Part shown: piece by piece, positions 1 to 60,541 of the stretch
How the letters are laid out: each line of letters opens with the position of its first letter
Numbering within the stretch: position 1 is the first letter of the stretch
Source: a virus
Lineage: Duplodnaviria; Caudoviricetes
Strand: one strand, 5' to 3'
DNA length: 60,541 nucleotides
IMG/VR virus record: IMGVR_UViG_3300042922_000817
Location: 1 to 60,541 of that record
Notes under the pieces: model-generated
Databases searched by the model: none
What the model saw: only the letters and a program-made list of their open reading frames with translations
Told to the model about the DNA's origin: nothing
Made by a program: the position numbers and the translations under genes

Positions 1-100
1 TGCTTGGACAACTTTTTGCTTAAGTTCAAAACTATATTTTGCCATAAAAAAACTGACCCCCATAAGTTAGATTTAGGTCTAACTTATGGGGGTCAGTTCA
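1..100 (-). mobile_element. Left end of an IS3-family (IS150-like) insertion sequence; transposase OrfA starts at 45 and runs off the left edge
   Basis: The minus strand begins TGAACTGACCCCCATAAGTTAGA at 100 and forms a 21-bp perfect inverted repeat (51-71/78-98). An ATG at 45 gives MAKYSFELKQKVVQA, a typical IS3 OrfA HTH start. Confidence 0.8.
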
Positions 101-146
101 ATTTTAAGCTGTCTAATAAATTCTTCTCATAATACTAATACACAAA

Positions 147-1238
147 TTAAAAACGAATCTGTAATCCTAATTTTATATATAAGGTGTTATTTCCCCTATA
201 AATCAAACCAAAATTATGCCTTGAACTGCTTGGAGTATCAAGTTTAGTACTTGATACCAAATAGTTTTCAAACTCATTTTTATTATAGATATGATAACAA
301 AGCACTTCACCGTCTTCTCGAACAATTATGTAACCACCCGTTGCATCGTAACTGCCATCCCAAACTACTGCTGAGGTCATTCCTAACGCCATATCTGTAA
401 GCATCTTTTTTATTTTATATAAATAAAACGGATGATTATAAGCGGTATTAAACCCCAAAGGATTTTCTTCCTCCAGACATGCAATTAGTTGAACCATATC
501 CGTTCCATGTCCCTCATAATATTTTTGAACTATAAATGAAAGTATTCTGGGTAAAGCAGTATCTATAAGTGCAAGATTCAATCCAAATTTTTCGCCTTCA
601 ACTCCACAAAAATTTAAATTTCCACCCATAGATGCAATTGCCTGTAATCGACTGCGAATTTTTGAACTACAGTTAATCGCATTGATTTCGTTAATCTGTT
701 GGTCACTTAAATGGGCACCAGTAATTTCAAAAATAAAATTGCTAGTTCTGTTTGCATTAAATAAAGTAGATGCCCCACCAAGCTTAGATTTTATGCTGAA
801 ACCGAGAACTGGTCTCATATTGGTAGTCATATCATGAACCATCATTGTAATATCTCTTTTGTCTTCAGACCTAGCTTTTATGGCAGTACAGTTTATCAAT
901 TCCATAAATTGCTCAATTTCTGGAATACTAAATGAACTTGTATGTGCTTGTTGAATTTCTTGCAACAAAGCTTGAGCCTTATCAATAAATTGATTAACAT
1001 CGCATTCAAGCAAAAGAGAATTATCATTTCCATTTATTATACGAATTGTTCTACTTGTTTCATTTCTACAATATTCTTTTAAATCTTGATTTGTCTCCCG
1101 TCTTATTATCTTTATTATTGGATAAAAAACTTGTTCCAATCTATTCAGATCTGCATCTGCGCCGTGAATAACACCATCACCCAGCAACTTCAATAAAACG
1201 TAAAGCTCGCTCCATTCTCCCTTGTTCCCCGTTATCAT
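147..1238 (-). CDS. HpaII-family type II restriction endonuclease (probably CCGG)
   Basis: N-terminal GNKGEWSE motif, GFSIKS motif and DTPSSSRHNFG near the C-terminus resemble R.HpaII; adjacent to a cognate-type MTase. Confidence 0.85.
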   Translation of the reverse strand: MITGNKGEWSELYVLLKLLGDGVIHGADADLNRLEQVFYPIIKIIRRETNQDLKEYCRNETSRTIRIINGNDNSLLLECDVNQFIDKAQALLQEIQQAHTSSFSIPEIEQFMELINCTAIKARSEDKRDITMMVHDMTTNMRPVLGFSIKSKLGGASTLFNANRTSNFIFEITGAHLSDQQINEINAINCSSKIRSRLQAIASMGGNLNFCGVEGEKFGLNLALIDTALPRILSFIVQKYYEGHGTDMVQLIACLEEENPLGFNTAYNHPFYLYKIKKMLTDMALGMTSAVVWDGSYDATGGYIIVREDGEVLCYHIYNKNEFENYLVSSTKLDTPSSSRHNFGLIYRGNNTLYIKLGLQIRF

Positions 1239-2442
1239 CTTCTACTGCCATCTCCTCTAAGTTCCCATATAACATATTCACCAAAACTTCACCCGTCGCC
1301 TGCACCGCAGGTATAGCAACGGAGTTACCAAACTGTTTATAGGCCTGTGCATCAGAAACTTTTATTAAAAAATCATTAGAAAAACCTTGCAATCTAGCAC
1401 ATTCTCTAGGTGTTATTCTCCGTATCCCTTCTCGATTAACCTCACCTTTAATTTTTGTAACAGGAGTAAAATCAGTCAACCTATCGTCAATAATAAGATT
1501 TCGTTCTCTACCCATGCCACCAACAACAATAGCATTAGCAATACCATCAAGAGAAACTATTTCAAACCCAAATCCATTTCCCTTAGATTCATGTCTTGCT
1601 TTATGTTCAATCAAAGTTTTTAAATATTGTGTCGACAAATAATATTTTACCGAAACCGGATCTTCTTCAATTATATCTGCAATACAGGATTGTATACCCG
1701 TTGCTCTAGGATATTCAAAAGAATCAATTTCCAAATCCTTACGAAAGCCCACAATAAATACTCTTTCTCTGTTTTGTGGCACTCCAAAATCTTTTGCATT
1801 TATAACTTGTGGGTCTGGAACATAGTAATTCAAATCATTTCGTAATGTATTTAGGATTACTTTAATAGTTCTTCCCCTATCATGATTCAATAAACCTTTA
1901 ACGTTTTCAAGAAAAAATGCTTTTGGACGCTTCGCCTTTAGTATTTTTGCAACATTAAAAAATAATGTTCCCCTAGTATCTTCAAATCCTCCACGCTTAC
2001 CTGCAATAGAGAATGCTTGGCATGGGAAACCTGCAACTAAAATATCATGGTTTGGAATTTTATTTTCATCAATTTTAGTAATGTCACCAAACGGCACCTC
2101 GCCAAAATTTCTATCATACGTTTTCTGAGCATATTCATCCCATTCTGAACTAAAAACACATTTACCGCCTAAATTCTGAAATGCAGTGCGCATTCCTCCG
2201 ATCCCTGCAAATAAGTCAATAAATGTAAATATAGGATTGGGCTTTGAAAAAAACGGGACATCCCATTCAATAGTTTCATTAGCAAGCAACTCTTTAATTT
2301 GACTTGGAATATGTTCAAAAAACAGATCAGCTTCGTCAGAATTGATATTTTGTAAATAATGTGAAATATATGCCAACAATTCATTTCCGATGCCTTTATA
2401 TTCTTTTTTTAATATATTTTGTAAATCAGAGTATTTAATCAT
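1177..2442 (-). CDS. C5 cytosine DNA methyltransferase, M.HpaII-like
   Basis: Motifs FAGIGG, GFPCQ, ENV, QNRER and KQFGNSV. The target-recognition region KYYLSTQY...RHESKGNGFG...IVVGGMGRERNL resembles M.HpaII. Confidence 0.92.
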   Translation of the reverse strand: MIKYSDLQNILKKEYKGIGNELLAYISHYLQNINSDEADLFFEHIPSQIKELLANETIEWDVPFFSKPNPIFTFIDLFAGIGGMRTAFQNLGGKCVFSSEWDEYAQKTYDRNFGEVPFGDITKIDENKIPNHDILVAGFPCQAFSIAGKRGGFEDTRGTLFFNVAKILKAKRPKAFFLENVKGLLNHDRGRTIKVILNTLRNDLNYYVPDPQVINAKDFGVPQNRERVFIVGFRKDLEIDSFEYPRATGIQSCIADIIEEDPVSVKYYLSTQYLKTLIEHKARHESKGNGFGFEIVSLDGIANAIVVGGMGRERNLIIDDRLTDFTPVTKIKGEVNREGIRRITPRECARLQGFSNDFLIKVSDAQAYKQFGNSVAIPAVQATGEVLVNMLYGNLEEMAVEDDNGEQGRMERALRFIEVAG

Positions 2443-2548
2443 AAGTTCATCTTCCTATTTAATGTTTTTCATTTTTTGAATGTTATATTATTTTAGATAC
2501 TACCAGACGCTAGAGATTAATCACGCTCAAAAAAAGTGTGACAATTAG

Positions 2549-2614
2549 GATATAAATTCGGCAATAGATTTTATCATCGTAGCTACTGGCTACATATTAT
2601 CCATAAAGAAATAG
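2549..2614 (+). pseudogene. Probable 3' remnant of a type I toxin peptide (..IDFIIVATGYILSIKK*)
   Basis: Hydrophobic stretch ending KK-stop, directly followed by the TAGCCGCC...GGCGGTTA hairpin; an in-frame stop lies upstream and there is no start codon or RBS. Confidence 0.4.
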
Positions 2615-2730
2615 CCGCCGACTTCTGCACAAAGTAGGCGGTTAAGGTCGAAAAACTTTATTCTCTTGCTTGTTCAGGAATTAACCGTCAATCCGGTAGC
2701 ACCTTTTTGCTTTTTAGAGTCTACTACTTG
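2604..2730 (-). ncRNA. Putative type I antitoxin-like small RNA
   Basis: Minus-strand TTGACA (2761-2766) and TACACT (2737-2742) promoter, about 125 nt with no ORF, ending in a GC stem (2612-2644) plus U-rich tail, convergent with the toxin-like remnant. Confidence 0.4.
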
Positions 2731-2739
2731 TTAACAAGT

Positions 2740-3113
2740 GTACACGAATCTGTGTACACTTGTCAACAGATGCATATAAAATACACCAAGTTTATCTGGC
2801 GTAATTATTATATTTAAACCTAATAACTTAAAGGCATTACAGCTATTATTTTTTTAATTGTTGCAACAGGATATATTATTACCATAAAAAAGTGAAACCG
2901 CAAAATTTCTCAGGTCGAGCAGTTTTACTCTATAGAAATTCACTCACTAAAAGGGTAACCGTTTACCATTAGCACCTATTTTTCTTTATCTATTATATGC
3001 TATGTGGACACTTTGTATACTATTTGGTGGACCAAGGTACACGAATCTGTGTACAATGTCAACAGATGCATATAAAATACACCAATTTTATCTGGCGTAA
3101 TTATTATATTTAA
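2740..3113. repeat. About 78-bp direct repeat pair (2740-2817 and 3037-3113) containing a promoter/operator palindrome
   Basis: GTACACGAATCTGTGTACA...TGTCAACAGATGCATATAAAATACACCAA.TTTATCTGGCGTAATTATTATATTTAA occurs twice with about 3 differences. Confidence 0.9.
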
Positions 3114-3232
3114 TCATAATAAATTAAAGATTTAGCACAACTACAATGTAAACTCAACTATCAATAATAATAACTAATTTAATATATGCTTATTTTTTAT
3201 TATAACCAAATTTCAACTGGTATGCTATTATT

Positions 3233-3463
3233 TTAAAATTTTTCAATAAACCAAAGCTTATCATCGCAAAACAAATAAACATCTCTATTACAAATCTTAC
3301 ACGTATACCTTGTCCCCTGCCCTCCACCTTTTAAAGATGCAGACTGGCGTATATCTGATATCTTGTCAACACTTAAATTCCGTCCATCCCAATCAATTGA
3401 AAGTGGTTTAACCGTTCCATCTGTAAAATGCTCTGCAATCACTTTAATAAACTTCTTTTCCAT
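3233..3463 (-). CDS. Small SOS-associated protein of the type usually found beside Y-family polymerases in Firmicutes
   Basis: KGGGQGTRYTC...WFIE motif, good RBS and an upstream LexA-like box. Confidence 0.6.
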   Translation of the reverse strand: MEKKFIKVIAEHFTDGTVKPLSIDWDGRNLSVDKISDIRQSASLKGGGQGTRYTCKICNRDVYLFCDDKLWFIEKF

Positions 3464-3478
3464 ACTTCCTCCATTTTC

Positions 3479-3492
3479 AGAACATATGTTTG
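3479..3492. promoter_or_regulatory. LexA (Cheo-box)-like operator AGAACATATGTTTG
   Basis: Close to the Firmicutes consensus CGAAC-N4-GTTCG; sits between a TATAAT and the RBS of the 3463 gene. Confidence 0.65.
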
Positions 3493-3602
3493 TTTTTTTA
3501 TATTATAGCCTTTTCATCGCAAAAACAACGGTAATTTAAGGATATAGGCAAAACAAAAGAGGGAACCAAGTACATTTTTGTACCTAGTTCCCACTTTTTT
3601 AA

Positions 3603-4436
3603 CTACTTACTAAAATCAGTTACTTCGAAAGTAAGAATTTTATCATACACAATATAATCTTTTCTGTTCAAAAATTTATCAAATGTATAATAAGCTGATC
3701 CAGTACCATTTGCTCTAGAATCATACCATTTAATAAAGGCATCTAATTCATCTTTCGTTACTGGGTATTCTCTTTCGACTTCTTCAGCTAAAGTAATTGT
3801 TAGTAAAAATTTGCCATCATCCAATGGTTTATTTGGATTAAAGTTTTCTGTCCAACGAGCGATATTTGAGATGCGAAACTCATCAATATAGCCATTAAAG
3901 CCATAAGATGAGCCATAAGCACCGATGCAAGATGATAAATCAGCACCGTAAAGCAACTTGTCACTATTAAAAGTATTTTTTAAAACCCCGTTTTGAAATG
4001 CATAGAACACATTGCCTTTTCTCACCAATGCATAGTGTGTCCACTCATTAAGAATTACAGGACCAATAATTAGGTTAAGAGCCATGTCCCAAGATTTACC
4101 CGTTGAAGAAAGCGAAAAACAAATATTAGAATTATATACATGCCCAATCGAAAATGGGTTAGCACCATAGGCGCTACCTTGCATTTGATACTGACTTCCA
4201 GATTGTGAACTAATTCTATATTCCCACCAATCCACGGTAAAATTAAAATCATTTAAGGGATTGAGCATATTGTCTAAATAACTACTCCCATCCAAATATA
4301 AACTTTTCCCGCCAAATTTACTCTGATCTGTGGAAACTACCGGATTGCCCACTGCCGTCCAAACTTTCCCCGTTTCATCTTTAATTCCTTCGTCAAAATG
4401 TAATAAAGACACTGTGTAATCGTCTACTTGATACAT
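3603..4436 (-). CDS. LamG/concanavalin-like lectin-domain protein with a conserved uncharacterised C-terminal domain (moron)
   Basis: LLHFD...KFGGKSLYLDG...WTHYALVR...FNGYIDEFRIS LamG motifs; C-terminal EREY..FIKWY..RKDYIVYDKILTFEV domain; own promoter, leader and terminator. Confidence 0.8.
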   Translation of the reverse strand: MYQVDDYTVSLLHFDEGIKDETGKVWTAVGNPVVSTDQSKFGGKSLYLDGSSYLDNMLNPLNDFNFTVDWWEYRISSQSGSQYQMQGSAYGANPFSIGHVYNSNICFSLSSTGKSWDMALNLIIGPVILNEWTHYALVRKGNVFYAFQNGVLKNTFNSDKLLYGADLSSCIGAYGSSYGFNGYIDEFRISNIARWTENFNPNKPLDDGKFLLTITLAEEVEREYPVTKDELDAFIKWYDSRANGTGSAYYTFDKFLNRKDYIVYDKILTFEVTDFSK

Positions 4437-4468
4437 AAATAAATCTCCTCCTAAAATTAAATTATTTC

Positions 4469-4567
4469 GAAAGCCAATATAGCAAAGGAACTTTTATTTT
4501 AATTGCGTGTTTCCTGTATATCAGCTTTCACCTATATACATTCTTTGAACTGCGATTTTTAAACACA
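4469..4567 (-). promoter_or_regulatory. Shared promoter-like motif plus structured leader, copy A
   Basis: TGTGTTTAAAAATCGCAGTTCAAAGAATGTATATAGGTGA followed by a long hairpin (4469-4529); homologous to 7173-7275 and 36609-36708. Confidence 0.75.
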
Positions 4568-4625
4568 TAGAATAAAAAAAATCCGGCATCGATACATTTT
4601 TTGTATCAGTGCCGGATTTTCAAAT

Positions 4626-5282
4626 TTAATATGTGTATCTTAATTTTACAGTTGTCTTTTTATCATCAAAATCATGATCTACAGCAACGCCTAAATATTT
4701 ACCGTCATTGCTGATTTTACGTGATACCGAATAACCGATCTCTTTTGGTGTCCAATCATCCACGTTTTGGGGTGCATAATCAATTTGCCGCAATATTTTT
4801 TTATATGCATGCACATTATATTGGTTGAGTACAACTGGATCAGTTGCTTTATACTGCGATAAATCTACTTTTTCATTCGGACTTGATGGATTTGTAACAA
4901 TAGCAAAATCAGCACCAGACTTCTGCCGTTCTTTTTCAACGACGACAGGCACTTGCTGTACAACTGTATGAGTTATAGTGTCTGGTGCTTTATTTTTGAG
5001 TAATGCAATTTGTTTTGCCGCCTCCTCTAACTGACTTTGCAGCATATCAATATGCGCATTATTAGCAGCTTCTTTTACACCTTCCGATGTCTCGGCTCGT
5101 TGTTGACCTTCGTATGTAACTGGTTGCGATTTTGCAAAAAAATGTTCATAGGCAATATAACCAACTAGGCAAAATAAAACCATAGCCAAAATAGCTATGG
5201 TTACTTTTATACGCTTTGGTAAGGCTTCGACTTTCTGCTCTGTTGCTTGCATGACCTTCTCGGCTAATTCTTTTTCATCCAT
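4626..5282 (-). CDS. Putative spanin-like lysis protein (N-terminal TM, coiled coil, C-terminal beta strands)
   Basis: Last gene of the lysis cassette; one TM helix at about aa 27-45; ends in amphipathic strands ...KLRYTY. Confidence 0.5.
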   Translation of the reverse strand: MDEKELAEKVMQATEQKVEALPKRIKVTIAILAMVLFCLVGYIAYEHFFAKSQPVTYEGQQRAETSEGVKEAANNAHIDMLQSQLEEAAKQIALLKNKAPDTITHTVVQQVPVVVEKERQKSGADFAIVTNPSSPNEKVDLSQYKATDPVVLNQYNVHAYKKILRQIDYAPQNVDDWTPKEIGYSVSRKISNDGKYLGVAVDHDFDDKKTTVKLRYTY

Positions 5283-5367
5283 TTTACAAACCTCCTAAAT
5301 TAATAAAGCACTTAAATCGTCCTCGTAGGATTCGATTTAAGCGCTTTATTAATATCTACTTAACTTT

Positions 5368-5883
5368 CTACGCAAAATAATCAGTTACACCACGTGCGAT
5401 TGCATGTGCAAAATCAGCTTGGCGATCTGCAAGTAATTGCTCATCATCCGAATTACTGATAAATGCAGTTTCGACTAAAACAGACGGGCAATCAGTATAT
5501 TTGAGTACATACAATCCAGTGCTGTATTTTACGCCTCTGTCGACCGTTCCAAATGATTTTACAATCTGATTTTGAATATTAAAAGCTAATGAATCACCAG
5601 CGCCACCAGAAGCATAACAGAACGTTTCGGTTCCTTGTGGATCTGGATTTGCTGCAGCATTACAATGAATTGATACGAATAAATCCGCACCAAATGAATT
5701 GCTTGCATTAGTGATATCTGCAAGTTCATTCTCTTGTACGAATAAAACTTCATAGCCAGCTGCTTGTAAATCTCTGCATACAATATGTGCGATATTCTTT
5801 ACTACATCTGCTTCCTGCAAAAATGTTCCTACGGCACCAGAATCTAGACCAGGGTAATGCCCTGCATTAATACAAATTTTCAT
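5368..5883 (-). CDS. Endolysin, N-acetylmuramoyl-L-alanine amidase (Amidase_3), catalytic domain only
   Basis: INAGH, E, SIHCNA and LVETAFISN zinc-amidase motifs. Confidence 0.92.
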   Translation of the reverse strand: MKICINAGHYPGLDSGAVGTFLQEADVVKNIAHIVCRDLQAAGYEVLFVQENELADITNASNSFGADLFVSIHCNAAANPDPQGTETFCYASGGAGDSLAFNIQNQIVKSFGTVDRGVKYSTGLYVLKYTDCPSVLVETAFISNSDDEQLLADRQADFAHAIARGVTDYFA

Positions 5884-6155
5884 TTCTCATTACCATCCTT
5901 TTCTTTATAACTTCCAACTTGGCTATTGTATTTACTGTTAATAAACTTATTTGCTACCTGTGTAGCAGCACCACCACCGCCAGTAAGACTCGCAAACGTT
6001 TCATAGTTCTGCCAGCCGGTACCTCTCCAAACTAAATAAAAGCTGACAAACAAAAACGCCAACCATCCAATGATAGCTAGCGTTCTTGTTAATGATAATT
6101 GTCCATTTTCATATAAGAGCATTACCAACCATTTCTTTATTTTAGTATTCACCAT
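5880..6155 (-). CDS. Holin-like membrane protein
   Basis: LSLTR motif followed by hydrophobic helices; overlaps the endolysin start. Start moved to the RBS-supported ATG at 6155. Confidence 0.6.
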   Translation of the reverse strand: MVNTKIKKWLVMLLYENGQLSLTRTLAIIGWLAFLFVSFYLVWRGTGWQNYETFASLTGGGGAATQVANKFINSKYNSQVGSYKEKDGNEK

Positions 6156-6453
6156 ATTCACCCCCTTCCGTAGGTAAATCTTGCAATCTTTCATAAAGCG
6201 TAGTCACGGTTCCATTGCCACCAAGATTATGGTAAGCATCGTACATATTACTCACATTCTCACGTGCATATATTGGACAATATCCTTTCTCGCTGTAGTG
6301 ATTATATGTTTGTATGATACGATCTCTTAAGATTGCTCTCATACCTAAGCGCAAGGCATGGTTTTCTGCTTTGTTTTTTTTTACAGTAGAAACAATCCAT
6401 GTGCCAATGATTCCAAAAATAAATTGTCCCCAATAATTAATGATAAAATCCAT
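6142..6453 (-). CDS. Holin-like or lysis-associated single-TM protein
   Basis: N-terminal TM plus the LRDRI...YDAYHNLGGNG motif common in Firmicutes phage lysis cassettes; start at MDFIINY after a GAGG RBS. Confidence 0.65.
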   Translation of the reverse strand: MDFIINYWGQFIFGIIGTWIVSTVKKNKAENHALRLGMRAILRDRIIQTYNHYSEKGYCPIYARENVSNMYDAYHNLGGNGTVTTLYERLQDLPTEGGEYGEY

Positions 6454-6532
6454 TTTTCGACCTCTTTTCCGCATAAAAATAGAGCCTATATAGGCTCTAT
6501 CCTAAGTAAAACCTTTATTATTACTACTCTTT

Positions 6533-7147
6533 TTAGTATATCCCTCTTATTTCTTTTACCAATGAGTATTTTGATTTTATATCCAGTGAAGTTAATGATG
6601 ATGTTGCTTGGATATCTGAATATCCTTCGGTATTAGCCCATCCCCAAATACAGGAAATAGATGCCGCATTAATTCCGTTTGCCATTACATCTTGCAATTG
6701 GCTTACTGTAAATTCTCGGTATTGTGGTCTCCAATACGCCGTGTTGATAGATGAATATTCGGTGAAAAGCACTCCGAACTTTCGATAATTAGCTAACGAG
6801 TCACTTAGAGGTATAATATTTGTAACCACTGTGCTACCGGTTGTACCAACTGATCCACTCCATAATGTTTTTTCGCCTGCGCCAGAGCTTCCCGAAGCAG
6901 GCAAATTAAAATTTACAACAGCTAAATTTGCCATCACACCATCTAGATTTGTACATCTTGCATAAAGTTTTTTCCCTGTCTCTAAGCTAAATGGCATCTT
7001 TTCTTTTGGTTGTAATTCAATGCCCGTATCTTTTTCGGGTGAATTATCGCTTACAACTAATTCAATAGTAAAGCAACTAGATTTATTCTCTAATACCCCT
7101 TCTGTTTCTTTTACTTCTGTGAACTTTTCATTTAAATTGTAAATCAT
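6533..7147 (-). CDS. Two-domain beta-rich protein resembling virion decoration/fibre-tip domains (moron)
   Basis: N-terminal pattern similar to the 31194 protein, a Gly/Ser linker, then a LWSG...LSDSLANY...IRGI fibre-tip-like domain. Confidence 0.55.
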   Translation of the reverse strand: MIYNLNEKFTEVKETEGVLENKSSCFTIELVVSDNSPEKDTGIELQPKEKMPFSLETGKKLYARCTNLDGVMANLAVVNFNLPASGSSGAGEKTLWSGSVGTTGSTVVTNIIPLSDSLANYRKFGVLFTEYSSINTAYWRPQYREFTVSQLQDVMANGINAASISCIWGWANTEGYSDIQATSSLTSLDIKSKYSLVKEIRGIY

Positions 7148-7172
7148 TCTTATCTCTCCTTTTTATTTTTAA

Positions 7173-7275
7173 TGAACTTCGGCAATCTACAAACCTATTA
7201 GAATTAATCATTATTTCATGTTTGTTTTACCGTCTTCACTTATATACATTCTTTTAATCGCAATTTTTAAACACA
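7173..7275 (-). promoter_or_regulatory. Shared promoter-like motif plus structured leader, copy B
   Basis: TGTGTTTAAAAATTGCGATTAAAAGAATGTATATAAGTGA followed by a hairpin with CGGTAA/TTGCCG and ACAAAC/GTTTGT stems. Confidence 0.7.
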
Positions 7276-7325
7276 TTTAGAATTAAATTTTTTAGTCATA
7301 AAAATAGAGCCTATATTGGCTCTTT

Positions 7326-10300
7326 CTATTCAGCAAATTCAATAGTATCTTTTAATGCGCTTTTTTGTTTCTTGTCCATTGAATCAATAGCACGTTCTTT
7401 ATTGTTCAAACTTTTACGGCGACGTTCATTTTCGATACGCTTCGGCGTGATTTTTAGCTCTTGTAGCCGTTTCCTATTTTCTGCTGTCGGATTCTTTATG
7501 AACGTATCAATTGCATCCTGTTCATCATTTTTGCGTTCATTACGTTCATTGTACATAGCATCTTTTAAATCTGTAGTAATGGCTTCATCTGTTGTTCTAA
7601 AGCCCATTGCATGTAAAATCCTTTCATAAGCAGAATCATAGGTTGTACCAACGCGGTGACGAGTAGTTCTTGTTTCACCAACAGCGGCTTGTAGCATATT
7701 ACCGAGTGCCGGGGAAAATGCTTTGATTGTTTCAATTGGATTGCCATTTGTGGCCTGTTTTAACATGCCGCTTACGGTGCTTCCTGCCGGTCCCATAAGT
7801 TGCATATCTGAAAAGAAGTTTGACATACCAGCACGATTTGAAATATCAATACCTACATTGCTCAAAATACCATACATAGCAGTATTCGCTATAGCTTGTT
7901 TCGTTGCATCTTTGCCGGCCCATTCCATTAAGATTTTTTTCGATGCTTCTTTTGGTTTCATACCCGTACATAGAGTGATAAGCTCATCGAATAAATCCAT
8001 AAAAGGAAATTGCCCCAATCCTGCAATCAATAAAAACGGTAGCCAGAACTTTGCGTTTTGTTTCCAATCTCCTTGTTTTGCAAGATTCATAATAAATTCC
8101 ATTTGCTTAATCGGATACTTTTGAAATTGGAATAGATTTTGCGTTATTACAGATCCGCGTCGAATCATGTTAGGCGCATCTTGTACTCCATAACTAAAGT
8201 TTGCATCACGATCCACTTCCTTGGCATACTCTAATGCCTTATAAGAAATTTTGTCACCAGGTGCCACCTTATACCCTTTAGCTTCAACACCTTGATAATA
8301 TGCACCTAATACAGCAGTTTTTCGCATAAGCGCATCTGCTTTCGCAAACAGGAACATTCCTTTATCCATAGTCCAATTCAACTTATCTGTTGTGAACTGT
8401 GCCGCACTTTTAATACCTTTCATTTTACCTGATGATTTTACGGAACTTCTACGTTGCGAATAACCACCGGCATCGGCTGAAATATTGATATCGTTAAGAG
8501 CACCACTTTCATCAATGATAAATTGATCTATTGGGCTTGGATTTAGCGCTTTTTTCAATCCTTTCATGGCATATTCATAGCTATTTGTTTTACCAACAAT
8601 GTTAAAAAACTGCATAAAGTTCATGAGCGCAGACGATGTATTAAAAAAACCAAGTTTTGCTTTAGCCATTGTTCCAGAAATACCAGAAGAGATCTGCAGT
8701 GCTGGTCGATCGCCGAAGTGGTCACCCAATACGGTTTGGAAAAATACGTTGCCTTTCAATGCATCATTTAAGGCGTTTTCAACTGATGTTGGATTGCCGT
8801 TAATATCGTTGATATAATTTTTGATATAGTTTGCGGTTTGATCTTTAGAATAGTCATCATCAAATCGGCCAAAGAATCTTTCGAACTGGCTTATTGCATC
8901 CGGTTTAAATTCTTCCATAGCAACATAACGGCTAGATGAATTGAAATAGTGATTGAGTACCCAGAATAAATCCTTCTCAAATCCCGCAGTACCTTTTCTA
9001 TGCAGCATGTTACCAAAGAATCTATGCCGTGCTTTTAATCCTGCACCAGATTCATGAAGGAATTCGCGAGCTTCTTTGAGTGTCATGTCCGTATTATCTG
9101 CAACCTGTTTTGTCATTTGAGCAAATTCATTATCACCTAGAACGGCTGCAATTTCTTTTTGCCCATCAAAGTTAAATTCTTTAGATCGAATCACATATTC
9201 CTTATCCGCATTTTGGGGTAGCCCTGCAATATCATTAGCTTTGTGAATTGCTTCCGATAATTTTTTGCCACTTCCAACAACCTGATAAGAATATCCTGAT
9301 TTGTTCGTAATATCTTTAACTTTTTCCATAATCATATATTCATGGAAAAAATGAGACAGATAACCTTCTCGATTTACCATAGGAGCAATTCTTTCAAAAT
9401 AATCTACTTTATATAAACCGTTTGGCTGCAGCATGGCTTTAGTTACTTGTATGTTTTCATCTTGCTTGAAACGTTCTAAGGTTTCTTGGTCAATAATCTC
9501 ATCTTGTTTACTCCACGTTTTAGGAGACTTATAGCTCACAAGATGTTTTTCATCATCTTGCTTAATTGTTTTAAGAACATCAACGAACTTATTTTGACGC
9601 AAATTTTCTAAATCAACATCGGACATAACTTTATTTCTAATCTTAACCTGTTGCCGAGTATCATTAATGAGATTGTATGCCTCTTTAAGTTTATTACGAA
9701 TCAGGTTATAGGCATGGATAGCATTATCACTAAGCCCCATTTCTTTTAAGTCTTTGACACTATATTCTTTTTGTTCAGCATCACCTTGCCATAGAGCCGC
9801 AGTACATTGTTCTAGGTCTTGATCTTTTTTGAGAAAAAATTGAACTTTCTTCATATCCTTTGCAAAAGAGTTACGCAACTTTTCTTGCAAGGCCATAGCT
9901 TTATCTGCTAGACGGAAGAAAATAGCAAAAACACGATGAGCTTTTGCTATTTCGGATGGAGAACGCCAAAGTTTATCGGACAAGCTCAACTTATCCCCCT
10001 TAGGCAAAGTATCTACGGTAACGTTACTTGCGGTTTTGATTTTCATGCCAGTTGCTTCTGCTAACTTTTTAACTGCACGTGAGGCAAGGTCTTTAACCAA
10101 TGTACTATCTTTAGACATAGAAAAAGCACCCTTTTCAGAGCGCGTTTCCTTTATTTCATGAAATTCTTCAAAGTTTTTTGAATAAGCAATTGCAGTATTA
10201 TCGACATTAAATCCAGCATTTTCATCTATGATTTTCCCCGTAGCTATTGACTCTAAAAGACCGTTGTTCTTTCTAAATATGCGTTTTCCTTCGGCATCAC

Positions 10301-13300
10301 GCATATCTGCAGCTATTTGATAGAACTTTGATTCCATTAAGTTACCTTGCGTTCTATTTAGTCCGATTGGTTCTAAATAAAGTCTTTTGAACTTCTGTAA
10401 AACATTATTGATAAACTCAATGAATCTTTCATACAGCGAAGGATCTTTCTTAGACAGCATTTTAGATAAACCAAGACGGCCTGCAACATCGGTCATTTTA
10501 TCAGCCATCATTTCCTCTATAATATCGTCATCAGACATTACATATTCGCCCTGTTCGTCAGTCATTTCACCCATTGCAATTTCTTTTCTGTATTCATCAA
10601 TTTGTGCTTGATTTATAAGGGAATGTTTCTGGATTGAATCTTTCAGATCATTGAATAAACGATTATTATTCCTTGTCATCCAATGAAAAGTTTCATGCCA
10701 AAAAGTCCATTGGGGAGTTAAATTACCATTTCGATTGAGATATGTTGTACCTCCTGCATGAAAACCACGTAGCCCGGATGGACCATCAAAAAAACGTACC
10801 TGGCAATTAAGTGTTTTGCCAAGATTGTTAATTCGATTTTCTTTATCGGTAAGCTTTTCAGTCGGAATGAACTTAATTTTAGCACCACTTTTATCTTGAA
10901 TCACTTGAATAATATCCGAATCTAAAATAGAATCATCGGCAGAAAACTTTATAGTCTTATCGCCACTGATAAACTTATCTGCCATATCGACAAAACGATC
11001 ACGAGAATCTTTACTGCTAAATAAAAAGCTTTTAGCAAAGCGGCTCCAATAACCATCATTTCGCTTAGCTAAAGAAGCAACCTTACGATAGTCATCTTTA
11101 TCTAAAGTTATGCTTGATGCTGCCGTATACTGCGTTTCTTTTGATTGGGTATTGATGTGTTCACCAATTGCAAAGTTACTTTCTGTTTGCGTAGTAGACG
11201 TGTTATCAGGTTTAGTTACGGATTCAGATAGTTGTTCTTTTTCGTTCACAGCCGGCGTAGTAACTTCAATACGGTCCGGCATATTCATATTTTTGATTCT
11301 ATCAAAGAATTCTTCGACATTTTTTGCATTTGAAATATCAGTTGCGCTTGAATGTACACGTTTGCGAAGTGACTCATTTTCAATTTTATCAATCACAAGA
11401 ATTTTAGTTCCAACCTTTGTTCCGGCTCTTTCAAATACAACACCTGGCAACTTGATTTCTTTTACAAGAATAGCGTCTTTTGCACCATCACGTTCCTCTT
11501 TTTCCTTTGCCTTTTCATCACCATAAAACCATTTATTAAAATGCTTCTGACAACTAGGTCCATCTGGAACAATTGCCACTATACGGCCACCATCACGCAA
11601 CTGCTTGTATGCTTTCGCTACATGTTCAATCGCTGTTTTTCCTCCACTTCCAAACGGTGGATTCATGACAATTGAATCAAATTTATTCCCGACATAGTAA
11701 TCTTCAAAGGTACTTGAAACCAGCTTTCCGTTACTGGACATTTGAGCTGATGTGGCAAGCTCCTTACTTGGTTCAATCATGACGTTTTCTGTGTTTGAAG
11801 GAAACCATCTTGAAATAGCACCATGGCCAGCTGATGGCTCTAAGACCTTTTCGCCTTGTTTGATATTGGCCCATTCAACCATCTTATAGCCGAGCGGTTC
11901 CGGTGTAGCAAAGTAATCATTACCCTCGGCAGATTTTGTTTTAGCATTCTTTTTGCCACGTCCATAATAGAAAGTCTTTGCACGATCGAACTCTGTTAAA
12001 GCTTCTCGTGTTGCTCTATCTTTTGCTTTCCCACCAATACCTTCGCCTTCGCTTCCTGGGAGGTTATCTTTCCATGTATCTGTTCCAAGTGTATCTTCAA
12101 AAGCACTAACAAATGCATCTTTCAAATTTCTTGCTTCGTTTCCTAATGCAAGATTCTCGGCCGTACTTGCACGTTCTGCGATCTTACTCGCAAAGGCCAT
12201 TCGTTCTGTATTCGTACCAGTATTGAGATAACGAAATATAGCATTTGATTTTTGTCCAACTCGATAGATACGACCTTCAATTTGAATTGCAGCTACTGGC
12301 TTCACTGGCATTCCTAAGTTAAGTAAAACACGTTGATGTTTTCCTGTTGTATCATGAAGACTTATACCGGCTTGCCCAGCATCAGATTGCACTAGGATAA
12401 TATCTTTTTTACTAGCGTCATCGTTGAAAAGCTGCACATTCTTTTCACGATCTTTCTTACTAATATCGCCATTAAATAAAAGAACATCCTCACCAAATGC
12501 TGATTTTAAAGTACTGATTGGGGATTGCAAATCACCTAAATCCAAATTAATTAAATCCGCCCGTTTTGATGCGAATTCATTATATTTTGCCTGTAATTCC
12601 TGTGGAACATTACTACGTTGGAATGGATGAATTGATCCGCCCTTTTTAAAATCATGAAATACTACAACCTTCTTACCGCTATCTCTATATTGCTTTATTA
12701 AATCAACAGCACCACGAGCCTTGATTGCCTCAAGTAAATACATTCGTTGATGATGCTTAAAACTGTTTTGCATATAATCATACAAATCTCTAAAGTCACC
12801 ATTTTTACTATCAGATAGCCATTCAAACCCTTCATCAACCTTATTACCTATACCGCCGTCAACCAGAATAAAGCCTCTATCGTAGTCTTTATCTACTGTC
12901 AACATACGTCCTGACAATGCACCATCATTTCTTAATTTCTCATGAAATTGACTTTCCATAACACTACTATCAACATTACCTTCCGGCCTTGTAAGCTTGT
13001 TATAACGCATACGATATCCGAAGTTTTCCAGCATAAATTGTTCTTGCCCGTTTGGTTCATTATATCGAGCACTATCTTTTTTAGCATAATCAAATAAATA
13101 ACCTTCGGCATAATCAATATTGGGAACATAAGCAAATGGCGTAGCTGAAAGGAATGTTACCTTCGGTTTCTTATCATCAGGAATATTCGACCACTGCTCA
13201 ATTGTCGCGTCTTGCTTTTTGTGAAGCTTATTCCATAGAGCTTTACTCTTTTTTTGCAACATAGAAAGTTTTGATTCTAAAGCTTTCTTATTGGTACTAC

Positions 13301-16300
13301 TCTTTAAGGCTTCATTTATAGCTTTGATATCTTTTTCAATATGATCTATTACAGCATATGCCTTTTCATTCAGACGATTAAATCGGTCGAATAAGCCTCG
13401 TTCATGATATGTAATAGCTCTTAAATTATCTAAGGCATTCGTTGGTGCGCTTTTTTCACTGCTCATAAGGCTTTGTGATTCATCTGCTACAACCAAGTCC
13501 CAATCACGATTAACAAGTTGATTGTTATCACCCATGTTTGCATATGTAGTGACAACAATTCCAGATCCTTTGTCCTTCGTATCTTCTAATTTACTGACAT
13601 CTAAATCAAAGTATTTTTTAGCTGCTTTTTGCCAATCAGTATTGATTTTATCACTTGGTGAAAGGATTAGAATATTATTTTTACCCTGCATTGCAAAACG
13701 TTTTATTACGCCAAGACCAGTAAATGTTTTTCCTGTACCGGTCCCATTTGTAAATAACACACCATTTTTTTCATTATTCAACAATCGATTTTCTGCAAAT
13801 ACTATATCTTCTTGTTGTTCAGGCAATAACATAGGCAGGGTATCACGAACATTATTCGTATCCCCTGCCTTGAAGTTTTCTTTATTCCCTTTTACGGCTG
13901 CGCGCTTAACGGTTGCATTGTCTGATCTGTTTTTAGAAGGTTTAAGATTTCCTCTGTTTCCTTTTGGGTCAGAAACGGGTTCTCCTTCATAGCTATCTCT
14001 AACGCTTCCTGATAATTCAGTACTTCCGGTGCTACGTTTCGAATTGCTGGATTCTTCTGTGCGTACTCGGCTATTGCTAACCGTTCCGCTAGAAGTGGTG
14101 CTATCTCCGTGAATGTGCATGCTACCTCGTGACTGTGTCCCTGTTTCATCAGGCGATTGTATTCCTTGTCGTCCGCTTCCACTGGATTCGGTTCCTGAAA
14201 CATCCTCCCCCACTGAGTTTTGATGCTCCCCTTGCCCAGTTCGTGGAGCCAATCTATCGGTGCTGCTAGAAGTGACATTTTGTATTTCCTCCTTTGTTGG
14301 GTATTTGATAACACCTGCATAGGCACTATCTACAAGATTGGCATATTCTTTACCAATCGTTTTTTCTAATTGTGTTTTCAATTCAGCTTTATCTGTAACA
14401 CCTTTATCGTATTGCGTACCAACATATCGCATTACGGCAGACATTTGATTTTCGTTGAATTTGAGATCCTTCGGGTAAGCATTAATAGCATCCCAAGTAC
14501 TTTGCAAGAAAGGTTTGGTTTGATCAGCTGTATCAATCATAGCCTTTGACCAATCCGCAAAGTTATTTAAGCCGCGTTGCAAGTGAATCATGCCTATTTT
14601 GAATGCTGCAGTCATAAGTTTCGGATTAAACATTGGATTTGCCGATATATTACTCATTTCAGTAGAAAACTCTTTCAATGCCTCATTTAATGCATCTTCA
14701 CTATCATCAATTACATGAAATGTTTTCGATTTTTCCGAAACGGGTTTTTCTAAACCAAAGGTACTTAACATATCATTGAGCGCATCTTCTTCACTGCCAA
14801 AGCGTTCTGCAGTTGATGATTGTTTTGGTAGCTGCTTTTCAGTTTCTTCACTCAAAGGTTTTTCTGCCGTTTCTTTTTGAATCGAATCTACTTGCTCTTT
14901 ATTTTGATTATCATTGATTGTGTTTACTTTATCTGTTGGAATATTACTTGATTGTACCGCTGAATTTGTAAAACTAGAAGTATTTACCCCTGCTTTTTCT
15001 AAACGCTTTCGCATATTGTCTATTGCGATTGGGCGATTTTGTTTTAGACCTGCCTTTAAAGTGCTGTTGACACGAAGTCCATTTTCTTGAGCAACTTTAA
15101 GAAGAGTTTGTCCTATATTTTCCGAGTTCACTTTTTCTTGAGATATATTCGGCATAATTACATTTGGAGCTTGCACTCCTGCAGTAGTATTTAACTCTTG
15201 CTGTGTATCAGTAGGCATGATCTGTGAATTTAAAGATTTAGTTTCCTGTGAATCCTCTTGGTTTGCATCATCGACTTTTCTTGCATTGATATCACCGAGG
15301 ACATTCGCAAGATTTGATAATGCTTCTTTCTTCTTCGGATCTACAAAGTTTTCCTGCTGTGTAGGTGTGAATCTTTCTATTGGTTTACTATTCTGACTAG
15401 ATGGATTTGTATTTATAGGCAAGTTACCTGAAGGAATCAAAGAACGAACCGCTGGTCTGTTTGAGAAGTAACTTGGCGCCGTCATACGAACCATACCATT
15501 ATCCAGCGGTTTCGCGGTGAACCCCTTTGATATAGAATCGTTTTTAAAATCGTTTACTTTGCTTTTAGGTAAATCAATGTATCCTTTAGCAGCAATACTA
15601 GCAATAGCGGTATTCCGGCTTACGGCAGTATTTTGTTTAGTTATCTTTGGAGCTTTTATTTCATTTTTCACACCACCATATTTTTCGGGGAAAAGAATAC
15701 TTGCCGTTTCTTCCGGCAATAATTTTGCAATTGATTCAATGTCGTGGTTATCAGTTGCTTTTGATAACTCATCAGTAAAGGCAATATCTGTGTTTGCATC
15801 TAAACCAGTAGGCATATTTGCTACATCTTCTGCCATTTGCAAAATCATAGAACTATTTTCTGGTGTAATTTGATTGGAACTTAAAGCATCTTGTAATTGT
15901 TGATCACGTTGCTTGATCTGCTCGTCTGTGAGTTTTGGACTAGATACGGCTGAACTATCTTTTTGAGAAGCCCCACCAGCTAGTGCCTCGCCATGATCAG
16001 AAAAATGAATATGTCCGCCAGTAGCATTTGCCGACGGATCGCTATATTCATCAAGTGCAGCCAATCCATATTTTTGTCCCTGCTCAATAAGCCACGCACG
16101 CGCCTCTGGATCATTAGCCAAAGTATCGTTTGCAATATCTACAGCTTGACCACTGTCGTGCCACGACGAACCATCACCATCACGTTTCATAGAAGTAATA
16201 TCCAACGTCTTCCCAAACTGATTATAATAGTCACGAGCTAATAAGTTGAGTTTTGTTTCCGTTAAGTCTGTCAGTCCTGTATTGGATACTTCACCAGTAA

Positions 16301-17831
16301 CATTATAAAACTTCTGAGTTGGAATATCGATACCGCCTTGTGAAGCATCTGCTGGCATATTTCCAAGAACTTTATTTAAATAAGTTGCTCCACCTTCAGT
16401 TATGCCTTTTTCCTGTATTGTGCCAGGGCCTTGATTATAAGCTGCAATGGCTTTATCAGCATCACCGTTAAAAGTATCAAGCAATTGGCGTAGATATCGT
16501 GTACCACCATCAATATTTTGTACAGGATCATACGAATTTGTAACTCCAAGGCTTTGTGCCGTAGCTGGCATAAGTTGCATAAGACCTTGTGCTCCAACTT
16601 CACTTGTAGCATTTTGATCATAAGTGGATTCAGTTCGAATAACAGCATGAATCAAATTAGGATCCACACCATATTTACCTGCAGCGTTATTTATCATCGA
16701 ATCAATATCACTGTTTCCTGATGACACACTTGATTGCGGTGCTTGCGTTTGTGCCTGTACCGCAGGTGCTTCTGTTCCAAGAGATTCATTTTCTTGCAAA
16801 GGCAGTGTAGGGTTAGACTTTCTATCGGCAAGCCATGTTGCTGTACGACCAGCTCCATGCATAACGCCCCCCATCATTGCCCCAACCAGAGCGGACTCCT
16901 TAACATCATCATCAGTTACACTCCACGGCTTATTAGCTGCATGTTTTTGAATGATTTGTTGTGTTCCTTCTTCCGCACCTTCGCTTGCCATTGTAGTAAT
17001 CATTCGGGCAAGGATATTAGCTGCTTTGCTTTTTGGGAAGATATGGCTTCCTTTTGTGAATGTAGCCATTGTTTCTGCTGAATTTGTTCCCGCAAGAAGT
17101 CCCATATTCATGTTAAAAACTTTATTACCTACATTCACAGCTTCTTGCTCCGTTTGTCCTTCTATGTAAGTGCCATTTTGCTTTGCTTCATTTACATAAT
17201 CATCCATAGCATTTTGTTTTTCCATAGCAGCTTCAGGAATAGCAGAAGCAACACCACCAGCAACGCCGGGAATAATCGTTTTACCTAAAGCTGGCGCTAC
17301 TCTACTTGTTATTTTTCCTATTGCAGAAGCTGCTCTTGGCGCATTACTAAATGCTTCTTGAAGTAATCCACCGCCCTTTAATAAGCCATTTTCAATAGAT
17401 TGCCCTGCTGATTGTATATTGCCGCTTCGAGCAGTAGCAGCAGCTCCGGCCGCTAAGGTTGCCATTGCAGGAAGTGATTGCACCATAGCAGATACATATC
17501 TTTTAGCCGTCCCAGGTGAATAGGTATGGGTATTACTATCTTCTAATTCTTTACCCCAATCTGCTGCAGCTTTACCAAAACTTTCATTAAGTCCAAAAAA
17601 ATTTTCTATTCCGTGAGCTTCATTCATGTTTTCTTGCCATGTAACAGGATCAATATATGATGGACGGCCTGCTTCAACAGCCATGTCCCTTACGGTATGG
17701 ATTGTGTTTCCGATTCCGTTTTTTAAGGCATCACTAAGAACACCACCCCATCCTTGACCGTCATCATTAGCAAGTGGTGAATTTGTATTAAACAGTTTGG
17801 GATTGTTTTCGAATATATTTGAATATGCCAT
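7326..17831 (-). CDS. 3501-aa polyvalent (DarB-like) virion/ejection protein: SLT transglycosylase, M15-like Zn peptidase, SF2 helicase, N6-adenine MTase, HExxH zincin-like and long C-terminal helical region
   Basis: Motifs IRTES/GLMQL/AAYNQG; SWHDSGQAVD...HIH; GTGTGKT/DESQ/SATP/QIEGRIYR; FATP/LEPSAGHG/NPPF; HETFH. It is the last gene of the ejection module. Confidence 0.88.
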   Translation of the reverse strand: MAYSNIFENNPKLFNTNSPLANDDGQGWGGVLSDALKNGIGNTIHTVRDMAVEAGRPSYIDPVTWQENMNEAHGIENFFGLNESFGKAAADWGKELEDSNTHTYSPGTAKRYVSAMVQSLPAMATLAAGAAATARSGNIQSAGQSIENGLLKGGGLLQEAFSNAPRAASAIGKITSRVAPALGKTIIPGVAGGVASAIPEAAMEKQNAMDDYVNEAKQNGTYIEGQTEQEAVNVGNKVFNMNMGLLAGTNSAETMATFTKGSHIFPKSKAANILARMITTMASEGAEEGTQQIIQKHAANKPWSVTDDDVKESALVGAMMGGVMHGAGRTATWLADRKSNPTLPLQENESLGTEAPAVQAQTQAPQSSVSSGNSDIDSMINNAAGKYGVDPNLIHAVIRTESTYDQNATSEVGAQGLMQLMPATAQSLGVTNSYDPVQNIDGGTRYLRQLLDTFNGDADKAIAAYNQGPGTIQEKGITEGGATYLNKVLGNMPADASQGGIDIPTQKFYNVTGEVSNTGLTDLTETKLNLLARDYYNQFGKTLDITSMKRDGDGSSWHDSGQAVDIANDTLANDPEARAWLIEQGQKYGLAALDEYSDPSANATGGHIHFSDHGEALAGGASQKDSSAVSSPKLTDEQIKQRDQQLQDALSSNQITPENSSMILQMAEDVANMPTGLDANTDIAFTDELSKATDNHDIESIAKLLPEETASILFPEKYGGVKNEIKAPKITKQNTAVSRNTAIASIAAKGYIDLPKSKVNDFKNDSISKGFTAKPLDNGMVRMTAPSYFSNRPAVRSLIPSGNLPINTNPSSQNSKPIERFTPTQQENFVDPKKKEALSNLANVLGDINARKVDDANQEDSQETKSLNSQIMPTDTQQELNTTAGVQAPNVIMPNISQEKVNSENIGQTLLKVAQENGLRVNSTLKAGLKQNRPIAIDNMRKRLEKAGVNTSSFTNSAVQSSNIPTDKVNTINDNQNKEQVDSIQKETAEKPLSEETEKQLPKQSSTAERFGSEEDALNDMLSTFGLEKPVSEKSKTFHVIDDSEDALNEALKEFSTEMSNISANPMFNPKLMTAAFKIGMIHLQRGLNNFADWSKAMIDTADQTKPFLQSTWDAINAYPKDLKFNENQMSAVMRYVGTQYDKGVTDKAELKTQLEKTIGKEYANLVDSAYAGVIKYPTKEEIQNVTSSSTDRLAPRTGQGEHQNSVGEDVSGTESSGSGRQGIQSPDETGTQSRGSMHIHGDSTTSSGTVSNSRVRTEESSNSKRSTGSTELSGSVRDSYEGEPVSDPKGNRGNLKPSKNRSDNATVKRAAVKGNKENFKAGDTNNVRDTLPMLLPEQQEDIVFAENRLLNNEKNGVLFTNGTGTGKTFTGLGVIKRFAMQGKNNILILSPSDKINTDWQKAAKKYFDLDVSKLEDTKDKGSGIVVTTYANMGDNNQLVNRDWDLVVADESQSLMSSEKSAPTNALDNLRAITYHERGLFDRFNRLNEKAYAVIDHIEKDIKAINEALKSSTNKKALESKLSMLQKKSKALWNKLHKKQDATIEQWSNIPDDKKPKVTFLSATPFAYVPNIDYAEGYLFDYAKKDSARYNEPNGQEQFMLENFGYRMRYNKLTRPEGNVDSSVMESQFHEKLRNDGALSGRMLTVDKDYDRGFILVDGGIGNKVDEGFEWLSDSKNGDFRDLYDYMQNSFKHHQRMYLLEAIKARGAVDLIKQYRDSGKKVVVFHDFKKGGSIHPFQRSNVPQELQAKYNEFASKRADLINLDLGDLQSPISTLKSAFGEDVLLFNGDISKKDREKNVQLFNDDASKKDIILVQSDAGQAGISLHDTTGKHQRVLLNLGMPVKPVAAIQIEGRIYRVGQKSNAIFRYLNTGTNTERMAFASKIAERASTAENLALGNEARNLKDAFVSAFEDTLGTDTWKDNLPGSEGEGIGGKAKDRATREALTEFDRAKTFYYGRGKKNAKTKSAEGNDYFATPEPLGYKMVEWANIKQGEKVLEPSAGHGAISRWFPSNTENVMIEPSKELATSAQMSSNGKLVSSTFEDYYVGNKFDSIVMNPPFGSGGKTAIEHVAKAYKQLRDGGRIVAIVPDGPSCQKHFNKWFYGDEKAKEKEERDGAKDAILVKEIKLPGVVFERAGTKVGTKILVIDKIENESLRKRVHSSATDISNAKNVEEFFDRIKNMNMPDRIEVTTPAVNEKEQLSESVTKPDNTSTTQTESNFAIGEHINTQSKETQYTAASSITLDKDDYRKVASLAKRNDGYWSRFAKSFLFSSKDSRDRFVDMADKFISGDKTIKFSADDSILDSDIIQVIQDKSGAKIKFIPTEKLTDKENRINNLGKTLNCQVRFFDGPSGLRGFHAGGTTYLNRNGNLTPQWTFWHETFHWMTRNNNRLFNDLKDSIQKHSLINQAQIDEYRKEIAMGEMTDEQGEYVMSDDDIIEEMMADKMTDVAGRLGLSKMLSKKDPSLYERFIEFINNVLQKFKRLYLEPIGLNRTQGNLMESKFYQIAADMRDAEGKRIFRKNNGLLESIATGKIIDENAGFNVDNTAIAYSKNFEEFHEIKETRSEKGAFSMSKDSTLVKDLASRAVKKLAEATGMKIKTASNVTVDTLPKGDKLSLSDKLWRSPSEIAKAHRVFAIFFRLADKAMALQEKLRNSFAKDMKKVQFFLKKDQDLEQCTAALWQGDAEQKEYSVKDLKEMGLSDNAIHAYNLIRNKLKEAYNLINDTRQQVKIRNKVMSDVDLENLRQNKFVDVLKTIKQDDEKHLVSYKSPKTWSKQDEIIDQETLERFKQDENIQVTKAMLQPNGLYKVDYFERIAPMVNREGYLSHFFHEYMIMEKVKDITNKSGYSYQVVGSGKKLSEAIHKANDIAGLPQNADKEYVIRSKEFNFDGQKEIAAVLGDNEFAQMTKQVADNTDMTLKEAREFLHESGAGLKARHRFFGNMLHRKGTAGFEKDLFWVLNHYFNSSSRYVAMEEFKPDAISQFERFFGRFDDDYSKDQTANYIKNYINDINGNPTSVENALNDALKGNVFFQTVLGDHFGDRPALQISSGISGTMAKAKLGFFNTSSALMNFMQFFNIVGKTNSYEYAMKGLKKALNPSPIDQFIIDESGALNDINISADAGGYSQRRSSVKSSGKMKGIKSAAQFTTDKLNWTMDKGMFLFAKADALMRKTAVLGAYYQGVEAKGYKVAPGDKISYKALEYAKEVDRDANFSYGVQDAPNMIRRGSVITQNLFQFQKYPIKQMEFIMNLAKQGDWKQNAKFWLPFLLIAGLGQFPFMDLFDELITLCTGMKPKEASKKILMEWAGKDATKQAIANTAMYGILSNVGIDISNRAGMSNFFSDMQLMGPAGSTVSGMLKQATNGNPIETIKAFSPALGNMLQAAVGETRTTRHRVGTTYDSAYERILHAMGFRTTDEAITTDLKDAMYNERNERKNDEQDAIDTFIKNPTAENRKRLQELKITPKRIENERRRKSLNNKERAIDSMDKKQKSALKDTIEFAE

Positions 17832-17845
17832 ATCTTATTCCCCCA

Positions 17846-19462
17846 TTATGTATGTGGTTTATAGTTACTGACCCATTGAGAATAGGTTAGACTTACAGGT
17901 CCATCGTCCGTATAAAACGTATATTTATCACCAAGTTTACCAGCTAAATACTTTTCTCCAAGCGCATTATTTAAATGTTGTATAGCCGCATAATTTTCCG
18001 TATTGCTGATATCGGGATTATCCTGATAATCTTGATATGTTTTGTCAATGTCATCTCCAACTTCGGCTATTTTATTTTTTAAAAGCGCAGGATCATTTAT
18101 GCTAGAAAGAGATTGAATTTCATTGTATATCCGTCCGGTTGCTTCAGTATATTTAGCCTGGTCTTTAGTTACTTTTGTTCCATCAGCGTTAAATCCATAC
18201 GGCGCATTGCCTTTATTCCCCTTAAATCCACCTTCGTATAACGCAGCGTCATAATTAAGTTTTCTTCCAAGTCGATTATCTTGCCCAGTCTCTTTCATTG
18301 CAGTAATACGTTGACTGGTGGTATTATTGTTGTCATTGTTACGCATAGAAACCTTACCTGTATATTCCGTGTTTGGCGATAATGAATTTCGTACCGTAGC
18401 GAAAGAATCATTTCCCATACCATTAGCTGAAAATTTATTAAATACAGTTTCGCCACCAAGACTAGTTGTATCAAGTTTGTATTCCGGTTGGTTATTTTTA
18501 GCCCAAGTGTTAATATCACTAGCCTTAGCCCCTGTGAATTTAAGCAGGATAGGAAGAGCTGCCATAAGAGATTTTGTATCTCCAGTTTGAGCAAGCTTCA
18601 TAATGTTTGCATATGCTTGATTTGTAAGACTTTCTTTTTCAGCTGATTGCATTTGAGTTACTTCATTACTTGCACGTTTGAGTACATCGTTTATAATATT
18701 TCGATCATACCCTTTACTCATAAGAGTATCTTCTAACTTCTCTAAGTATTTCGGATCTTTCATTCGAGCCGATGCCAACTGCTCAGCATATGATTTAACG
18801 GTATCGTCAAGAGAATTTCCATTCTCCTTATAAATATCATTAAGTGTAATAATATTTCCACGATTATAATCTTTTTGCGCATCAGTAGCTGTTTTATCTA
18901 TGGTTGATTGAAAGAGGCCTTGTTGTGACTGCGGTTTTTCGGTTGCTGCATATTGAGGGGCAAAATCAAGGTTTCCAAGTAAACCTTTTTGTGGTTGTTC
19001 TTGCTGACTCTGCGGTACGGCATTTTGAATAACTCCTTGATCATTGTTAAGAGGATTATTTGAGCTATAGCCATCCATGTTAATCCCCTTTATTTGAGCT
19101 AATCGTCTTGCATAATCGGCATTTTTATGAGCAGTATCCATGGATTGAATCCACTGCTTTGTTTCAGGTGCATCACCGTATCCATTATTTTGCGCCCATG
19201 CAAGATTGTTTTGTGCTTTATCATATGCCGTTTTTTGCTGATTAACGATTTCTTGCGGAGTTAGACCAATAATACCAACGCCAGCGTCTTTGCTCTGATT
19301 GAATAAAGCATCACGCGCTTTGTTGATTTCTTCTGATGTAGGGCCATTGTAATTTTCGAGATCCTGACGAGCCTTTCTTAAATCGCTGTTTTGCATACGG
19401 TCAACAATTGAACCACCTAGATTCTTACCAAGTAAAAAACCTATATCGTCCCACGTTACCAT
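17846..19462 (-). CDS. Putative DNA-ejection (internal virion) protein
   Basis: Q/N/A-rich helical protein located between the pilot-like gene and the giant protein; assignment is positional. Confidence 0.55.
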   Translation of the reverse strand: MVTWDDIGFLLGKNLGGSIVDRMQNSDLRKARQDLENYNGPTSEEINKARDALFNQSKDAGVGIIGLTPQEIVNQQKTAYDKAQNNLAWAQNNGYGDAPETKQWIQSMDTAHKNADYARRLAQIKGINMDGYSSNNPLNNDQGVIQNAVPQSQQEQPQKGLLGNLDFAPQYAATEKPQSQQGLFQSTIDKTATDAQKDYNRGNIITLNDIYKENGNSLDDTVKSYAEQLASARMKDPKYLEKLEDTLMSKGYDRNIINDVLKRASNEVTQMQSAEKESLTNQAYANIMKLAQTGDTKSLMAALPILLKFTGAKASDINTWAKNNQPEYKLDTTSLGGETVFNKFSANGMGNDSFATVRNSLSPNTEYTGKVSMRNNDNNNTTSQRITAMKETGQDNRLGRKLNYDAALYEGGFKGNKGNAPYGFNADGTKVTKDQAKYTEATGRIYNEIQSLSSINDPALLKNKIAEVGDDIDKTYQDYQDNPDISNTENYAAIQHLNNALGEKYLAGKLGDKYTFYTDDGPVSLTYSQWVSNYKPHT

Positions 19463-20610
19463 GTGCCTTCACCACCTTTTGCCACAAAGCCATTAGCAAT
19501 ATAGTTATTCACGCCACTAATTTGGAGATCGTAAACCTTATATTCCCCGCGATAGCCAATGGATGCAACCTTGCCTACGTCATATAGAGACATACCCACT
19601 GTTAAGTCTTTGACAAGAATATACTCACCATCATCTTTTAGTAACGGCTGAGAATCCGTTGTCTCTACAACTTTTCCTATATCGGTAGCAACTTCATACA
19701 CATCGTTATAATGCGGTGGCATAAGAGCGATTACTGTTTCTTTTTCTGAGCCATGACTTGCTACTCCATCCCCAACTTGCATATCTTCAATATTTCGCGT
19801 AGTCCCGTCAGCGAGTGTTATTTTTGTTCCGGTTACAAAACAAAATAGACCTGAATTGCTGGCAAGACCACCTAATACGCTACCGAATAAACCACCTCCA
19901 CCCGATTGTGTAGATGTACTTGTGGTAGTCCCTTTTCCGGAAAGAGAGTTCAACGCTCCAAGAGTACCGCCTTGATTAATACCAAGTGACATATTCCATA
20001 ATTGCGATGGCGTTTCAAGTGATGCTTCCTGCCCGGCAAGTGCTGTTTGAATTGGTGCGTTTGCCAAAGATGATTGCTGTCCATACAATCCGTTGAGTGT
20101 AGACACATTGTTTAGATAATTTTGTGCCATAGTATCTGAAACATTTTTGCTAATATCATTTAATGCACCTGACGTTACGGAGCTATTCAACACACCAGAC
20201 TGAGCAAGATTATTCATTGTACTACCTACCGTTTTATCTACACCGGATTTAATTGAATCTGTCATATTTTGAGTATAGCTTGTCGGTAAAATGCCTTGAG
20301 TTAAATTACTTACACCTTGCTGTGCAGCAGTCTGCTGCTTCAATGCATCATTAGTTAAATTGCCATAGTTAACATTAACCGTACCATATGCATCCTTGAT
20401 TTGATTCGCTGCTAGGTTATTTAGGTTTAAAGCATTCGGTGCAACTGCCTTTGAATAATCCAATGCATTTTGTTGTAAGCCTACCTCTTGTGCCGTTGGC
20501 GTATACGACTGGACATTGGTTGTACTTGAACCTTTCTTAAACATTTGCAGATCAATTTTCATAAAAAAAATTACAGGTAATTCATACTCTGCAATTGATT
20601 CATAGTTCAT
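19456..20610 (-). CDS. Putative ejection/pilot protein with an N-terminal Prp-type motif and a C-terminal Hint domain
   Basis: IDLQMF|KKG at aa 19-27; S/T/Q/N-rich body; GGGGLFGSVLGGL segment; Hint begins CFVTGTKI at Cys257 and ends VYDL...NNYIANGFVAKG. Confidence 0.8.
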   Translation of the reverse strand: MNYESIAEYELPVIFFMKIDLQMFKKGSSTTNVQSYTPTAQEVGLQQNALDYSKAVAPNALNLNNLAANQIKDAYGTVNVNYGNLTNDALKQQTAAQQGVSNLTQGILPTSYTQNMTDSIKSGVDKTVGSTMNNLAQSGVLNSSVTSGALNDISKNVSDTMAQNYLNNVSTLNGLYGQQSSLANAPIQTALAGQEASLETPSQLWNMSLGINQGGTLGALNSLSGKGTTTSTSTQSGGGGLFGSVLGGLASNSGLFCFVTGTKITLADGTTRNIEDMQVGDGVASHGSEKETVIALMPPHYNDVYEVATDIGKVVETTDSQPLLKDDGEYILVKDLTVGMSLYDVGKVASIGYRGEYKVYDLQISGVNNYIANGFVAKGGEGTW

Positions 20611-20612
20611 AT

Positions 20613-21032
20613 TTAATTCACCTCACTTGTACAAAAATATGCGTATTCACCTGTTTTATTATCTAACCATGCAGTTGATATAGTTACCATTAGACCTTCT
20701 TTATTGTGGCCATTCCATCTAACAGCACCATTGTCTTCTTTGATTTCTTCTTCAATGACCCACCCCCAAAAACGAATATATGGTTTGATATGCCTCGTAC
20801 ATATCGTTGTAATATATCGCAATCTATTTTGCTTGCACATAATAATGCCAAGGTCAAACCAAAACTTAGCATCACCACAGAGTTCGTAAACATACAAGGC
20901 TTCTCTATCCGTATCCATTATGTATTGGCAATAACCGCGATCCGGTAAAAAATATTCAACATAACCTGTCGGAAGTTCATGTTTATCACCAGTTTTTTCT
21001 TCGTATTTTTTTATGTACTCATTAAGCGTCAT
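20613..21032 (-). CDS. Hypothetical virion-assembly protein (possible GNAT-like fold by position)
   Basis: Position before the ejection genes as in podoviruses; start at MTLNEY after GGCGGTG. Confidence 0.45.
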   Translation of the reverse strand: MTLNEYIKKYEEKTGDKHELPTGYVEYFLPDRGYCQYIMDTDREALYVYELCGDAKFWFDLGIIMCKQNRLRYITTICTRHIKPYIRFWGWVIEEEIKEDNGAVRWNGHNKEGLMVTISTAWLDNKTGEYAYFCTSEVN

Positions 21033-21052
21033 GATTAACACCGCCATTCGAA

Positions 21053-22171
21053 TTATAACGACTTTGCGAGACGGAAACCAATGCCTACGCTAGAGATCGA
21101 AGCTGCAGTGGCGTCGGCGTAGAACGTAAACAAGCCACCAAGGGTACCGAGGCCCCAACTGCCACTTCTAAGCAAGACCGTTGTTCCGCTATTAGCAAAC
21201 CAAAAGCCATTGCTACCCTTATAGGAAATTCCAGTACCAGACGCAGGAATACAATCTTTTGCAATGATAGTATCAGCACGTAATAGCAAGAACGTATTGC
21301 CACTCGTACCAAATGCAGGCGCTATCCCTGTGCTAACCAGCGCATTATTTGCATCGTAAATCCAAAGCGTTCCATTAACAAGTTGTATACCGTCGATCAT
21401 TTCCCACACGTTACCAACCATATCGGCAATACCGCTATCGCGCAGATTGTGATTCCACGTTACAGGCCCAGTGCCAGTGAGCGTTCTACCAGAACATGTT
21501 GCATCAGGAGTTCCAGCAATTCCTACACCATCTACACCACTTGTAATGTTGCCTTCTGGATAAAGATTCATTAATTTGCACCAAAGAGCTATATTACACC
21601 ATTCGCGATTGCGCACCATGTGAAATCCATTTCCTTTTGCTGTAGCCGCAGCAGATGCCGCTGTAAAAGTTAGATTACACCAAGGAATTATATTTTTCTT
21701 TGTAACAGGCGTTGTACCACTACCTTCACCTGTGTTCGTCGCAGTATTACGCGATGCTTGATATTTACCAATCCAGAATCCATCCCCACAGCCGTCGGCT
21801 TCAAGCCAGTTCGGGAATAAGAAATATTCTTCGCCGGAATACGTCGATTCGGCCATGCCTTTAGCAAATGTTAGGTCGGCGGTACGTGGCACGTAGGAAA
21901 CGAGGTAATCTTTGTAGTTCTCACTGACCGACGGTGCCGTCGCAAAGTTGAAGAATAGACCGTTGCTTTCTTCGGTGAAATCCGTTCCTGGTGCAAGGGA
22001 AACACCGTTTTTCCAGATCAGCAAGCTGCTGGCGGTGAACCGGCCAAGACCTTTCCATCCGATGCAGAACCGTTTCCGGCTGCCGTCCGGCGGTAGGAAT
22101 AGCGGTTCAAATACGGCGCCTTCCGCTATCGTATAGATTGGGAAGTTATTTGCTTGAATGACAATATCCAT
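21053..22171 (-). CDS. Receptor-binding protein with an FGE-sulfatase/C-type-lectin fold (Mtd-like, DGR-target type)
   Basis: GFWIGKYQAS, GIADMVGNVWEM and RSGSW...IGFR C-terminal motifs. Confidence 0.8.
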   Translation of the reverse strand: MDIVIQANNFPIYTIAEGAVFEPLFLPPDGSRKRFCIGWKGLGRFTASSLLIWKNGVSLAPGTDFTEESNGLFFNFATAPSVSENYKDYLVSYVPRTADLTFAKGMAESTYSGEEYFLFPNWLEADGCGDGFWIGKYQASRNTATNTGEGSGTTPVTKKNIIPWCNLTFTAASAAATAKGNGFHMVRNREWCNIALWCKLMNLYPEGNITSGVDGVGIAGTPDATCSGRTLTGTGPVTWNHNLRDSGIADMVGNVWEMIDGIQLVNGTLWIYDANNALVSTGIAPAFGTSGNTFLLLRADTIIAKDCIPASGTGISYKGSNGFWFANSGTTVLLRSGSWGLGTLGGLFTFYADATAASISSVGIGFRLAKSL

Positions 22172-22172
22172 A

Positions 22173-22478
22173 TTACCGTGCCTCCAATACGATTATTTTT
22201 TTACTGTCAATGCGACTGATCAGCCAGTAAGCTGCATTGTTTGGAAACAGGTCAGCAGCTCCTGGGTAAGAATCCTTCGCATATTTTTTTAAACCGTTCG
22301 GCGTGATATATACCGTATCGCCAGTATCCAATGTAAATGTGGTATCCGGCATGGAGTAATTCTTACCATTGAGAGCAAAGTCAAAAGCTTTTGCTGTCGT
22401 TGTACCGTCCGTGTTTTCTGTTATCTCCGCCGTAAATGTAATTCCTTTATCGGCAGGAAAATTTCTGTTATCAATCAT
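22173..22478 (-). CDS. Small tail-module protein
   Basis: Translationally coupled between fibre genes; function unknown. Confidence 0.6.
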   Translation of the reverse strand: MIDNRNFPADKGITFTAEITENTDGTTTAKAFDFALNGKNYSMPDTTFTLDTGDTVYITPNGLKKYAKDSYPGAADLFPNNAAYWLISRIDSKKIIVLEAR

Positions 22479-22481
22479 TCA

Positions 22482-23471
22482 TTATGCCCCCAAGCCTAAA
22501 TATTGACCGTACTTATTGTATTGGGCCGTTACGGTCGCCGTGCCATTCGAGATTGATTCTAACCTGCCCGAGTTGTCGTAGGTAATCGTATAGTTAACGG
22601 AGTTGATCGTTACCGTCGCTATTCTTCCGGTGTCGTCATAGGTTACACTATATGGCGTCAAGCTGCCCGTGATATTCGACTTTTGGGACAGAAGTTTTTC
22701 AATCTTTGTCGAGCTGTATGTCATGCCGGTCGAGGTCGTGTTGTCGTCGATTTCGGACGTGCCGGTAGTTCCGGTACCGCCTTTCGATTCAAACACAAAG
22801 CCGCCGGTCGTGTCCCTGTATACTAGCACCCGGCCGTCCGCAATATTCGTTGCATCGATTGCCTTATTGGCGATCTTTGCCGCATTCCCCGTGATACTGT
22901 ATTCCAATTCACCGCTGATATTAGCTACGGGGATTTTTCCGGCGGCGGCCACTGTGGCTGTCTGAGATAATGTGACTAAGGTTTCATAGCCGATAAGGTT
23001 CTGCACGTTCAGTGAGAGAATCAGTTCCCAATCGCTCGCCCCCATCAGATAGACTTTCTTCTGATCTAGGCCGATATACATGTCGCCTTGTGTGCTGCTG
23101 GTCGCCAGTGGCTTGTCCGCGTCGTTGCCTACAGCAATGCTTGTTATGCCGCCTTTGGTCGCTACTGCGCTGATCTGCGCTGGCGTAATACCAAAGTATT
23201 TGCTGACAGATCCAAGCATTATCCACGCCGAATTGTCGACGTTCCGGATCAAGATCTTATCCGTCAAGGTATCAATTTTGAATTGATACGGTACCGAATC
23301 ATCCAGAGCCGTGCCAGTGCCGGCGTCATGCTGCCGTAGTCTAGCCAGTAATGAATAAATCCTGTCCGTTTCGGCAATAACCTTTTGTGTTAAGGTCGCA
23401 ATGCTTTCGTCGGAAGATGCGCTGTAGACTATCTGGTGGCCTACTGGCCAATTTGCCCATTCATTTGCCAT
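22482..23471 (-). CDS. Tail fibre/adaptor protein
   Basis: Follows the nozzle gene; IDDNTTSTGMTYSSTKIE fibre motif and short YD-like repeats at the C-terminus. Confidence 0.65.
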   Translation of the reverse strand: MANEWANWPVGHQIVYSASSDESIATLTQKVIAETDRIYSLLARLRQHDAGTGTALDDSVPYQFKIDTLTDKILIRNVDNSAWIMLGSVSKYFGITPAQISAVATKGGITSIAVGNDADKPLATSSTQGDMYIGLDQKKVYLMGASDWELILSLNVQNLIGYETLVTLSQTATVAAAGKIPVANISGELEYSITGNAAKIANKAIDATNIADGRVLVYRDTTGGFVFESKGGTGTTGTSEIDDNTTSTGMTYSSTKIEKLLSQKSNITGSLTPYSVTYDDTGRIATVTINSVNYTITYDNSGRLESISNGTATVTAQYNKYGQYLGLGA

Positions 23472-23477
23472 TTTCTT

Positions 23478-25019
23478 TTATACCTCCACTACATCAAAAT
23501 TTATGGAATTCAAAATAAAGTTGCCACCGTTGCCGGAGGCTTGAATATCAATCGATTTATTGCGGTATACGCAGCGAATGTTCTTTGATAGATTCCCAAC
23601 CGCATAAGTCATGCGATCATTTTCGTATACCAGCTCATTGTTTTGATAAACCTTATCGCCCACCGCATACTTGATCACGTTCTCGTAGTTACCGAAAACC
23701 TTCGCGTCGTTGTTGTAGATGGTACTGAAATTGTTGTAAACCTGGTATACGGACCATGGCATTGGCAGCGTCATGGTGATGCCGCCGACGGTGAGCGTAT
23801 TATTTGAATAGCCATCAAAGTACGGTGTTATGTTCACCTGTACCCTTTTCAAAAGATATTCGTTTTGAGATACCAGTCTTTTTGCTCTAAATCTCCATTT
23901 TAGATTTAAGCCAGCGTCAATACATGATCGGCTTTTCAATCTAGTCAATTCATTTTTTTTCACAACAATAACGTTGTCACCTGCATGAAATACGTCAACA
24001 ACATCTGTATTAAACATTCGAATAAAAAAGCTTCCATAATTGCAATCATATACTAGAACTTTACCTTTATCGCCAACGATCCAAACTTGATTAATTGGTG
24101 GAAGATAAACCATAGGTGCATCATTCGGTAATTTTGCAAGTTCATTCGATATATTAGTCGCGATATTTGTAACCTTCATATCCCCGTAATCTTGCGTTGT
24201 ATCTATAAGTTGTATTTTGTTTTTACCAAAAATCATAACGTTATTTGCAAGTGAACATAAGCTCTTTCTTCCGTTGCAATCAACTTCATGACTAATTTCT
24301 TTCATTGCCCAATTTGGATAATTTCCAACAAGGCGATACACATATCCGTTGTCTTTAACGAAGATAATATCATCAGAAAGATTAGCCATTCCAATAAAAT
24401 TGCCACCATCTTTATATCCAGTTTCTAAAAATTTAGAGGAAGAATCATTATTATTATTTTCCGTCCAGTTGTTTTCGTCACCAAGGCCGGAATATTTAAG
24501 TTGATTATTTCCTCCCGTGCTTACAATTACACGTCCGTTACGAACATATACTCCGTCGCATGTATCTGGAGAAGCTTCTATCTTAACTAGTTCAGTTCCA
24601 TTCCAATATTGAAGTTTGCCACCAGATGCTAATAGAAGTCCATCTTCCCATAAAGCATATATAGGAAGAGCGTTACCACTTAGACTACCTTTTCTTGTAC
24701 AAGTTTCTAAATCGCTTACATATACATCATGAAATACACTTGATGCGTCATTGATTGCTTTTGTTTCCGTACTTACAACAACAAATTTTTTGTTAATTTT
24801 ATCCCACATTGCACTAAAAATATCAAAGTTGAACTTTTGTAATACTTCTGTACCGTCGACAGTTCTAAGTAGACCAGTGGTTGAATCTGGTTCCATGTTA
24901 ATTACTTCATATAACTGGTTGTCTGCAATCATTTCTTGAGCTGTTGTGCTATTAAGTCCACCTTGAAAATCATATTTTGTTATTGTTTGCTGATTTGCAT
25001 GTTTTGTAGATAATCTCAA
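23478..25019 (-). CDS. Tail nozzle/stabilisation protein (P22 gp10 or T7 gp12-like)
   Basis: N-terminal DFQGGLN, a YSGLGDENNW motif, beta-propeller-like composition and position. Confidence 0.7.
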   Translation of the reverse strand: MRLSTKHANQQTITKYDFQGGLNSTTAQEMIADNQLYEVINMEPDSTTGLLRTVDGTEVLQKFNFDIFSAMWDKINKKFVVVSTETKAINDASSVFHDVYVSDLETCTRKGSLSGNALPIYALWEDGLLLASGGKLQYWNGTELVKIEASPDTCDGVYVRNGRVIVSTGGNNQLKYSGLGDENNWTENNNNDSSSKFLETGYKDGGNFIGMANLSDDIIFVKDNGYVYRLVGNYPNWAMKEISHEVDCNGRKSLCSLANNVMIFGKNKIQLIDTTQDYGDMKVTNIATNISNELAKLPNDAPMVYLPPINQVWIVGDKGKVLVYDCNYGSFFIRMFNTDVVDVFHAGDNVIVVKKNELTRLKSRSCIDAGLNLKWRFRAKRLVSQNEYLLKRVQVNITPYFDGYSNNTLTVGGITMTLPMPWSVYQVYNNFSTIYNNDAKVFGNYENVIKYAVGDKVYQNNELVYENDRMTYAVGNLSKNIRCVYRNKSIDIQASGNGGNFILNSINFDVVEV

Positions 25020-25029
25020 AAAAATTCAC

Positions 25030-25521
25030 CTACCCATTTAGCATGGAAACAATAATAGAATTAAGTTGTTCTGTTAAGGCTTGATCTTGTGCTGTATCAA
25101 ATTCATGCTGATTAAGTGCGTAGATACACGCTAATTTAATAACAACAGTATCATATAAAGCATTAGCAAAAGGAAACTCGTCATCATATGTAACAGTATC
25201 AAATGTAGCAAAATATCGTATTCTAATTTGCTTACTTCCGTCCATAATTTCAAAAGTGTTTCCCGTTATTCTGATTGGATATTTGCCGGCGGTTTTAACA
25301 AAGTTTTTAGGAATCAATTTTGTTGTTGATTCTGCTGGAATTTCAGCTTCATTAATTACTATTTCTTTGATCATACTTGGATTTAAAATACTTACAAGTG
25401 CTGATCCTAAATAACTTAAAGCATCGTTAATATACCCAAGCAAAACATCATCGGAATAGCCTGATTCATATTCATCGTTTACACGTTTCCGGACCGTCTT
25501 TATTGCATCCGTAACTTTCAA
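25030..25521 (-). CDS. Head-tail adaptor (tail tubular A-like)
   Basis: VRKRVND...YSDDVLLGYINDA adaptor motif. Confidence 0.65.
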   Translation of the reverse strand: MKVTDAIKTVRKRVNDEYESGYSDDVLLGYINDALSYLGSALVSILNPSMIKEIVINEAEIPAESTTKLIPKNFVKTAGKYPIRITGNTFEIMDGSKQIRIRYFATFDTVTYDDEFPFANALYDTVVIKLACIYALNQHEFDTAQDQALTEQLNSIIVSMLNG

Positions 25522-25530
25522 TTAAATCAC

Positions 25531-26079
25531 CTACACTTTAAATGGCATAGATACTTTGACATTACTATATCTTCTATGCGGTATTAAACTTTGGGAACTG
25601 TCTTTTACATACTGCAGTAAAACATCGGTCTCTCCATTATTTAAAATCAAGCCAGTGATTTTGACAATGATATCAATAAACGTAATAGGAAAATCAATAT
25701 TATCGTCTATTGTAACTTCTGTTTTAAACCCTTTATACAACAGTCGAATCGATGTTTTAGCATAAAGCTTGTTATTTGTAATCATATACGTTGAACCATC
25801 AAGAACAGCCGTTGAAGGCGATAGTGGATATCCATCTTTCGTAATAACTTTTCGCAGCGTAATATAATCATCAGGAAGATCGACACCGTTTAAAACTTCA
25901 TCCGCTTCAAAGAATTTCTCTTTTTCAAAAAAATCACTATTCCTTAAAGAGAATTCATTCGCCATTACGCGCAGACACTCATTGACAGCATTTAAAATAT
26001 CCCAGTCACTGAATTTAGTCTCATCCGCATCCTTTTGCTTCGAACGAATAATCCAAACTAGCTTTTTTACAATTATCAC
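25531..26079 (-). CDS. Head-tail adaptor paralog
   Basis: IRSKQKD...FSDWDILNAVNEC...LPDDY; resembles the neighbouring gene. Confidence 0.6.
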   Translation of the reverse strand: MIIVKKLVWIIRSKQKDADETKFSDWDILNAVNECLRVMANEFSLRNSDFFEKEKFFEADEVLNGVDLPDDYITLRKVITKDGYPLSPSTAVLDGSTYMITNNKLYAKTSIRLLYKGFKTEVTIDDNIDFPITFIDIIVKITGLILNNGETDVLLQYVKDSSQSLIPHRRYSNVKVSMPFKV

Positions 26080-26387
26080 GATGTCACACCACCTTGATAG
26101 TATTTGCTCTGAGTATGAACAGCAAAGGCAGGATGAATCTCAAAGAACTTTTTGAGCATCTTTGAATATTCATGCTTGTTACCAGCAAACTGCGCTTTCC
26201 TTGCTTCAATAAGCCACGGGTCGAACATCCAATACTCCGGTGGAATATATCCCATACAGACAATGTTTTTGCCTCGGGCACTGCTCTGATTCGCATCATG
26301 TGCCAAATCAATTGCATCCTGGCAATCAATTGTATTGCTAAGAATCAGCTTGTCGTCTTCTTGGCTAAATTTCTGTTTTAGAATCAT
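26076..26387 (-). CDS. Conserved hypothetical head-associated protein
   Basis: Directly downstream of the capsid gene, has an RBS and overlaps the adaptor start. Confidence 0.55.
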   Translation of the reverse strand: MILKQKFSQEDDKLILSNTIDCQDAIDLAHDANQSSARGKNIVCMGYIPPEYWMFDPWLIEARKAQFAGNKHEYSKMLKKFFEIHPAFAVHTQSKYYQGGVTS

Positions 26388-26468
26388 ACATTCACCTACT
26401 TTTCTTATAAAGATAAAGGCATAAGAAAAAGCCCACCTAAAAAGATGAGCTTCCCTCTGAATAATAAA

Positions 26469-27650
26469 TTATGCCCGTCTGATATTGGTAATAGATCCTG
26501 AAGCTTTCGGCTGCGTGCCTTGTAAACCAAACCAACCTTCAAGTACAAACTCGCTATAGGAACCTTTCTTTGCAAGACCCTGTACTTCATGTGGGCGTTT
26601 GAACCATTTTAAATCCCAATATGCCATATCCATGATATCGATACGTTTATCACCATACATACGGTGAGCTTTGGCTGTTACTTCACCAAAGTCAGATACA
26701 TAAACATCGGTAACATTCTGAACTTTCTTGTCTTTAGCACTGCTTTGTTTAGTAGCACCGCCAGTGATAATTTGGCTAAATCTACGTTTATTCCGCCCAC
26801 TCATAAGAGCAATTGTAGGATTGCCACCACGATCAAAACACATCTGCATTGCATCATTGATATGATCTTCTGTATAAAGCGAGCTGCCAGCATCGACAAT
26901 ATTATTTTTAACTGCAATCAATGAACCTGTTCCATTATCTTTAAGGGTAATTGAATCTTTCCCTTCAACGGCACTTTCAAGATCATCAAAAAGCGTAAAT
27001 GTTTTTTCTGAAACTTTTTGAATCCAATAAGGGATACTTGAGGAAAGATCCGCCGGTAATGCATCACCTTTGGTACCGGACGTTTTAAAGTAAATAAAAT
27101 CGCCAGTATCTAATTTGTGTGGATCAGTTGTCGTTACAATGCCAGTTGTAGAATCAAAGGCAACTGCGAACTTTTCTTCTTGCATAAAATAAGGAATGCC
27201 ACCAGTCAATGCCGGATTAGCTCCACTTTCAAGTCTTGCTTCTGTATTCGCTACAATTGCATACTCCATATCCCTAGCCTGTTGTTTAAATGCAATCTCT
27301 TTTTGACGCAAGAATTCATCTGTTTCCGTATACACTTTCTTTACATCACGTTGGGCATCGGAAACTTTACCAGTATTCACAAAGAACTGGCAGTTGTTAT
27401 CTCTGCGTTCAATGCTGCCGACTTTTTCCGTTTTATAATCTGTCATTTCAAGATTCGCATTTTTGCGTGGTGGTTTTAATCCTTCTGTAAGCCAGTTAAA
27501 CTGCAAGTTATCAGCATCTTTTGCGGTACCGAGATTCGAAAGTAAATAAGTCAAGTCTGGATCAATGTTTGTGATAATGTTACTGTAGTCATCTTTCAAT
27601 CCAATCGCCTCATAAGTTGTGGATTGAGAACTAGATTTTTGAATTGCCAT
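26469..27650 (-). CDS. Major capsid protein (DUF5309/SU10-like) with an internal insertion domain
   Basis: IITNIDPDLT, FNWLTE, NNCQFF, RDMEYAI and VYVSDFG motifs; follows the scaffold gene. Confidence 0.85.
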   Translation of the reverse strand: MAIQKSSSQSTTYEAIGLKDDYSNIITNIDPDLTYLLSNLGTAKDADNLQFNWLTEGLKPPRKNANLEMTDYKTEKVGSIERRDNNCQFFVNTGKVSDAQRDVKKVYTETDEFLRQKEIAFKQQARDMEYAIVANTEARLESGANPALTGGIPYFMQEEKFAVAFDSTTGIVTTTDPHKLDTGDFIYFKTSGTKGDALPADLSSSIPYWIQKVSEKTFTLFDDLESAVEGKDSITLKDNGTGSLIAVKNNIVDAGSSLYTEDHINDAMQMCFDRGGNPTIALMSGRNKRRFSQIITGGATKQSSAKDKKVQNVTDVYVSDFGEVTAKAHRMYGDKRIDIMDMAYWDLKWFKRPHEVQGLAKKGSYSEFVLEGWFGLQGTQPKASGSITNIRRA

Positions 27651-27721
27651 ATAAAGTCACCTCTACTAATTTATTTTATATATAAAAATAGACACGCATT
27701 TAGCGTATCTAGGATTATTGC

Positions 27722-28870
27722 TTATGGATTTTGTTTTAATACATTTCTAAGGAATTCACTACGCTGCCTAGCATCCATTGTGCGCATCTGCCGAAAATCA
27801 ACTTTTACAGGTGGTGTACTTCCACCGCCTCCGGCACCCTCAACTATTGGTGGTTTTATCTTAGGAGCAGGCTGTGGAGTTTTACTGACACCAGATAACT
27901 TAGAGTAAAACGTCTCTCTTGCCGCCTTGTAATATTCATCAAGAATCGGTAAATCAGCACGAGTATAGGTTTGATTCTTTAATCGTTCTAATACTGGTGC
28001 AATCTTTGTTGCTTGGCTATACGGTAACGTTTGATAATGCGTCTGCATCAAGTGATCAATCTCGCCAAAGTGTGGATCTTTTTGATACTCCGTAATAACT
28101 GGAACCATTTCTTGCAAGGCTGCATGTGTTTCGGCTTGTGCTGATTTCACTTGCTCTTTTTCCTGCGTGACTTCATTTAACAAAGATTGAATGTTCGTTG
28201 TCATAGCAATATCGTACAACTTCTTTTTACTAATGCTTTCCGCGTCATCGTTATAACTAAGTTCTTCAAACTGTGCAGCTGTCATACCTAAATCTTTTAA
28301 GGCTCTCGCTTCTGCAATCTTTTGAATCTGTTGATAAACTTCAATTGAATTTACTTCTTCTTTTGGCGCTTCCTCTGTTACTTGAGCCGGTTGCTGCACT
28401 TGCGGTTGTTGCATCTGCTGCATAACCTGTTTTTGATAAGCTAGTTGCTGTTGTGCTTGGATAGCAGCGTAATGCGCTTTCAGATTATCAGGAATACGAC
28501 TTTCATCAACACTTCCTGTTGTCATTGCTTCAACTAGATCATTCGTTGTATATGGTGCGGCTGTACCCGATGTCACTTCATCATTGTTTGGCTCTTCAGT
28601 TTCCTTAGTTTCATCATTACTACCTTCTGATGTCGGTTGTACAATCTTTCGTTGCCCTGTTATTTCATCAAGAACAATTGCAAATTCAGGAGTAGTCGTT
28701 TCCTCTTGTGTTTGGTGTGATTCAGTTGTTGTCACATTAGCCTGAATAGGCTCCGTTGCTGTCGTTCCTGCTTCTACTTCGGAAGTAACCACTGTATCTG
28801 GTGTAATTGTTTCACTCCCTGCGGTACCATCCTCCGAAAACATTTTTAAATCAAAAATAAATGGTTTCAA
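27722..28870 (-). CDS. Scaffolding protein with an N-terminal Prp-type cleavage motif (FDLKMF|SE)
   Basis: Acidic low-complexity N-terminus, helical body, Pro/Gly-rich tail; lies between portal and capsid. Confidence 0.75.
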   Translation of the reverse strand: MKPFIFDLKMFSEDGTAGSETITPDTVVTSEVEAGTTATEPIQANVTTTESHQTQEETTTPEFAIVLDEITGQRKIVQPTSEGSNDETKETEEPNNDEVTSGTAAPYTTNDLVEAMTTGSVDESRIPDNLKAHYAAIQAQQQLAYQKQVMQQMQQPQVQQPAQVTEEAPKEEVNSIEVYQQIQKIAEARALKDLGMTAAQFEELSYNDDAESISKKKLYDIAMTTNIQSLLNEVTQEKEQVKSAQAETHAALQEMVPVITEYQKDPHFGEIDHLMQTHYQTLPYSQATKIAPVLERLKNQTYTRADLPILDEYYKAARETFYSKLSGVSKTPQPAPKIKPPIVEGAGGGGSTPPVKVDFRQMRTMDARQRSEFLRNVLKQNP

Positions 28871-29136
28871 TCTTCTTCCCCCTTTTGCTCAAGTTTTTTG
28901 AGCTTTCTATCTTTTTGCTCACCTTTTGCTACAATTTTTTTTAGATCCTCTTCAAAATCTAAATACGCTTTGTACTGTGATTGCAAAGCAGGCAAGTTGC
29001 TACTATTTCTAAGACCATCCAATACCTCACGTTCTTTTTTTGCTCTCCATTTCTGCATAAATTTCAAGGCGTTTTGAGCCTCTCGCCCTTCCGTAACATA
29101 CCGTTGTATATCAAGTTTTTCTGATTGTGTTATCAC
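28867..29136 (-). CDS. Small head-module protein
   Basis: Typical post-portal gene of podoviruses (GREAQ...W motif). Confidence 0.6.
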   Translation of the reverse strand: MITQSEKLDIQRYVTEGREAQNALKFMQKWRAKKEREVLDGLRNSSNLPALQSQYKAYLDFEEDLKKIVAKGEQKDRKLKKLEQKGEED

Positions 29137-29147
29137 TCAAAAACCTC

Positions 29148-31178
29148 CTATGATTTATCAATGAATTCTTTTTGCATAACCGATTCAGGAGTTGTTTGTA
29201 ATCCATTTGCTTGCAATGCCTGGGCTTTTGCATCAATTGGTAAATCACGATAATTAACGGATACTTTAGGTTGCGCCTGTGCCTTTGCTTGCTCTGCTAA
29301 CTGCTGCTGTTGAACTTGTTGCTGTTGCATCGCCATTGCTTTCTTTTGCTGCGCCTGTGGCGATTGCGGGTCAACAAGATATTGCTCAACACTACGAATC
29401 CCCATCTTTTCAAGCAGTTCCTTACTTATGTTGTACCAGCTGTTTTCATCTACTATGCCTGCTGCTTCAAGCCTTGGATATAGCTGTTGTATAAGAAGCA
29501 TCAAGTATTGAATCTGTGCTTCTTTTGTACCCGCCCCCTGCCCGACATTAACAATGAGATCATAGTCAATATTGAGTTCATCTTTATTGATCGTAACATT
29601 TTCATTAGTCAGGCGAATGATCTGACCTTCATCGAGAAACTTTTGGCAGAGCAATATCAAAAACTTTATAATCGGTATCCATGTGGTTTCAGCTAACAAT
29701 CTAGCAATCAATCGAATCTTCTTATCAGCTGCCCCCATAATTGCGTTAATACCGGTTGCCGTCTTATTAAGCGAATTACTATCAAGCCCCTGATTGTATC
29801 TCGTGCTACCAGATTGGTTTTCGATTTCATTTTGCGCATATTGTACAAGGTCCATTGTGTATGGGCTAACGGCAATAGCAGGTGCAATATAAACGTTTTG
29901 CGATGGATTATCACCTGCCGGAACAACTTCCTCCCCATCGATCATTGCATCTATATCAACCTTCGCTTCATTGACGAACTTCTGAGGAACATTATTCTTT
30001 GCTGTTGCAATGATAATTTGCCTTACGAGTGCTGTCTTCAAGTCCTGCAATTGTTCAAGAGTATCAGCAAAGCTACTATCACCAAACACACTATATGAAT
30101 CGTATTCTGGACTGAATATAAAAAATGGTGGCATTTCAAATGTGTTATCCTGTACACGCAAAGCTGTATCACCAACTGCATGCACTATAACATTCTCATA
30201 CACACCATCATTGTTATAATCTACTTTGATATAAGCCTCATATAGCTCAATATCTTTTGATGCATTATCATTGTCACTAAGTTTACCTCTGATACTGTTA
30301 ATCTCTTCATTATGCTTTGTATCAAGGCTTGAATATGTAGCATTTCCAGCATCATCTTCAATTGCTTGGTCAACATTTTCATAAACGCCTTCATTTTCCT
30401 TACGCTTTAAGTAATCACCTTTGACTATTTTTCGATGAGCTACGAACTTTGCTTCGTGAATGTTCTTCGTTTCTTGCGTAAACCGAAGCTCTGAAGGCGA
30501 TAGATTTTCTAACACCGGAATATTACATTTCACATTTACAACATCGAATGTAATCTTCAGCAAGTCTCCCTGCTCAGTGATTGGTTCAACCTTTGTAATC
30601 TCAATAGCACCTTGCTCCTGCGCACTCATAAGCATTTGCATAGCATTTGAATCCGCCATAATCTGCATCGGTTCACGTTCTTCATCACGTTTCCAGTGAA
30701 TCTTAGCAACACCAAAGTTTGTCTCAAGACCTTCTTTGATAAGCGTATACATGAAAACGAAATAGCTATTCTTGCGCTGCACAAAGTACTTCACAAGCTC
30801 TTGAATCTTCTTCGCTTTACCATCATCCTCAATTTGAACACCTAAGATATCGACTGGATCATCACTACCTGTGAAAACTTCAATGAGTGATGGTATTAAC
30901 CAATCAATTGTGGTCTTTACATCACGACTGATCCACTCAGATGATTCAGACAAACCCGGGAATTTCTTTTTGTATAAACTCTTTGGAGCTTTATAGATAT
31001 CCATACGTTTTGATATTTTAGGCTCAACAATCGCCTTATAATAATTATTTGCTACATCACGGCCAGCCTTATAAGCCGCCATTATCTTTTCGAGTTCTTC
31101 TGGCTTGAGTGTCTTTAAACTTACTTCACTATCTGCACCGTTTTGAGCTACTTCAAATTGATTATCCGTATTGTTCAA
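29148..31178 (-). CDS. Portal protein (P22/SU10-like)
   Basis: WISRDV...PSLIEVF, SGSTRYNQG...KTATG motifs and a Q-rich C-terminal tail. Confidence 0.88.
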   Translation of the reverse strand: MNNTDNQFEVAQNGADSEVSLKTLKPEELEKIMAAYKAGRDVANNYYKAIVEPKISKRMDIYKAPKSLYKKKFPGLSESSEWISRDVKTTIDWLIPSLIEVFTGSDDPVDILGVQIEDDGKAKKIQELVKYFVQRKNSYFVFMYTLIKEGLETNFGVAKIHWKRDEEREPMQIMADSNAMQMLMSAQEQGAIEITKVEPITEQGDLLKITFDVVNVKCNIPVLENLSPSELRFTQETKNIHEAKFVAHRKIVKGDYLKRKENEGVYENVDQAIEDDAGNATYSSLDTKHNEEINSIRGKLSDNDNASKDIELYEAYIKVDYNNDGVYENVIVHAVGDTALRVQDNTFEMPPFFIFSPEYDSYSVFGDSSFADTLEQLQDLKTALVRQIIIATAKNNVPQKFVNEAKVDIDAMIDGEEVVPAGDNPSQNVYIAPAIAVSPYTMDLVQYAQNEIENQSGSTRYNQGLDSNSLNKTATGINAIMGAADKKIRLIARLLAETTWIPIIKFLILLCQKFLDEGQIIRLTNENVTINKDELNIDYDLIVNVGQGAGTKEAQIQYLMLLIQQLYPRLEAAGIVDENSWYNISKELLEKMGIRSVEQYLVDPQSPQAQQKKAMAMQQQQVQQQQLAEQAKAQAQPKVSVNYRDLPIDAKAQALQANGLQTTPESVMQKEFIDKS

Positions 31179-31193
31179 TAGGTTTCACCACCC

Positions 31194-31484
31194 TCACGGC
31201 GTATACTCTGCAATGACAACATTAGTCGCAGCACTAGCAATCAAATATATATCCGCACTACTATTAACCGGAATCAAACGTGTTGCTCCGGCAGCAATAG
31301 GAATGCCCGTGGTAATCGTTACATCACTTCCACCAAAGAAAACAGTCGCATTGCCAGCTACATTGTTGATTTCAAGTGTTGTACGACCTTGTCTATTTTG
31401 CGAATTACTACAAGCTCTAACTGGATTTGTGGAAACTGCTACCTTTGAAGAGAACATCTGTCCAACTTGGCTTCCATAGTCCAT
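31194..31484 (-). CDS. Small beta-sandwich protein, possible head decoration
   Basis: R..LEINN...VFFGG...TGIPIAAG pattern; start moved to the ATG at 31484 after AAGGAG. Confidence 0.55.
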   Translation of the reverse strand: MDYGSQVGQMFSSKVAVSTNPVRACSNSQNRQGRTTLEINNVAGNATVFFGGSDVTITTGIPIAAGATRLIPVNSSADIYLIASAATNVVIAEYTP

Positions 31485-31509
31485 ATTGATCAACTCCTTT
31501 GATTTGGAC

Positions 31510-31907
31510 ATAAAAATAGCGACTATGTACGCTAGTCGCTTAAACTTATTAGTCAATACTTATAAATTTTCTCGGTTCACTTTCTTTATCCATATGAACA
31601 TTAGGAACAAAAGTCAATGCTTCAGCTACTGAATAACTACCATCTGGATTTTTTTGTTGTGTACTAACTTGCACAATGCAACCACCATGAACGTTGGCGA
31701 CTTTTGTTGACTTCATCCAGCCTTGTTCGTTACTACTAGCTTTACATAACAATGCGAACGTGTCCCCGGTACCGTATACTTTGATATCAGAAATATTTTC
31801 CTTCGCCGTTTTAACACAATCAATATCTAATGTCTTTTCAGTCATTATAAATTCACTCCTTAATTTTTGGTATAAAAATAGCGACTATGCTTCTACACTA
31901 GTCGCTT
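31510..31907. repeat. Duplicated terminator hairpins (31510-31541, 31872-31907) flanking the 31549 gene
   Basis: ATAAAAATAGCGACTATG...CTAGTCGCTT occurs twice with different loops. Confidence 0.8.
31549..31845 (-). CDS. Conserved small phage protein (KASS..GWMKSTK..GCIVQV motif), function unknown
   Basis: Good RBS; motif recognised as recurrent in phages. Confidence 0.65.
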   Translation of the reverse strand: MTEKTLDIDCVKTAKENISDIKVYGTGDTFALLCKASSNEQGWMKSTKVANVHGGCIVQVSTQQKNPDGSYSVAEALTFVPNVHMDKESEPRKFISID

Positions 31908-32275
31908 TATTTGTCAAGTCTTCTAAGATAATGCAATAGCGGCATGAATGAGTCTGGTAATCCTTTATCTCCGTACTGTTCTTCTATGTCGCCAATGAAC
32001 GCATGGGATAACTCTTTCAATTTGCCATATTCTTCTTGTGAGGCAATTACAACCGCGCATTTATCGCTTGGGCAGAATTGATTTGGCTGGTTTTCTGGAT
32101 CTGTTACTACTTGTTTTGCTACTAATCCATTTTCACTTTCATCATAAGGAAATGGTACACATTTTTGCCCAGAAACAATTTCAGCATGAGTTTGAGTTAT
32201 GATTAAAGTATCGTGAAGGCAATGATGCATACGCATATACTCAACAGCGTCCTTGCAAGCTTCTTTTAATTCCAT
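31907..32275 (-). CDS. Hypothetical protein
   Basis: ORF coupled to its neighbours. Confidence 0.55.
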   Translation of the reverse strand: MELKEACKDAVEYMRMHHCLHDTLIITQTHAEIVSGQKCVPFPYDESENGLVAKQVVTDPENQPNQFCPSDKCAVVIASQEEYGKLKELSHAFIGDIEEQYGDKGLPDSFMPLLHYLRRLDK

Positions 32276-32277
32276 TA

Positions 32278-32736
32278 CTAATTTTCCCCCTTATTCATCC
32301 CGTTGGCACACTGCAGTAAGAAGCCAAGCAAGAACCAAACTTTATCTTTTATTTTCTCGATGCAAATTTCGGTACCAACTTGCATATCAAAATTTTTAGC
32401 ATCAACACATGAGCTGCTTTCAACTAAAATAAAACCATTTGCTAACGTTGCCTTTACAACGGTTGTTTTGTCACCAAGCTGAGTGTAATCAACGTTTTTG
32501 ATAAAAGAATCAACATCATCCTGCATAATAGTATTTTGATCACTACCAAATTTACGATAAGCTTTTTCGAATACGTCCTTAGGCGACCACGAAACATAAT
32601 CATCACTATACTTAACCACATATCCATCATCGTCTGGATTTTCATCCGCTGGGATAGTCCATCCTTTAAACCCGTTATAAGCCCCCCTTGTCATCAATTT
32701 TGCCTGAATCCTTTTAACTCCAATGTATTTATCCAT
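32278..32736 (-). CDS. Two-domain protein: YIGVK..GY.V.Y..SWSPK domain fused to an N4 gp49/Sf6 gp66-like domain (possible nucleotide sponge)
   Basis: C-terminal KTTVV...NGF...SSCVD..NFD..G..IC...W.LLGFLL matches the gp49/66 family pattern. Confidence 0.7.
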   Translation of the reverse strand: MDKYIGVKRIQAKLMTRGAYNGFKGWTIPADENPDDDGYVVKYSDDYVSWSPKDVFEKAYRKFGSDQNTIMQDDVDSFIKNVDYTQLGDKTTVVKATLANGFILVESSSCVDAKNFDMQVGTEICIEKIKDKVWFLLGFLLQCANGMNKGEN

Positions 32737-33065
32737 TATTCATCCCTCTTTCTACTTGTCATACACTCTTTTGTAAAGCACTGAGGATATTGCAACTTAA
32801 TTGCATTTAGCCCCAACAATGCAGTATTAATAATAGCCACTGTTTCTGCTGTCTTATCGCATACAAAAACGATATGACCTTTCTGACAATGCTGAACATC
32901 GGTTTTAGTATCATAATATCCACATCCCCGGGCAGCAGTTTGTCCGATTGCAGATACAGCAGCGCAAACAATATCGTCACCTTTTGCATAATCAGCATGC
33001 CCACGAATATAAATACCTGTTTTACCATCATCTTTATATGGTTTGACTTCTCCAAATGTAATCAA
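32736..33065 (-). CDS. prp: Phage-encoded Prp ribosomal-processing cysteine protease (DUF464)
   Basis: GHA...DIVCAAVS catalytic His/Cys motif, LLGL..I..QYP C-terminus and about 109 aa length. Confidence 0.88.
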   Translation of the reverse strand: MITFGEVKPYKDDGKTGIYIRGHADYAKGDDIVCAAVSAIGQTAARGCGYYDTKTDVQHCQKGHIVFVCDKTAETVAIINTALLGLNAIKLQYPQCFTKECMTSRKRDE

Positions 33066-34541
33066 CTACATACCTCCTGCCTTTCTTGTTTTGCCTGCAC
33101 GACGTAATTTTTTATATTTTGTATTGGTATTTACCTGAACTGGAAACGCAAATGTCAAAGCAAATGCATCGCCAAGATTCGGTGATGGTATTCCACGCTT
33201 TTTCATATCTTGCTTGCTCTCTAATTGCAGCTTTCCATGGCTATTTATAAACGCTTCTGGCGCAGTCAGGTCATTGTAGATCGTTTGATCATCATCAATC
33301 TTCCCTCCATCTTTAAGCCAATCTTTTGCATCTGACCACATTTCAGCCCGTTTATTAGCAAATCCATCTTTTGTCGGTGCTTCAGCAAACGCTACAAGCT
33401 TCCAATTATCACGCCCCATACTAACACCTGCACTATATATGCCAGTTCCATAGCCCATATCAATAAATACAGCTGATGCCGAATAATCATCTTGAAACTT
33501 TGCAATGCGTCCAGCCATGAGCATATCGTTATCATTCTTTGGATATACTGCAAGCTTCTTACTGAATAAGCCTTGCCGAAGCATTATCGCAAAACTATCA
33601 TCACCGCTCCAAGCCGGATCAACACCAATAATAGCAGGAGCAAAACTATACTGACTTTCTAAAATGGTTCGCTCTCTTGCAGCTGTTGCAATCACAGTTG
33701 ATATAAACTGATTCACTGATGCACTTGGGAATAATCCACGAACACGTACTTTAACAAAGTCACTATCCTCACCGTAATCATCTACCCACTCTTGCAATAA
33801 CTTCTTGTTACTGATCTTAACGGTCCGACTATCAATCTGCTTCGTATGCCAACGATTTCGATATTTATGAAAGCAATCAAAAAAACGTCCAGTATTCCTT
33901 GTTGGATTACCGAACGCACACCATATGATCTGTGTATTACTGTCGGTTAACGCACCTTCTGTTACTTCCCATATTGCATCTGATATCGCCGATGCTTCAT
34001 CAAATATAACTAAGATACGTTTACCTTCATTATGCAGTCCGGCAAATGCTTCTGGATTCGATTCGCTCCAAGGGATTGCATCAATACGCCACGTCTTTTG
34101 GTGGTCTGCATCAACACTAAAGAGTGCTGTTGCTGTATATGTAAATAGCTCTTTAGCAATAAACAAGCGATGCCACTTCGCAAGTTCAGCCCATGTTTTA
34201 CTCTTAAGCTGCGTATCTGTATTTGCAGTAACAACACCTCGTGTATCTTCAAATGTTGATATCGCCCATAGAATAATCCATGAAACTAGAGCTGATTTAC
34301 CAATACCATGACCAGATGCAATGGCTTCACGAATAACTTCATCAGCTGTTTTGATTCCATCACGAATATCTGCAAGTAATTCTATCTGCCATTTATCGGG
34401 ACCATCTTTTCCTTTTAGTTCATCTTCACCCCATGCAAAAGCGGCATATACAAAGCCTAGTGGATCGCTACTAAACTCAGCTAAAAATTCAATAAGAGCT
34501 TGTTGTTCTTCTGGCTTATACTCACTCTTCTTTGCAGCCAT
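33066..34541 (-). CDS. terL: Terminase large subunit
   Basis: Walker A SGHGIGKS, Walker B IFDEAS, GNPTR coupling motif, nuclease GVDPA and SPNLGDAFAL. Confidence 0.93.
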   Translation of the reverse strand: MAAKKSEYKPEEQQALIEFLAEFSSDPLGFVYAAFAWGEDELKGKDGPDKWQIELLADIRDGIKTADEVIREAIASGHGIGKSALVSWIILWAISTFEDTRGVVTANTDTQLKSKTWAELAKWHRLFIAKELFTYTATALFSVDADHQKTWRIDAIPWSESNPEAFAGLHNEGKRILVIFDEASAISDAIWEVTEGALTDSNTQIIWCAFGNPTRNTGRFFDCFHKYRNRWHTKQIDSRTVKISNKKLLQEWVDDYGEDSDFVKVRVRGLFPSASVNQFISTVIATAARERTILESQYSFAPAIIGVDPAWSGDDSFAIMLRQGLFSKKLAVYPKNDNDMLMAGRIAKFQDDYSASAVFIDMGYGTGIYSAGVSMGRDNWKLVAFAEAPTKDGFANKRAEMWSDAKDWLKDGGKIDDDQTIYNDLTAPEAFINSHGKLQLESKQDMKKRGIPSPNLGDAFALTFAFPVQVNTNTKYKKLRRAGKTRKAGGM

Positions 34542-35019
34542 TTAGTGCACGCTCCCTTGCTTTCTTTAAGGTATCAGCAATACCAACGCTACCAGTAAGT
34601 TCAACGTCTTTCTTATCTCGCCATACATCTGGTTTACGATTCTTAAGCCAAAAGATTTGCGCTGTAGTATCGGGAGGCACAAACACTTCTTCATCTGCAT
34701 ACTCAATATGTTCTTTTTCACTGATACGCTTGCCATTATCGTACAGGACTTCTTTTACCTTGATAGCCTTCGTGACTGTCTCTTTGAAACCTAAAGCCTT
34801 TTGCAGTAGCGCATTTTCAACTTGACGATCAACAATTTCCTTGCCTTTTTTTAAGGTGTCAGATATGACAGGATGCTTCTTTATCCAATCGTATAAAGTT
34901 TGCCTTCTAATTCCCATGTTCGTAGCTATCTGTTCATCAGTTAAACCATCATGTGCCCAACCTTGAATCTTAATTAATCCTTCTTCTGTAAGCCACTTCT
35001 CGTATTTACCTTTTGCCAT
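34522..35019 (-). CDS. terS: Terminase small subunit
   Basis: N-terminal HTH and PDTTAQIFWLKNRKPDVWRD motif; overlaps terL. Confidence 0.85.
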   Translation of the reverse strand: MAKGKYEKWLTEEGLIKIQGWAHDGLTDEQIATNMGIRRQTLYDWIKKHPVISDTLKKGKEIVDRQVENALLQKALGFKETVTKAIKVKEVLYDNGKRISEKEHIEYADEEVFVPPDTTAQIFWLKNRKPDVWRDKKDVELTGSVGIADTLKKARERALNGCKEE

Positions 35020-35149
35020 TACATAATCACCAACTCCCTAAGATTGTTTGTTTTTAGTTTAAATTAAAAGGAGTGAAGATTTCTCTCCACTCCTAGAAAT
35101 ATTAAGTTCGAGAAAGTTTTGCAAAAAACTATTCCCTAATACCTAATAC

Positions 35150-35830
35150 CTAATACCCAATAGCAAACCAGTTAAATTTCGGTGCTTCAGTGAAATTTTT
35201 CGTGTCGTTGCTATCACCAACAATATCAACAGATGATGTTGTTAAGGATTTAACCCATATTACAGGCACCCATCCACCACTAGTAACATGTCCTGCAGCT
35301 GTCGCATACACTTGTAAACAAGCATTTGGAAATGGGATTGGGAAAGGGACCGTCTTGGTTGTCACAGTTCTTTCACTTGTAGGAAAATTAGAACTACCCC
35401 ACTGTAATATCAAGCCACCCGGCAATTTTTGGTAACCATTATTGTTATACAAGGCACTAAAATCATCAATTTTGGTGATATCACTACCATTTACCTGCGT
35501 AATCATAATATCCTTTGTACCATCAAAAGTTACTCCATTGATATTCCTTGCTGTTTCTAACTTTGTTGCAGTAGCAGAATTTCCTGTACACGTTGCTGAA
35601 ACATCCGCACTAAGTACATCTACTTGAATAGATACATCTGCTGAACCATCGAAGCTCGTACTACCCGTTGCATCCCCTTCTAATGATATTTTTCTTGCAG
35701 TTGTTAACTTAGCTGCTGAATCCGCAATAACCGCAGTTGCAGCGTCAACGATTTTGTCCTCTTTTAAGGCTCTAAAATTTTCTCTGATATCCGCTGTGTT
35801 GTCTACTGGTAAATTTGAATTGTAAGACAT
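35150..35830 (-). CDS. Short tail-fibre-like protein with a gp53-like C-terminal domain (moron)
   Basis: AKL.TAR.I...FDGS fibre repeats and [15 protein letters not shown]...FPIPFPN...WFAIGY tip. Confidence 0.75.
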
Positions 35831-35877
35831 GTAAATTTCCTCCTAAGTTTTTATTTAATATATTTCTTGATTTCTTA

Positions 35878-36582
35878 TTAATATTTAATACAAGCTAGTA
35901 AAGCAATGTTACGAGGACGGGTTTCTGTGCCACCGGTAGCTTCTGTTTGTCCAGTGATATATCTATCTGTAGATGGATTAGCACCAGCAAACCCCTGCCC
36001 GGAAGGCTGCCCACCAAACAAAGCATTTACATAATGTTTATGGTTTTTCAAAGCATCATTTTGCAACGAACCTATCAATCTATTGCCGTCTACTCCGCGA
36101 CCGTCATCATATCCACGAATAAACTCACCTCTAATATCTGGTAAATTAAATGTAGTACTGCCATCACCATTACCAAATGTCGTGCCTATTGCAGCAAATA
36201 AATTAGCATAGTCTGTTCTAGGAACTGCTGAACCATCAGCTTTTAACCATCCTGTTGGAGCATTTGCCATTGCAAAATATTGAACTGCACCTGCTGGAGA
36301 ACTAATATACATAATATCTGTTGCAGTTTTTCCGTTCAAAGTATTTGCATTATCTGCACTAAGTACATCTACTTGAATAGATACATCTGCTGTCCCGTCA
36401 AAGCTTGTACTACCTGCATCCCCTTCTAAAGAGATTTTTCTTGCACTCACTAATTTTGCTGCTGAATCCGCAACAACAGCAGTTGCAGCGTCGACAATCT
36501 TGTCCTCTTTTAACGCTCTAAGATTTTCTCTGATTTCTGCTGGTGCAGTAGTATCTGCTGGTAAATTTGAATTGTAAGACAT
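35878..36582 (-). CDS. Short tail-fibre-like protein with a tail-collar domain (moron)
   Basis: Same N-terminus as the neighbour; PAGAVQYFA...PTGWLKADG...FNLPDIRGEFIRG...ETRPRNIALLACIKY collar domain. Confidence 0.8.
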   Translation of the reverse strand: MSYNSNLPADTTAPAEIRENLRALKEDKIVDAATAVVADSAAKLVSARKISLEGDAGSTSFDGTADVSIQVDVLSADNANTLNGKTATDIMYISSPAGAVQYFAMANAPTGWLKADGSAVPRTDYANLFAAIGTTFGNGDGSTTFNLPDIRGEFIRGYDDGRGVDGNRLIGSLQNDALKNHKHYVNALFGGQPSGQGFAGANPSTDRYITGQTEATGGTETRPRNIALLACIKY

Positions 36583-36608
36583 AATAAATTTCCTCCTAAA
36601 TTTTTATT

Positions 36609-36708
36609 GAAAACCAATATAGCCAAAGACCTCTTATTTAATTGTTTTTTTGTCTTGTATATCGGCTCTCACTGATATACATTCTTTGAGCAGAGATTTT
36701 TAAACACA
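36609..36708 (-). promoter_or_regulatory. Shared promoter-like motif plus structured leader, copy C
   Basis: TGTGTTTAAAAATCTCTGCTCAAAGAATGTATATCAGTGA followed by a hairpin (36609-36670) that covaries with copy A. Confidence 0.75.
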
Positions 36709-36804
36709 AAAATAAAAAAAATTTTCTAATTATTTTTTACGTCTATTTTAAGGCATTAAAAAAGCACCCCGAAGGATGCTTGAATTATCTACCTAGAGAA
36801 TCAA

Positions 36805-37398
36805 TTAATACAATAAGCCAATGTAAAATATAATAAGCAAAAGAAGAAAAAGTAATAAACAAAAATATCTAATTGCAGATTGTATACTTATTACTTTCCA
36901 TTTTGCATATTTTGATTTTTTTAAAACTTCCTCATCAAAGTTATCTCTTAATAAATTTTCTAATTTCAGAAGATCTTCACTTGACATATCTTGTTTTTTT
37001 ATAATTGTTCCTGCATTTTCACTGGTCATAAGAATTATATAATTCTTATGACTTCGGATTGTACATACTTTTTCCCATTTAATAAAACAAGAATAGCTTC
37101 CATTAACATCAATATTTTCAAGTCCATCTTCATAAAAATTAGATAATATTTCAACTCCAAGTGCTATTTTGCTTTGATTGTAACCTTTCCTAACCTCCCA
37201 TTCCATAAATAGAAAATTAATAATAATTAAAATCAGAGCCCCTATAATCCTAGAGGTTGTATCCTTGAAGATAACCAACGAAAATAGTATCGGGATGATG
37301 CAATTTGCAATTTTAGATTTTCCTATACCAAAATAATAAAAATTCTTATAATCATCTAGCGTAATTTGGGTTCTTATTTCTATAATCTTTTTTTTCAT
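36805..37398 (-). CDS. YcxB-like membrane protein (AT-rich moron)
   Basis: Two N-terminal TM helices, F.EDG...IKWE..IIKK YcxB-like core, C-terminal TM; own sigmaH-like promoter. Confidence 0.6.
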   Translation of the reverse strand: MKKKIIEIRTQITLDDYKNFYYFGIGKSKIANCIIPILFSLVIFKDTTSRIIGALILIIINFLFMEWEVRKGYNQSKIALGVEILSNFYEDGLENIDVNGSYSCFIKWEKVCTIRSHKNYIILMTSENAGTIIKKQDMSSEDLLKLENLLRDNFDEEVLKKSKYAKWKVISIQSAIRYFCLLLFLLLLIIFYIGLLY

Positions 37399-37485
37399 TT
37401 AAAATCCCCATTTACCATCACATTGTGTTGACCTATTTTACATTCACTATTATTTTATTTCGACAAATATTTTCCATATCCTGTT

Positions 37486-38007
37486 TCATTTTTCATTAAA
37501 TCTCCCAATCACCCATACAGGCAAATAACAATCCAACTCCTTCTTAAATAGCAAATACAAATTCAAGCTCAACCACTTACCACTAAAGAAAAACATTGGA
37601 TTTATATAATACTGCACTTGTACATCACTACCGATCTTTACATCAGCTCTAGCAATGATCTTACGTGCAATCATATTCCTCATGAACGTTTTAACCTGCC
37701 TATCAGACATACATAAATACTTTGCAATCTGCTCAATTTGCATAGCTTTCATAACATTGCCAGACCTATACATAATCATATTACTATTCTTATAGATCCT
37801 CTTTGACAACCTATACAGCTTTGCTACTTCATAATCTTTTAAATCATTTGGCAGATCCATACCCTCAAATGATTTAGTTGCAGCTTTATTCCTCCAAAAC
37901 AAATACCCCTTTTCATCATCCCAGTAATTTATGCTGTATTCATTTCTACTGATTATTTGACCAGTAACACTATCAACTGACCGTGTAATATGTTTAATTT
38001 CACTCAC
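37486..38007 (-). CDS. RepL-like winged-helix DNA-binding protein
   Basis: VDSVTGQI N-terminus, an HTH and a YYINPMFF motif. Confidence 0.55.
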   Translation of the reverse strand: MSEIKHITRSVDSVTGQIISRNEYSINYWDDEKGYLFWRNKAATKSFEGMDLPNDLKDYEVAKLYRLSKRIYKNSNMIMYRSGNVMKAMQIEQIAKYLCMSDRQVKTFMRNMIARKIIARADVKIGSDVQVQYYINPMFFFSGKWLSLNLYLLFKKELDCYLPVWVIGRFNEK

Positions 38008-38371
38008 ATAAACTCACCGACTTTCAGGGGTAAAATGACAATATCTTTGCAAATAAGAAAATGCCTATACAGCCTTATTTTATAAGACCTTATAGACATT
38101 CACACTATCGTATTTTGATACGACTTCTATATTAATAACATATATCTTGTATCAAACCATCTTTAATATTTGTAAACATTTCCCAGTAAATAACAATACG
38201 CTGCGCAAATAGCAGGAGGGTAAACCATTTACGCAGCATTGCCCTATAAATAGAAAAACACACGATTTCTCATGTGTTTTTCTTATCAATTGTATAAGTG
38301 CATTATTTAATTTTTCTTATTATAGCATGTAAAAACGCCCTGTGATTACTGAAATGAAATGATAATAATTC

Positions 38372-38773
38372 TCATTTTGCTCTGAGTTTAATTTTTCTTT
38401 TTAAATAACTTTTATGTGATATGCATTTTATACACTCAGGATGATTTAAAGCCCATTCGCGTGCACGTTCAAGTAATTTTTGACGTTTAACAGGATCACT
38501 ATATGCACGTTTGAGTGATTCGCGCGTCTGTTCGTTAGATTTGTCTACAGCGCATTTTTTACAATATTTTTGTCGTCCTGCATTTATAGTGTACTCTTCG
38601 CCACATACAACACATCTATCAGTTGTACCTAATTTTCTTGCAGTTCCTTCTACTTTTCGCCGATACTTTCCCCGATCGTTTTCTTTAATTTTTTCCGCTC
38701 GACATTTTGAGCAATATTTAGTCAGCGGTTGTCCAATAATTTCTATTCCACAAATTACACATTTTTTAATCAT
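38372..38773 (-). CDS. Tandem zinc-ribbon protein
   Basis: Two CxxC...KYCxxC repeats. Confidence 0.65.
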   Translation of the reverse strand: MIKKCVICGIEIIGQPLTKYCSKCRAEKIKENDRGKYRRKVEGTARKLGTTDRCVVCGEEYTINAGRQKYCKKCAVDKSNEQTRESLKRAYSDPVKRQKLLERAREWALNHPECIKCISHKSYLKRKIKLRAK

Positions 38774-38877
38774 GAATCTTCTCCTTATTTTTCATCTATC
38801 GCCGTCCTTAACTTGAATAAAGCGTACCATATCAAAATTTTAATCTCAACATCATTTCAAAAAAAATATTATATATA

Positions 38878-39351
38878 TTAGTAAAATGGTGTCATTAAAT
38901 CTAATCCTACTGCACAAAGCCCGGCATATTGATTTGCCTCTTTAACATACATAAAGCATGTTGTTTGGCTAATACCTACACTCATTGATATCTCTCTATA
39001 GTCTTGATCTTGCTTGTACTTACGAGTAATAACATCACACGTAATCTTACCAGTTTTTTTATTATTAAAGTACCCATATGTACAGTCAACAACTCTAAGC
39101 CATTTCTCCGGCTCCTTAATCGTCATTGTTTCAAACTTACCGATATTGATAACAACACTACGTAATAAAGCAATCTCTTTAAGCGCGACATTTGCGGTAG
39201 GATCACTCACAAATGCATGTCCACTACTATTACCGCCTGTTTTACCTGCTCCGCTATCCTTTCTAGCCTCATATACTGCCTGCTTAATTTTTTCGTATTG
39301 ATAAAATATTTTCTCTATGTATTTTGCATTATATTTAAGCAAATTCCTCAC
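38878..39351 (-). CDS. Probable late transcription activator (ArpU/RinA-like)
   Basis: SDPTA motif, C-terminal HTH and position before the late region. Confidence 0.65.
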   Translation of the reverse strand: MRNLLKYNAKYIEKIFYQYEKIKQAVYEARKDSGAGKTGGNSSGHAFVSDPTANVALKEIALLRSVVINIGKFETMTIKEPEKWLRVVDCTYGYFNNKKTGKITCDVITRKYKQDQDYREISMSVGISQTTCFMYVKEANQYAGLCAVGLDLMTPFY

Positions 39352-39412
39352 CCCATTAAAATTTAATCTAAAAGCACGAATAGGACGGTTATTCCACCGT
39401 CCTTTTTATAGT

Positions 39413-39784
39413 TTAACTAGCTTCTTCAATTATCAATTCAACACGTGGATTATCCTTATCTACATAAAATTCGTCACGGAAATAACGTATTTGTGACCAT
39501 CCATCATTTTTAAGTACTTTGCCTTTCTGCATTGCATCTAGTATAAACTTCTTAGCAAAGCAAATGTTGTCCTTGTCCCTCTGTCGATTCTTTTCGTACC
39601 AATTGAAGGTAATACCAATGCTGTTAAATTTGCGACCTCTTAGAGCAGATTTGATGAATATTAAGCAATCGTCATCAGCTTGATTTTTCCATTCTGCTGC
39701 TGCATATTTATTACCTCTGCAAACGTCTATGTATTCATTCAGCCCCGGCAGTCGTATCGGTATTGTTATTTTTATTTGATCCAT
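39413..39784 (-). CDS. rusA: RusA-family Holliday junction resolvase
   Basis: RDKDN...KFILDAM...NDG...NPRVE motifs. Confidence 0.85.
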   Translation of the reverse strand: MDQIKITIPIRLPGLNEYIDVCRGNKYAAAEWKNQADDDCLIFIKSALRGRKFNSIGITFNWYEKNRQRDKDNICFAKKFILDAMQKGKVLKNDGWSQIRYFRDEFYVDKDNPRVELIIEEAS

Positions 39785-39799
39785 CTAACTCAGCTCCTT

Positions 39800-40060
39800 T
39801 TATACCTTTTTCTCGACATCAGGAAAATGCTTTAGTGCGTCAAATTCTCCAATATCTACTTCATCTGCTTTTAAGCCTTGTGTCCTTGCCATATCCCAAC
39901 ATCTTTTACATATATCAGCACCTGCTAATATATGAGCCATATAAGGTGTTGCCCTTGTTTTTACTTTTTTATCTCCACAATAATCACATTTGCTAATTTT
40001 ATAATCACTTTTGTCTATTTTGTCTTCGTGAAATTCACTAACAGATTTATTGTCCATCAT
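39800..40060 (-). CDS. Small zinc-finger protein
   Basis: CDYC...CKRC. Confidence 0.55.
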   Translation of the reverse strand: MMDNKSVSEFHEDKIDKSDYKISKCDYCGDKKVKTRATPYMAHILAGADICKRCWDMARTQGLKADEVDIGEFDALKHFPDVEKKV

Positions 40061-40182
40061 TTCCCCTCCACATATCTTTTTAAAACAGCAATCAATAATT
40101 CTCTATCTTGATGTTCAAACGCTTCGCTTGCATTTTCTATTAGGTAATCTGCTAGGTTTTCTAAATCAATCTCATTACTCAC
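40057..40182 (-). CDS. 41-aa hypothetical protein (not in ORF track)
   Basis: GTG start after a G-rich RBS; MSNEIDLENLADYL...; stop overlaps the next ATG. Confidence 0.45.
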   Translation of the reverse strand: MSNEIDLENLADYLIENASEAFEHQDRELLIAVLKRYVEGK

Positions 40183-40373
40183 GTTATCCCCCCCCTTTTT
40201 TACTCCTAATGCTTTTTCGAAAATTTATCGTATAAATCCAAATTAACTGGGTATACTAATAGTGTCATGATTAACTACTCACCTGATTATAGTTTTCGTT
40301 TCTCCTATTCACTTACGCAAGGCCAGTGCTAGTGGTCTTGTTATTTTTTTTGCCCAAAATCATAATATAGATA

Positions 40374-40517
40374 TCACTCCATCCCCAACCTTTTCCTTAA
40401 CTTCTCAACCTTCTGCCGATTTCTTAACGTGCTTGGCTTACTTAGCAACTTCCGCAACTTACTGCAATCATTGACTTGCTTGTGGTTAAGGTCAAAGGCT
40501 GTATATCGTTGTTTCAT
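40374..40517 (-). CDS. 47-aa basic hypothetical protein (not in ORF track)
   Basis: ATGA overlap with the upstream gene; MKQRYTAFDLNHKQ.... Confidence 0.45.
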   Translation of the reverse strand: MKQRYTAFDLNHKQVNDCSKLRKLLSKPSTLRNRQKVEKLRKRLGME

Positions 40518-41095
40518 GAGCTTACACCGCCCTGTACCAACTTAAGTTTTTCAGTTGTTTTACTAAGTAAAGCTTGTACTTTTTCATCCGGTAAAGCATA
40601 CAAAATTTCAGTATTTACTTTCTTGTCTTTTTTGCGTTTTATAATGCCGTTATAGATATCACGAAACTGTGCCCTTGCTGTATTCATTTCGTTTATACCA
40701 AGATTACAAAGGGTTGTCCATCCCATATTCAAGGCTGCACGTGCAATTTCTGATGTGCTGAATTTAGGTTCTCGGTAGATAAATGCATCATGTATTTCTT
40801 GAAGAACCTCGTGCCAAGCCTCATCAACCGATGGAGTTTCATTGCCAGCAATCACATCTTTCATTACTTCGACTTGCTCAAAGATTTCCGCAATGGTAGG
40901 AAAATACCTCAATGTCCGCATTTGCTTTAACATAGCCGCTTCTATTTCAGCAATTGAGAATTGTTTGAGCGCTTTAGCATATATAACTAAGCTTCCTGAA
41001 TTGATTTTAGATTGTGGGATTGCCATTAAATACGGTGTAAGAAGCTTTACAATTTCTAATCGATGCAACTGGTCTGGCGTTAGTTGATCATTCAT
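40514..41095 (-). CDS. Replicative helicase loader/inhibitor-like protein
   Basis: YFPTIAEI...EAWHEV...GW..LC...RAQF motif; directly after the initiator gene. Confidence 0.7.
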   Translation of the reverse strand: MNDQLTPDQLHRLEIVKLLTPYLMAIPQSKINSGSLVIYAKALKQFSIAEIEAAMLKQMRTLRYFPTIAEIFEQVEVMKDVIAGNETPSVDEAWHEVLQEIHDAFIYREPKFSTSEIARAALNMGWTTLCNLGINEMNTARAQFRDIYNGIIKRKKDKKVNTEILYALPDEKVQALLSKTTEKLKLVQGGVSS

Positions 41096-41909
41096 TCCTA
41101 ATCGCCTCCATTGCTTGCCTCGCAATTTCCATTTGCGGGTTGAATGCGATTGGTTGCGGAGTACCATCCGGTGGTTCTGGCTCTGGATCTAATTCATCTT
41201 CCCACCGCTTCTGATTTAGCCACGTTGCAGGATGTGGAATGTATTGACCGTTGTCTTTTTTCCAGTCCTTAGATTTCTTTGCATCGTAAATCGCACCCAT
41301 GATACGTTCCTGCAAATCCGAGTCAGGCTTAATTTTTTTATATGATTTTTCGGCTGCACCCTTACCAACTTTTTTTGGATAAGCATCCCAAAATTCTTTA
41401 AATCGTTTTTGCAAAGGTGTTAATTCTACTTCTTGTTTAATAGGTGGTTGTTTAGGTTGTTCTTCCTCACGCGCGTTAGTATTTTTATTATTCAATGTAT
41501 TATTAATAAATGTATTATTAAGTACTGTATTATTCTCCTCGTTGTTTTCACCTATAGGGGTATCGGTGCTTTCAACGGTAGGGGTATCGTTATTTTCACC
41601 TATACCCTCTAGTTGTTTTTGCCTATACCCTATAGTTGTGAATAGTACTCTTTCCTTCACTTGTTTTGTTCCAAAAATATATTTTATTGTGATCTCGAGA
41701 TAATTCTTTTTCACAAGTCCGCTAATTAATTTCGACACTCGATCTTTACTGATATGTAAGAATTGTGCTAGATAATTATTTGTTGCCCAGCAGCCTTTTT
41801 CTCCGCACAAGCTGTCTACTTCAACAAGTAGCATTTTTTCCATGATACTTAACTCTTCATCAAGCCAAATTTCTTTCGGGATCCATACACCTTTAAAATC
41901 ACGTTCCAC
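41088..41909 (-). CDS. Phage replication initiator (N-terminal HTH, C-terminal FW.AYP..K..IPHPATWLN domain)
   Basis: RDFKGVWIP...CWATNNYLA N-terminus and internal iterons. Confidence 0.85.
   Translation of the reverse strand: MERDFKGVWIPKEIWLDEELSIMEKMLLVEVDSLCGEKGCWATNNYLAQFLHISKDRVSKLISGLVKKNYLEITIKYIFGTKQVKERVLFTTIGYRQKQLEGIGENNDTPTVESTDTPIGENNEENNTVLNNTFINNTLNNKNTNAREEEQPKQPPIKQEVELTPLQKRFKEFWDAYPKKVGKGAAEKSYKKIKPDSDLQERIMGAIYDAKKSKDWKKDNGQYIPHPATWLNQKRWEDELDPEPEPPDGTPQPIAFNPQMEIARQAMEAIRNE
41480..41636. repeat. Probable replication origin: iterons plus AT-rich tract inside the initiator gene
   Basis: TTTTCACCTATA x2, TAGGGGTATCG x2 and CCTATACCCT x2, next to ATGTATTATTA repeats. Confidence 0.7.
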
Positions 41910-41921
41910 TTTTTCACCTTC

Positions 41922-42638
41922 TTACTTCTTCGCTACATATACCGGTCTGCCACTTACAGCCGTTATTTCTCGCTTAAACCGTTCTTCATCACTGTTATGG
42001 TCCGATAAATGCAGCAAGTGTATTTCTTTAACTCCGCTTAAATCGTTCGCTCTTAAAAACTCTTTACAGTTATCTAAACTAAAATGTGATCGTACTATTC
42101 GACTTCTCATACTTTCAGCAACAACGCCGTCCAGTACGTTCTGATCGATAATATCGGCAGCATAATTACATTCAACCATGACGTAATTAAGGTCCTTAAA
42201 TTTGTGTTTTACATAGTAACTATCAGTTATAAATACCAAACGTTCACCAGTCACTTGGCTAAGTAATAAATAACCAAGCGGTTCAGCACAATCATGATTT
42301 ACTTCAAAGGCTAATACTTTCCATGAACCTATATTAAAAACTTCACCAGCCGATATAATTTTTACTCTGTTACCACTAACACCTAATACATCAGCCGTGC
42401 CTTTGCTCATATAACAATCAAGACCTAACGCTAGTAGCTCCTGCACTGCGCGTGAGTGGTCTTTATGTTCATGCGTAACCAAACATGCACGTATATGACT
42501 TACGGTATAATACAAAGCCTGCTGTATCTTTTTTAGGGGTAATCCTGCTTCTAGCAGGAGGGAAGTTTCATTATCATCAATGCGATAACAATTCCCTGCG
42601 CTGCTAGATGCAAGTACCTTTATGTTGATCATTACCAA
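41922..42638 (-). CDS. Metallo-beta-lactamase-fold nuclease (YycJ-like)
   Basis: SSSAGNCY, THEHKDH, HD, TD, ECNY and HLS motifs. Confidence 0.88.
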   Translation of the reverse strand: MVMINIKVLASSSAGNCYRIDDNETSLLLEAGLPLKKIQQALYYTVSHIRACLVTHEHKDHSRAVQELLALGLDCYMSKGTADVLGVSGNRVKIISAGEVFNIGSWKVLAFEVNHDCAEPLGYLLLSQVTGERLVFITDSYYVKHKFKDLNYVMVECNYAADIIDQNVLDGVVAESMRSRIVRSHFSLDNCKEFLRANDLSGVKEIHLLHLSDHNSDEERFKREITAVSGRPVYVAKK

Positions 42639-43660
42639 GTGCCTAGTGTCGGCATTCCAGCACTTGGTTCAGTGTTGGGTGTTGGAGGAGCCTCATTTGC
42701 ATTTGTTGGTGTAGGTGTTTCTAAGGATTCATGTTTTATTGGTTTATCTGGTGTAATATTTAGCGGCTCTTTATTGGCTTTTTCAGCAATTTCATTGTTA
42801 ATTTCTGAATCTTTATATTCAGATTCACGGGCTTGAATATATTTAAAATCATCATCAATCTTTTTTGGATCAAGCGGTATCTTGCCGTATACATGGCGAA
42901 TCAATGATTTAGTAACCATTTCATCCTTCCAACCTTCGACCTCTATTTTATTGCCAGTTTTGCCACCGTTCTTATATTCGTCTTTTTTCCCGCCCCAAAA
43001 CTCGGCTGCTGCATATTGAGGTTTGCGTTTATCAATATCTTTCATGGTCATTACAAAAAGCTTATTAAGTGATGGGTCGTCATGCTCTACATAGCCAAAA
43101 CCACCAATGATTTCACCACGATCAAAAGGATTATCTATTTCAAAAAGATAACTTTCTACTGCGTTATCTCGGCATTTTTTAAGCGGTTTGAATGTATCGT
43201 TTTGATATACAACTTCAATTGTTACGGCCTTTGGTTTTACAAGTGCATATTTTTCAACAAGCATTTTAATACCGTCATAACCTTTGATAAAACCTAAGTC
43301 ATATTTTTGTGTCTTGCTGTTTTTATAAGGAATAGCAAACAAGTGATTGGCTGCTAACATATCTAAGCCCATTTTCGAATAACTCATTACATCACGTGCA
43401 AGTGTAGCCATATTGACATTGTTCCATATATAAGCAAGTCCGTTATCGTATCTATGGTCCGTATTTTTTTCATTCTTGCGGATACGATCTGCTTCTAAAT
43501 CATTAAGCATTCTGTCAATTGCAATGAAGTAACCTTGTACTAGATTTCTTTGGTAGTCAGTGGCTTGTACTGCACCACTGACACTTGTACCAAATTCCTT
43601 TAACACTGCTGTTGTAAAGCGTTCGCTCATATTTTCCTGTACTTTTTCTATATTTGCCAT
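42632..43660 (-). CDS. recT: RecT-like single-strand annealing protein
   Basis: GLD....H.FAIPY..GYDG, NPFDRGEIIGGFGY and W..EM..K motifs; located in the AAA-RecT-MBL trio. Confidence 0.75.
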   Translation of the reverse strand: MANIEKVQENMSERFTTAVLKEFGTSVSGAVQATDYQRNLVQGYFIAIDRMLNDLEADRIRKNEKNTDHRYDNGLAYIWNNVNMATLARDVMSYSKMGLDMLAANHLFAIPYKNSKTQKYDLGFIKGYDGIKMLVEKYALVKPKAVTIEVVYQNDTFKPLKKCRDNAVESYLFEIDNPFDRGEIIGGFGYVEHDDPSLNKLFVMTMKDIDKRKPQYAAAEFWGGKKDEYKNGGKTGNKIEVEGWKDEMVTKSLIRHVYGKIPLDPKKIDDDFKYIQARESEYKDSEINNEIAEKANKEPLNITPDKPIKHESLETPTPTNANEAPPTPNTEPSAGMPTLGTW

Positions 43661-43661
43661 C

Positions 43662-43838
43662 TTAGATAGCCTCCTTTTTGTACTTCTCCATCAAGGTACC
43701 GGAAAAGCATCCGGTACCATTAAACTTTTTACATGTGCCACCACAAGAACATTTATCCTTATCAGAACCATTTCCACCACGTTCACACTCCGTGCAAGCT
43801 ACCCATAAATGGCCTCTTGTATCCTTGAAACTATCCAC
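43662..43838 (-). CDS. 58-aa Cys-rich protein (not in ORF track)
   Basis: GTG start with GGAGG RBS; MDSFKDTRGHLWVACTECERGGNGSDKDKCSCGGTCKKFNGTGCFSGTLMEKYKKEAI fills the gap exactly. Confidence 0.75.
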   Translation of the reverse strand: MDSFKDTRGHLWVACTECERGGNGSDKDKCSCGGTCKKFNGTGCFSGTLMEKYKKEAI

Positions 43839-43839
43839 C

Positions 43840-45843
43840 TTAGATAGCCTCCCTTAACTCATGTTCTTTTGTTTCAATCCGAAGGGCTTTATCTGGTTCA
43901 CTTACTACTAAGCGAATAATCTGCGTACCACTCATATCAGTAAGTTTTGTTACTGCTTCCGCGTTATCTATAAAGATCGGTGCCTCGAACTCGTAATAAG
44001 TAGCTAATGTACGAATAATGTCTAGACCAACATTGATTTTTGCAGCGTTATTGAGGTCTTTGTATGAAACGCCATTTAATGTGGTTTCACAACATTCTGC
44101 AATGCCATCGTTTGTAACATTTTCAGCAAACATTTTGAAACGAGCTAGTTTGAATTTGCCATTGATCTTTTCTTGCAACATATCAACTTTACGTTTCGTA
44201 AATTCTTCTGTTAAATAAATCTGGCGTGTTAGTTCTTCATATTCAATAGCTAGTTTCTTTTGTTGTTCTTCAAGTTCAGCAATACGTTTAATAACATTTT
44301 GCGACTGATTGAAAGCAGCTAAACGACCTTCTAGTGCGGTTAGATTTCTTTGTGAGTTGTCTCGATCTGTTTTAAGGCTTTCAATCATTTCAGTTTTGGA
44401 AGTTTGACTATCAGCAATTTTCAAACGAATGTCATCTTGCTGACGTTTTAACGCCTCAATCGCTGGTGAAGTCGTGATTAGTGAATTTTTAACTGTTTCA
44501 AGTTCAGTAGATACCTGGTTAATTTCTTTTTCTATCTGTTCTAATTGACTATTTAAAACCGTTAGTTTGCCAGCTAATTCAGATAATTGTTGATTATTAT
44601 TAGCAACCTTTTCAGAGTTACTTTTCCCTTGATCATTGATTGAGGCTAACTTATTTGCCTTGGTAATGTTAAAGGTTTGGCGTTCTTCTTCTACTTTTCG
44701 ACGATTAGCATCTAACATTTCGGCAGGCAATGCTTGTCCACAATAACCGCAAGTACAACTATCCGTGCTTTCTACAACCGTAAACTCTTCTTTATTAACT
44801 CTTGACCACGCAGATAGTAAATCGTTACGAACTATTCCAGCTTGTACATTAGATTCATTCAACACCTTTTGGTTGTGCTCATTATTGGATATATCAGTAA
44901 CTAAACTATTTTTCTTACCACTAAGATCAAAGAACTGTTGTTGTAATTTTTCTTTTTTGTCATTATTGGTAGCATTTAAATTATTGATTAGCCCTTGTAT
45001 TTGACCGTCAATTTGTTTGATTTCAATTTGAAGTTGCGTAACAGTTCCGCCATTTTCAGCAAGCAATATTTCTTTATTTTTATTTTCAAGCAACTGTCTA
45101 GTATTGCCGATTTGAGCTTGCAACGTTACTTCACTTACATTGTCCGTAGCAACTTCTTGTAAACTGTTCTGTAATTCACTTACACGTACTGGAATCATCT
45201 TTAATTCACCGTTGATTTTAGATTGTTTTGCACTCGCCATAGCCTTTAAATCAGCAATACTTTTACCGCTATTTAAGTGTTTTTTAAGATCAGCCAGTGT
45301 TTTATTTTTATCAATAACTTCATCTGCAGAAACATCACCGCAAATCTTAAGGATAATATTTCTACGTTCACCCCACTCAATATTTTCATTAAAGAAAAGT
45401 GGATTTGTAAGAAGTTTAAAAACCTTTTCATCAACCATATTGGAAATGAAACTATCATACTCACGTTTTGTTTTAAGCGGTACTTCGTCAATAAAGTAGT
45501 CTGTTGTATGCCCTTCGAACTTTTCAATTGCCTGTCCACGTTTACGAGTCCATTTTTCTTTATAAACCTTGTGAAGTGTTACCATACGACCATCAATGTT
45601 AAACACACCTTCAGCTTCATGCTCTAATCTATGAATTGCCGAACCTGCTTCATCTAAGGTCTTGATTTCAAAATTGTTTCTGTTTTGACTGTCTTTATCA
45701 AATAACAGCCACATTAAAGCATCGAATATAGTGGTTTTTCCTGTAGCGTTATCACCGAATATATCAACATTTGTACCGTTTGTAGTTAGTTCAAATTCAC
45801 GAATACCTTTGAAGTTTTTAAGTTTTAATGATAGTAATTTCAA
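43840..45843 (-). CDS. SMC/Rad50-like ATPase of the phage recombination module
   Basis: Walker A GDNATGKT, long coiled coil with a CGYCGQ hook, Walker B IFIDNAE. Confidence 0.88.
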   Translation of the reverse strand: MKLLSLKLKNFKGIREFELTTNGTNVDIFGDNATGKTTIFDALMWLLFDKDSQNRNNFEIKTLDEAGSAIHRLEHEAEGVFNIDGRMVTLHKVYKEKWTRKRGQAIEKFEGHTTDYFIDEVPLKTKREYDSFISNMVDEKVFKLLTNPLFFNENIEWGERRNIILKICGDVSADEVIDKNKTLADLKKHLNSGKSIADLKAMASAKQSKINGELKMIPVRVSELQNSLQEVATDNVSEVTLQAQIGNTRQLLENKNKEILLAENGGTVTQLQIEIKQIDGQIQGLINNLNATNNDKKEKLQQQFFDLSGKKNSLVTDISNNEHNQKVLNESNVQAGIVRNDLLSAWSRVNKEEFTVVESTDSCTCGYCGQALPAEMLDANRRKVEEERQTFNITKANKLASINDQGKSNSEKVANNNQQLSELAGKLTVLNSQLEQIEKEINQVSTELETVKNSLITTSPAIEALKRQQDDIRLKIADSQTSKTEMIESLKTDRDNSQRNLTALEGRLAAFNQSQNVIKRIAELEEQQKKLAIEYEELTRQIYLTEEFTKRKVDMLQEKINGKFKLARFKMFAENVTNDGIAECCETTLNGVSYKDLNNAAKINVGLDIIRTLATYYEFEAPIFIDNAEAVTKLTDMSGTQIIRLVVSEPDKALRIETKEHELREAI

Positions 45844-46205
45844 TTTAATACACTCCTTGTAATCAATTTATTGCCGTACTTTGCTTTCAGATACGCCTCA
45901 ACCTTATCAATGGGCTCATGAATTATTTTTATCTCGACTGGTTTCTTTTTCTCATGGCTAGGAAATACCTGTTCGATTGGTAAACCTAAACCGTCAGCAA
46001 TTAGCTTCTGATTTCCTTTTCCTGCACCGTAGCCGCTTTCAATAATCGAGTATGTAGTTGCTTTCATTCCGATTGATAACGCAAAATCTCTAGCACGTTC
46101 AAATCCTTTTGCAATACGAAGTTCTCTTAATGTTGTTCGTTTGACTTTATCACTACGAATAACACCAAAATAGTTTGCTTGTACTCTTGCCGACGTAGTA
46201 AGCAT
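45840..46205 (-). CDS. XRE HTH protein
   Basis: LRELRIAKG...YSIIESG...IADGLG HTH pattern. Confidence 0.7.
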   Translation of the reverse strand: MLTTSARVQANYFGVIRSDKVKRTTLRELRIAKGFERARDFALSIGMKATTYSIIESGYGAGKGNQKLIADGLGLPIEQVFPSHEKKKPVEIKIIHEPIDKVEAYLKAKYGNKLITRSVLN

Positions 46206-46550
46206 TTATTTATCACCCTTTCGTTCAATCCAATAATTGATTTTTAGTTTGTCATTAGGATAAACATAGTGATTACCACCACGATCTTTAAAAACATCAT
46301 CATAATTAAGCTCAACGATTCCATACATAAATTCACGAATCTCACGTGGACCATATGTATTCTTCTTCATATATTGATCTGCTATAGACCACAATGTATC
46401 GCCACGCTCAACTGTATAAACGTCTTGAACTAATTCATAGTTCGCATTATTATCCCTAACTCCACCTGTTAAAACCATTGCAGTACTAGCTATCAAACAA
46501 CCAATTACAAGTTTCTTAAAACTATTAACCACTTGCTTTCTTGCTAACAT
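46206..46550 (-). CDS. Membrane-anchored LysM protein (YneA-like)
   Basis: N-terminal hydrophobic anchor and YTVERGDTLWSIA LysM motif. Confidence 0.8.
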   Translation of the reverse strand: MLARKQVVNSFKKLVIGCLIASTAMVLTGGVRDNNANYELVQDVYTVERGDTLWSIADQYMKKNTYGPREIREFMYGIVELNYDDVFKDRGGNHYVYPNDKLKINYWIERKGDK

Positions 46551-46562
46551 GATTTCACACTC

Positions 46563-46859
46563 CTATTCAGCACTAACGTCAATTTCTAATGTATTCTCAA
46601 CCTCGTCATAATATTTTTCAACAACGATTGTTTCGCAAGACTCAACTTCAACTTCGAGTGTAATTCCAGCTACAAGGATTGCTATTAAGCAGCTTTCACA
46701 AGGGCCTTTCTTGAATTGGATGTAAGCAACATTTTTTGCTTCGATATTAACTCCATTGACGATTAGTAACTGTGTGTTGTCGCGTAATATCGCAACTAAT
46801 TTATTTGCTTCTTCAAGCGATTCCACGCTAAAATCTTTAATGATAACCATTGAATACAC
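46563..46859 (-). CDS. Hypothetical protein
   Basis: ORF in the early operon. Confidence 0.5.
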   Translation of the reverse strand: MYSMVIIKDFSVESLEEANKLVAILRDNTQLLIVNGVNIEAKNVAYIQFKKGPCESCLIAILVAGITLEVEVESCETIVVEKYYDEVENTLEIDVSAE

Positions 46860-46860
46860 C

Positions 46861-47055
46861 TCATTTTTCTATTTTTAATGTAATACCTAAAGCTTTTAGA
46901 ACTTTATCAGCATCGTAAATGTTTGGCGTACGTTCGCCTCTTGCATAATAATTAATTGCTCTAGGGGTTAAACCAGACATTTTCCCAAGTTTGTAACATG
47001 ATAAATTTTGTTTTTCCAATTCACAAATTAATAAATCTTTAAAGTTAAAGTTCAC
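46861..47055 (-). CDS. XRE HTH protein
   Basis: LSCYKLG..SGLT..AINYYARGERTP pattern. Confidence 0.75.
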   Translation of the reverse strand: MNFNFKDLLICELEKQNLSCYKLGKMSGLTPRAINYYARGERTPNIYDADKVLKALGITLKIEK

Positions 47056-47094
47056 ATTTTGATTTTCCCTTCAATTAATTTCACATACCCATGC

Positions 47095-47439
47095 TTATTT
47101 GTTTTTTAATAAGTACGTGTTATAATCTAAATAAGTTGAAATTTTTCTAAACGCTATCTTGATTACCGTCAAGGTAGCATTTTTTTTGCCTTTTAGATCA
47201 AAACTAAACTTTGTACTGAGCCAGTACTTGATAAGTTCACCGTTACACCCATACAAATTGTCCAACGCTGTAGCAACACGTTTAGGTGGATCACGATATC
47301 CATTTTCATAATCGCCAAGTGACTTTCTGCAAATACCTACTTCCTCAGCAACATCGACCTGCGCCCACCCTTTCCATTTCCTCAATCTGGAATACGGTGT
47401 AATTTTCTTTACAATAAACTCGTCTTTCACACCTTTCAC
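47095..47439 (-). CDS. XRE HTH protein
   Basis: QVDVAEEVGI..KSLGDYENG pattern. Confidence 0.75.
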   Translation of the reverse strand: MKGVKDEFIVKKITPYSRLRKWKGWAQVDVAEEVGICRKSLGDYENGYRDPPKRVATALDNLYGCNGELIKYWLSTKFSFDLKGKKNATLTVIKIAFRKISTYLDYNTYLLKNK

Positions 47440-47630
47440 CTCCCTCCTATGGGATAATGAATCTAAGCAAAATCACTCTGTTTTAGCCCGTCATTTGATG
47501 GGCTTTCTTTTTAGAATGAATCAGCTCGTATATTTCTGTTTTACCTCTTCTTGAATTAATTGTCATAATTGCAGGTTATCTAAATACTCCTATCGAAAAT
47601 GTATAAAAACATTATTTAGGAGGATTTATT

Positions 47631-48101
47631 TTGTCAGATTTTATAAAAACACTGCTTACGTCGACTGGTCTAATCACAATTATTATTTTTTGTTTCAACC
47701 GATACCAAGAAAAGAGACATCTTCGCGTTTCATGCTTAGTTTTACTTATTGAAATCAGTCGCCACAAAACATGGCTCACCACACTTCTAAAAACTCTATC
47801 TCCATTAGATAGAAAATGTTCATTAGATGTAATATCTACTTCTGATTTTGTAAACAATGATTGGAATAGAATTAAATTCGATGCCATGTTTGCAAGGATT
47901 CCGTCTAAAGACTTTAACATCATCGCTCTTCATTACAATGAAATGTTTACCTTTCAAAAAGCGGTAGAAAAATGTTACCAAAGAAATGAAGGAATAGATG
48001 CAAAAACCTTCGCTGCATCAAGGCTTGAAATATGCAAACATGCTTACAATATTGTTTACTTCCTTGCTGGCAAGCCCGCAGGATATGAATTGCAAAAATA
48101 A
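47631..48101 (+). CDS. Single-TM hypothetical protein, antisense moron
   Basis: AGGAGG RBS, N-terminal TM and a sigmaH-like promoter at 47573-47598. Confidence 0.65.
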   Translation: MSDFIKTLLTSTGLITIIIFCFNRYQEKRHLRVSCLVLLIEISRHKTWLTTLLKTLSPLDRKCSLDVISTSDFVNNDWNRIKFDAMFARIPSKDFNIIALHYNEMFTFQKAVEKCYQRNEGIDAKTFAASRLEICKHAYNIVYFLAGKPAGYELQK

Positions 48102-48103
48102 TC

Positions 48104-48265
48104 TTACCGCTGATACATTACAAATAAAGCAATCATAGATACACTAAAAACCGTTGGACATGACCAGCTCCAAGCCAAATAGTAATCTCCGATGTTGCCA
48201 TAATATATATCTAGCACACAAGAAACGCCTCCTAAGATTGCTATGCCGTAACCAAGCTTTTCCAC
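48104..48265 (-). CDS. 53-aa membrane peptide (not in ORF track)
   Basis: GGAGG RBS, GTG start; MEKLGYGIAILGGVSCVLDIYY... with two hydrophobic segments. Confidence 0.5.
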   Translation of the reverse strand: MEKLGYGIAILGGVSCVLDIYYGNIGDYYLAWSWSCPTVFSVSMIALFVMYQR

Positions 48266-48298
48266 ACTCTCGCCTCCTACACTCTGTTTTGAGCTTAT

Positions 48299-48469
48299 TT
48301 ACTTCACCACATTTGAACCAGTCGCATATTTAACATCTTTTATGTTGCGACAGGTTACTTTTACCCCCAAAACTTTTTCAATGAGTTGACTCATTAATTT
48401 TGGATTATTACTGTTGTCTGGTTGAAAAACTCTAATCACCTCTGGCATCATTCTTGGTCTTCCTGCCAT
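48299..48469 (-). CDS. 56-aa early protein (not in ORF track), candidate recombination directionality factor
   Basis: AGGAGG RBS; MAGRPRMMPEVIRVFQPDNSNNPKLMSQLIEKVLG...; near the start of the Cro operon. The RDF role is a guess. Confidence 0.5.
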   Translation of the reverse strand: MAGRPRMMPEVIRVFQPDNSNNPKLMSQLIEKVLGVKVTCRNIKDVKYATGSNVVK

Positions 48470-48559
48470 GATTGCACCTCCTATGTTATAGTTTTTTTAA
48501 TAATTAAAGGAACACCCTACCTCCTGTCGAATTATGGTAATTGTAAGGAGGTGATTAAA

Positions 48560-48799
48560 ATGTACGAAGCTCACATATTTTTAAAATCAGAAGCTATTTC
48601 TAACAGTAAAATTACCATCAATAATCTCAGAGAGATTAAAGTCTTTAAAGGCACCATAAAGGATACTTTTATTAGCGATAGATTCGATCAAATTCCCATT
48701 TCAGCTTGGGAATCCTATTCTTTTGTCGGTGAGAAAAGAATAATCAACATTGCTAGAGAAGACATTCGCTTTATCGAGATTATTGAAATTAATAAGTAA
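48560..48799 (+). CDS. Small hypothetical protein, antisense moron
   Basis: AAGGAGGTG RBS before the ATG at 48560; sigmaH-like promoter at 48508-48532. Confidence 0.65.
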   Translation: MYEAHIFLKSEAISNSKITINNLREIKVFKGTIKDTFISDRFDQIPISAWESYSFVGEKRIINIAREDIRFIEIIEINK

Positions 48800-48950
48800 C
48801 TTCGATGTGGAGGGTATAGTTGACGCCGTACTCTCCACAAATTTTATTGATTAGATTAAAAATTTTTTCTGGAGAATAATTTAATCGTTCCGCATTGATT
48901 TTAAATATCAGAATTGGCTTACTTTTAAAAATGTCCATCTTTTTCACCTC

Positions 48951-49199
48951 CTACGCTGTGGTTTTATTTAAATCATTTATAACGGATTGCGTTAGTTTGT
49001 CGTTTAAAAAAATAGCACTATCAATATTTAGTGCTTTCGCTATAATTTTAAGTCTTTCAACATCCAATCGTGTACAACCATTAGCTACATGTCGGTATCC
49101 TTGAAGGGAAAGCCCTATTTTGTTGGCTAAGAAACTTTTAGTAACACCTTTAGCTCTTCGAATTTTTTCTACATTATCATGTACTGCCACATTTACCAC
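48951..49199 (-). CDS. Cro-like XRE regulator
   Basis: HTH; divergent from the repressor behind a consensus promoter. Confidence 0.8.
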   Translation of the reverse strand: MVNVAVHDNVEKIRRAKGVTKSFLANKIGLSLQGYRHVANGCTRLDVERLKIIAKALNIDSAIFLNDKLTQSVINDLNKTTA

Positions 49200-49206
49200 C
49201 TCCTTA

Positions 49207-49314
49207 ACTAACGCAATTCGTTATATTTATTATACTAACGGATAACGTTAGTGTCAATAGTTTTATTTATAAATTCTCAAATTCCGTTAGTTAACTATCT
49301 AATTCCGTTAGTTA
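49207..49314. promoter_or_regulatory. Lysis/lysogeny switch: TTGACA-17-TATAAT leftward promoter and repeated ACTAACG-N5-CGTTAGT operators
   Basis: -35 at 49252-49257 and -10 at 49229-49234 (minus strand). Operator palindrome at 49234-49252, variants at 49207 and about 48980, and half-sites AATTCCGTTAGTTA x2. Confidence 0.8.
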
Positions 49315-49343
49315 TTGGTATTATTATTATTGAGGTGCATTTT

Positions 49344-49775
49344 ATGACAATCAGTGAAAGAATTAAATCATTTAGGAAAGATAAAGGGTTAACTCAAAAA
49401 GAGCTTGGAGATTTAATTAATAAATCCCCACAGGTTATATCTAACTGGGAAAGAGGTTATACAACAACAATAAATCACGACGATATAACTAATTTATCCA
49501 AAGTCTTCAACAAATCAATTGAAGCAATTGTCGGAAGTGATTTTAGGGAATCAAATAACGATCTCCCCCCTCTTACGCCGCGTGATGAACGGCAGATCGC
49601 AAAAGATCTTGAAGCCATGCTTAACGATATTGATAATAAAAATGGTATGGCTAATTACAATGAACCTGAAGATGAAGAAGACCGAGAACTCTTACGTGCT
49701 AGCTTGGAGCAGTCATTAAGATTAGCAACACGTATGGCAAAGAAAAAATTTACTCCTAAAAAGTATCAGAAGTAG
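49344..49775 (+). CDS. ImmR-like phage repressor
   Basis: XRE HTH plus ...KKKFTPKKY C-terminus; start at the ATG at 49344 after GAGGTG. Confidence 0.88.
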   Translation: MTISERIKSFRKDKGLTQKELGDLINKSPQVISNWERGYTTTINHDDITNLSKVFNKSIEAIVGSDFRESNNDLPPLTPRDERQIAKDLEAMLNDIDNKNGMANYNEPEDEEDRELLRASLEQSLRLATRMAKKKFTPKKYQK

Positions 49776-49789
49776 TCAGGAGTGATGTT

Positions 49790-50212
49790 GTGATAAGTGT
49801 GAAAGAAATTGTTAAATATCTACATGAAAAATACAATACTACTAATCCATTTACTATTGCTAAAAGAAAAAATATTATTATTTTACACGAGAATTTAGGT
49901 AAAACGCTTGGTTATTGTAACACCTACAAACGGCAAAAAATCATTCATATTAATGAAAATATAGAAGAAAAAGCAAGTTTTTTCGTCTGTGCTCATGAAC
50001 TTGCTCATATTCTTATGCATCCGGATGTCAATACACCATTTCTAAAAAGAAACACCTTATTTTCTATAGATAAAATTGAGCGTGAAGCTAATACTTTTGC
50101 AGTTGAACTTTTAATGCCTGATTTTCTACTTACTGAAAACAACTGCTCTTCTATTTATAATGTTGCCCGATCATTAGGCATACCAGAAAATTTAATACAT
50201 TTAAAGAAATAA
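49790..50212 (+). CDS. ImmA/IrrE-family metallopeptidase (anti-repressor)
   Basis: HELAH...EREANTFAVELLMP motifs; follows ImmR. Confidence 0.9.
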   Translation: MISVKEIVKYLHEKYNTTNPFTIAKRKNIIILHENLGKTLGYCNTYKRQKIIHINENIEEKASFFVCAHELAHILMHPDVNTPFLKRNTLFSIDKIEREANTFAVELLMPDFLLTENNCSSIYNVARSLGIPENLIHLKK

Positions 50213-50332
50213 AACCTACAACTAATATGATTTAGTGTAGGTTATCGTTATTTTTAGGGACTTTCGACAAATTTCGATAATATAGGACAAACGCACTAAT
50301 TTAAATGAAGCTTAGTGAATTGAGGTGACGAT

Positions 50333-50833
50333 ATGGAAATTTATAATATTACATTTAGTGCTGCAGTGAGCGCCATAGTAGGAATATTCTCGTTTATTCT
50401 AAAATCATATATTGATGCTGGCAAACAAAGAAAATTTTTAGCTTCCGCTTTTTTAGCTGAAATTACATGTTTAATAGAGCAGTATGAAAAAGCAGGCGGT
50501 CTTTCGTTGTTATATGAATTGCCTGATGATTACGTATATTATTGCACTATGAATGTAGATGATGATTTTTTTACTGTGTATAACAAAAACGCTGATAAAT
50601 TAGGCCTTTTTAATAGTGTATTAGTTAAAGAAATAGTTAGTTTATATGTAAACGCTAAGGGTTTCGTTTGCACTATTAAAACATGGAATGATTTAGTAAA
50701 TAGAAAAGAGAGTAATCCATCAAAGAAGGATGAACAATTACAAGACTATTATGATACATTAATGGCTCAATATAATGATATATCCGAAGCAGCTAAAAAA
50801 TTACTTCCTAAACTTGATAAAGTAATTAAATAA
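50333..50833 (+). CDS. Single-TM hypothetical protein (paralog of 51152)
   Basis: N-terminal TM; AEI..L...FTVY..NADKLG...IV..Y motif. Confidence 0.7.
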   Translation: MEIYNITFSAAVSAIVGIFSFILKSYIDAGKQRKFLASAFLAEITCLIEQYEKAGGLSLLYELPDDYVYYCTMNVDDDFFTVYNKNADKLGLFNSVLVKEIVSLYVNAKGFVCTIKTWNDLVNRKESNPSKKDEQLQDYYDTLMAQYNDISEAAKKLLPKLDKVIK

Positions 50834-50966
50834 TATTAGTATTGTTTAATTATTTTTTTAGATTTGGTTCTTTATAAATCCAACCTACAACGGATTACAT
50901 ACATAAAAATAAACTAAGGATGGTACTTATTATGAAAAAATATTAACCTCATCAATAAATACCTTA

Positions 50967-51104
50967 CTAAAATTTCATTAATTTATCACTGATTAGATCG
51001 CCGATTTTGTAAAGAAAAGGCATAAAAATTATCACTAATATCAATCCAATAATTGTTCCGAAAAATCCAGACGACCAAATTTGTTCGATAATATAATTTT
51101 CCAT
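50967..51104 (-). CDS. 45-aa single-TM peptide (not in ORF track)
   Basis: Purine-rich RBS; MENYIIEQIWSSGFFGTIIGLILVIIFMPFLYKIGDLISDKLMKF. Confidence 0.4.
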   Translation of the reverse strand: MENYIIEQIWSSGFFGTIIGLILVIIFMPFLYKIGDLISDKLMKF

Positions 51105-51151
51105 AATACTTCCCTTCCCTTCTTTAAATATCACTGATTGGAGTTGAAAAA

Positions 51152-51724
51152 ATGCTTGATTTAATCGCCCCGTTTATCGGAAATATTGTTACTATTATTA
51201 CTGTCCTTATTGGTGCTATTGCCGGCGCTATTGGTAAAGCGTATTTCGATAAAAAGAATTTACAGTCTGCGACTAAAGAAAATAAAAAACGTTTAGCAAA
51301 AGCATTACAATCGGAGTTAAAAACACTCATAAAGATATATGACCACAATAAATTAGCCCCCTGGGTAGACGGTCAAGATAATCGAGTAAAAATTGTTAAA
51401 ATAGATTGTAATTACTTAACTGTATTTGAAAACAATACCGATAAATTAGGCGCTTTAGAAGCAGATGATATTGATAAAATAGTTGAATTTTATACTTTTC
51501 TGAAATCTTTTATAGATACATTGCAAGTATTGTCTATCAGATGGGATGAATACGCAAGGTATCAGAGAGCTCAACAGGCAAATATTTCAGAAGTAGGCTA
51601 TGCAACTGAATTAGAATGTCGTTACATTGATGTTAAAAACGTACATAATATAACACTGAATTTGCAAGATAATATTTTAAATAACTGTAACAAAATTATC
51701 GATATATTAAATAAATACAATTAA
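51152..51724 (+). CDS. Single-TM hypothetical protein (paralog of 50333)
   Basis: N-terminal TM; SELK.L...LTVF..NTDKLG...IV.FY motif. Confidence 0.7.
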   Translation: MLDLIAPFIGNIVTIITVLIGAIAGAIGKAYFDKKNLQSATKENKKRLAKALQSELKTLIKIYDHNKLAPWVDGQDNRVKIVKIDCNYLTVFENNTDKLGALEADDIDKIVEFYTFLKSFIDTLQVLSIRWDEYARYQRAQQANISEVGYATELECRYIDVKNVHNITLNLQDNILNNCNKIIDILNKYN

Positions 51725-51826
51725 TTACACTTGTTGTTCATTGGTTTTTATTGTTCTCTATTATTTTATCATAGATTACGAATGTAATGAAAGAAGATGA
51801 TCTCATTGTTTAACCCAATCACTAAC

Positions 51827-52051
51827 ATGAAACGTAAACTTGCAGCACTATTTGTACTAGCTGCAGTAGTAGCAACTTTTGCCACTACTGCCCTAGCATC
51901 TACTTATGTTGCTAATGCTAGCACAGGTAAATTTCATTATTCAGATTGCCGCTATGTTAACCGCATGAATGAAAGCAACAAAGTTTATTATGATGATCGC
52001 GATGAGGTTATTAATGCTGGGTATGTACCTTGTAAGGTTTGTAGGCCGTAA
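51827..52051 (+). CDS. Secreted Ada-type metal-binding-domain protein
   Basis: Signal peptide plus YVAN..TGKFH..DC...GYVPCKVCRP. Confidence 0.75.
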   Translation: MKRKLAALFVLAAVVATFATTALASTYVANASTGKFHYSDCRYVNRMNESNKVYYDDRDEVINAGYVPCKVCRP

Positions 52052-52066
52052 AAAGGAGCTTTTAAT

Positions 52067-52759
52067 ATGATTATTCATTATTTTTCCCTATTAAATGTAA
52101 TTGATAAAATTCATATTGATTCATATACCATTATTGAGAATATCAGAGATTATGAAGATCCAGATGCTCGTGACTTTAATGCAAGTATAAAAATGTTAAA
52201 TGAGTATTCATCAAGTAATATAACTAGGGCTCCCCTATTGATAATTTGTCAATCTACTGGTTTATTTAGGCATCTTGGTTTTGCGGAATACTACTCTGAA
52301 AAAGGGAATGACGTTGATTATATTATAAGTAATTTAAATGATGTCATTAGTATTGATATCCCTAAAATAAAATTAAAGCTACTAAACTATTTCAATCAAA
52401 ATATTGATGCTGAATTATTTAAAACAACTGAAAACTTACTAATAAATAACGAAGTAATTAGTGCTGTACGAAGTGCTTTTACATTACTATCATCCAGAAT
52501 TCGAAAGGCTCTTGACATATCATCTAATGTAAATGACGGTTTAGGATTAATCGATACAGCTTTTTCAAAAAAACATACTATCTTATTTCGTTCTGGTAAA
52601 GTATTAGAGGAAAAAGATAAAGAATATTTTAAATCCATTCTAAAAGGATATTATTATTTTGTTCGCAATAATGTAGCACACGAAACGGACATAGAACAAG
52701 TATCAGCAGATGCAGCCTTAGCCACTATCAATTATGTATTACTAACTTTAAAGCTCTAA
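52067..52759 (+). CDS. Protein with a C-terminal TIGR02391/HEPN-like domain (candidate abortive-infection RNase)
   Basis: AVRSAF..L..RIR....DG..LIDTAF...RNNVAH, an RxxxxH motif. Confidence 0.6.
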   Translation: MIIHYFSLLNVIDKIHIDSYTIIENIRDYEDPDARDFNASIKMLNEYSSSNITRAPLLIICQSTGLFRHLGFAEYYSEKGNDVDYIISNLNDVISIDIPKIKLKLLNYFNQNIDAELFKTTENLLINNEVISAVRSAFTLLSSRIRKALDISSNVNDGLGLIDTAFSKKHTILFRSGKVLEEKDKEYFKSILKGYYYFVRNNVAHETDIEQVSADAALATINYVLLTLKL

Positions 52760-52879
52760 TCGCAAAAGGCCTTCTCTATCTTAAATACAAACATATTAGA
52801 GTAATTTTTTAAATAAAATGTTAAAATAAACATGCAATCATTAAATTTAATACCAGAGTGCTTTTAAAGGAGTGATAAA

Positions 52880-53836
52880 ATGGCTACAGCAGATCAATTA
52901 AAAATGTTAATAAAAGCTCACTATGATAATAACAATGACAGATTTACAACAATTTCTTTACAAATTGCCGCTTATGAAGCAGATAAAGGTCATTTATCCG
53001 TTGCACGTGATATAAAAACTCTCGTTGATAATTCGAAGAACAAACGTCCTAAAATGATCAATTTTAATAATGAATTAGAAGAATTGATTTCTTGTACTGT
53101 TCCCCAAAAAAGAAAAAGTGAATTCGTAGCCTCTCCAATTATATTAGAAAGATTGGCTAGAATAACAAAGGAATTCAAAGAGCGTGAAAAATTATTTAAA
53201 CACGGTTTAACAAATAGAAGGAAAATTCTCCTCGTTGGACCTCCTGGTACTGGTAAAACAATGACATCGTCAATTCTCGCTAGTGAGTTATATCTTCCAC
53301 TTTGTACAATTGCGATGGATAAACTTATTACAAAATACATGGGGGAAACAAGTGCAAAATTACGCCAGATATTCGATACTATAAAAGAATCTCAAGCAGT
53401 CTATTTATTCGATGAATTTGATGCTATTGGCTCTGATCGAAGTTTAGACAATGATGTAGGTGAAATTCGCCGTATTTTAAACTCCTTTCTTCAGTTTATA
53501 GAGCAAGATGACTCTCAAAGTATAATCATTGCTGCAACGAATAATCCTCAATTACTAGATTCAGCACTTTTTAGGCGTTTTGATGATGTATTATATTATA
53601 AATCTCCTGACGAACAGGAAATAGAACTTTTAATAAAAAATCGTTTAACCAATTTTATTGATCCTAATATGAATATATCCACAATTTTTAAATACATTAA
53701 GAAGTTAAGTCATGCTGAAATAACAAAAGCATGTGACGATGCAATTAAAGAAGTAATATTATTTGATAAACAATTTGTAACCGACAAATTACTAGTAAAT
53801 AGACTTGAAGAAAAGAACATCTATTATAAGGAGTAA
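52880..53836 (+). CDS. ietA: AAA+ ATPase, IetA-like
   Basis: MATADQLK.LI start, GPPGTGKT, FDEFDAI and AATN..LD.ALFRRFD; paired with an S8 protease. Confidence 0.85.
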   Translation: MATADQLKMLIKAHYDNNNDRFTTISLQIAAYEADKGHLSVARDIKTLVDNSKNKRPKMINFNNELEELISCTVPQKRKSEFVASPIILERLARITKEFKEREKLFKHGLTNRRKILLVGPPGTGKTMTSSILASELYLPLCTIAMDKLITKYMGETSAKLRQIFDTIKESQAVYLFDEFDAIGSDRSLDNDVGEIRRILNSFLQFIEQDDSQSIIIAATNNPQLLDSALFRRFDDVLYYKSPDEQEIELLIKNRLTNFIDPNMNISTIFKYIKKLSHAEITKACDDAIKEVILFDKQFVTDKLLVNRLEEKNIYYKE

Positions 53837-53841
53837 AATAA

Positions 53842-56325
53842 ATGGATTTAAAAAAAGTTTTATTCTTGAAAAAAAACGTTACCAAAAATTATTCATACAT
53901 GCCAAATCAACAAGGAGGATCATCACTAAACCTTCCCCCAAGAATTCGTTCTTCACATGGAAACTATTTAAAAAAACAACTAACATTAGCATGGGAAAAA
54001 GCTCAAATTGAAAAGAAGGCTATTTCTATTCCAACAAAAGACGGTATGTATTTAGAATTCTTTAGCACCCCTGGCTATGACTTAGCTTTAAAAAGTTTAG
54101 ATATTACACGAAGTGGAATTAAATTATTACACGTTCAAACAGAATCTATTAATGGCAAAGATTTAACTAAATCAACAGTATATATCCCAAAGGGAAAAGA
54201 ACATTATTTTCTAGATAAAATAAACGACTATCTCACTACCGAATCAAGATTTAATAAGCCTAAACATCAAAATTTAATTGATAGCATTAATGATATCAAT
54301 CTAGCTGTTATCGAATCATTTTGGAATGGTAAGAAAGAATGGATTCCTTCTGAAATTCGAGAATGGTGTGAAATATGGACAACTGTAACCACAAAAGAAG
54401 AATTAGAAGCTTTCCTTAAATCAACAAAAAAATTGGATATTGCTACAAAAAGTGAAACCATAGAATTTCCAGAAAGAACAGTTTTACTTTGCAAAGTAAA
54501 CAAAGCTGATTTAAATAATTTAATTATTGCATCTGACAATATTGCTGAATTTAGAAGAGCAGCAGAAACAAAAAATTTTTTTATAGAAATGCCAAATAAT
54601 CAACAAACAGATTGGTTAAAAGATGCTGTTTCTCGTATAAAAAAATCACCAGAAGTTAATGATTTTAGTATTTGCATATTAGATACTGGTGTAAATAATG
54701 CGCATCTCTTATTATCCCCTATACTTAAAGATGAAGATTGTGATACATATAATCCAGATTGGTTAACATCAGACCACGATGGGCACGGAACTGCAATGGC
54801 TGGTATTTCAGCATATGATGATCTAGTTAAAATTTTAGAAACTAATTACCCTGTAAAGATAACTCATATTTTAGAATCGGCAAAAATCTTACCGCCAAAT
54901 GGACAAAACGAACCTCAATTATATGGGGCAATAACTTCTCAAGCTATAAGTAATAGAATTATAGCCTCTCCTACAAGGAAAAGAATTCTATGCATGGCTG
55001 TAACATCTGATAAATATAATTCTAACAATGGTCATCCAACGTCTTGGTCTGCTTCTATCGACGAAGTAACTTCTGGACAAATAGACAATAAACAAAAATT
55101 AATGTGTATTTCTGCTGGAAACATTCACGACATGAATGACTTTAGTAACTACTTTGATAGCAATTCTGTTTCATCCATTGAAAATCCTGGACAATCATGG
55201 AATGCGATCACTGTTGGTGCATATACAGATTTAATACCATCTGACCCGACAGATAATGCAATTGCACCAAGTGGTGGACTTTCTCCTTATAGTAAAACAT
55301 CCTTTATTTGGGACAAGCCTTGGCCGATTAAACCTGAAATTTTATTAGAAGGTGGCAACCGTATTAAAGATAATTTAATTTCAAATACAAATTACCAATC
55401 AGATGAATTATCTTTATTAACAACTAATTATAAGCCTCAGGAAAGCTTATTAACTACCATTTGGGCAACTAGTTCTGCAACAGCCAAAGCTTCCTATTTA
55501 GCAGCCAAAATTCAAGCAGAATATCCAGATGCATGGCCTGAAACTATCCGTGCTTTGATGATCCATTCAGCAGAATGGACTAAAACAATGAAAAATCAAT
55601 TTTTACATAATACAAATAAACTTTCATCATATAGAAAATTATTACATACTTGTGGTTATGGTGTTCCGAATTTAGAACGAGCTATTCATTGTGCCCAAAA
55701 TAGCGTCAGCTTAATTGTTGAAAATGAATTAAAACCATATAAAAAAGAAAACTCAAAATGGAAAATGAACGCCATGCAATTACATGAAATTCCATGGCCC
55801 AAAACCCTTCTGTTAGAATATGGTAAAACAAAATTTAAATTAAAAATTACTCTATCCTATTTTATTGAACCGTGTCCTGGTGAATTAGGCTGGAAAGATA
55901 AGTTTAGATATGCCTCCTGTGGACTTAGATTCAAACTTAATGGTAGCATGTCACGAAATTCATTTATATCTTCTATTACTGCTGCTATGGCGCGTGACGA
56001 AGAATTAGAAAATGAAGCATCATCAATAAATTGGACTTTAGGGGAAGTGAACCGAAATGTAGGATCAATACATTCTGATGTTTGGGAAACAACCGCCGCT
56101 CAATTAGCAACAAGTAATTTAATAGCAGTATATCCGGTAGTTGGATGGTGGCGAGAATTACGTAGACAAAATTGCGGTGATAAAACAATTCGATACTCTT
56201 TAATTGTTTCTATAGAAACACCTGAAGAAAGTATTGATATCTATACACCTATCTTAAATATGATATCCACTAAAGTAAAAACAGCAATTTCTATTAATAC
56301 AAATAATCCAAAGACAAAAAAATAA
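53842..56325 (+). CDS. ietS: Subtilisin-like S8 serine protease, IetS-like
   Basis: ILDTG (Asp), HGTAMAG (His), SAGN and ATSSAT (Ser); WPETIRAL.IHSA.W; no signal peptide. Confidence 0.85.
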   Translation: MDLKKVLFLKKNVTKNYSYMPNQQGGSSLNLPPRIRSSHGNYLKKQLTLAWEKAQIEKKAISIPTKDGMYLEFFSTPGYDLALKSLDITRSGIKLLHVQTESINGKDLTKSTVYIPKGKEHYFLDKINDYLTTESRFNKPKHQNLIDSINDINLAVIESFWNGKKEWIPSEIREWCEIWTTVTTKEELEAFLKSTKKLDIATKSETIEFPERTVLLCKVNKADLNNLIIASDNIAEFRRAAETKNFFIEMPNNQQTDWLKDAVSRIKKSPEVNDFSICILDTGVNNAHLLLSPILKDEDCDTYNPDWLTSDHDGHGTAMAGISAYDDLVKILETNYPVKITHILESAKILPPNGQNEPQLYGAITSQAISNRIIASPTRKRILCMAVTSDKYNSNNGHPTSWSASIDEVTSGQIDNKQKLMCISAGNIHDMNDFSNYFDSNSVSSIENPGQSWNAITVGAYTDLIPSDPTDNAIAPSGGLSPYSKTSFIWDKPWPIKPEILLEGGNRIKDNLISNTNYQSDELSLLTTNYKPQESLLTTIWATSSATAKASYLAAKIQAEYPDAWPETIRALMIHSAEWTKTMKNQFLHNTNKLSSYRKLLHTCGYGVPNLERAIHCAQNSVSLIVENELKPYKKENSKWKMNAMQLHEIPWPKTLLLEYGKTKFKLKITLSYFIEPCPGELGWKDKFRYASCGLRFKLNGSMSRNSFISSITAAMARDEELENEASSINWTLGEVNRNVGSIHSDVWETTAAQLATSNLIAVYPVVGWWRELRRQNCGDKTIRYSLIVSIETPEESIDIYTPILNMISTKVKTAISINTNNPKTKK

Positions 56326-56391
56326 ACACGTAACTGACAAAATCTTAAAACTAAAGTTTTTCTAGTTGAAAATAAAAGGAAGTATGAAAAC

Positions 56392-56847
56392 ATGAAAATT
56401 AAATTTATAAGCACTATATGCGCGCTTGTACTGATGATGTTCTGCACTGTTGCCTCTGCTGAAACCTCAACGCAAACTTGGCAATTAGCCTACAAAGACA
56501 ATATCACAGCATTTTACTTTGACACAAACACTGCAAGAACGGTTGGGTCATCGGACGTTATTAGTGCAGATCTAAAGATGGACATATCTAAAGCAATGCT
56601 AGAAGAACTCACTTCTAAGTATAAAGGCAAATATGACACTTCCACTTGGAGCAAAATAAAATACAGCGTCGCCTCCACTGTATATAATGAGGTAGATAAA
56701 ACCTTTATTACGGAAAATCATCGCTTCTATGATTCAAACAACAACCTGATTACAACGATCAACGATGGAACAAAAAGCGTGGTAAGTAGTGATTCTGTAC
56801 AAAATAAAGTATATGCAGCTATATTTCAATGGTTGTACGAGAATTGA
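56392..56847 (+). CDS. Secreted/periplasmic hypothetical protein
   Basis: Signal peptide ending ASA; W..AY....FYFD beta-rich core; moron position. Confidence 0.65.
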   Translation: MKIKFISTICALVLMMFCTVASAETSTQTWQLAYKDNITAFYFDTNTARTVGSSDVISADLKMDISKAMLEELTSKYKGKYDTSTWSKIKYSVASTVYNEVDKTFITENHRFYDSNNNLITTINDGTKSVVSSDSVQNKVYAAIFQWLYEN

Positions 56848-56927
56848 TGAAACCTAACCTATATTAATAAAAAGCGGCTCTTGCCACTTTTTATTTTTAG
56901 CACAACACCAAACATATGTACTAAGGA

Positions 56928-57113
56928 GTGATTATTATAACTACAAATAACTTCGACGCCGCCCTCAATAGGCAACAATGTCATAAAATAATTGACCAGT
57001 TGAATGATGTACAATTAGCTGATGCAGTCGATTATCTCGCGGAATTAGTGGATTTATACGAAGAAGAAAAACATTTGAATCAATTAAACGAAATATATAA
57101 AACGAAAAAATAA
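56928..57113 (+). CDS. Small hypothetical protein preceded by a LexA-like box
   Basis: CAAACATATGTACT at 56909-56922 and an AAGGAG RBS. Confidence 0.5.
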   Translation: MIIITTNNFDAALNRQQCHKIIDQLNDVQLADAVDYLAELVDLYEEEKHLNQLNEIYKTKK

Positions 57114-57150
57114 AAGCGGCTAATAACCGCTTTTAAAATACCTCGATACG

Positions 57151-57164
57151 CGAACATATGTACT
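57151..57164. promoter_or_regulatory. LexA-like box CGAACATATGTACT upstream of the integrase
   Basis: Near-consensus Cheo box 25 nt before the integrase ATG. Confidence 0.55.
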
Positions 57165-57189
57165 AAATACTATTCAAGGAGTTGTTAAA

Positions 57190-58779
57190 ATGCAAAAACT
57201 CGCGGCATACTGCAGGGTTTCAACAGACGATCAAATGGAAAAAGGGACTATTGAAGCCCAGGTTACATTCGCAGAAAAATATTGTGATCTTCATCAACTG
57301 CCACTTTTAAAAATATATAAAGACGATGGAATAACCGGTACTCTCCCACTTCAAGATCGTTCTGCTGGCTCAGAGCTTCTACAAGATGCTAAAAATGGCT
57401 TGTTCGATACTTTGCTTGTATATAAGCTTGATCGACTCGGACGGGCTACACGAGTAATTTTGAACGCTATCTACGATCTCGAAGGATTAGGTGTTAAATT
57501 AAAATCTATGACAGAACCATTTGATACCGGCGATGCTTCCGGTCGCTTCCTTCTCACTATATTGGCCGGTGTTGCAGATCTAGAGAGAAGTAATATACTC
57601 GACCGTATGTGGCATGGTGCTAATCGTGCTGCTAGAGAAGGGAATTGGCTCGGTGGTATTGTTCCCTATGGTTATGAACTAGTTGATAAAAAACTCTCTA
57701 TAAACGAAGTTCCAATCGAAGGAGCCAATATTTCGGAAGCAAGTGTTATTCGTTTAATTTATAAATTAACTACAGAGCAACATATGTCAACAATTCGAAT
57801 AGCTGAATATCTCAATGCTTTATGTATCCCCCCTTCTTATGTTGCACGTAAAAATACACAAGGTGGAAAAAGAAAAACTAATACAGCTGGAATATGGCGA
57901 CCAGGCAGGATTCTAAATATACTAAGAAGCGAAACTTATAAAGGTATTCATGTATATGGTAAGCGTAGTCAAAAAGAACGTGAATTAATAGTACGTGAGG
58001 TTCCTGCTATTATCGATACAGATGTTTGGGACCGTGCTCAAGAAGTTATTCAAGAAAATTATATCGATGCGTTTAGAAATAAAAAATATAATTACCTACT
58101 CCGCAGTCTAATCAAGTGTGGCGTTTGTGGTCTTCATTTTCATGGAACAACTTCGAGCGAAAAGGGTTCATACTACAGGTGTAATGGAATCAGAACATGG
58201 GTCGGATCATTAGACGGACGTTGTCCAAATAAAAGCGTACCTAAGCAATGGCTAGAGGATTATGTATGGAATGATTGTTTAGCTTTTATCCAAAGCCCTG
58301 AGTTGATTATAAATAAAATTGAAAATAATGATGCTAAAATTAAAGAAATTAAAAACTCTATTGAAGTAGAAAAAACTATTATTAATAAATGTATTGAAGA
58401 AAAAGAATTTGAAAAACAAAGCATTTTAGATTTGTTCAGAAAACGTCTTATCTCTTCGGCTGACATCGAAAAACAATTGACTAAAATTGCATTAGAAAAA
58501 AACACGTTAGAAAAACGTGCTTCAGAGCTCGAATATAATTTAATTAAAGTAAACATATCCTCTGCTCAAAGAGAAAATGCCGTAGACATGCTTAATAATC
58601 TTAAAGAAAAGATTATTAATAGTAGTGCTATTACATTTGAATTAAAACGTGAGATAATTAGAATTCTAATAGATAATATAGTTATCAACACAACACTAAC
58701 CGATAATGGAAAGCAAAAAACCGTAGCCACTATCAACTACAAATTTGGAGTTGATGACTGCACGGACATGGATTCATAG
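57190..58779 (+). CDS. Large serine integrase
   Basis: YCRVST catalytic Ser, DRLGR, recombinase domain, CGVCG...YYRC...C zinc ribbon and coiled coil. Confidence 0.95.
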
Positions 58780-59815
58780 AGGATATTAACATAAATTTAG
58801 AGGGGTAAGAAATTGATGCATTTACACGAGAGATTGTAACAGCACCATCTTCTAAAGGTTGTCTTAAAACTTCTAACGCTGATTTACTAAACTCAGGTAA
58901 TTCATCTAAAAACAGTACCCCATTATGACTTAATGTTACTTCTCCAGGTTTTGGTATTCCCCCTCCACCAATCATTCCTGCAACCGAAATGGTGTGATGT
59001 GGGCTACGGAATTGCCGCCTTGTAATCAGCCCTATATTTTGCTTTAATATCCCTGCAATACTATAAATTTTAGTAACTTCCAAAGCCTCTTGTGTTGACA
59101 TTGTAGGTAAAATAGAACTCACCCGTTTGGCTAACATCGTTTTGCCTGAGCCTGGCGGACCGGTCATAATAACATTATGCCCTCCAGCAGCAGCGATTTC
59201 TAATGCACGCTTTGCAATAAACTGACCTTGCACTTCAGAAAAATCCTCTTCAAATTTCGGTTCTTCTAAAATAATATCATCGTTTTGGGCAGCTATTAAT
59301 TCGTTATCACCCTTTAAAAAAGCAATAAGCTCCTCAAGCGTGTTAGGAGCATAAACTGTGAGCCCATCAACAAGCAAAGCTTCGCTTGCATTTTCAGGCG
59401 CTACAAAAATATTTGTTATTCCTTTTTCTAAGCAATGAATGGCCATTGGCAATATTCCATGAATTCCTCTTAGTTTTCCTTCTAAAGATAACTCGCCTAC
59501 AAACATACTTTTTTCGGATAATTCTTGTGGAATAATTCCATTTGCTAATAGAATACCTATTGCTATTGGCAAATCCAAACCTGAACCATCTTTTTTCATA
59601 TCAGCAGGCGCAAGGTTAATTGTTGTTTTACGAGCAGGGAACTTAAATCCAGAATTTTTAATTGCAGCTCTTACCCGGTCTCTAGATTCTCGAACTGCCG
59701 TATCTGGAAGTCCAACAATCTCAAAACCAGGTAATCCATTTGTAATATCTACTTCAACATGAATCAAAAAACCATTAACTCCAATTGTAGTTGAACCAAA
59801 TGTTTGTGCAAACAT
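58733..59815 (-). pseudogene. comM: 5' part of comM/yifB Mg-chelatase-like ATPase, interrupted by the prophage
   Basis: [39 protein letters not shown] and LRQPLE motifs; ends after NPCPC, lacking the C-terminal part. Confidence 0.92.
58735..58785. other. Right attachment junction inside comM (approximate)
   Basis: comM-like sequence ends at MNPCPC (58760-58777), where G would normally follow. The integrase stop codon lies on the host side. Confidence 0.8.
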
Positions 59816-59832
59816 AATCTAGCTACCTCCAA

Positions 59833-60396
59833 TTATATGTTTCCCTGCCATCGTTCAAATAAAGTATGCTCCACATGAATACTATCACAAATTTTTCCCA
59901 CAAGCATATCTACAATATCTTGTATATTCTGAGGGTTATGATAAAAGCCCGGACAAGCTGGTATGATTTTCACCCCTAGCCTTGCTAGTTTTAACATATT
60001 TTCTAAGTGAATTGCATTTAAAGGAGTTTCTCTCGGTACAATAACTAACGGTCGACCTTCCTTCAATGTAACATCGGCTGCACGACTTAATAAATTATCC
60101 GATATTCCATGCGCGATACTCGCAAGAGTTTTCATCGAACAAGGTACGATAATCATTGCATCGTTTTTAAAAGACCCACTGGCAATGGATGCTCCTATAT
60201 TATCTACATCATGCAATAAATCTACTTTTTCTTTTAAAAGTTCTCTTGTAATTCCACATTCATATTGAAGTACTTGCCAACCACTTTTAGTAACGACGGC
60301 ATGCACTTCACATTGATTTTGTTTTTTTAAAACTTCTATTAATCTAATCCCGTAAATAGAGCCGCTCGCCCCTGTAATTCCTATAATAATGCGCAT
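59833..60396 (-). CDS. ubiX: Flavin prenyltransferase UbiX
   Basis: GITGASG, IASGS, PCSMKTLA, RAADVTLKE, PRETPL and PGFY motifs. Confidence 0.95.
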   Translation of the reverse strand: MRIIIGITGASGSIYGIRLIEVLKKQNQCEVHAVVTKSGWQVLQYECGITRELLKEKVDLLHDVDNIGASIASGSFKNDAMIIVPCSMKTLASIAHGISDNLLSRAADVTLKEGRPLVIVPRETPLNAIHLENMLKLARLGVKIIPACPGFYHNPQNIQDIVDMLVGKICDSIHVEHTLFERWQGNI

Positions 60397-60541
60397 TACT
60401 AGCTCCTTTTAATACTGCTAAAATTCGAAAGCATTTTTTATATGATTAATATTATAATTAGTTTCGCTATTATAATATATTTCTATCACATCAAATCGAC
60501 AAATTTTATCATATTGATTTGTTTGAGTTAAGTAACACTGT

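Follow-up and report, generated by a model that had tools for sequence, protein, structure and literature searches.

What reads three dispersed copies of one promoter-like motif in a prophage, and why does each copy precede an RNA hairpin? The locus lies in a viral DNA of 60,541 nucleotides (IMGVR_UViG_3300042922_000817:1-60541), analysed over its whole length and called the window here. The window is a soil prophage. The initial annotation had described the three copies as a hidden phage regulon of fibre- and lectin-like genes under an alternative sigma factor.

Three promoter copies and the units behind them

The motif, TGTGTTTAAAAAT-N8-AAAGAATGTATAT, spans 34 nt. A search of the whole window returned three exact copies (0 mismatches), all on the minus strand, and no fourth copy at up to three mismatches, with 0 expected from 100 shuffles. 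When a weight matrix derived from 26 copies is applied, the three sites score 49.5–55.8 and no other window position exceeds 10; across four phage genomes, scores are either above 36 or below 10, with no intermediate values. The promoter core, GTTTAA-N15-GAATGTAT, consists of a -35-like GTTTAA, a 15-nt spacer and a -10-like GAATGTAT. Both GTTTAAAA and GA(A/C)TGTATA are invariant across the 26 copies, and the spacing is fixed at 15 nt. If the motif is read as TATAAT-like, its -7 position is A or C in these copies, not T. The dispersed units hence share a bipartite promoter of fixed spacing that is unlike the housekeeping consensus. As the initial annotation had it, a hairpin and then an RBS come after each copy. 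Its proposal that the copies are promoter-like and belong to an alternative sigma regulon gains support, and a candidate cognate sigma family can now be named (see below).

Copy C (36675..36708; score 49.5; the parts of all three units lie on the minus strand) is followed by a tail-collar fibre-like gene (234 aa, 35878..36582; Pfam Collar 82.4 bits; PHROG 523 tail collar fiber protein) and a gp53-like fibre gene (226 aa, 35150..35830; Pfam Gp53-like_C 71.2 bits). In the terminator scan, one terminator-like hairpin lies upstream of the promoter (36762..36781) and another (35069..35094) at the boundary between the cassette and the small terminase gene (34522-35019). Copy A (4534..4567; score 55.8) precedes a LamG/concanavalin-like lectin gene (277 aa, 3603..4436; Pfam Laminin_G_3 50 bits), after which the scan places a terminator-like hairpin (3561..3592). 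On its upstream side, at the end of the B unit, a hairpin with a T-run (4574..4617) is visible in the sequence and is absent from the terminator-scan list.

Copy B (7242..7275; score 50.6) heads a transcription unit of five ORFs (4626..7147) and is itself preceded by a terminator-like hairpin (7306..7323) 3' of a 3501-aa gene. The first ORF encodes a fibre-tip-like protein (204 aa, 6533-7147) with 42% identity over 97 aa to a protein of provirus G002, which in turn matches a tail-fibre-like gene of provirus G003. Next come a 110-aa ORF (6142-6474), a holin-like membrane protein (104 aa, 5880-6194; PHROG 1322 membrane protein), an Amidase_3 endolysin (5368-5883; Pfam 132.9 bits; PHROG 435 endolysin) and a 218-aa ORF (4626-5282). 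The intergenic gaps of this unit hold no minus-strand terminator-like site in the scan; three such sites are intragenic. Terminator-like hairpins thus flank all three cassettes, in keeping with the insulation claimed for them, and the Pfam and PHROG matches confirm the LamG, tail-collar and gp53-like assignments. The continuation of the B unit into lysis genes had been overlooked. Because the promoter stands before lysis genes here and in three other prophages, where it sits directly upstream of the cassette, expression in the lysogen in a harmless constitutive mode is argued against.

The leader hairpin

RNAfold predicts a stable structure behind every copy. The leaders of C (36603..36671; -17.4 kcal/mol, z -4.37) and A (4463..4530; -16.2 kcal/mol, z -2.62) share one hairpin, type I, which the covariance model R1 scores at 82.4 and 78.8 bits, respectively. 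The leader of B (7171..7240; -15.0 kcal/mol, z -3.16) forms a hairpin of different sequence, type II, as had been noted; R1 does not match it within the window but gives a weak match of 29.8 bits to its relative L079 in another genome. The small bulge common to A and C is present. The compensatory changes claimed between these two stand in the apical stem, where both partners of two pairs differ (G-C to A-U and A-U to C-G). The basal-stem changes (GAAAGC/GCTTTC versus GAGAGC/GTTTTC), by contrast, are one-sided, and G-U wobble keeps the pairing without double compensation.

The type-I hairpin accompanies 52 of 69 unique promoter copies. Its stem begins 4 nt past the promoter box, and its loop varies around a constant stem register. 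In a MAFFT alignment scored against a structure taken from one of the aligned sequences, 87.2% of cells are paired (36–50% in slid controls) and 41 cells carry both-side changes (6–15 in slid controls); the observed value was reached by 0 of 500 shuffles. A model-fitted alignment of 58 distinct type-I copies has 90.1% of its pair cells paired and 55 double-change cells distributed over 9 pairs, with a covariation of 0.291 against at most 0.099 in controls. The number of pairs with double changes (9 of 20) does not go beyond chance, such counts being equalled in 67/500 and 61/500 shuffles. RNAalifold predicts no consensus structure on the MAFFT alignment, which counts against the leader, and part of the pairing signal is inherited, since many copies are recent paralogues. 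Leader matches on the reverse strand score 20–28 bits, compared with mostly 50–88 bits in sense, where two divergent copies score 38–40; together with the frequent G-U pairs, these weak scores point to a sense-strand RNA.

Searching with the leader model alone recovers further copies, and a promoter variant precedes all but one of those inspected. Homologues in other genomes, with covariation above controls, are what the initial annotation had called for. Rfam 15 gives no match at gathering score in the window, and at E up to 1 only chance-level matches among leaders elsewhere (L001, L003 and L045). The description as an undescribed RNA element therefore fits a conserved, strand-specific hairpin with covariation and without an Rfam match. 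An intrinsic terminator or attenuator was considered and set aside: minus-strand terminator scans omit the leader hairpins, and an A-rich stretch, not a U-tract, follows the 3' arm. We infer that the type-I leader is a conserved RNA hairpin that serves as a 5' stabiliser or as the target of a regulator.

The promoter class in host chromosomes and a candidate sigma factor

Proviruses G001 (7 copies) and G003 (4 copies), which have nearly no genes in common with the window, carry this box and leader too. Tandem cassette arrays with near-identical junctions and different genes are found in G001 (7 in 11 kb), G003 (4) and G006 (4 in 7 kb). The motif extends to the chromosomes of its Sporomusaceae/Negativicutes hosts: two host genomes contain 20 and 6 matches at up to three mismatches (0 for a reversed-pattern control), and 12 of 201 Negativicutes genomes contain it at up to two mismatches (control 0/201). 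All 12 are among the 58 of 201 genomes with a homologue of the sigma factor described below, counts that are not phylogenetically independent. Judged by gene position, genes for glycoside hydrolases and proteases, DUF1659 operons and sigma genes are likewise under promoters of this class. Rather than a hidden regulon of one phage, the promoter class is host-wide and spread over multiple prophages.

The sigma factor linked to the box is a two-domain protein of 160–200 aa, with region 2 and region 4.2 segments conserved throughout the family. One member, P0002 (168 aa; Pfam r4_2 36.7 bits, r2 23.0 bits), is a paralogue within a three-promoter glycoside-hydrolase locus, with promoter copies ahead of its operon, within the 3' end of the sigma gene itself and behind it; this layout recurs in G007, in G104 and four times in G040. 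The core copy is a conserved chromosomal gene between ABC-F and RecD2-like genes, which adjoin it in 22/23 and neighbour it in 20/23 orthologous loci, respectively. In 19 of the 23, the box lies across or behind the 3' end of the sigma gene, with DUF1659-DUF2922(-YvrJ) genes next. In G182, the genes after the sigma match DUF1659 (78 bits), DUF2922 (84.6 bits) and YvrJ (62.2 bits), the YvrJ-family gene lying behind DUF2922; it is this adjacency that suggests control by the sigma. Relocated DUF1659 genes in G010 and G006 retain GTTTAA-N15-GAATGT directly upstream. Two observations count against the association: in G010 and G006 the orthologous sigma locus itself lacks the box, and G007, an incomplete MAG, has no DUF1659 match. 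By NCBIfam, the sigma reaches only the generic superfamily TIGR02937 (45.1 bits, cut-off 42.9). The SigB/F/G-group identity first proposed does not hold, with 37.4 bits for SigBFG (TIGR02980) against a cut-off of 234.35; a Sigma_B identity was likewise rejected (25.4 bits, cut-off 315). The nearest ESM-Atlas clusters of P0002 are sigma-like proteins of ~170 aa, mostly viral, which we take as a lead only.

The link between promoter and sigma is seen outside the window, in hosts and in other prophages; the window itself gave no r2, r4 or P0002-like match. Lacking a recognisable sigma, the prophage probably relies on a host factor. The host link rests on the window's host flank, which is 82% identical to G010. 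Sigma and DUF1659 promoter are both present in that genome, where the strict motif occurs six times in proviruses G002/G003 and once before another lysis cassette.

We consider it likely, on these comparisons, that the three copies represent one promoter class read by a small ECF-like sigma-70-family factor conserved in Negativicutes, that the prophage units use the host copy and that the leader sets the fate of the mRNA. The host sigma would read three insulated units, of which C would supply two fibre-like genes, A the LamG lectin, and B the fibre-tip-like gene together with the holin-like gene and the endolysin. Its presumed ancestral target is the DUF1659-DUF2922(-YvrJ) operon. In some hosts the promoter class would also drive signal-peptide-less glycoside hydrolases, beta-helix proteins and proteases, and in other prophages lysis cassettes and many fibre/lectin cassettes. 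Transcription would probably start in the conserved TGAAAG immediately past the box, and the initial ~68 nt of the A and C transcripts would then form a conserved imperfect hairpin at or near the 5' end. This hairpin would act neither as a terminator nor as an RBS-sequestering switch; most likely it would govern what becomes of the mRNA, either as a shield for the 5' end or as a docking site for a regulon-specific factor. Accessory fibre, lectin and lysis genes of the prophage appear, in this way, plugged into a host regulatory circuit. Because a lysis cassette under a host sigma puts the lysogen at risk, an unseen phage-encoded trigger or gate is suggested, which counts against the model.

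Competing explanations and related systems

The motif could instead be a phage late promoter at which a phage-encoded activator (P0001 or an unrecognised factor) works with the housekeeping sigma, in which case all host copies would lie within prophage remnants. The lysis cassettes behind the motif and the fibre-like genes behind many host copies would suit it, as would P0001 (37486-38007), just upstream of copy C, whose structure model has a DNA-binding fold (a winged helix, not a sigma). We regard this as improbable. Only 1 of the 5 related viral records contains P0001, and G001 and G003 lack it despite their 7 and 4 copies; BLASTP among the four phage genomes leaves only an ImmA-like protein and the LamG-type cassette protein common to all, with no activator candidate. 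The terminase operons of G001, G002 and G003 have no motif upstream, the -7 position departs from TATAAT as described, and the box heads DUF1659 operons and glycoside hydrolase genes at conserved chromosomal loci. The RinA/ArpU/Xpf-like class of late activators was rejected for want of a universal regulator and of a box before terminase in G001–G003.

The conserved block of terminator, promoter, leader, RBS and first codons could also be mainly a DNA junction for the exchange of fibre/lectin cassettes between prophages, the hairpin being incidental. Tandem arrays with near-identical junctions around different genes (G001, G003 and G006), the same junctions in unrelated phages and the conservation of first codons within gene classes all speak for exchange. 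As the main explanation it is nonetheless doubtful, given that pairing is maintained by both-side changes and G-U pairs that are mismatches on the opposite strand, and that the stem register stays constant despite loop variation. Being compatible with promoter function, exchange at these junctions complements the host-sigma model and does not replace it. Finally, a sporulation or general-stress sigma (SigK/E/F/G/B-like) might read the promoter and lead to display of the proteins on the lysogen's spores or cell surface, as the initial annotation had proposed. The SigB-type -35 consensus resembles GTTTAA, and the Sporomusaceae/Negativicutes include spore formers. The spacer to an xxGTAT element is 17 nt here, however, which falls outside the range of 12–15 nt. 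The linked sigma also falls far below the NCBIfam cut-offs (SigBFG 37.4 versus 234, SigK 35.7 versus 252, FliA/WhiG 37.8 versus 190), and the promoter is common to lysis cassettes, making this explanation very improbable.

The host-sigma model has a close counterpart by gene context in SigS of S. aureus, where a small alternative sigma is likewise tied to a DUF1659-DUF2922 pair. There, sroAB (DUF1659 + DUF2922) is a direct target of this ECF sigma, MMS, a DNA-damaging agent, induces the system, and sigS mRNA is stabilised by SroA (bioRxiv 10.1101/2022.10.19.512975; PMC13192611). In the family described here, by contrast, the promoter lies within the last codons of the sigma gene itself; a promoter consensus, prophage cassettes, glycoside hydrolases and a 5' leader hairpin are not described for SigS in the text consulted (bioRxiv 10.1101/2022.10.19.512975; PMC13192611). 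SigO(YvrI)-RsoA of B. subtilis, a two-subunit sigma whose targets are oxdC-yvrL, yvrJ as well as yvrI-yvrHa, is similar in being an atypical small sigma under positive autoregulation whose regulon includes a yvrJ-family gene (PMC8103513; PMC12370630). The corresponding features here are the YvrJ-family gene after DUF2922 in G182 and the box upstream of the P0002 operon. SigO, however, is split over two proteins, whereas P0002 and three other members of its family carry regions 2 and 4 in one polypeptide, and a split sigma of the SigO/RsoA type was rejected on this ground.

Phage-associated late or release sigmas such as PBSX Xpf and, with holin-dependent release, clostridial TcdR/UviA are small and divergent, and they activate lysis-type genes along with proteins that are exported or released. 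The G040 sigma copies resemble them in lying directly after prophage holin and endolysin genes. The window phage differs in having no sigma of its own, the core sigma being chromosomal, and in G001–G003 the structural late operon is not headed by the promoter. TcdR/BotR are mentioned in a review (PMC8103513). A tentative and rather unlikely extension is lysis-coupled release, in which one small sigma would co-activate prophage holin/endolysin cassettes, lectin/fibre proteins and signal-peptide-less degradative enzymes (GH51+CBM, GH53, GH30, GH26, pectate-lyase-like beta-helices and a papain-like protease). A subpopulation of these diderm Firmicutes would burst, freeing enzymes or enzyme-decorated particles, and the shared leader hairpin would give the regulon's SroAB-like DUF1659/DUF2922 proteins a cis-element for gating mRNA stability. 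If so, it would be the first proposed RNA target of this protein pair.

Firmicute mRNAs such as those with the ermC, aprE and phage SP82 leaders carry 5'-terminal stabiliser stem-loops. The leader described here is likewise a long imperfect hairpin, a few nt from the presumed 5' end, upstream of and apart from the RBS; it differs from them in that its sequence and structure are both conserved (58 distinct copies) and in its tie to a single promoter class.

Three promoter–leader units in the window

The 34-nt promoter motif (the box; core GTTTAA-N15 followed by a -10-like element) occurs exactly three times in the window, an IMG/VR virus record of 60,541 bases with an estimated completeness of 98%. 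All three copies are on the minus strand (A, 4534-4567; B, 7242-7275; C, 36675-36708). Allowing up to three mismatches revealed no additional site in the window and none in 100 shuffles, so that the three copies described in the initial annotation are secure. By itself, each half-motif occurs in the window at chance frequency; therefore, the signal lies in the combination of both halves at fixed spacing. Sequence reading and RNAfold z-scores of -2.62 (A), -3.16 (B) and -4.37 (C) also bear out that a hairpin and then an RBS lie behind every copy. The compensatory changes claimed between A and C hold in part: two apical pairs are altered on both sides, whereas the differences in the basal stem are one-sided and tolerated as G-U. 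Megablast of positions 33000-38400 against the phage collection gave no match.

The genes behind each copy form units A, B and C. Directly behind copy C, on the minus strand, lies a tail-collar protein gene (Pfam Collar, 82.4 bits), followed by a gp53-like fibre protein gene (71.2 bits); a terminator-like hairpin (35094-35069, minus) closes the unit. Unit A consists of a LamG lectin-like protein gene (50 bits, minus) and the terminator after it (3592-3561, minus). Copy B is located after the last gene of the structural operon, which encodes 3501 aa, and that gene's terminator-like hairpin (7323-7306). The first protein behind copy B (204 aa) is without family matches, and its only relative is a protein of the provirus G002 (42% over 97 aa) that itself matches a tail-fibre-like gene of the provirus G003. 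Further downstream, unit B encodes a protein of 110 aa, then a holin-like membrane protein (104 aa) and an endolysin of the Amidase_3 family (132.9 bits), and lastly a protein of 218 aa. Thus, the LamG, tail-collar and gp53-like assignments made earlier are matched in Pfam and the units are insulated as stated, with the addition that unit B also holds lysis genes. The 3501-aa ORF (7326-17831, minus) combines an SLT transglycosylase domain (aa 379-476), ResIII/helicase domains (aa 1339-1909) and, further on, a methyltransferase domain of the MTS type (aa 1995-2104), and its centre matches PHROG 10691 and PHROG 5143, both of unknown function; it may be an injected multi-enzyme protein.

Beyond the 35094-35069 hairpin, the long structural operon opens with the genes for the small and large terminase, and copy C could be read as the promoter of this entire late operon. 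We consider this unlikely because the hairpin separates copy C from the small terminase gene and because, in the related phage G002, the collar-fibre cassette adjoins lysis genes. A regulator encoded next to copy C would be another candidate: P0001, the 173-aa gene upstream of it (37486-38007), might supply a common factor or a hidden sigma. Yet it is present in only one of five related viral records, a family search with it gave no match, and its structure model is a winged helix (pLDDT 72.6) with weak MarR-like matches (E ≥ 0.01), all of which led us to reject this role. The 364-nt gap before P0001 (38008-38371, minus) contains a housekeeping-type promoter with a TG-extended -10 (38346-38319) and then a terminator-like hairpin, an order that suggests attenuation or antitermination control of P0001.

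The promoter class in other prophages and in host genomes

The finding holds up, and it reaches further than the initial annotation recognised. Rather than being private to this phage, the motif is also found in other viral records and in host genomes. An exact scan of viral contigs yielded 11 extra copies in four other records, and relaxed scans raised the total to 25 real unique copies, counted after a site common to L017 and L018 had been dropped as a chance match. Weight-matrix scores were either >36 or <10, with intermediate values absent. Three related proviruses were fetched whole. G002 is related to the window phage; G001 and G003 are related to one another and have nearly no genes in common with the window except for cassette proteins and an ImmA-like protein, plus the endolysin in G003. 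Their motif copies (seven in G001, four in G003) all cluster at the lysis/accessory end, and none precedes the terminase genes in either provirus. Unrelated prophages have recruited this promoter class for accessory fibre/lectin cassettes and lysis cassettes. In G003, the lysis cassette (holin-like gene, endolysin and 145-aa gene; L027, that is G003:C1, about 50900-57600) is duplicated, with a promoter at the second copy and none at the first.

When genomes were scanned at one per species, six hits came back. Four of them (L010, L012, L013 and L015) were dropped as chance matches; the two true ones lie in MAGs of the class Negativicutes, one from Massilibacillus and the other from an uncultured member of the Veillonellaceae. 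At ≤3 mismatches these MAGs hold 6 and 20 motif matches, respectively, and the reversed pattern gave 0. The genes behind the host promoters encode a GH51 arabinofuranosidase with CBM4_9, two Pel9A-like beta-helix proteins, GH53, GH43, GH26 and GH30-like enzymes, a papain-family protease, a C39-like peptidase, LamG+fn3 and fibre-like proteins, and proteins without family match. Judged by eye, most of them start without a signal peptide. Some hosts have recruited the promoter class for hydrolase genes: the same promoter and leader stand ahead of signal-peptide-less plant-polysaccharide hydrolases, which brings carbohydrate-active enzymes into the same regulon as phage-type lysis modules. A hairpin-less form of the promoter precedes host proteins of 570+332 aa in two genomes and of 563+325+301 aa (L051:4013-6859, L056:891-3723 and L050:4317-8328), for which Pfam and PHROG searches gave no match.

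A structured leader behind the promoter

As a rule, members of the promoter class are followed by a conserved hairpin in the 5' leader, which is new. The hairpin type of copies A and C (type I) stands behind 52 of 69 unique promoter copies. Among the 17 others, five have a short leader right before a holin-like gene, four are followed by a DUF1659 operon, three by host proteins without family match and two by a GH26 or a C39-like gene; one leader is truncated, and two copies (copy B and one in the genome G025) carry a type-II hairpin.

RNAalifold found no consensus structure in the MAFFT alignment of the 52 copies. The results that follow are for the RNAfold structure of copy C, which is itself a member of the alignment. 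Under this structure, the share of paired cells is 87.2%, compared with 36-50% for slid partners; 41 cells are changed on both sides (6-15 in slid controls), and the covariation score is 0.253 against ≤0.126. The observed value was attained in 0 of 500 shuffles. The initial annotation had taken the leader to be a covarying element, and a covariance-model scan did uncover further homologues with covariation: the leader-only model gave 59 hits at E ≤ 1e-4 in 569 kb, some of which had not been used in building it, and all but one of the newly found leaders inspected are preceded by a promoter variant. In the model-fitted alignment of 58 distinct copies, which leans towards the tested structure, 90.1% of cells are paired, covariation reaches 0.291 against ≤0.099, and double changes occur in 55 cells, spread over 9 pairs. 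The number of double-change pairs was equalled by 67 of 500 and 61 of 500 shuffles and so is not beyond chance; many of the copies are paralogues.

Sense-strand copies mostly score 50-88 bits with the leader model (38-40 for two divergent ones) and the reverse strand 20-28 bits. Because G-U pairs are abundant and reverse-strand scores are low, the data point to a structure of the sense-strand RNA. No Rfam family matched the leader, which we offer as a candidate new structured 5' RNA, with 58 distinct copies, that is coupled to one promoter class. The -10-like TGTATAT also has its inverted repeat, ATATACA, within the leader's 5' arm (window 36656-36681; at the same place in 52 copies). This alternative pairing is complementary in 95.9% of cells; it lacks covariation, there being no informative variation.

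The stem starts 4 nt past the box, within a TGAAAG that hairpin-less copies keep too; it does not include the RBS and is not followed by a U-tract. For these reasons we favour a role at the 5' end of the message, in which the hairpin would affect mRNA stability or serve as a protein docking site. A stabiliser role in particular is possible, and we put it forward tentatively.

A Negativicutes sigma family linked to the box

A Sigma70_r2 search gave a weak match precisely inside the three-copy hydrolase locus of both host genomes. This 168-aa protein, P0002, matches region 4 at 36.7 bits and region 2 weakly at 23.0 bits, and its best solved relative is FliA (E 5e-6). The initial annotation had likened the -35 element to the SigB/F/G group; NCBIfam assigns P0002 only to the generic sigma-70 superfamily, and we do not retain that link. 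Along the locus, promoter and leader are followed by a 66-aa ORF, the sigma gene, a second promoter that falls within the sigma's last codons, a beta-helix gene, a third promoter and a GH51 gene. The overlap between box and sigma 3' end recurs in the genomes G104 and G182 and four times in G040, whose sigma copies lie directly downstream of prophage holin and endolysin genes.

Across the class, 58 of 201 genomes contain a sigma homologue (E ≤ 1e-15). The strict motif (≤2 mismatches) is found in 12 of the 201, all 12 among those 58, and the reversed-motif control gave 0 in 201 of 201 genomes. In 23 orthologous sigma loci that we compared, the neighbours include ABC-F (22/23) and a RecD2-like gene (20/23), and in 19 loci the box lies across the 3' end of the sigma gene or behind it, with a short leader and then an ORF of DUF1659 type downstream. 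At the G182 locus, Pfam confirmed DUF1659, DUF2922 and YvrJ. Where the DUF1659 gene has been relocated (G010 and G006), it keeps GTTTAA-N15-GAATGT directly upstream, after a T-run, so the sigma coding sequence does not account for the box as a by-product. The presumed DNA-recognition segments are kept across the family. Based on these sequence comparisons, we propose that the box is the promoter class of this uncharacterised sigma family conserved across Negativicutes, and its consensus the family's putative promoter consensus. Sigma genes of this family carry their own presumed cognate promoter in the last ~16 codons (..ARLK..GMY..), with the -35 box formed by the R-L-K codons (L064:6115-6648, L065:3064-3543, L081-L099).

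Two other sigma assignments were considered. The TATATA with its TG resembles a housekeeping -10, but relative to the housekeeping consensus it is shifted by one position and lacks a T at -7. A SigD/FliA-type element could be read into GCCGATAT, part of the leader's 5' arm. This stretch varies, however, and co-varies with the 3' arm, it is missing from hairpin-less copies, and no TAAA stands at 14-16 nt spacing; we rejected both assignments.

By gene linkage, the Negativicutes family resembles the SigS-SroAB system of S. aureus, which likewise joins a small sigma to DUF1659, DUF2922 and YvrJ. According to the published reports, SigS directly transcribes sroAB, SroA stabilises sigS mRNA and DNA damage by MMS induces the system (bioRxiv 10.1101/2022.10.19.512975; PMC13192611). 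The likeness to B. subtilis SigO-RsoA is again one of gene linkage, yvrJ belonging to that regulon (PMC8103513; PMC12370630), but SigO is a split sigma and the Negativicutes sigma is not split. In the literature covered by our searches, no promoter consensus or cis-RNA was found for SigS or SigO, although the primary SigO papers and supplements may give promoter sequences; among the papers returned, none described this promoter, its leader or prophage cassettes under such a Negativicutes sigma.

In the window, searches with Sigma70_r2, r4, r4_2 and P0002 gave no match, lax thresholds included. The host flank of the window is 82% identical to the genome G010, which has both the chromosomal sigma and the DUF1659 promoter. 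The strict-motif copies of G010 comprise six in the proviruses G002 and G003 and one ahead of another lysis cassette. On the simplest reading of these sequences, the host sigma would transcribe units A, B and C. Unrelated prophages appear to have placed accessory receptor-binding/lectin cassettes, and lysis cassettes as well, under a sigma circuit of the host, without a late regulator of their own for these units, which raises the question of which signal switches on the host sigma during induction.

The flank (to 60396) holds a truncated Mg-chelatase/ComM-like gene and a flavoprotein gene, with its G010 counterpart at C7:257784-259521 (82% identity), and lies beside a large serine recombinase gene (57190-58779). 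G002 ends with a homologous recombinase and is probably integrated at the same site. The lysogeny-side module (52067-56325, plus) encodes a Hypoth_Ymh protein, an AAA ATPase and an 827-aa S8 subtilase, which may be defence genes. The far end of the prophage (147-2442, minus) encodes a restriction endonuclease of HpaII type (415 bits) together with a C-5 cytosine methylase (344 bits). Between the methylase gene and a 76-aa ORF, two near-identical terminator-like hairpins (3099-3078 and 2803-2782, minus) stand ~300 nt apart, which hints at a direct repeat.

Follow-up and report, generated by a model that had tools for sequence, protein, structure and literature searches.

A cargo-less Hint domain with a substituted active site at the C-terminus of a putative phage ejection protein

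We identified a genuine Hint domain, with matches far beyond chance, at residues C257 to W384 of a 384-aa protein encoded by a podovirus-like phage. The gene lies at positions 19456..20610 on the minus strand of the window, i.e., the whole 60,541-nt stretch of DNA that was analyzed (all features below are on the minus strand). This Hint is probably a terminal autoprocessing domain that cleaves at its N-terminal side, resembling the bacterial intein-like (BIL) domains, on a helical ejection-type protein in the topology known from Hedgehog. The open reading frame list and the translation place the start at the ATG at 20610, with a Shine-Dalgarno-like GAGGTG site 8 nt upstream; M17 was considered as the true start and rejected, as it has no such site whereas M1 does. 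From N- to C-terminus, the protein consists of a 24-residue leader (MNYESIAEYELPVIFFMKIDLQMF; aa 1–24; 20539..20610), a helical domain, a Gly-rich tail and the Hint. The leader is a predicted Prp-type propeptide, cut after F24, based on its agreement with the published Prp/L27 motif. The predicted mature protein (aa 25–256; 19843..20538) is a helical domain without a named family according to AF2, PHROG, Pfam and phmmer. It ends in the Gly-rich hydrophobic tail (SGGGGLFGSVLGGLASNSGLF; aa 236–256; 19843..19905), which runs up to the predicted scissile bond F256/C257 and is disordered in both AF2 models. The Hint domain occupies aa 257–384 (19459..19842).

The original prediction, made from the sequence alone, had described an atypical Hint domain fused to the C-terminus of this protein and had proposed predicting its structure. 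Pfam, PDB profile searches, AF2 and Foldseek all bore this out. The Pfam family PF05203 matched aa 257–311 with 32.6 bits against a cut-off of 32.1 (E 1e-7), and PF14890 matched aa 347–376 under its cut-off. Hint-family matches were observed in all 42 aligned relatives; the pre-toxin family PF07591 (PT-HINT) was matched at E ≤ 1e-3 by 34 of these 42 and gave no match at E ≤ 1 in the window's own protein. Searching PDB sequences with the family profile returned eight distinct sequences at E ≤ 0.01, every one of them a Hint domain, with the bacterial intein-like domain 2lwy_A as the top match (E 3.1e-10). AF2 modeled residues ~257–380 with a pLDDT above 90, and Foldseek retrieved 66 PDB matches to the Hint model at E ≤ 1e-3, among which inteins, BILs and Hedgehog rank first. 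The top match was the gp41-1 intein 6riz (E 4.8e-10; TM by target 0.88; rmsd 1.6 Å over 128 columns), and the model also matched the BIL domain 2lwy (E 1.8e-7; TM by target 0.76) and Hedgehog 1at0 (E 1.6e-6; TM by target 0.68). The residue pattern is as had been described: the domain starts with Cys257 right after the Gly-rich segment (...SNSGLF/CFVTGT, with the slash at F256/C257), its block B reads TTDSQP (residues 317–322) with a Gln, and its end reads ANGFVAKG (residues 372–379) with no His-Asn.

We then used the 180 Hint-bearing relatives among the 268 family proteins to quantify conservation. The most conserved columns of the domain include the catalytic ones. Cys257, the residue-1 nucleophile (19840..19842) and the sole Cys of the protein, is found in 180 of 180 relatives, followed by Y360 (178), T318 and F258 (177 each), Q321 (176) and D361 (171). 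The conservation of Cys257, on which the original prediction had made its reading depend, and that of Gln321 are thus confirmed by the homologue alignment, and this retention of the catalytic columns indicates that the Hint is not decayed. In block B (T318-D-S-Q321; 19648..19659), the Thr of the TxxH pattern is retained and the His is not, in the protein and in the family alike; position 321 is Gln in 176 relatives, Glu in three and His in one. Gln321 can be assigned to the position of the block-B His because TTFDHP of 2lwy aligns with TTLTQP; at this point the gp41-1 alignment is shifted by one residue. Y360-D361 (19528..19533) belong to a block-F-like VYDL motif that aligns with VYN/IDI of 2lwy and gp41-1, and position 361 is Asp in 171 relatives and Glu in eight. 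Finally, A377-K378-G379 (19474..19482) stand at the x-His-Asn positions of inteins in the family alignment. Position 378 is mostly Lys (110; Gln 25, Glu 20, Asn 3, and others) and position 379 is mostly Gly (161; Ala 10), and His-Asn was found at these positions in none of the 180 relatives (HN occurs only in two unrelated tails). No His-rich column was found anywhere in the alignment of the 180 Hints, where His reaches at most 34% of any column. The active site is unusual in that Gln321, Asn368 and Lys378 replace the three histidines typical of inteins, such that catalysis must rest on Cys1, Thr318, Gln321, Asp361 and strain at the junction.

In PMC6333167 and PMC4031507, the block-B His is considered indispensable to the first step of most inteins, and with the block-B, block-F and penultimate His all missing, N-cleavage could be very slow or absent. 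Bulky residues at position −1 can offset a missing block-B His in the N-S acyl shift, according to PMC6333167. The residue preceding the Hint is Phe in the 384-aa protein and, across the 180 relatives, Phe in 59, Ala in 54, Trp in 35 and Met in six; because Ala is present in 54 of them, compensation by a bulky residue cannot be general.

Very little follows the domain. A five-residue tail, GEGTW (19459..19473), lies between the Hint and the stop codon (19456–19458), and a tail of this type is kept in close relatives (consensus KGGTNEW). The claim that there is no C-extein therefore stands in substance, but not literally. Across the family, 176 of the 180 relatives have 0–9 residues beyond the Hint profile, which leaves room for neither splicing nor the release of a cargo; the outliers have 13, 14, 29 and 52. 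About 50 residues follow the Hint in the representative P0208. The features of an intein are missing in that the end reads A-K-G rather than a C-terminal Asn preceded by His, and no C-extein offers a Cys, Ser or Thr at +1; no homing endonuclease is inserted in the domain either. It also departs from the PT-HINT arrangement, with no toxin or other cargo downstream. In the absence of a terminal His-Asn and of a C-extein, the Hint cannot splice, as had been predicted, and N-terminal chemistry alone remains possible. A search for this Hint among 296 candidate proteins of 673–2000 aa returned none at E ≤ 1e-3, which is weak evidence that longer forms are lacking.

A further indication of what the domain does comes from homologues that lack it. 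With phmmer, we obtained 268 representatives at E ≤ 1e-3. About half of the N-domain homologues have no Hint: among the best 150 N-domain representatives, the Hint HMM matches 62 and misses 88. One of the 88 (P0220) appears by eye to carry a divergent Hint. Fifty-seven of the proteins without a Hint extend to the end of the N-domain profile, and 51 of the 57 terminate no more than 15 residues from where the Hint would start. Their ends are also alike: 25 of the 57 end in Phe, 22 end in G-[LIF]-[FLI](G), and ...GGLF is frequent. At a Selenomonas locus (L010), the gene ends ...GGLLGGLF-TAA with the next gene 14 nt later, and tblastn found no Hint anywhere in the 20.6 kb of this locus. We considered that the Hint-less proteins might be truncated at contig ends and rejected this, given the G-[LIF]-[FLI] ending shared by 22 of them and the stop codon and following gene at L010. 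We reconstructed a tree of the N-domain from 66 rows (34 with Hint, 32 without) after dropping 85 rows as multi-repeat, partial or long-tailed. The Hint label requires 19 changes on this tree, and the starred branches force at least 11 changes; the mean for shuffled labels is 22. Given this interleaving, the Hint is an exchangeable add-on to an otherwise equivalent protein. Since a plain stop codon closes the same Gly-rich tail in the interleaved homologues without a Hint, the product that is needed looks like an ordinary C-terminus. The Hint-bearing form comprises at least 62 clusters at 50% identity.

The N-domain is helical and resembles no characterized protein closely. In the whole-protein AF2 model its pLDDT is below 50, and a model built on alignment A2 (Hint-less homologues) reached a mean pLDDT of 70.6 with four long helices. 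The 384-aa protein matched no PHROG family, and Pfam gave no credible family for the 34 proteins of A2 (N-domain or Hint-less), the best being DUF2884 in 4 of 34 (E 0.0011). Foldseek with the N-domain model found nothing in the PDB at E ≤ 1e-3 (best E 0.35; top matches to generic long-helix proteins). Against BFVD, the significant matches were only two family members named ‘Hint’, and weaker matches (E 0.02–0.3) were named internal virion or DNA transfer protein. In the ESM Atlas the nearest clusters are unnamed, and the label P22_gp7, carried by 13% of one cluster (score 0.88), is a lead only. Among 50,697 cultured-phage records, tblastn found no relative covering 80% of the 384-aa query; ten records match only residues ~254–345, through inteins in other genes. 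Thus, PHROGs, Pfam and PDB Foldseek revealed no homology to a characterized ejection protein, and we consider the protein a putative pilot or ejection protein based on its gene position, its helical character and these weak fold leads.

The gene neighborhood is that of a late operon, in the order TerS, TerL, Prp, portal, scaffold-position ORF, capsid, tail genes, orf144, target gene, 538-aa ORF and 3501-aa SLT protein. Immediately upstream of the target gene is orf144 (144 aa; 20613..21047), which has no Pfam family. A homologue of orf144 occupies the same upstream position in 10 of 10 related loci, among them the one whose gene lacks a Hint. At its start, the 538-aa ORF directly downstream (17846..19462; without a family in Pfam or PHROGs) shares 7 nt with the end of the target gene. 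It is followed by a 3501-aa polyvalent protein (7326..17831) combining an SLT transglycosylase (Pfam SLT, 103 bits) with helicase and methyltransferase domains (ResIII, Helicase_C, Helicase_C_4 and MTS), which putatively closes a block of ejection proteins. The relatives of this podovirus-like phage are found in Negativicutes genomes. The Hint-protein family occurs commonly among Negativicutes prophages of the gut and rumen type. The gene is carried by cultured Megasphaera strains (loci L002, L003 and L009: Megasphaera paucivorans DSM 16981, M. massiliensis NP3 and M. hexanoica MH), which makes the family testable.

The leader of the protein points to processing at its other end as well. The sequence ...KIDLQMF/KKGSS fits the L27/Prp motif, given as MLxx(D/N)LQ(F/L)F′A(S/H)KK in PMC9405229. 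The same phage encodes a Prp cysteine protease (32736..33065; PF04327; 56.5 bits against a cut-off of 27; E 3.3e-15), so that a leader of the ...(D/N)LQ(F/L)F type and the protease for it are found together. Moreover, the scaffold position, flanked by the portal and major capsid genes, is taken by a 382-aa ORF (27722..28870; no Pfam or PHROG family) with the N-terminus LKPFIFDLKMF/SEDG, a leader of the same type. A related leader, (K)FDLQLF/GG, is present in 19 of the 34 rows of alignment A2. In the whole family, no more than 43 of the 268 proteins carry this strict Prp-like leader, and 50 of the 268 start with MGKK and have no leader. Taken together, the proposal that Prp processes the N-terminus is plausible from these sequence features.

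Under the mechanism that we favor, Cys257 would attack the F256-C257 peptide bond in an N-S acyl shift, water or a small thiol would resolve the resulting thioester, and the Hint of ~14 kDa would be discarded. The mature C-terminus would then be ...SNSGLF-COOH, a Gly-rich hydrophobic tail, and together with Prp-type removal of the 24-residue leader the product would be K25-F256. The fold, the residue pattern, its conservation and the Hint-less homologues with their end points are observed; that cleavage takes place, its timing, and the packaging and ejection of the protein are inferred. A guess at the function of the Hint is that it serves as a removable cap masking the hydrophobic tail until assembly. 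If a stop codon yields the same product, the benefit of having a Hint is left unexplained.

Three other explanations of the domain can be weighed against these data. The Hint might not cleave at all and instead stay attached as a stable structural module, such as a plug or an assembly or docking handle inside the capsid, with a His-free, dead active site. The substitution of all three canonical His positions agrees with this, as does the description of the block-B His as essential in the intein literature (PMC6333167), and the conserved short tail ...KGGTNEW of close relatives could be a binding element. Yet Cys1 is invariant and, as the only Cys of the protein, is not there for a disulfide; T318, Q321 and D361 belong to the best-conserved columns; and the ends of the Hint-less homologues at the Hint start are expected of a processing site and hard to account for if the Hint were a permanent part. 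We regard a non-cleaving module as possible, but rather unlikely. A functionless relic, either of an intein that has decayed or of a pre-toxin HINT cassette whose toxin was lost, appears highly improbable. The PT-HINT matches of the relatives, the four longer extensions past the Hint (13–52 aa) and the ~50 residues after that of P0208 agree with such an origin, but the family is large and old, as its Hint-bearing clusters attest, and its catalytic columns are near-invariant. The domain also has neither a homing endonuclease insert nor a C-extein, and the lack of any relative above 672 aa with this Hint weakly points the same way.

The remaining alternative keeps the first step and changes its outcome: a specific nucleophile, such as the amine or hydroxyl of a lipid, peptidoglycan or an amine of another virion protein, would attack the Cys257 thioester, so that the tail becomes covalently anchored or ligated rather than hydrolyzed, comparable to the cholesteroylation of Hedgehog or to the ligation by aminolysis of type A BILs. 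The chemistry after the first step would be that of Hedgehog and BILs (PMC7664689 and PMC4031507); the hydrophobic, Gly-rich tail beside the thioester suits a membrane; and the invariant Gln and the Asn that replace His could make hydrolysis slow and favor a held thioester. Transfer or lipidation ‘as Hedgehog does’, which the original prediction had raised, nevertheless fits the data poorly. Only five residues follow the Hint, leaving no room for an acceptor-recognition region, and nothing like a sterol- or acceptor-recognition region follows it in the 176 relatives with such short ends. In the interleaved homologues without a Hint, the same tail terminates as a plain carboxylate, such that an adduct cannot be required for the function of the family, and no candidate acceptor gene co-varies with the Hint (orf144 being present in all 10 related loci, with and without it). 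We consider transfer distinctly unlikely. A more elaborate version is a long shot: the His-free Hint (Cys/Thr/Gln/Asp/Asn) would act as a slow conditional latch, holding the thioester or the uncut bond in the capsid until assembly or DNA ejection, when the tail would be transferred to the host envelope or to another virion protein through one of their nucleophiles. If true, part of the DNA-delivery channel would be covalently anchored, and a phage infecting a diderm Firmicute would perform a Hedgehog-like modification.

If the N-terminal cleavage that we favor is real, these phages mature a virion protein by self-processing in the Hedgehog topology, beside the known protease and chaperone-domain routes. 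The domain would also be a natural and widely conserved Hint working without the canonical His, which bears on the catalysis of the N-S acyl shift and on intein engineering, and its natural Hint-less counterparts would offer a clean experimental comparison.

The known forms of the Hint domain are inteins, Hedgehog processing domains, BILs and pre-toxin modules. The literature searched did not describe a phage protein of the internal-virion type that ends in a Hint without cargo. The C-terminal domain of Hedgehog (HhC; 1AT0) has the same topology, with the cargo followed by a C-terminal Hint, the first acyl shift only and no terminal Asn. However, Hedgehog keeps the block-B His, and HhC needs the sterol-recognition region that follows its Hint and directs cholesterol transfer, whereas the phage Hint is followed by five residues only and its Hint-less homologues make the same end. 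The class 1 mini-intein gp41-1 (6RIZ/6QAZ, cyanophage-like) is the closest fold and has Cys1 and the VYDL...NxYxAN motifs in common with the phage Hint; the latter lacks the THN or His-Asn end, the C-extein and the +1 Cys/Ser/Thr and therefore cannot splice. Pre-toxin HINT domains (PF07591) resemble most of the close relatives at the sequence level, but the phage context is a late operon and not a secretion system. The N-domain recalls podovirus ejection proteins (T7 gp14, P22 gp7-type), which are likewise all-helical with a flexible hydrophobic end (in our model), and the target gene similarly lies between tail genes and a giant SLT-bearing protein; in contrast to these likenesses, no significant sequence or fold match links them to the 384-aa protein. 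None of the ejection proteins in the review PMC8954989 has a Hint or intein, the words ‘intein’ and ‘Hint’ occurring there 0 times. The L27-like leader and Prp of this phage parallel the Prp-processed CP and SP of 80alpha, as reported in PMC5744158. Finally, the BIL domains (Clostridium thermocellum, 2LWY) are the best sequence match in the PDB and share the Hint fold, Cys1 and the context of block B (TTFDHP against TTDSQP). Like the phage Hint they have no +1 nucleophile, and type B BILs, like Hedgehog, cleave without splicing, the BIL products being cleaved rather than spliced (PMC4031507 and PMC7664689). Unlike the BILs, the phage Hint has a Gln in block B, forms the extreme C-terminus of a virion-module protein and has nothing to release. 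It differs from type A BILs, which PMC4031507 describes as having a C-terminal His-Asn and no +1 nucleophile, by the lack of His-Asn, and from type B BILs, which are said to lack similarity to block G, by retaining a block-G-like NxYxANGF, a comparison made by description only.

The domain at the C-terminus of the 384-aa protein encoded at 19456-20610 on the minus strand is a Hint domain (19459-19842, minus). Pfam profile PF05203 matches residues 257-311, scoring 32.6 bits (cut-off 32.1), and PF14890, PF13403, PF01079 and Vint match below their cut-offs. Among 42 aligned relatives, Pfam matches at E ≤ 1e-3 were obtained for PT-HINT (34), Hint (20), Hom_end_hint (18), Hint_2 (15), Intein_splicing (11) and Vint (3). 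The family profile retrieved eight distinct PDB sequences at E ≤ 0.01, Hint domains without exception, the best of which was 2lwy, a bacterial intein-like (BIL) domain of Clostridium thermocellum (E = 3.1e-10). The AF2 model built on the 42-sequence alignment gave pLDDT > 90 for residues ~257-380 and < 50 for the N-terminal 254 residues. Foldseek matched the model to 66 PDB entries at E ≤ 1e-3, headed by the gp41-1 intein 6riz (E = 4.8e-10; TM by target 0.88; rmsd 1.6 Å over 128 columns) and then BIL2, 2lwy and Hedgehog 1at0 (E = 1.6e-6).

The gene is preceded by the ribosome-binding site GAGGTG, 8 nt ahead of the ATG at 20610, and translation recovered every residue that the original prediction of an atypical terminal Hint had named, each at its position. 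The junction reads SNSGLF256 followed by C257FVTGT, block B is T317-T-D-S-Q321-P, and the domain ends with A372-N-G-F-V-A-K-G379, then GEGTW and the stop codon. Residues 236-256 form the Gly-rich stretch SGGGGLFGSVLGGLASNSGLF, and C257 is the single cysteine of the whole protein. The stop region overlaps the ATG of a downstream 538-aa ORF by 7 nt (19456-19462), which suggests translational coupling of these two putative internal proteins.

We then considered which chemistry this Hint could still perform, using those 180 of 268 collected family proteins that are matched by a Hint HMM built for the purpose. The two residues singled out by the original prediction both proved conserved: Cys257 (Cys1) is present in 180/180 and Gln321 in 176/180 (Glu in three, His in one). 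Position 318 is Thr in 177 and Ser in three, F258 is kept in 177, Y360 in 178 and N368 in 160, and position 361 is Asp in 171 and Glu in eight. Toward the end of the domain, position 378 is variable (Lys in 110, Gln in 25, Glu in 20, others) and position 379 is Gly in 161 and Ala in 10. No Hint column is His-rich (34% His at most), and none of the 180 Hints terminates in HN, with two proteins carrying HN elsewhere within their last 15 residues. In the alignment with 2lwy, the TTFDHP of the BIL lies opposite the family's TTLTQP, which puts Q321 where block B would have its His; the alignment with gp41-1 shifts that His one residue off register. Both alignments set Asn368 opposite the second His (FHTY, NHLF). 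Judging from these columns, the domain retains its nucleophile, the Thr of block B and the Asp of block F, and has other residues in place of the terminal Asn and all three canonical histidines. Between 0 and 9 residues follow the Hint profile in 176/180 proteins (outliers: 13, 14, 29 and 52). Since the terminal Asn is missing and so few residues trail the domain, the sequence excludes splicing, as originally predicted, together with C-terminal cleavage by Asn cyclization and cargo release. The sole chemistry still possible would be an N-terminal acyl shift. One rare member of 532 aa (P0208) extends ~50 residues past the Hint (...LTIAELKNMADYRGLTYKSRPKKAELIALLREE), an extension that by eye looks like a small helix-extended-helix DNA-binding motif.

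Of 8000 proteins scored in a word-indexed search, 700 reached E ≤ 1e-3; those listed, 120 in number, are 358-404 aa long, with 47-86% identity and 91-99% query coverage. An exhaustive phmmer search of 1.84 billion representatives with the N-domain (residues 1-256) returned 268 matches at E ≤ 1e-3; E was ≤ 1e-10 for 126 of them and ≤ 1e-30 for 52. Among the best 150 of these 268 relatives, 62 matched the Hint HMM and 88 did not; the 88 include fragments as well as one protein (P0220) in which a divergent Hint with Glu at the block-B position is visible by eye. In all, 57 Hint-less proteins extend to the end of the N-domain profile and 51 of them stop no more than 15 residues past it. Their C-terminal residue is Phe in 25/57, and 22/57 terminate in G-[LIF]-[FLI](G), typically ...GGGGLFSGLLGGLF. 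Hint-bearing proteins have this same Gly-rich tail ahead of Cys1; their -1 residue is Phe in 59/180, Ala in 54, Trp in 35, or another residue, and Phe in our protein. At a Selenomonas locus, for example, a 240-aa homologue terminates in GGLLGGLF-TAA, the next gene begins 14 nt 3' of it, and tblastn detected no Hint across the 20.6-kb locus. Because the tail is shared, the predicted product of Hint self-cleavage is the end that many relatives encode directly.

Many family members reach 426-667 aa because the N-domain is internally repeated, with at least three HMM stretches (P0129, P0131, P0138-P0140, P0142, P0145 and P0148, among others); some of these end in a Hint and others do not. Several copies of N-domain parts are present in two proteins of ~1420-1440 aa.

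The N-domain tree comprised 66 rows, 34 with and 32 without the Hint. Of the 85 rows left out, 58 had either no N-domain hit or more than one, 26 were partial and one carried a long, unexplained extension. On this tree 19 changes of the Hint label are required, at least 11 being forced by well-supported branches, compared with a mean of 22 for shuffled labels (58/500 shuffles were as low as observed). The Hint was evidently gained or lost repeatedly with the rest of the protein undisturbed, which fits a removable module.

The protein also carries a leader. The N-terminus, with the leader at 20539-20610 (minus), reads MNYESIAEYELPVIFFMKIDLQMF followed by KKGSS, the motif being KIDLQMF/KKGSS. 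The Prp/L27 motif is MLxx(D/N)LQ(F/L)F'A(S/H)KK (PMC9405229), and phage 80alpha has its capsid and scaffold proteins cut by Prp at an L27-like site (PMC5744158). In its strict form the motif occurs in 19 of the 34 rows of the alignment behind the N-domain model and in 43/268 family proteins, and 50/268 start with MGKK and lack the leader, so the leader belongs to part of the family. Prp-type cleavage at the N-terminal end is plausible. The phage encodes its own Prp (32736-33065, minus; PF04327, 56.5 bits), and L27-like leaders are seen on at least two late proteins, this one and the 382-aa ORF in scaffold position between the portal and capsid genes (27722-28870, minus), which starts LKPFIFDLKMF/SEDG. 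Together these suggest that this phage, whose hosts would be diderm Firmicutes, directs Prp maturation itself.

The late operon, all on the minus strand, further contains TerS (34522-35019), TerL (33066-34541), portal (29148-31178) and major capsid protein (26469-27650). After the capsid gene follow several tail-region ORFs, orf144 (20613-21047; 144 aa, no known family), the Hint gene, the 538-aa ORF and a 3501-aa polyvalent protein (7326-17831, minus). This order, in which the tail genes are followed by a small protein, a middle one and a large one with SLT, is that of podovirus ejection proteins (see also PMC8954989). The N-domain, modeled on Hint-less homologues at a mean pLDDT of 70.6, consists of four long helices and a Gly-rich end that is disordered. 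It has no family in PHROGs or Pfam and its model no significant fold match in PDB. BFVD gave only two significant matches, family members from uncultured human-virome phages named simply 'Hint'; matches named internal virion or DNA transfer protein were at E = 0.02-0.3, and Atlas gives P22_gp7 as a lead only. Gene order, the helical model and these weak leads make the 'pilot protein' label of the original prediction reasonable but unproven. The 3501-aa protein, directly after the putative ejection genes, has SLT transglycosylase (residues 379-476), ResIII/Helicase_C/Strawberry-notch-type helicase (~1339-1909) and methyltransferase (~1995-2104) domains among long stretches without family. One 372-aa tail-region protein (21053-22171, minus; phrog_2889, E = 5.6e-40) shows a sub-threshold match to FGE-sulfatase (formylglycine-generating enzyme-like; 18.7 bits against a cut-off of 23.3).

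Ten related loci in genome assemblies are mostly from Negativicutes: five Megasphaera, one Phascolarctobacterium, one Acidaminococcales, one Selenomonas and two MAG contigs. The latter, labelled Prevotella and Ruminococcus, are the only hosts outside Negativicutes and could be mis-binned phage contigs or indicate a wider host range. The Hint is present in 9/10 loci and orf144 lies immediately upstream in 10/10, with or without the Hint; orf144 may serve the N-domain as a partner or chaperone.

We lean toward an active, N-cleaving Hint that would cut itself off and leave K25-F256 with an ordinary carboxyl end. The invariant catalytic columns and the end points of Hint-less relatives speak for this reading, and cleavage-only Hints have precedent in type B BILs and Hedgehog (PMC4031507 and PMC7664689). 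There is also precedent for a bulky -1 residue, here Phe, standing in for the His of block B during the N-S shift (PMC6333167). The complete lack of His and the Ala at -1 in 54/180 count against cleavage. A Hint that is chemically dead and permanently attached is unlikely, and a functionless relic would be very improbable. Transfer of the Cys thioester to a specific acceptor, which would also start from the acyl shift, is doubtful, as the protein has no acceptor-binding region whatever and the Hint-less relatives weaken this explanation. It also counts against self-cleavage that a stop codon would achieve the same end, which leaves the purpose of the Hint unexplained; our guess is that, until particle assembly is complete, the Hint masks the hydrophobic tail or acts as a handle for assembly.

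Full-text literature searches, which covered few subscription journals, turned up no phage ejection or internal-virion protein described as carrying a Hint, and an earlier mention is possible; an ejection-protein review (PMC8954989) contains neither 'intein' nor 'Hint'. Database records already list two family members under the automatic name 'Hint'. What appears new is a cargo-less, histidine-free Hint of Hedgehog topology on a phage virion-module protein that has natural Hint-less counterparts.
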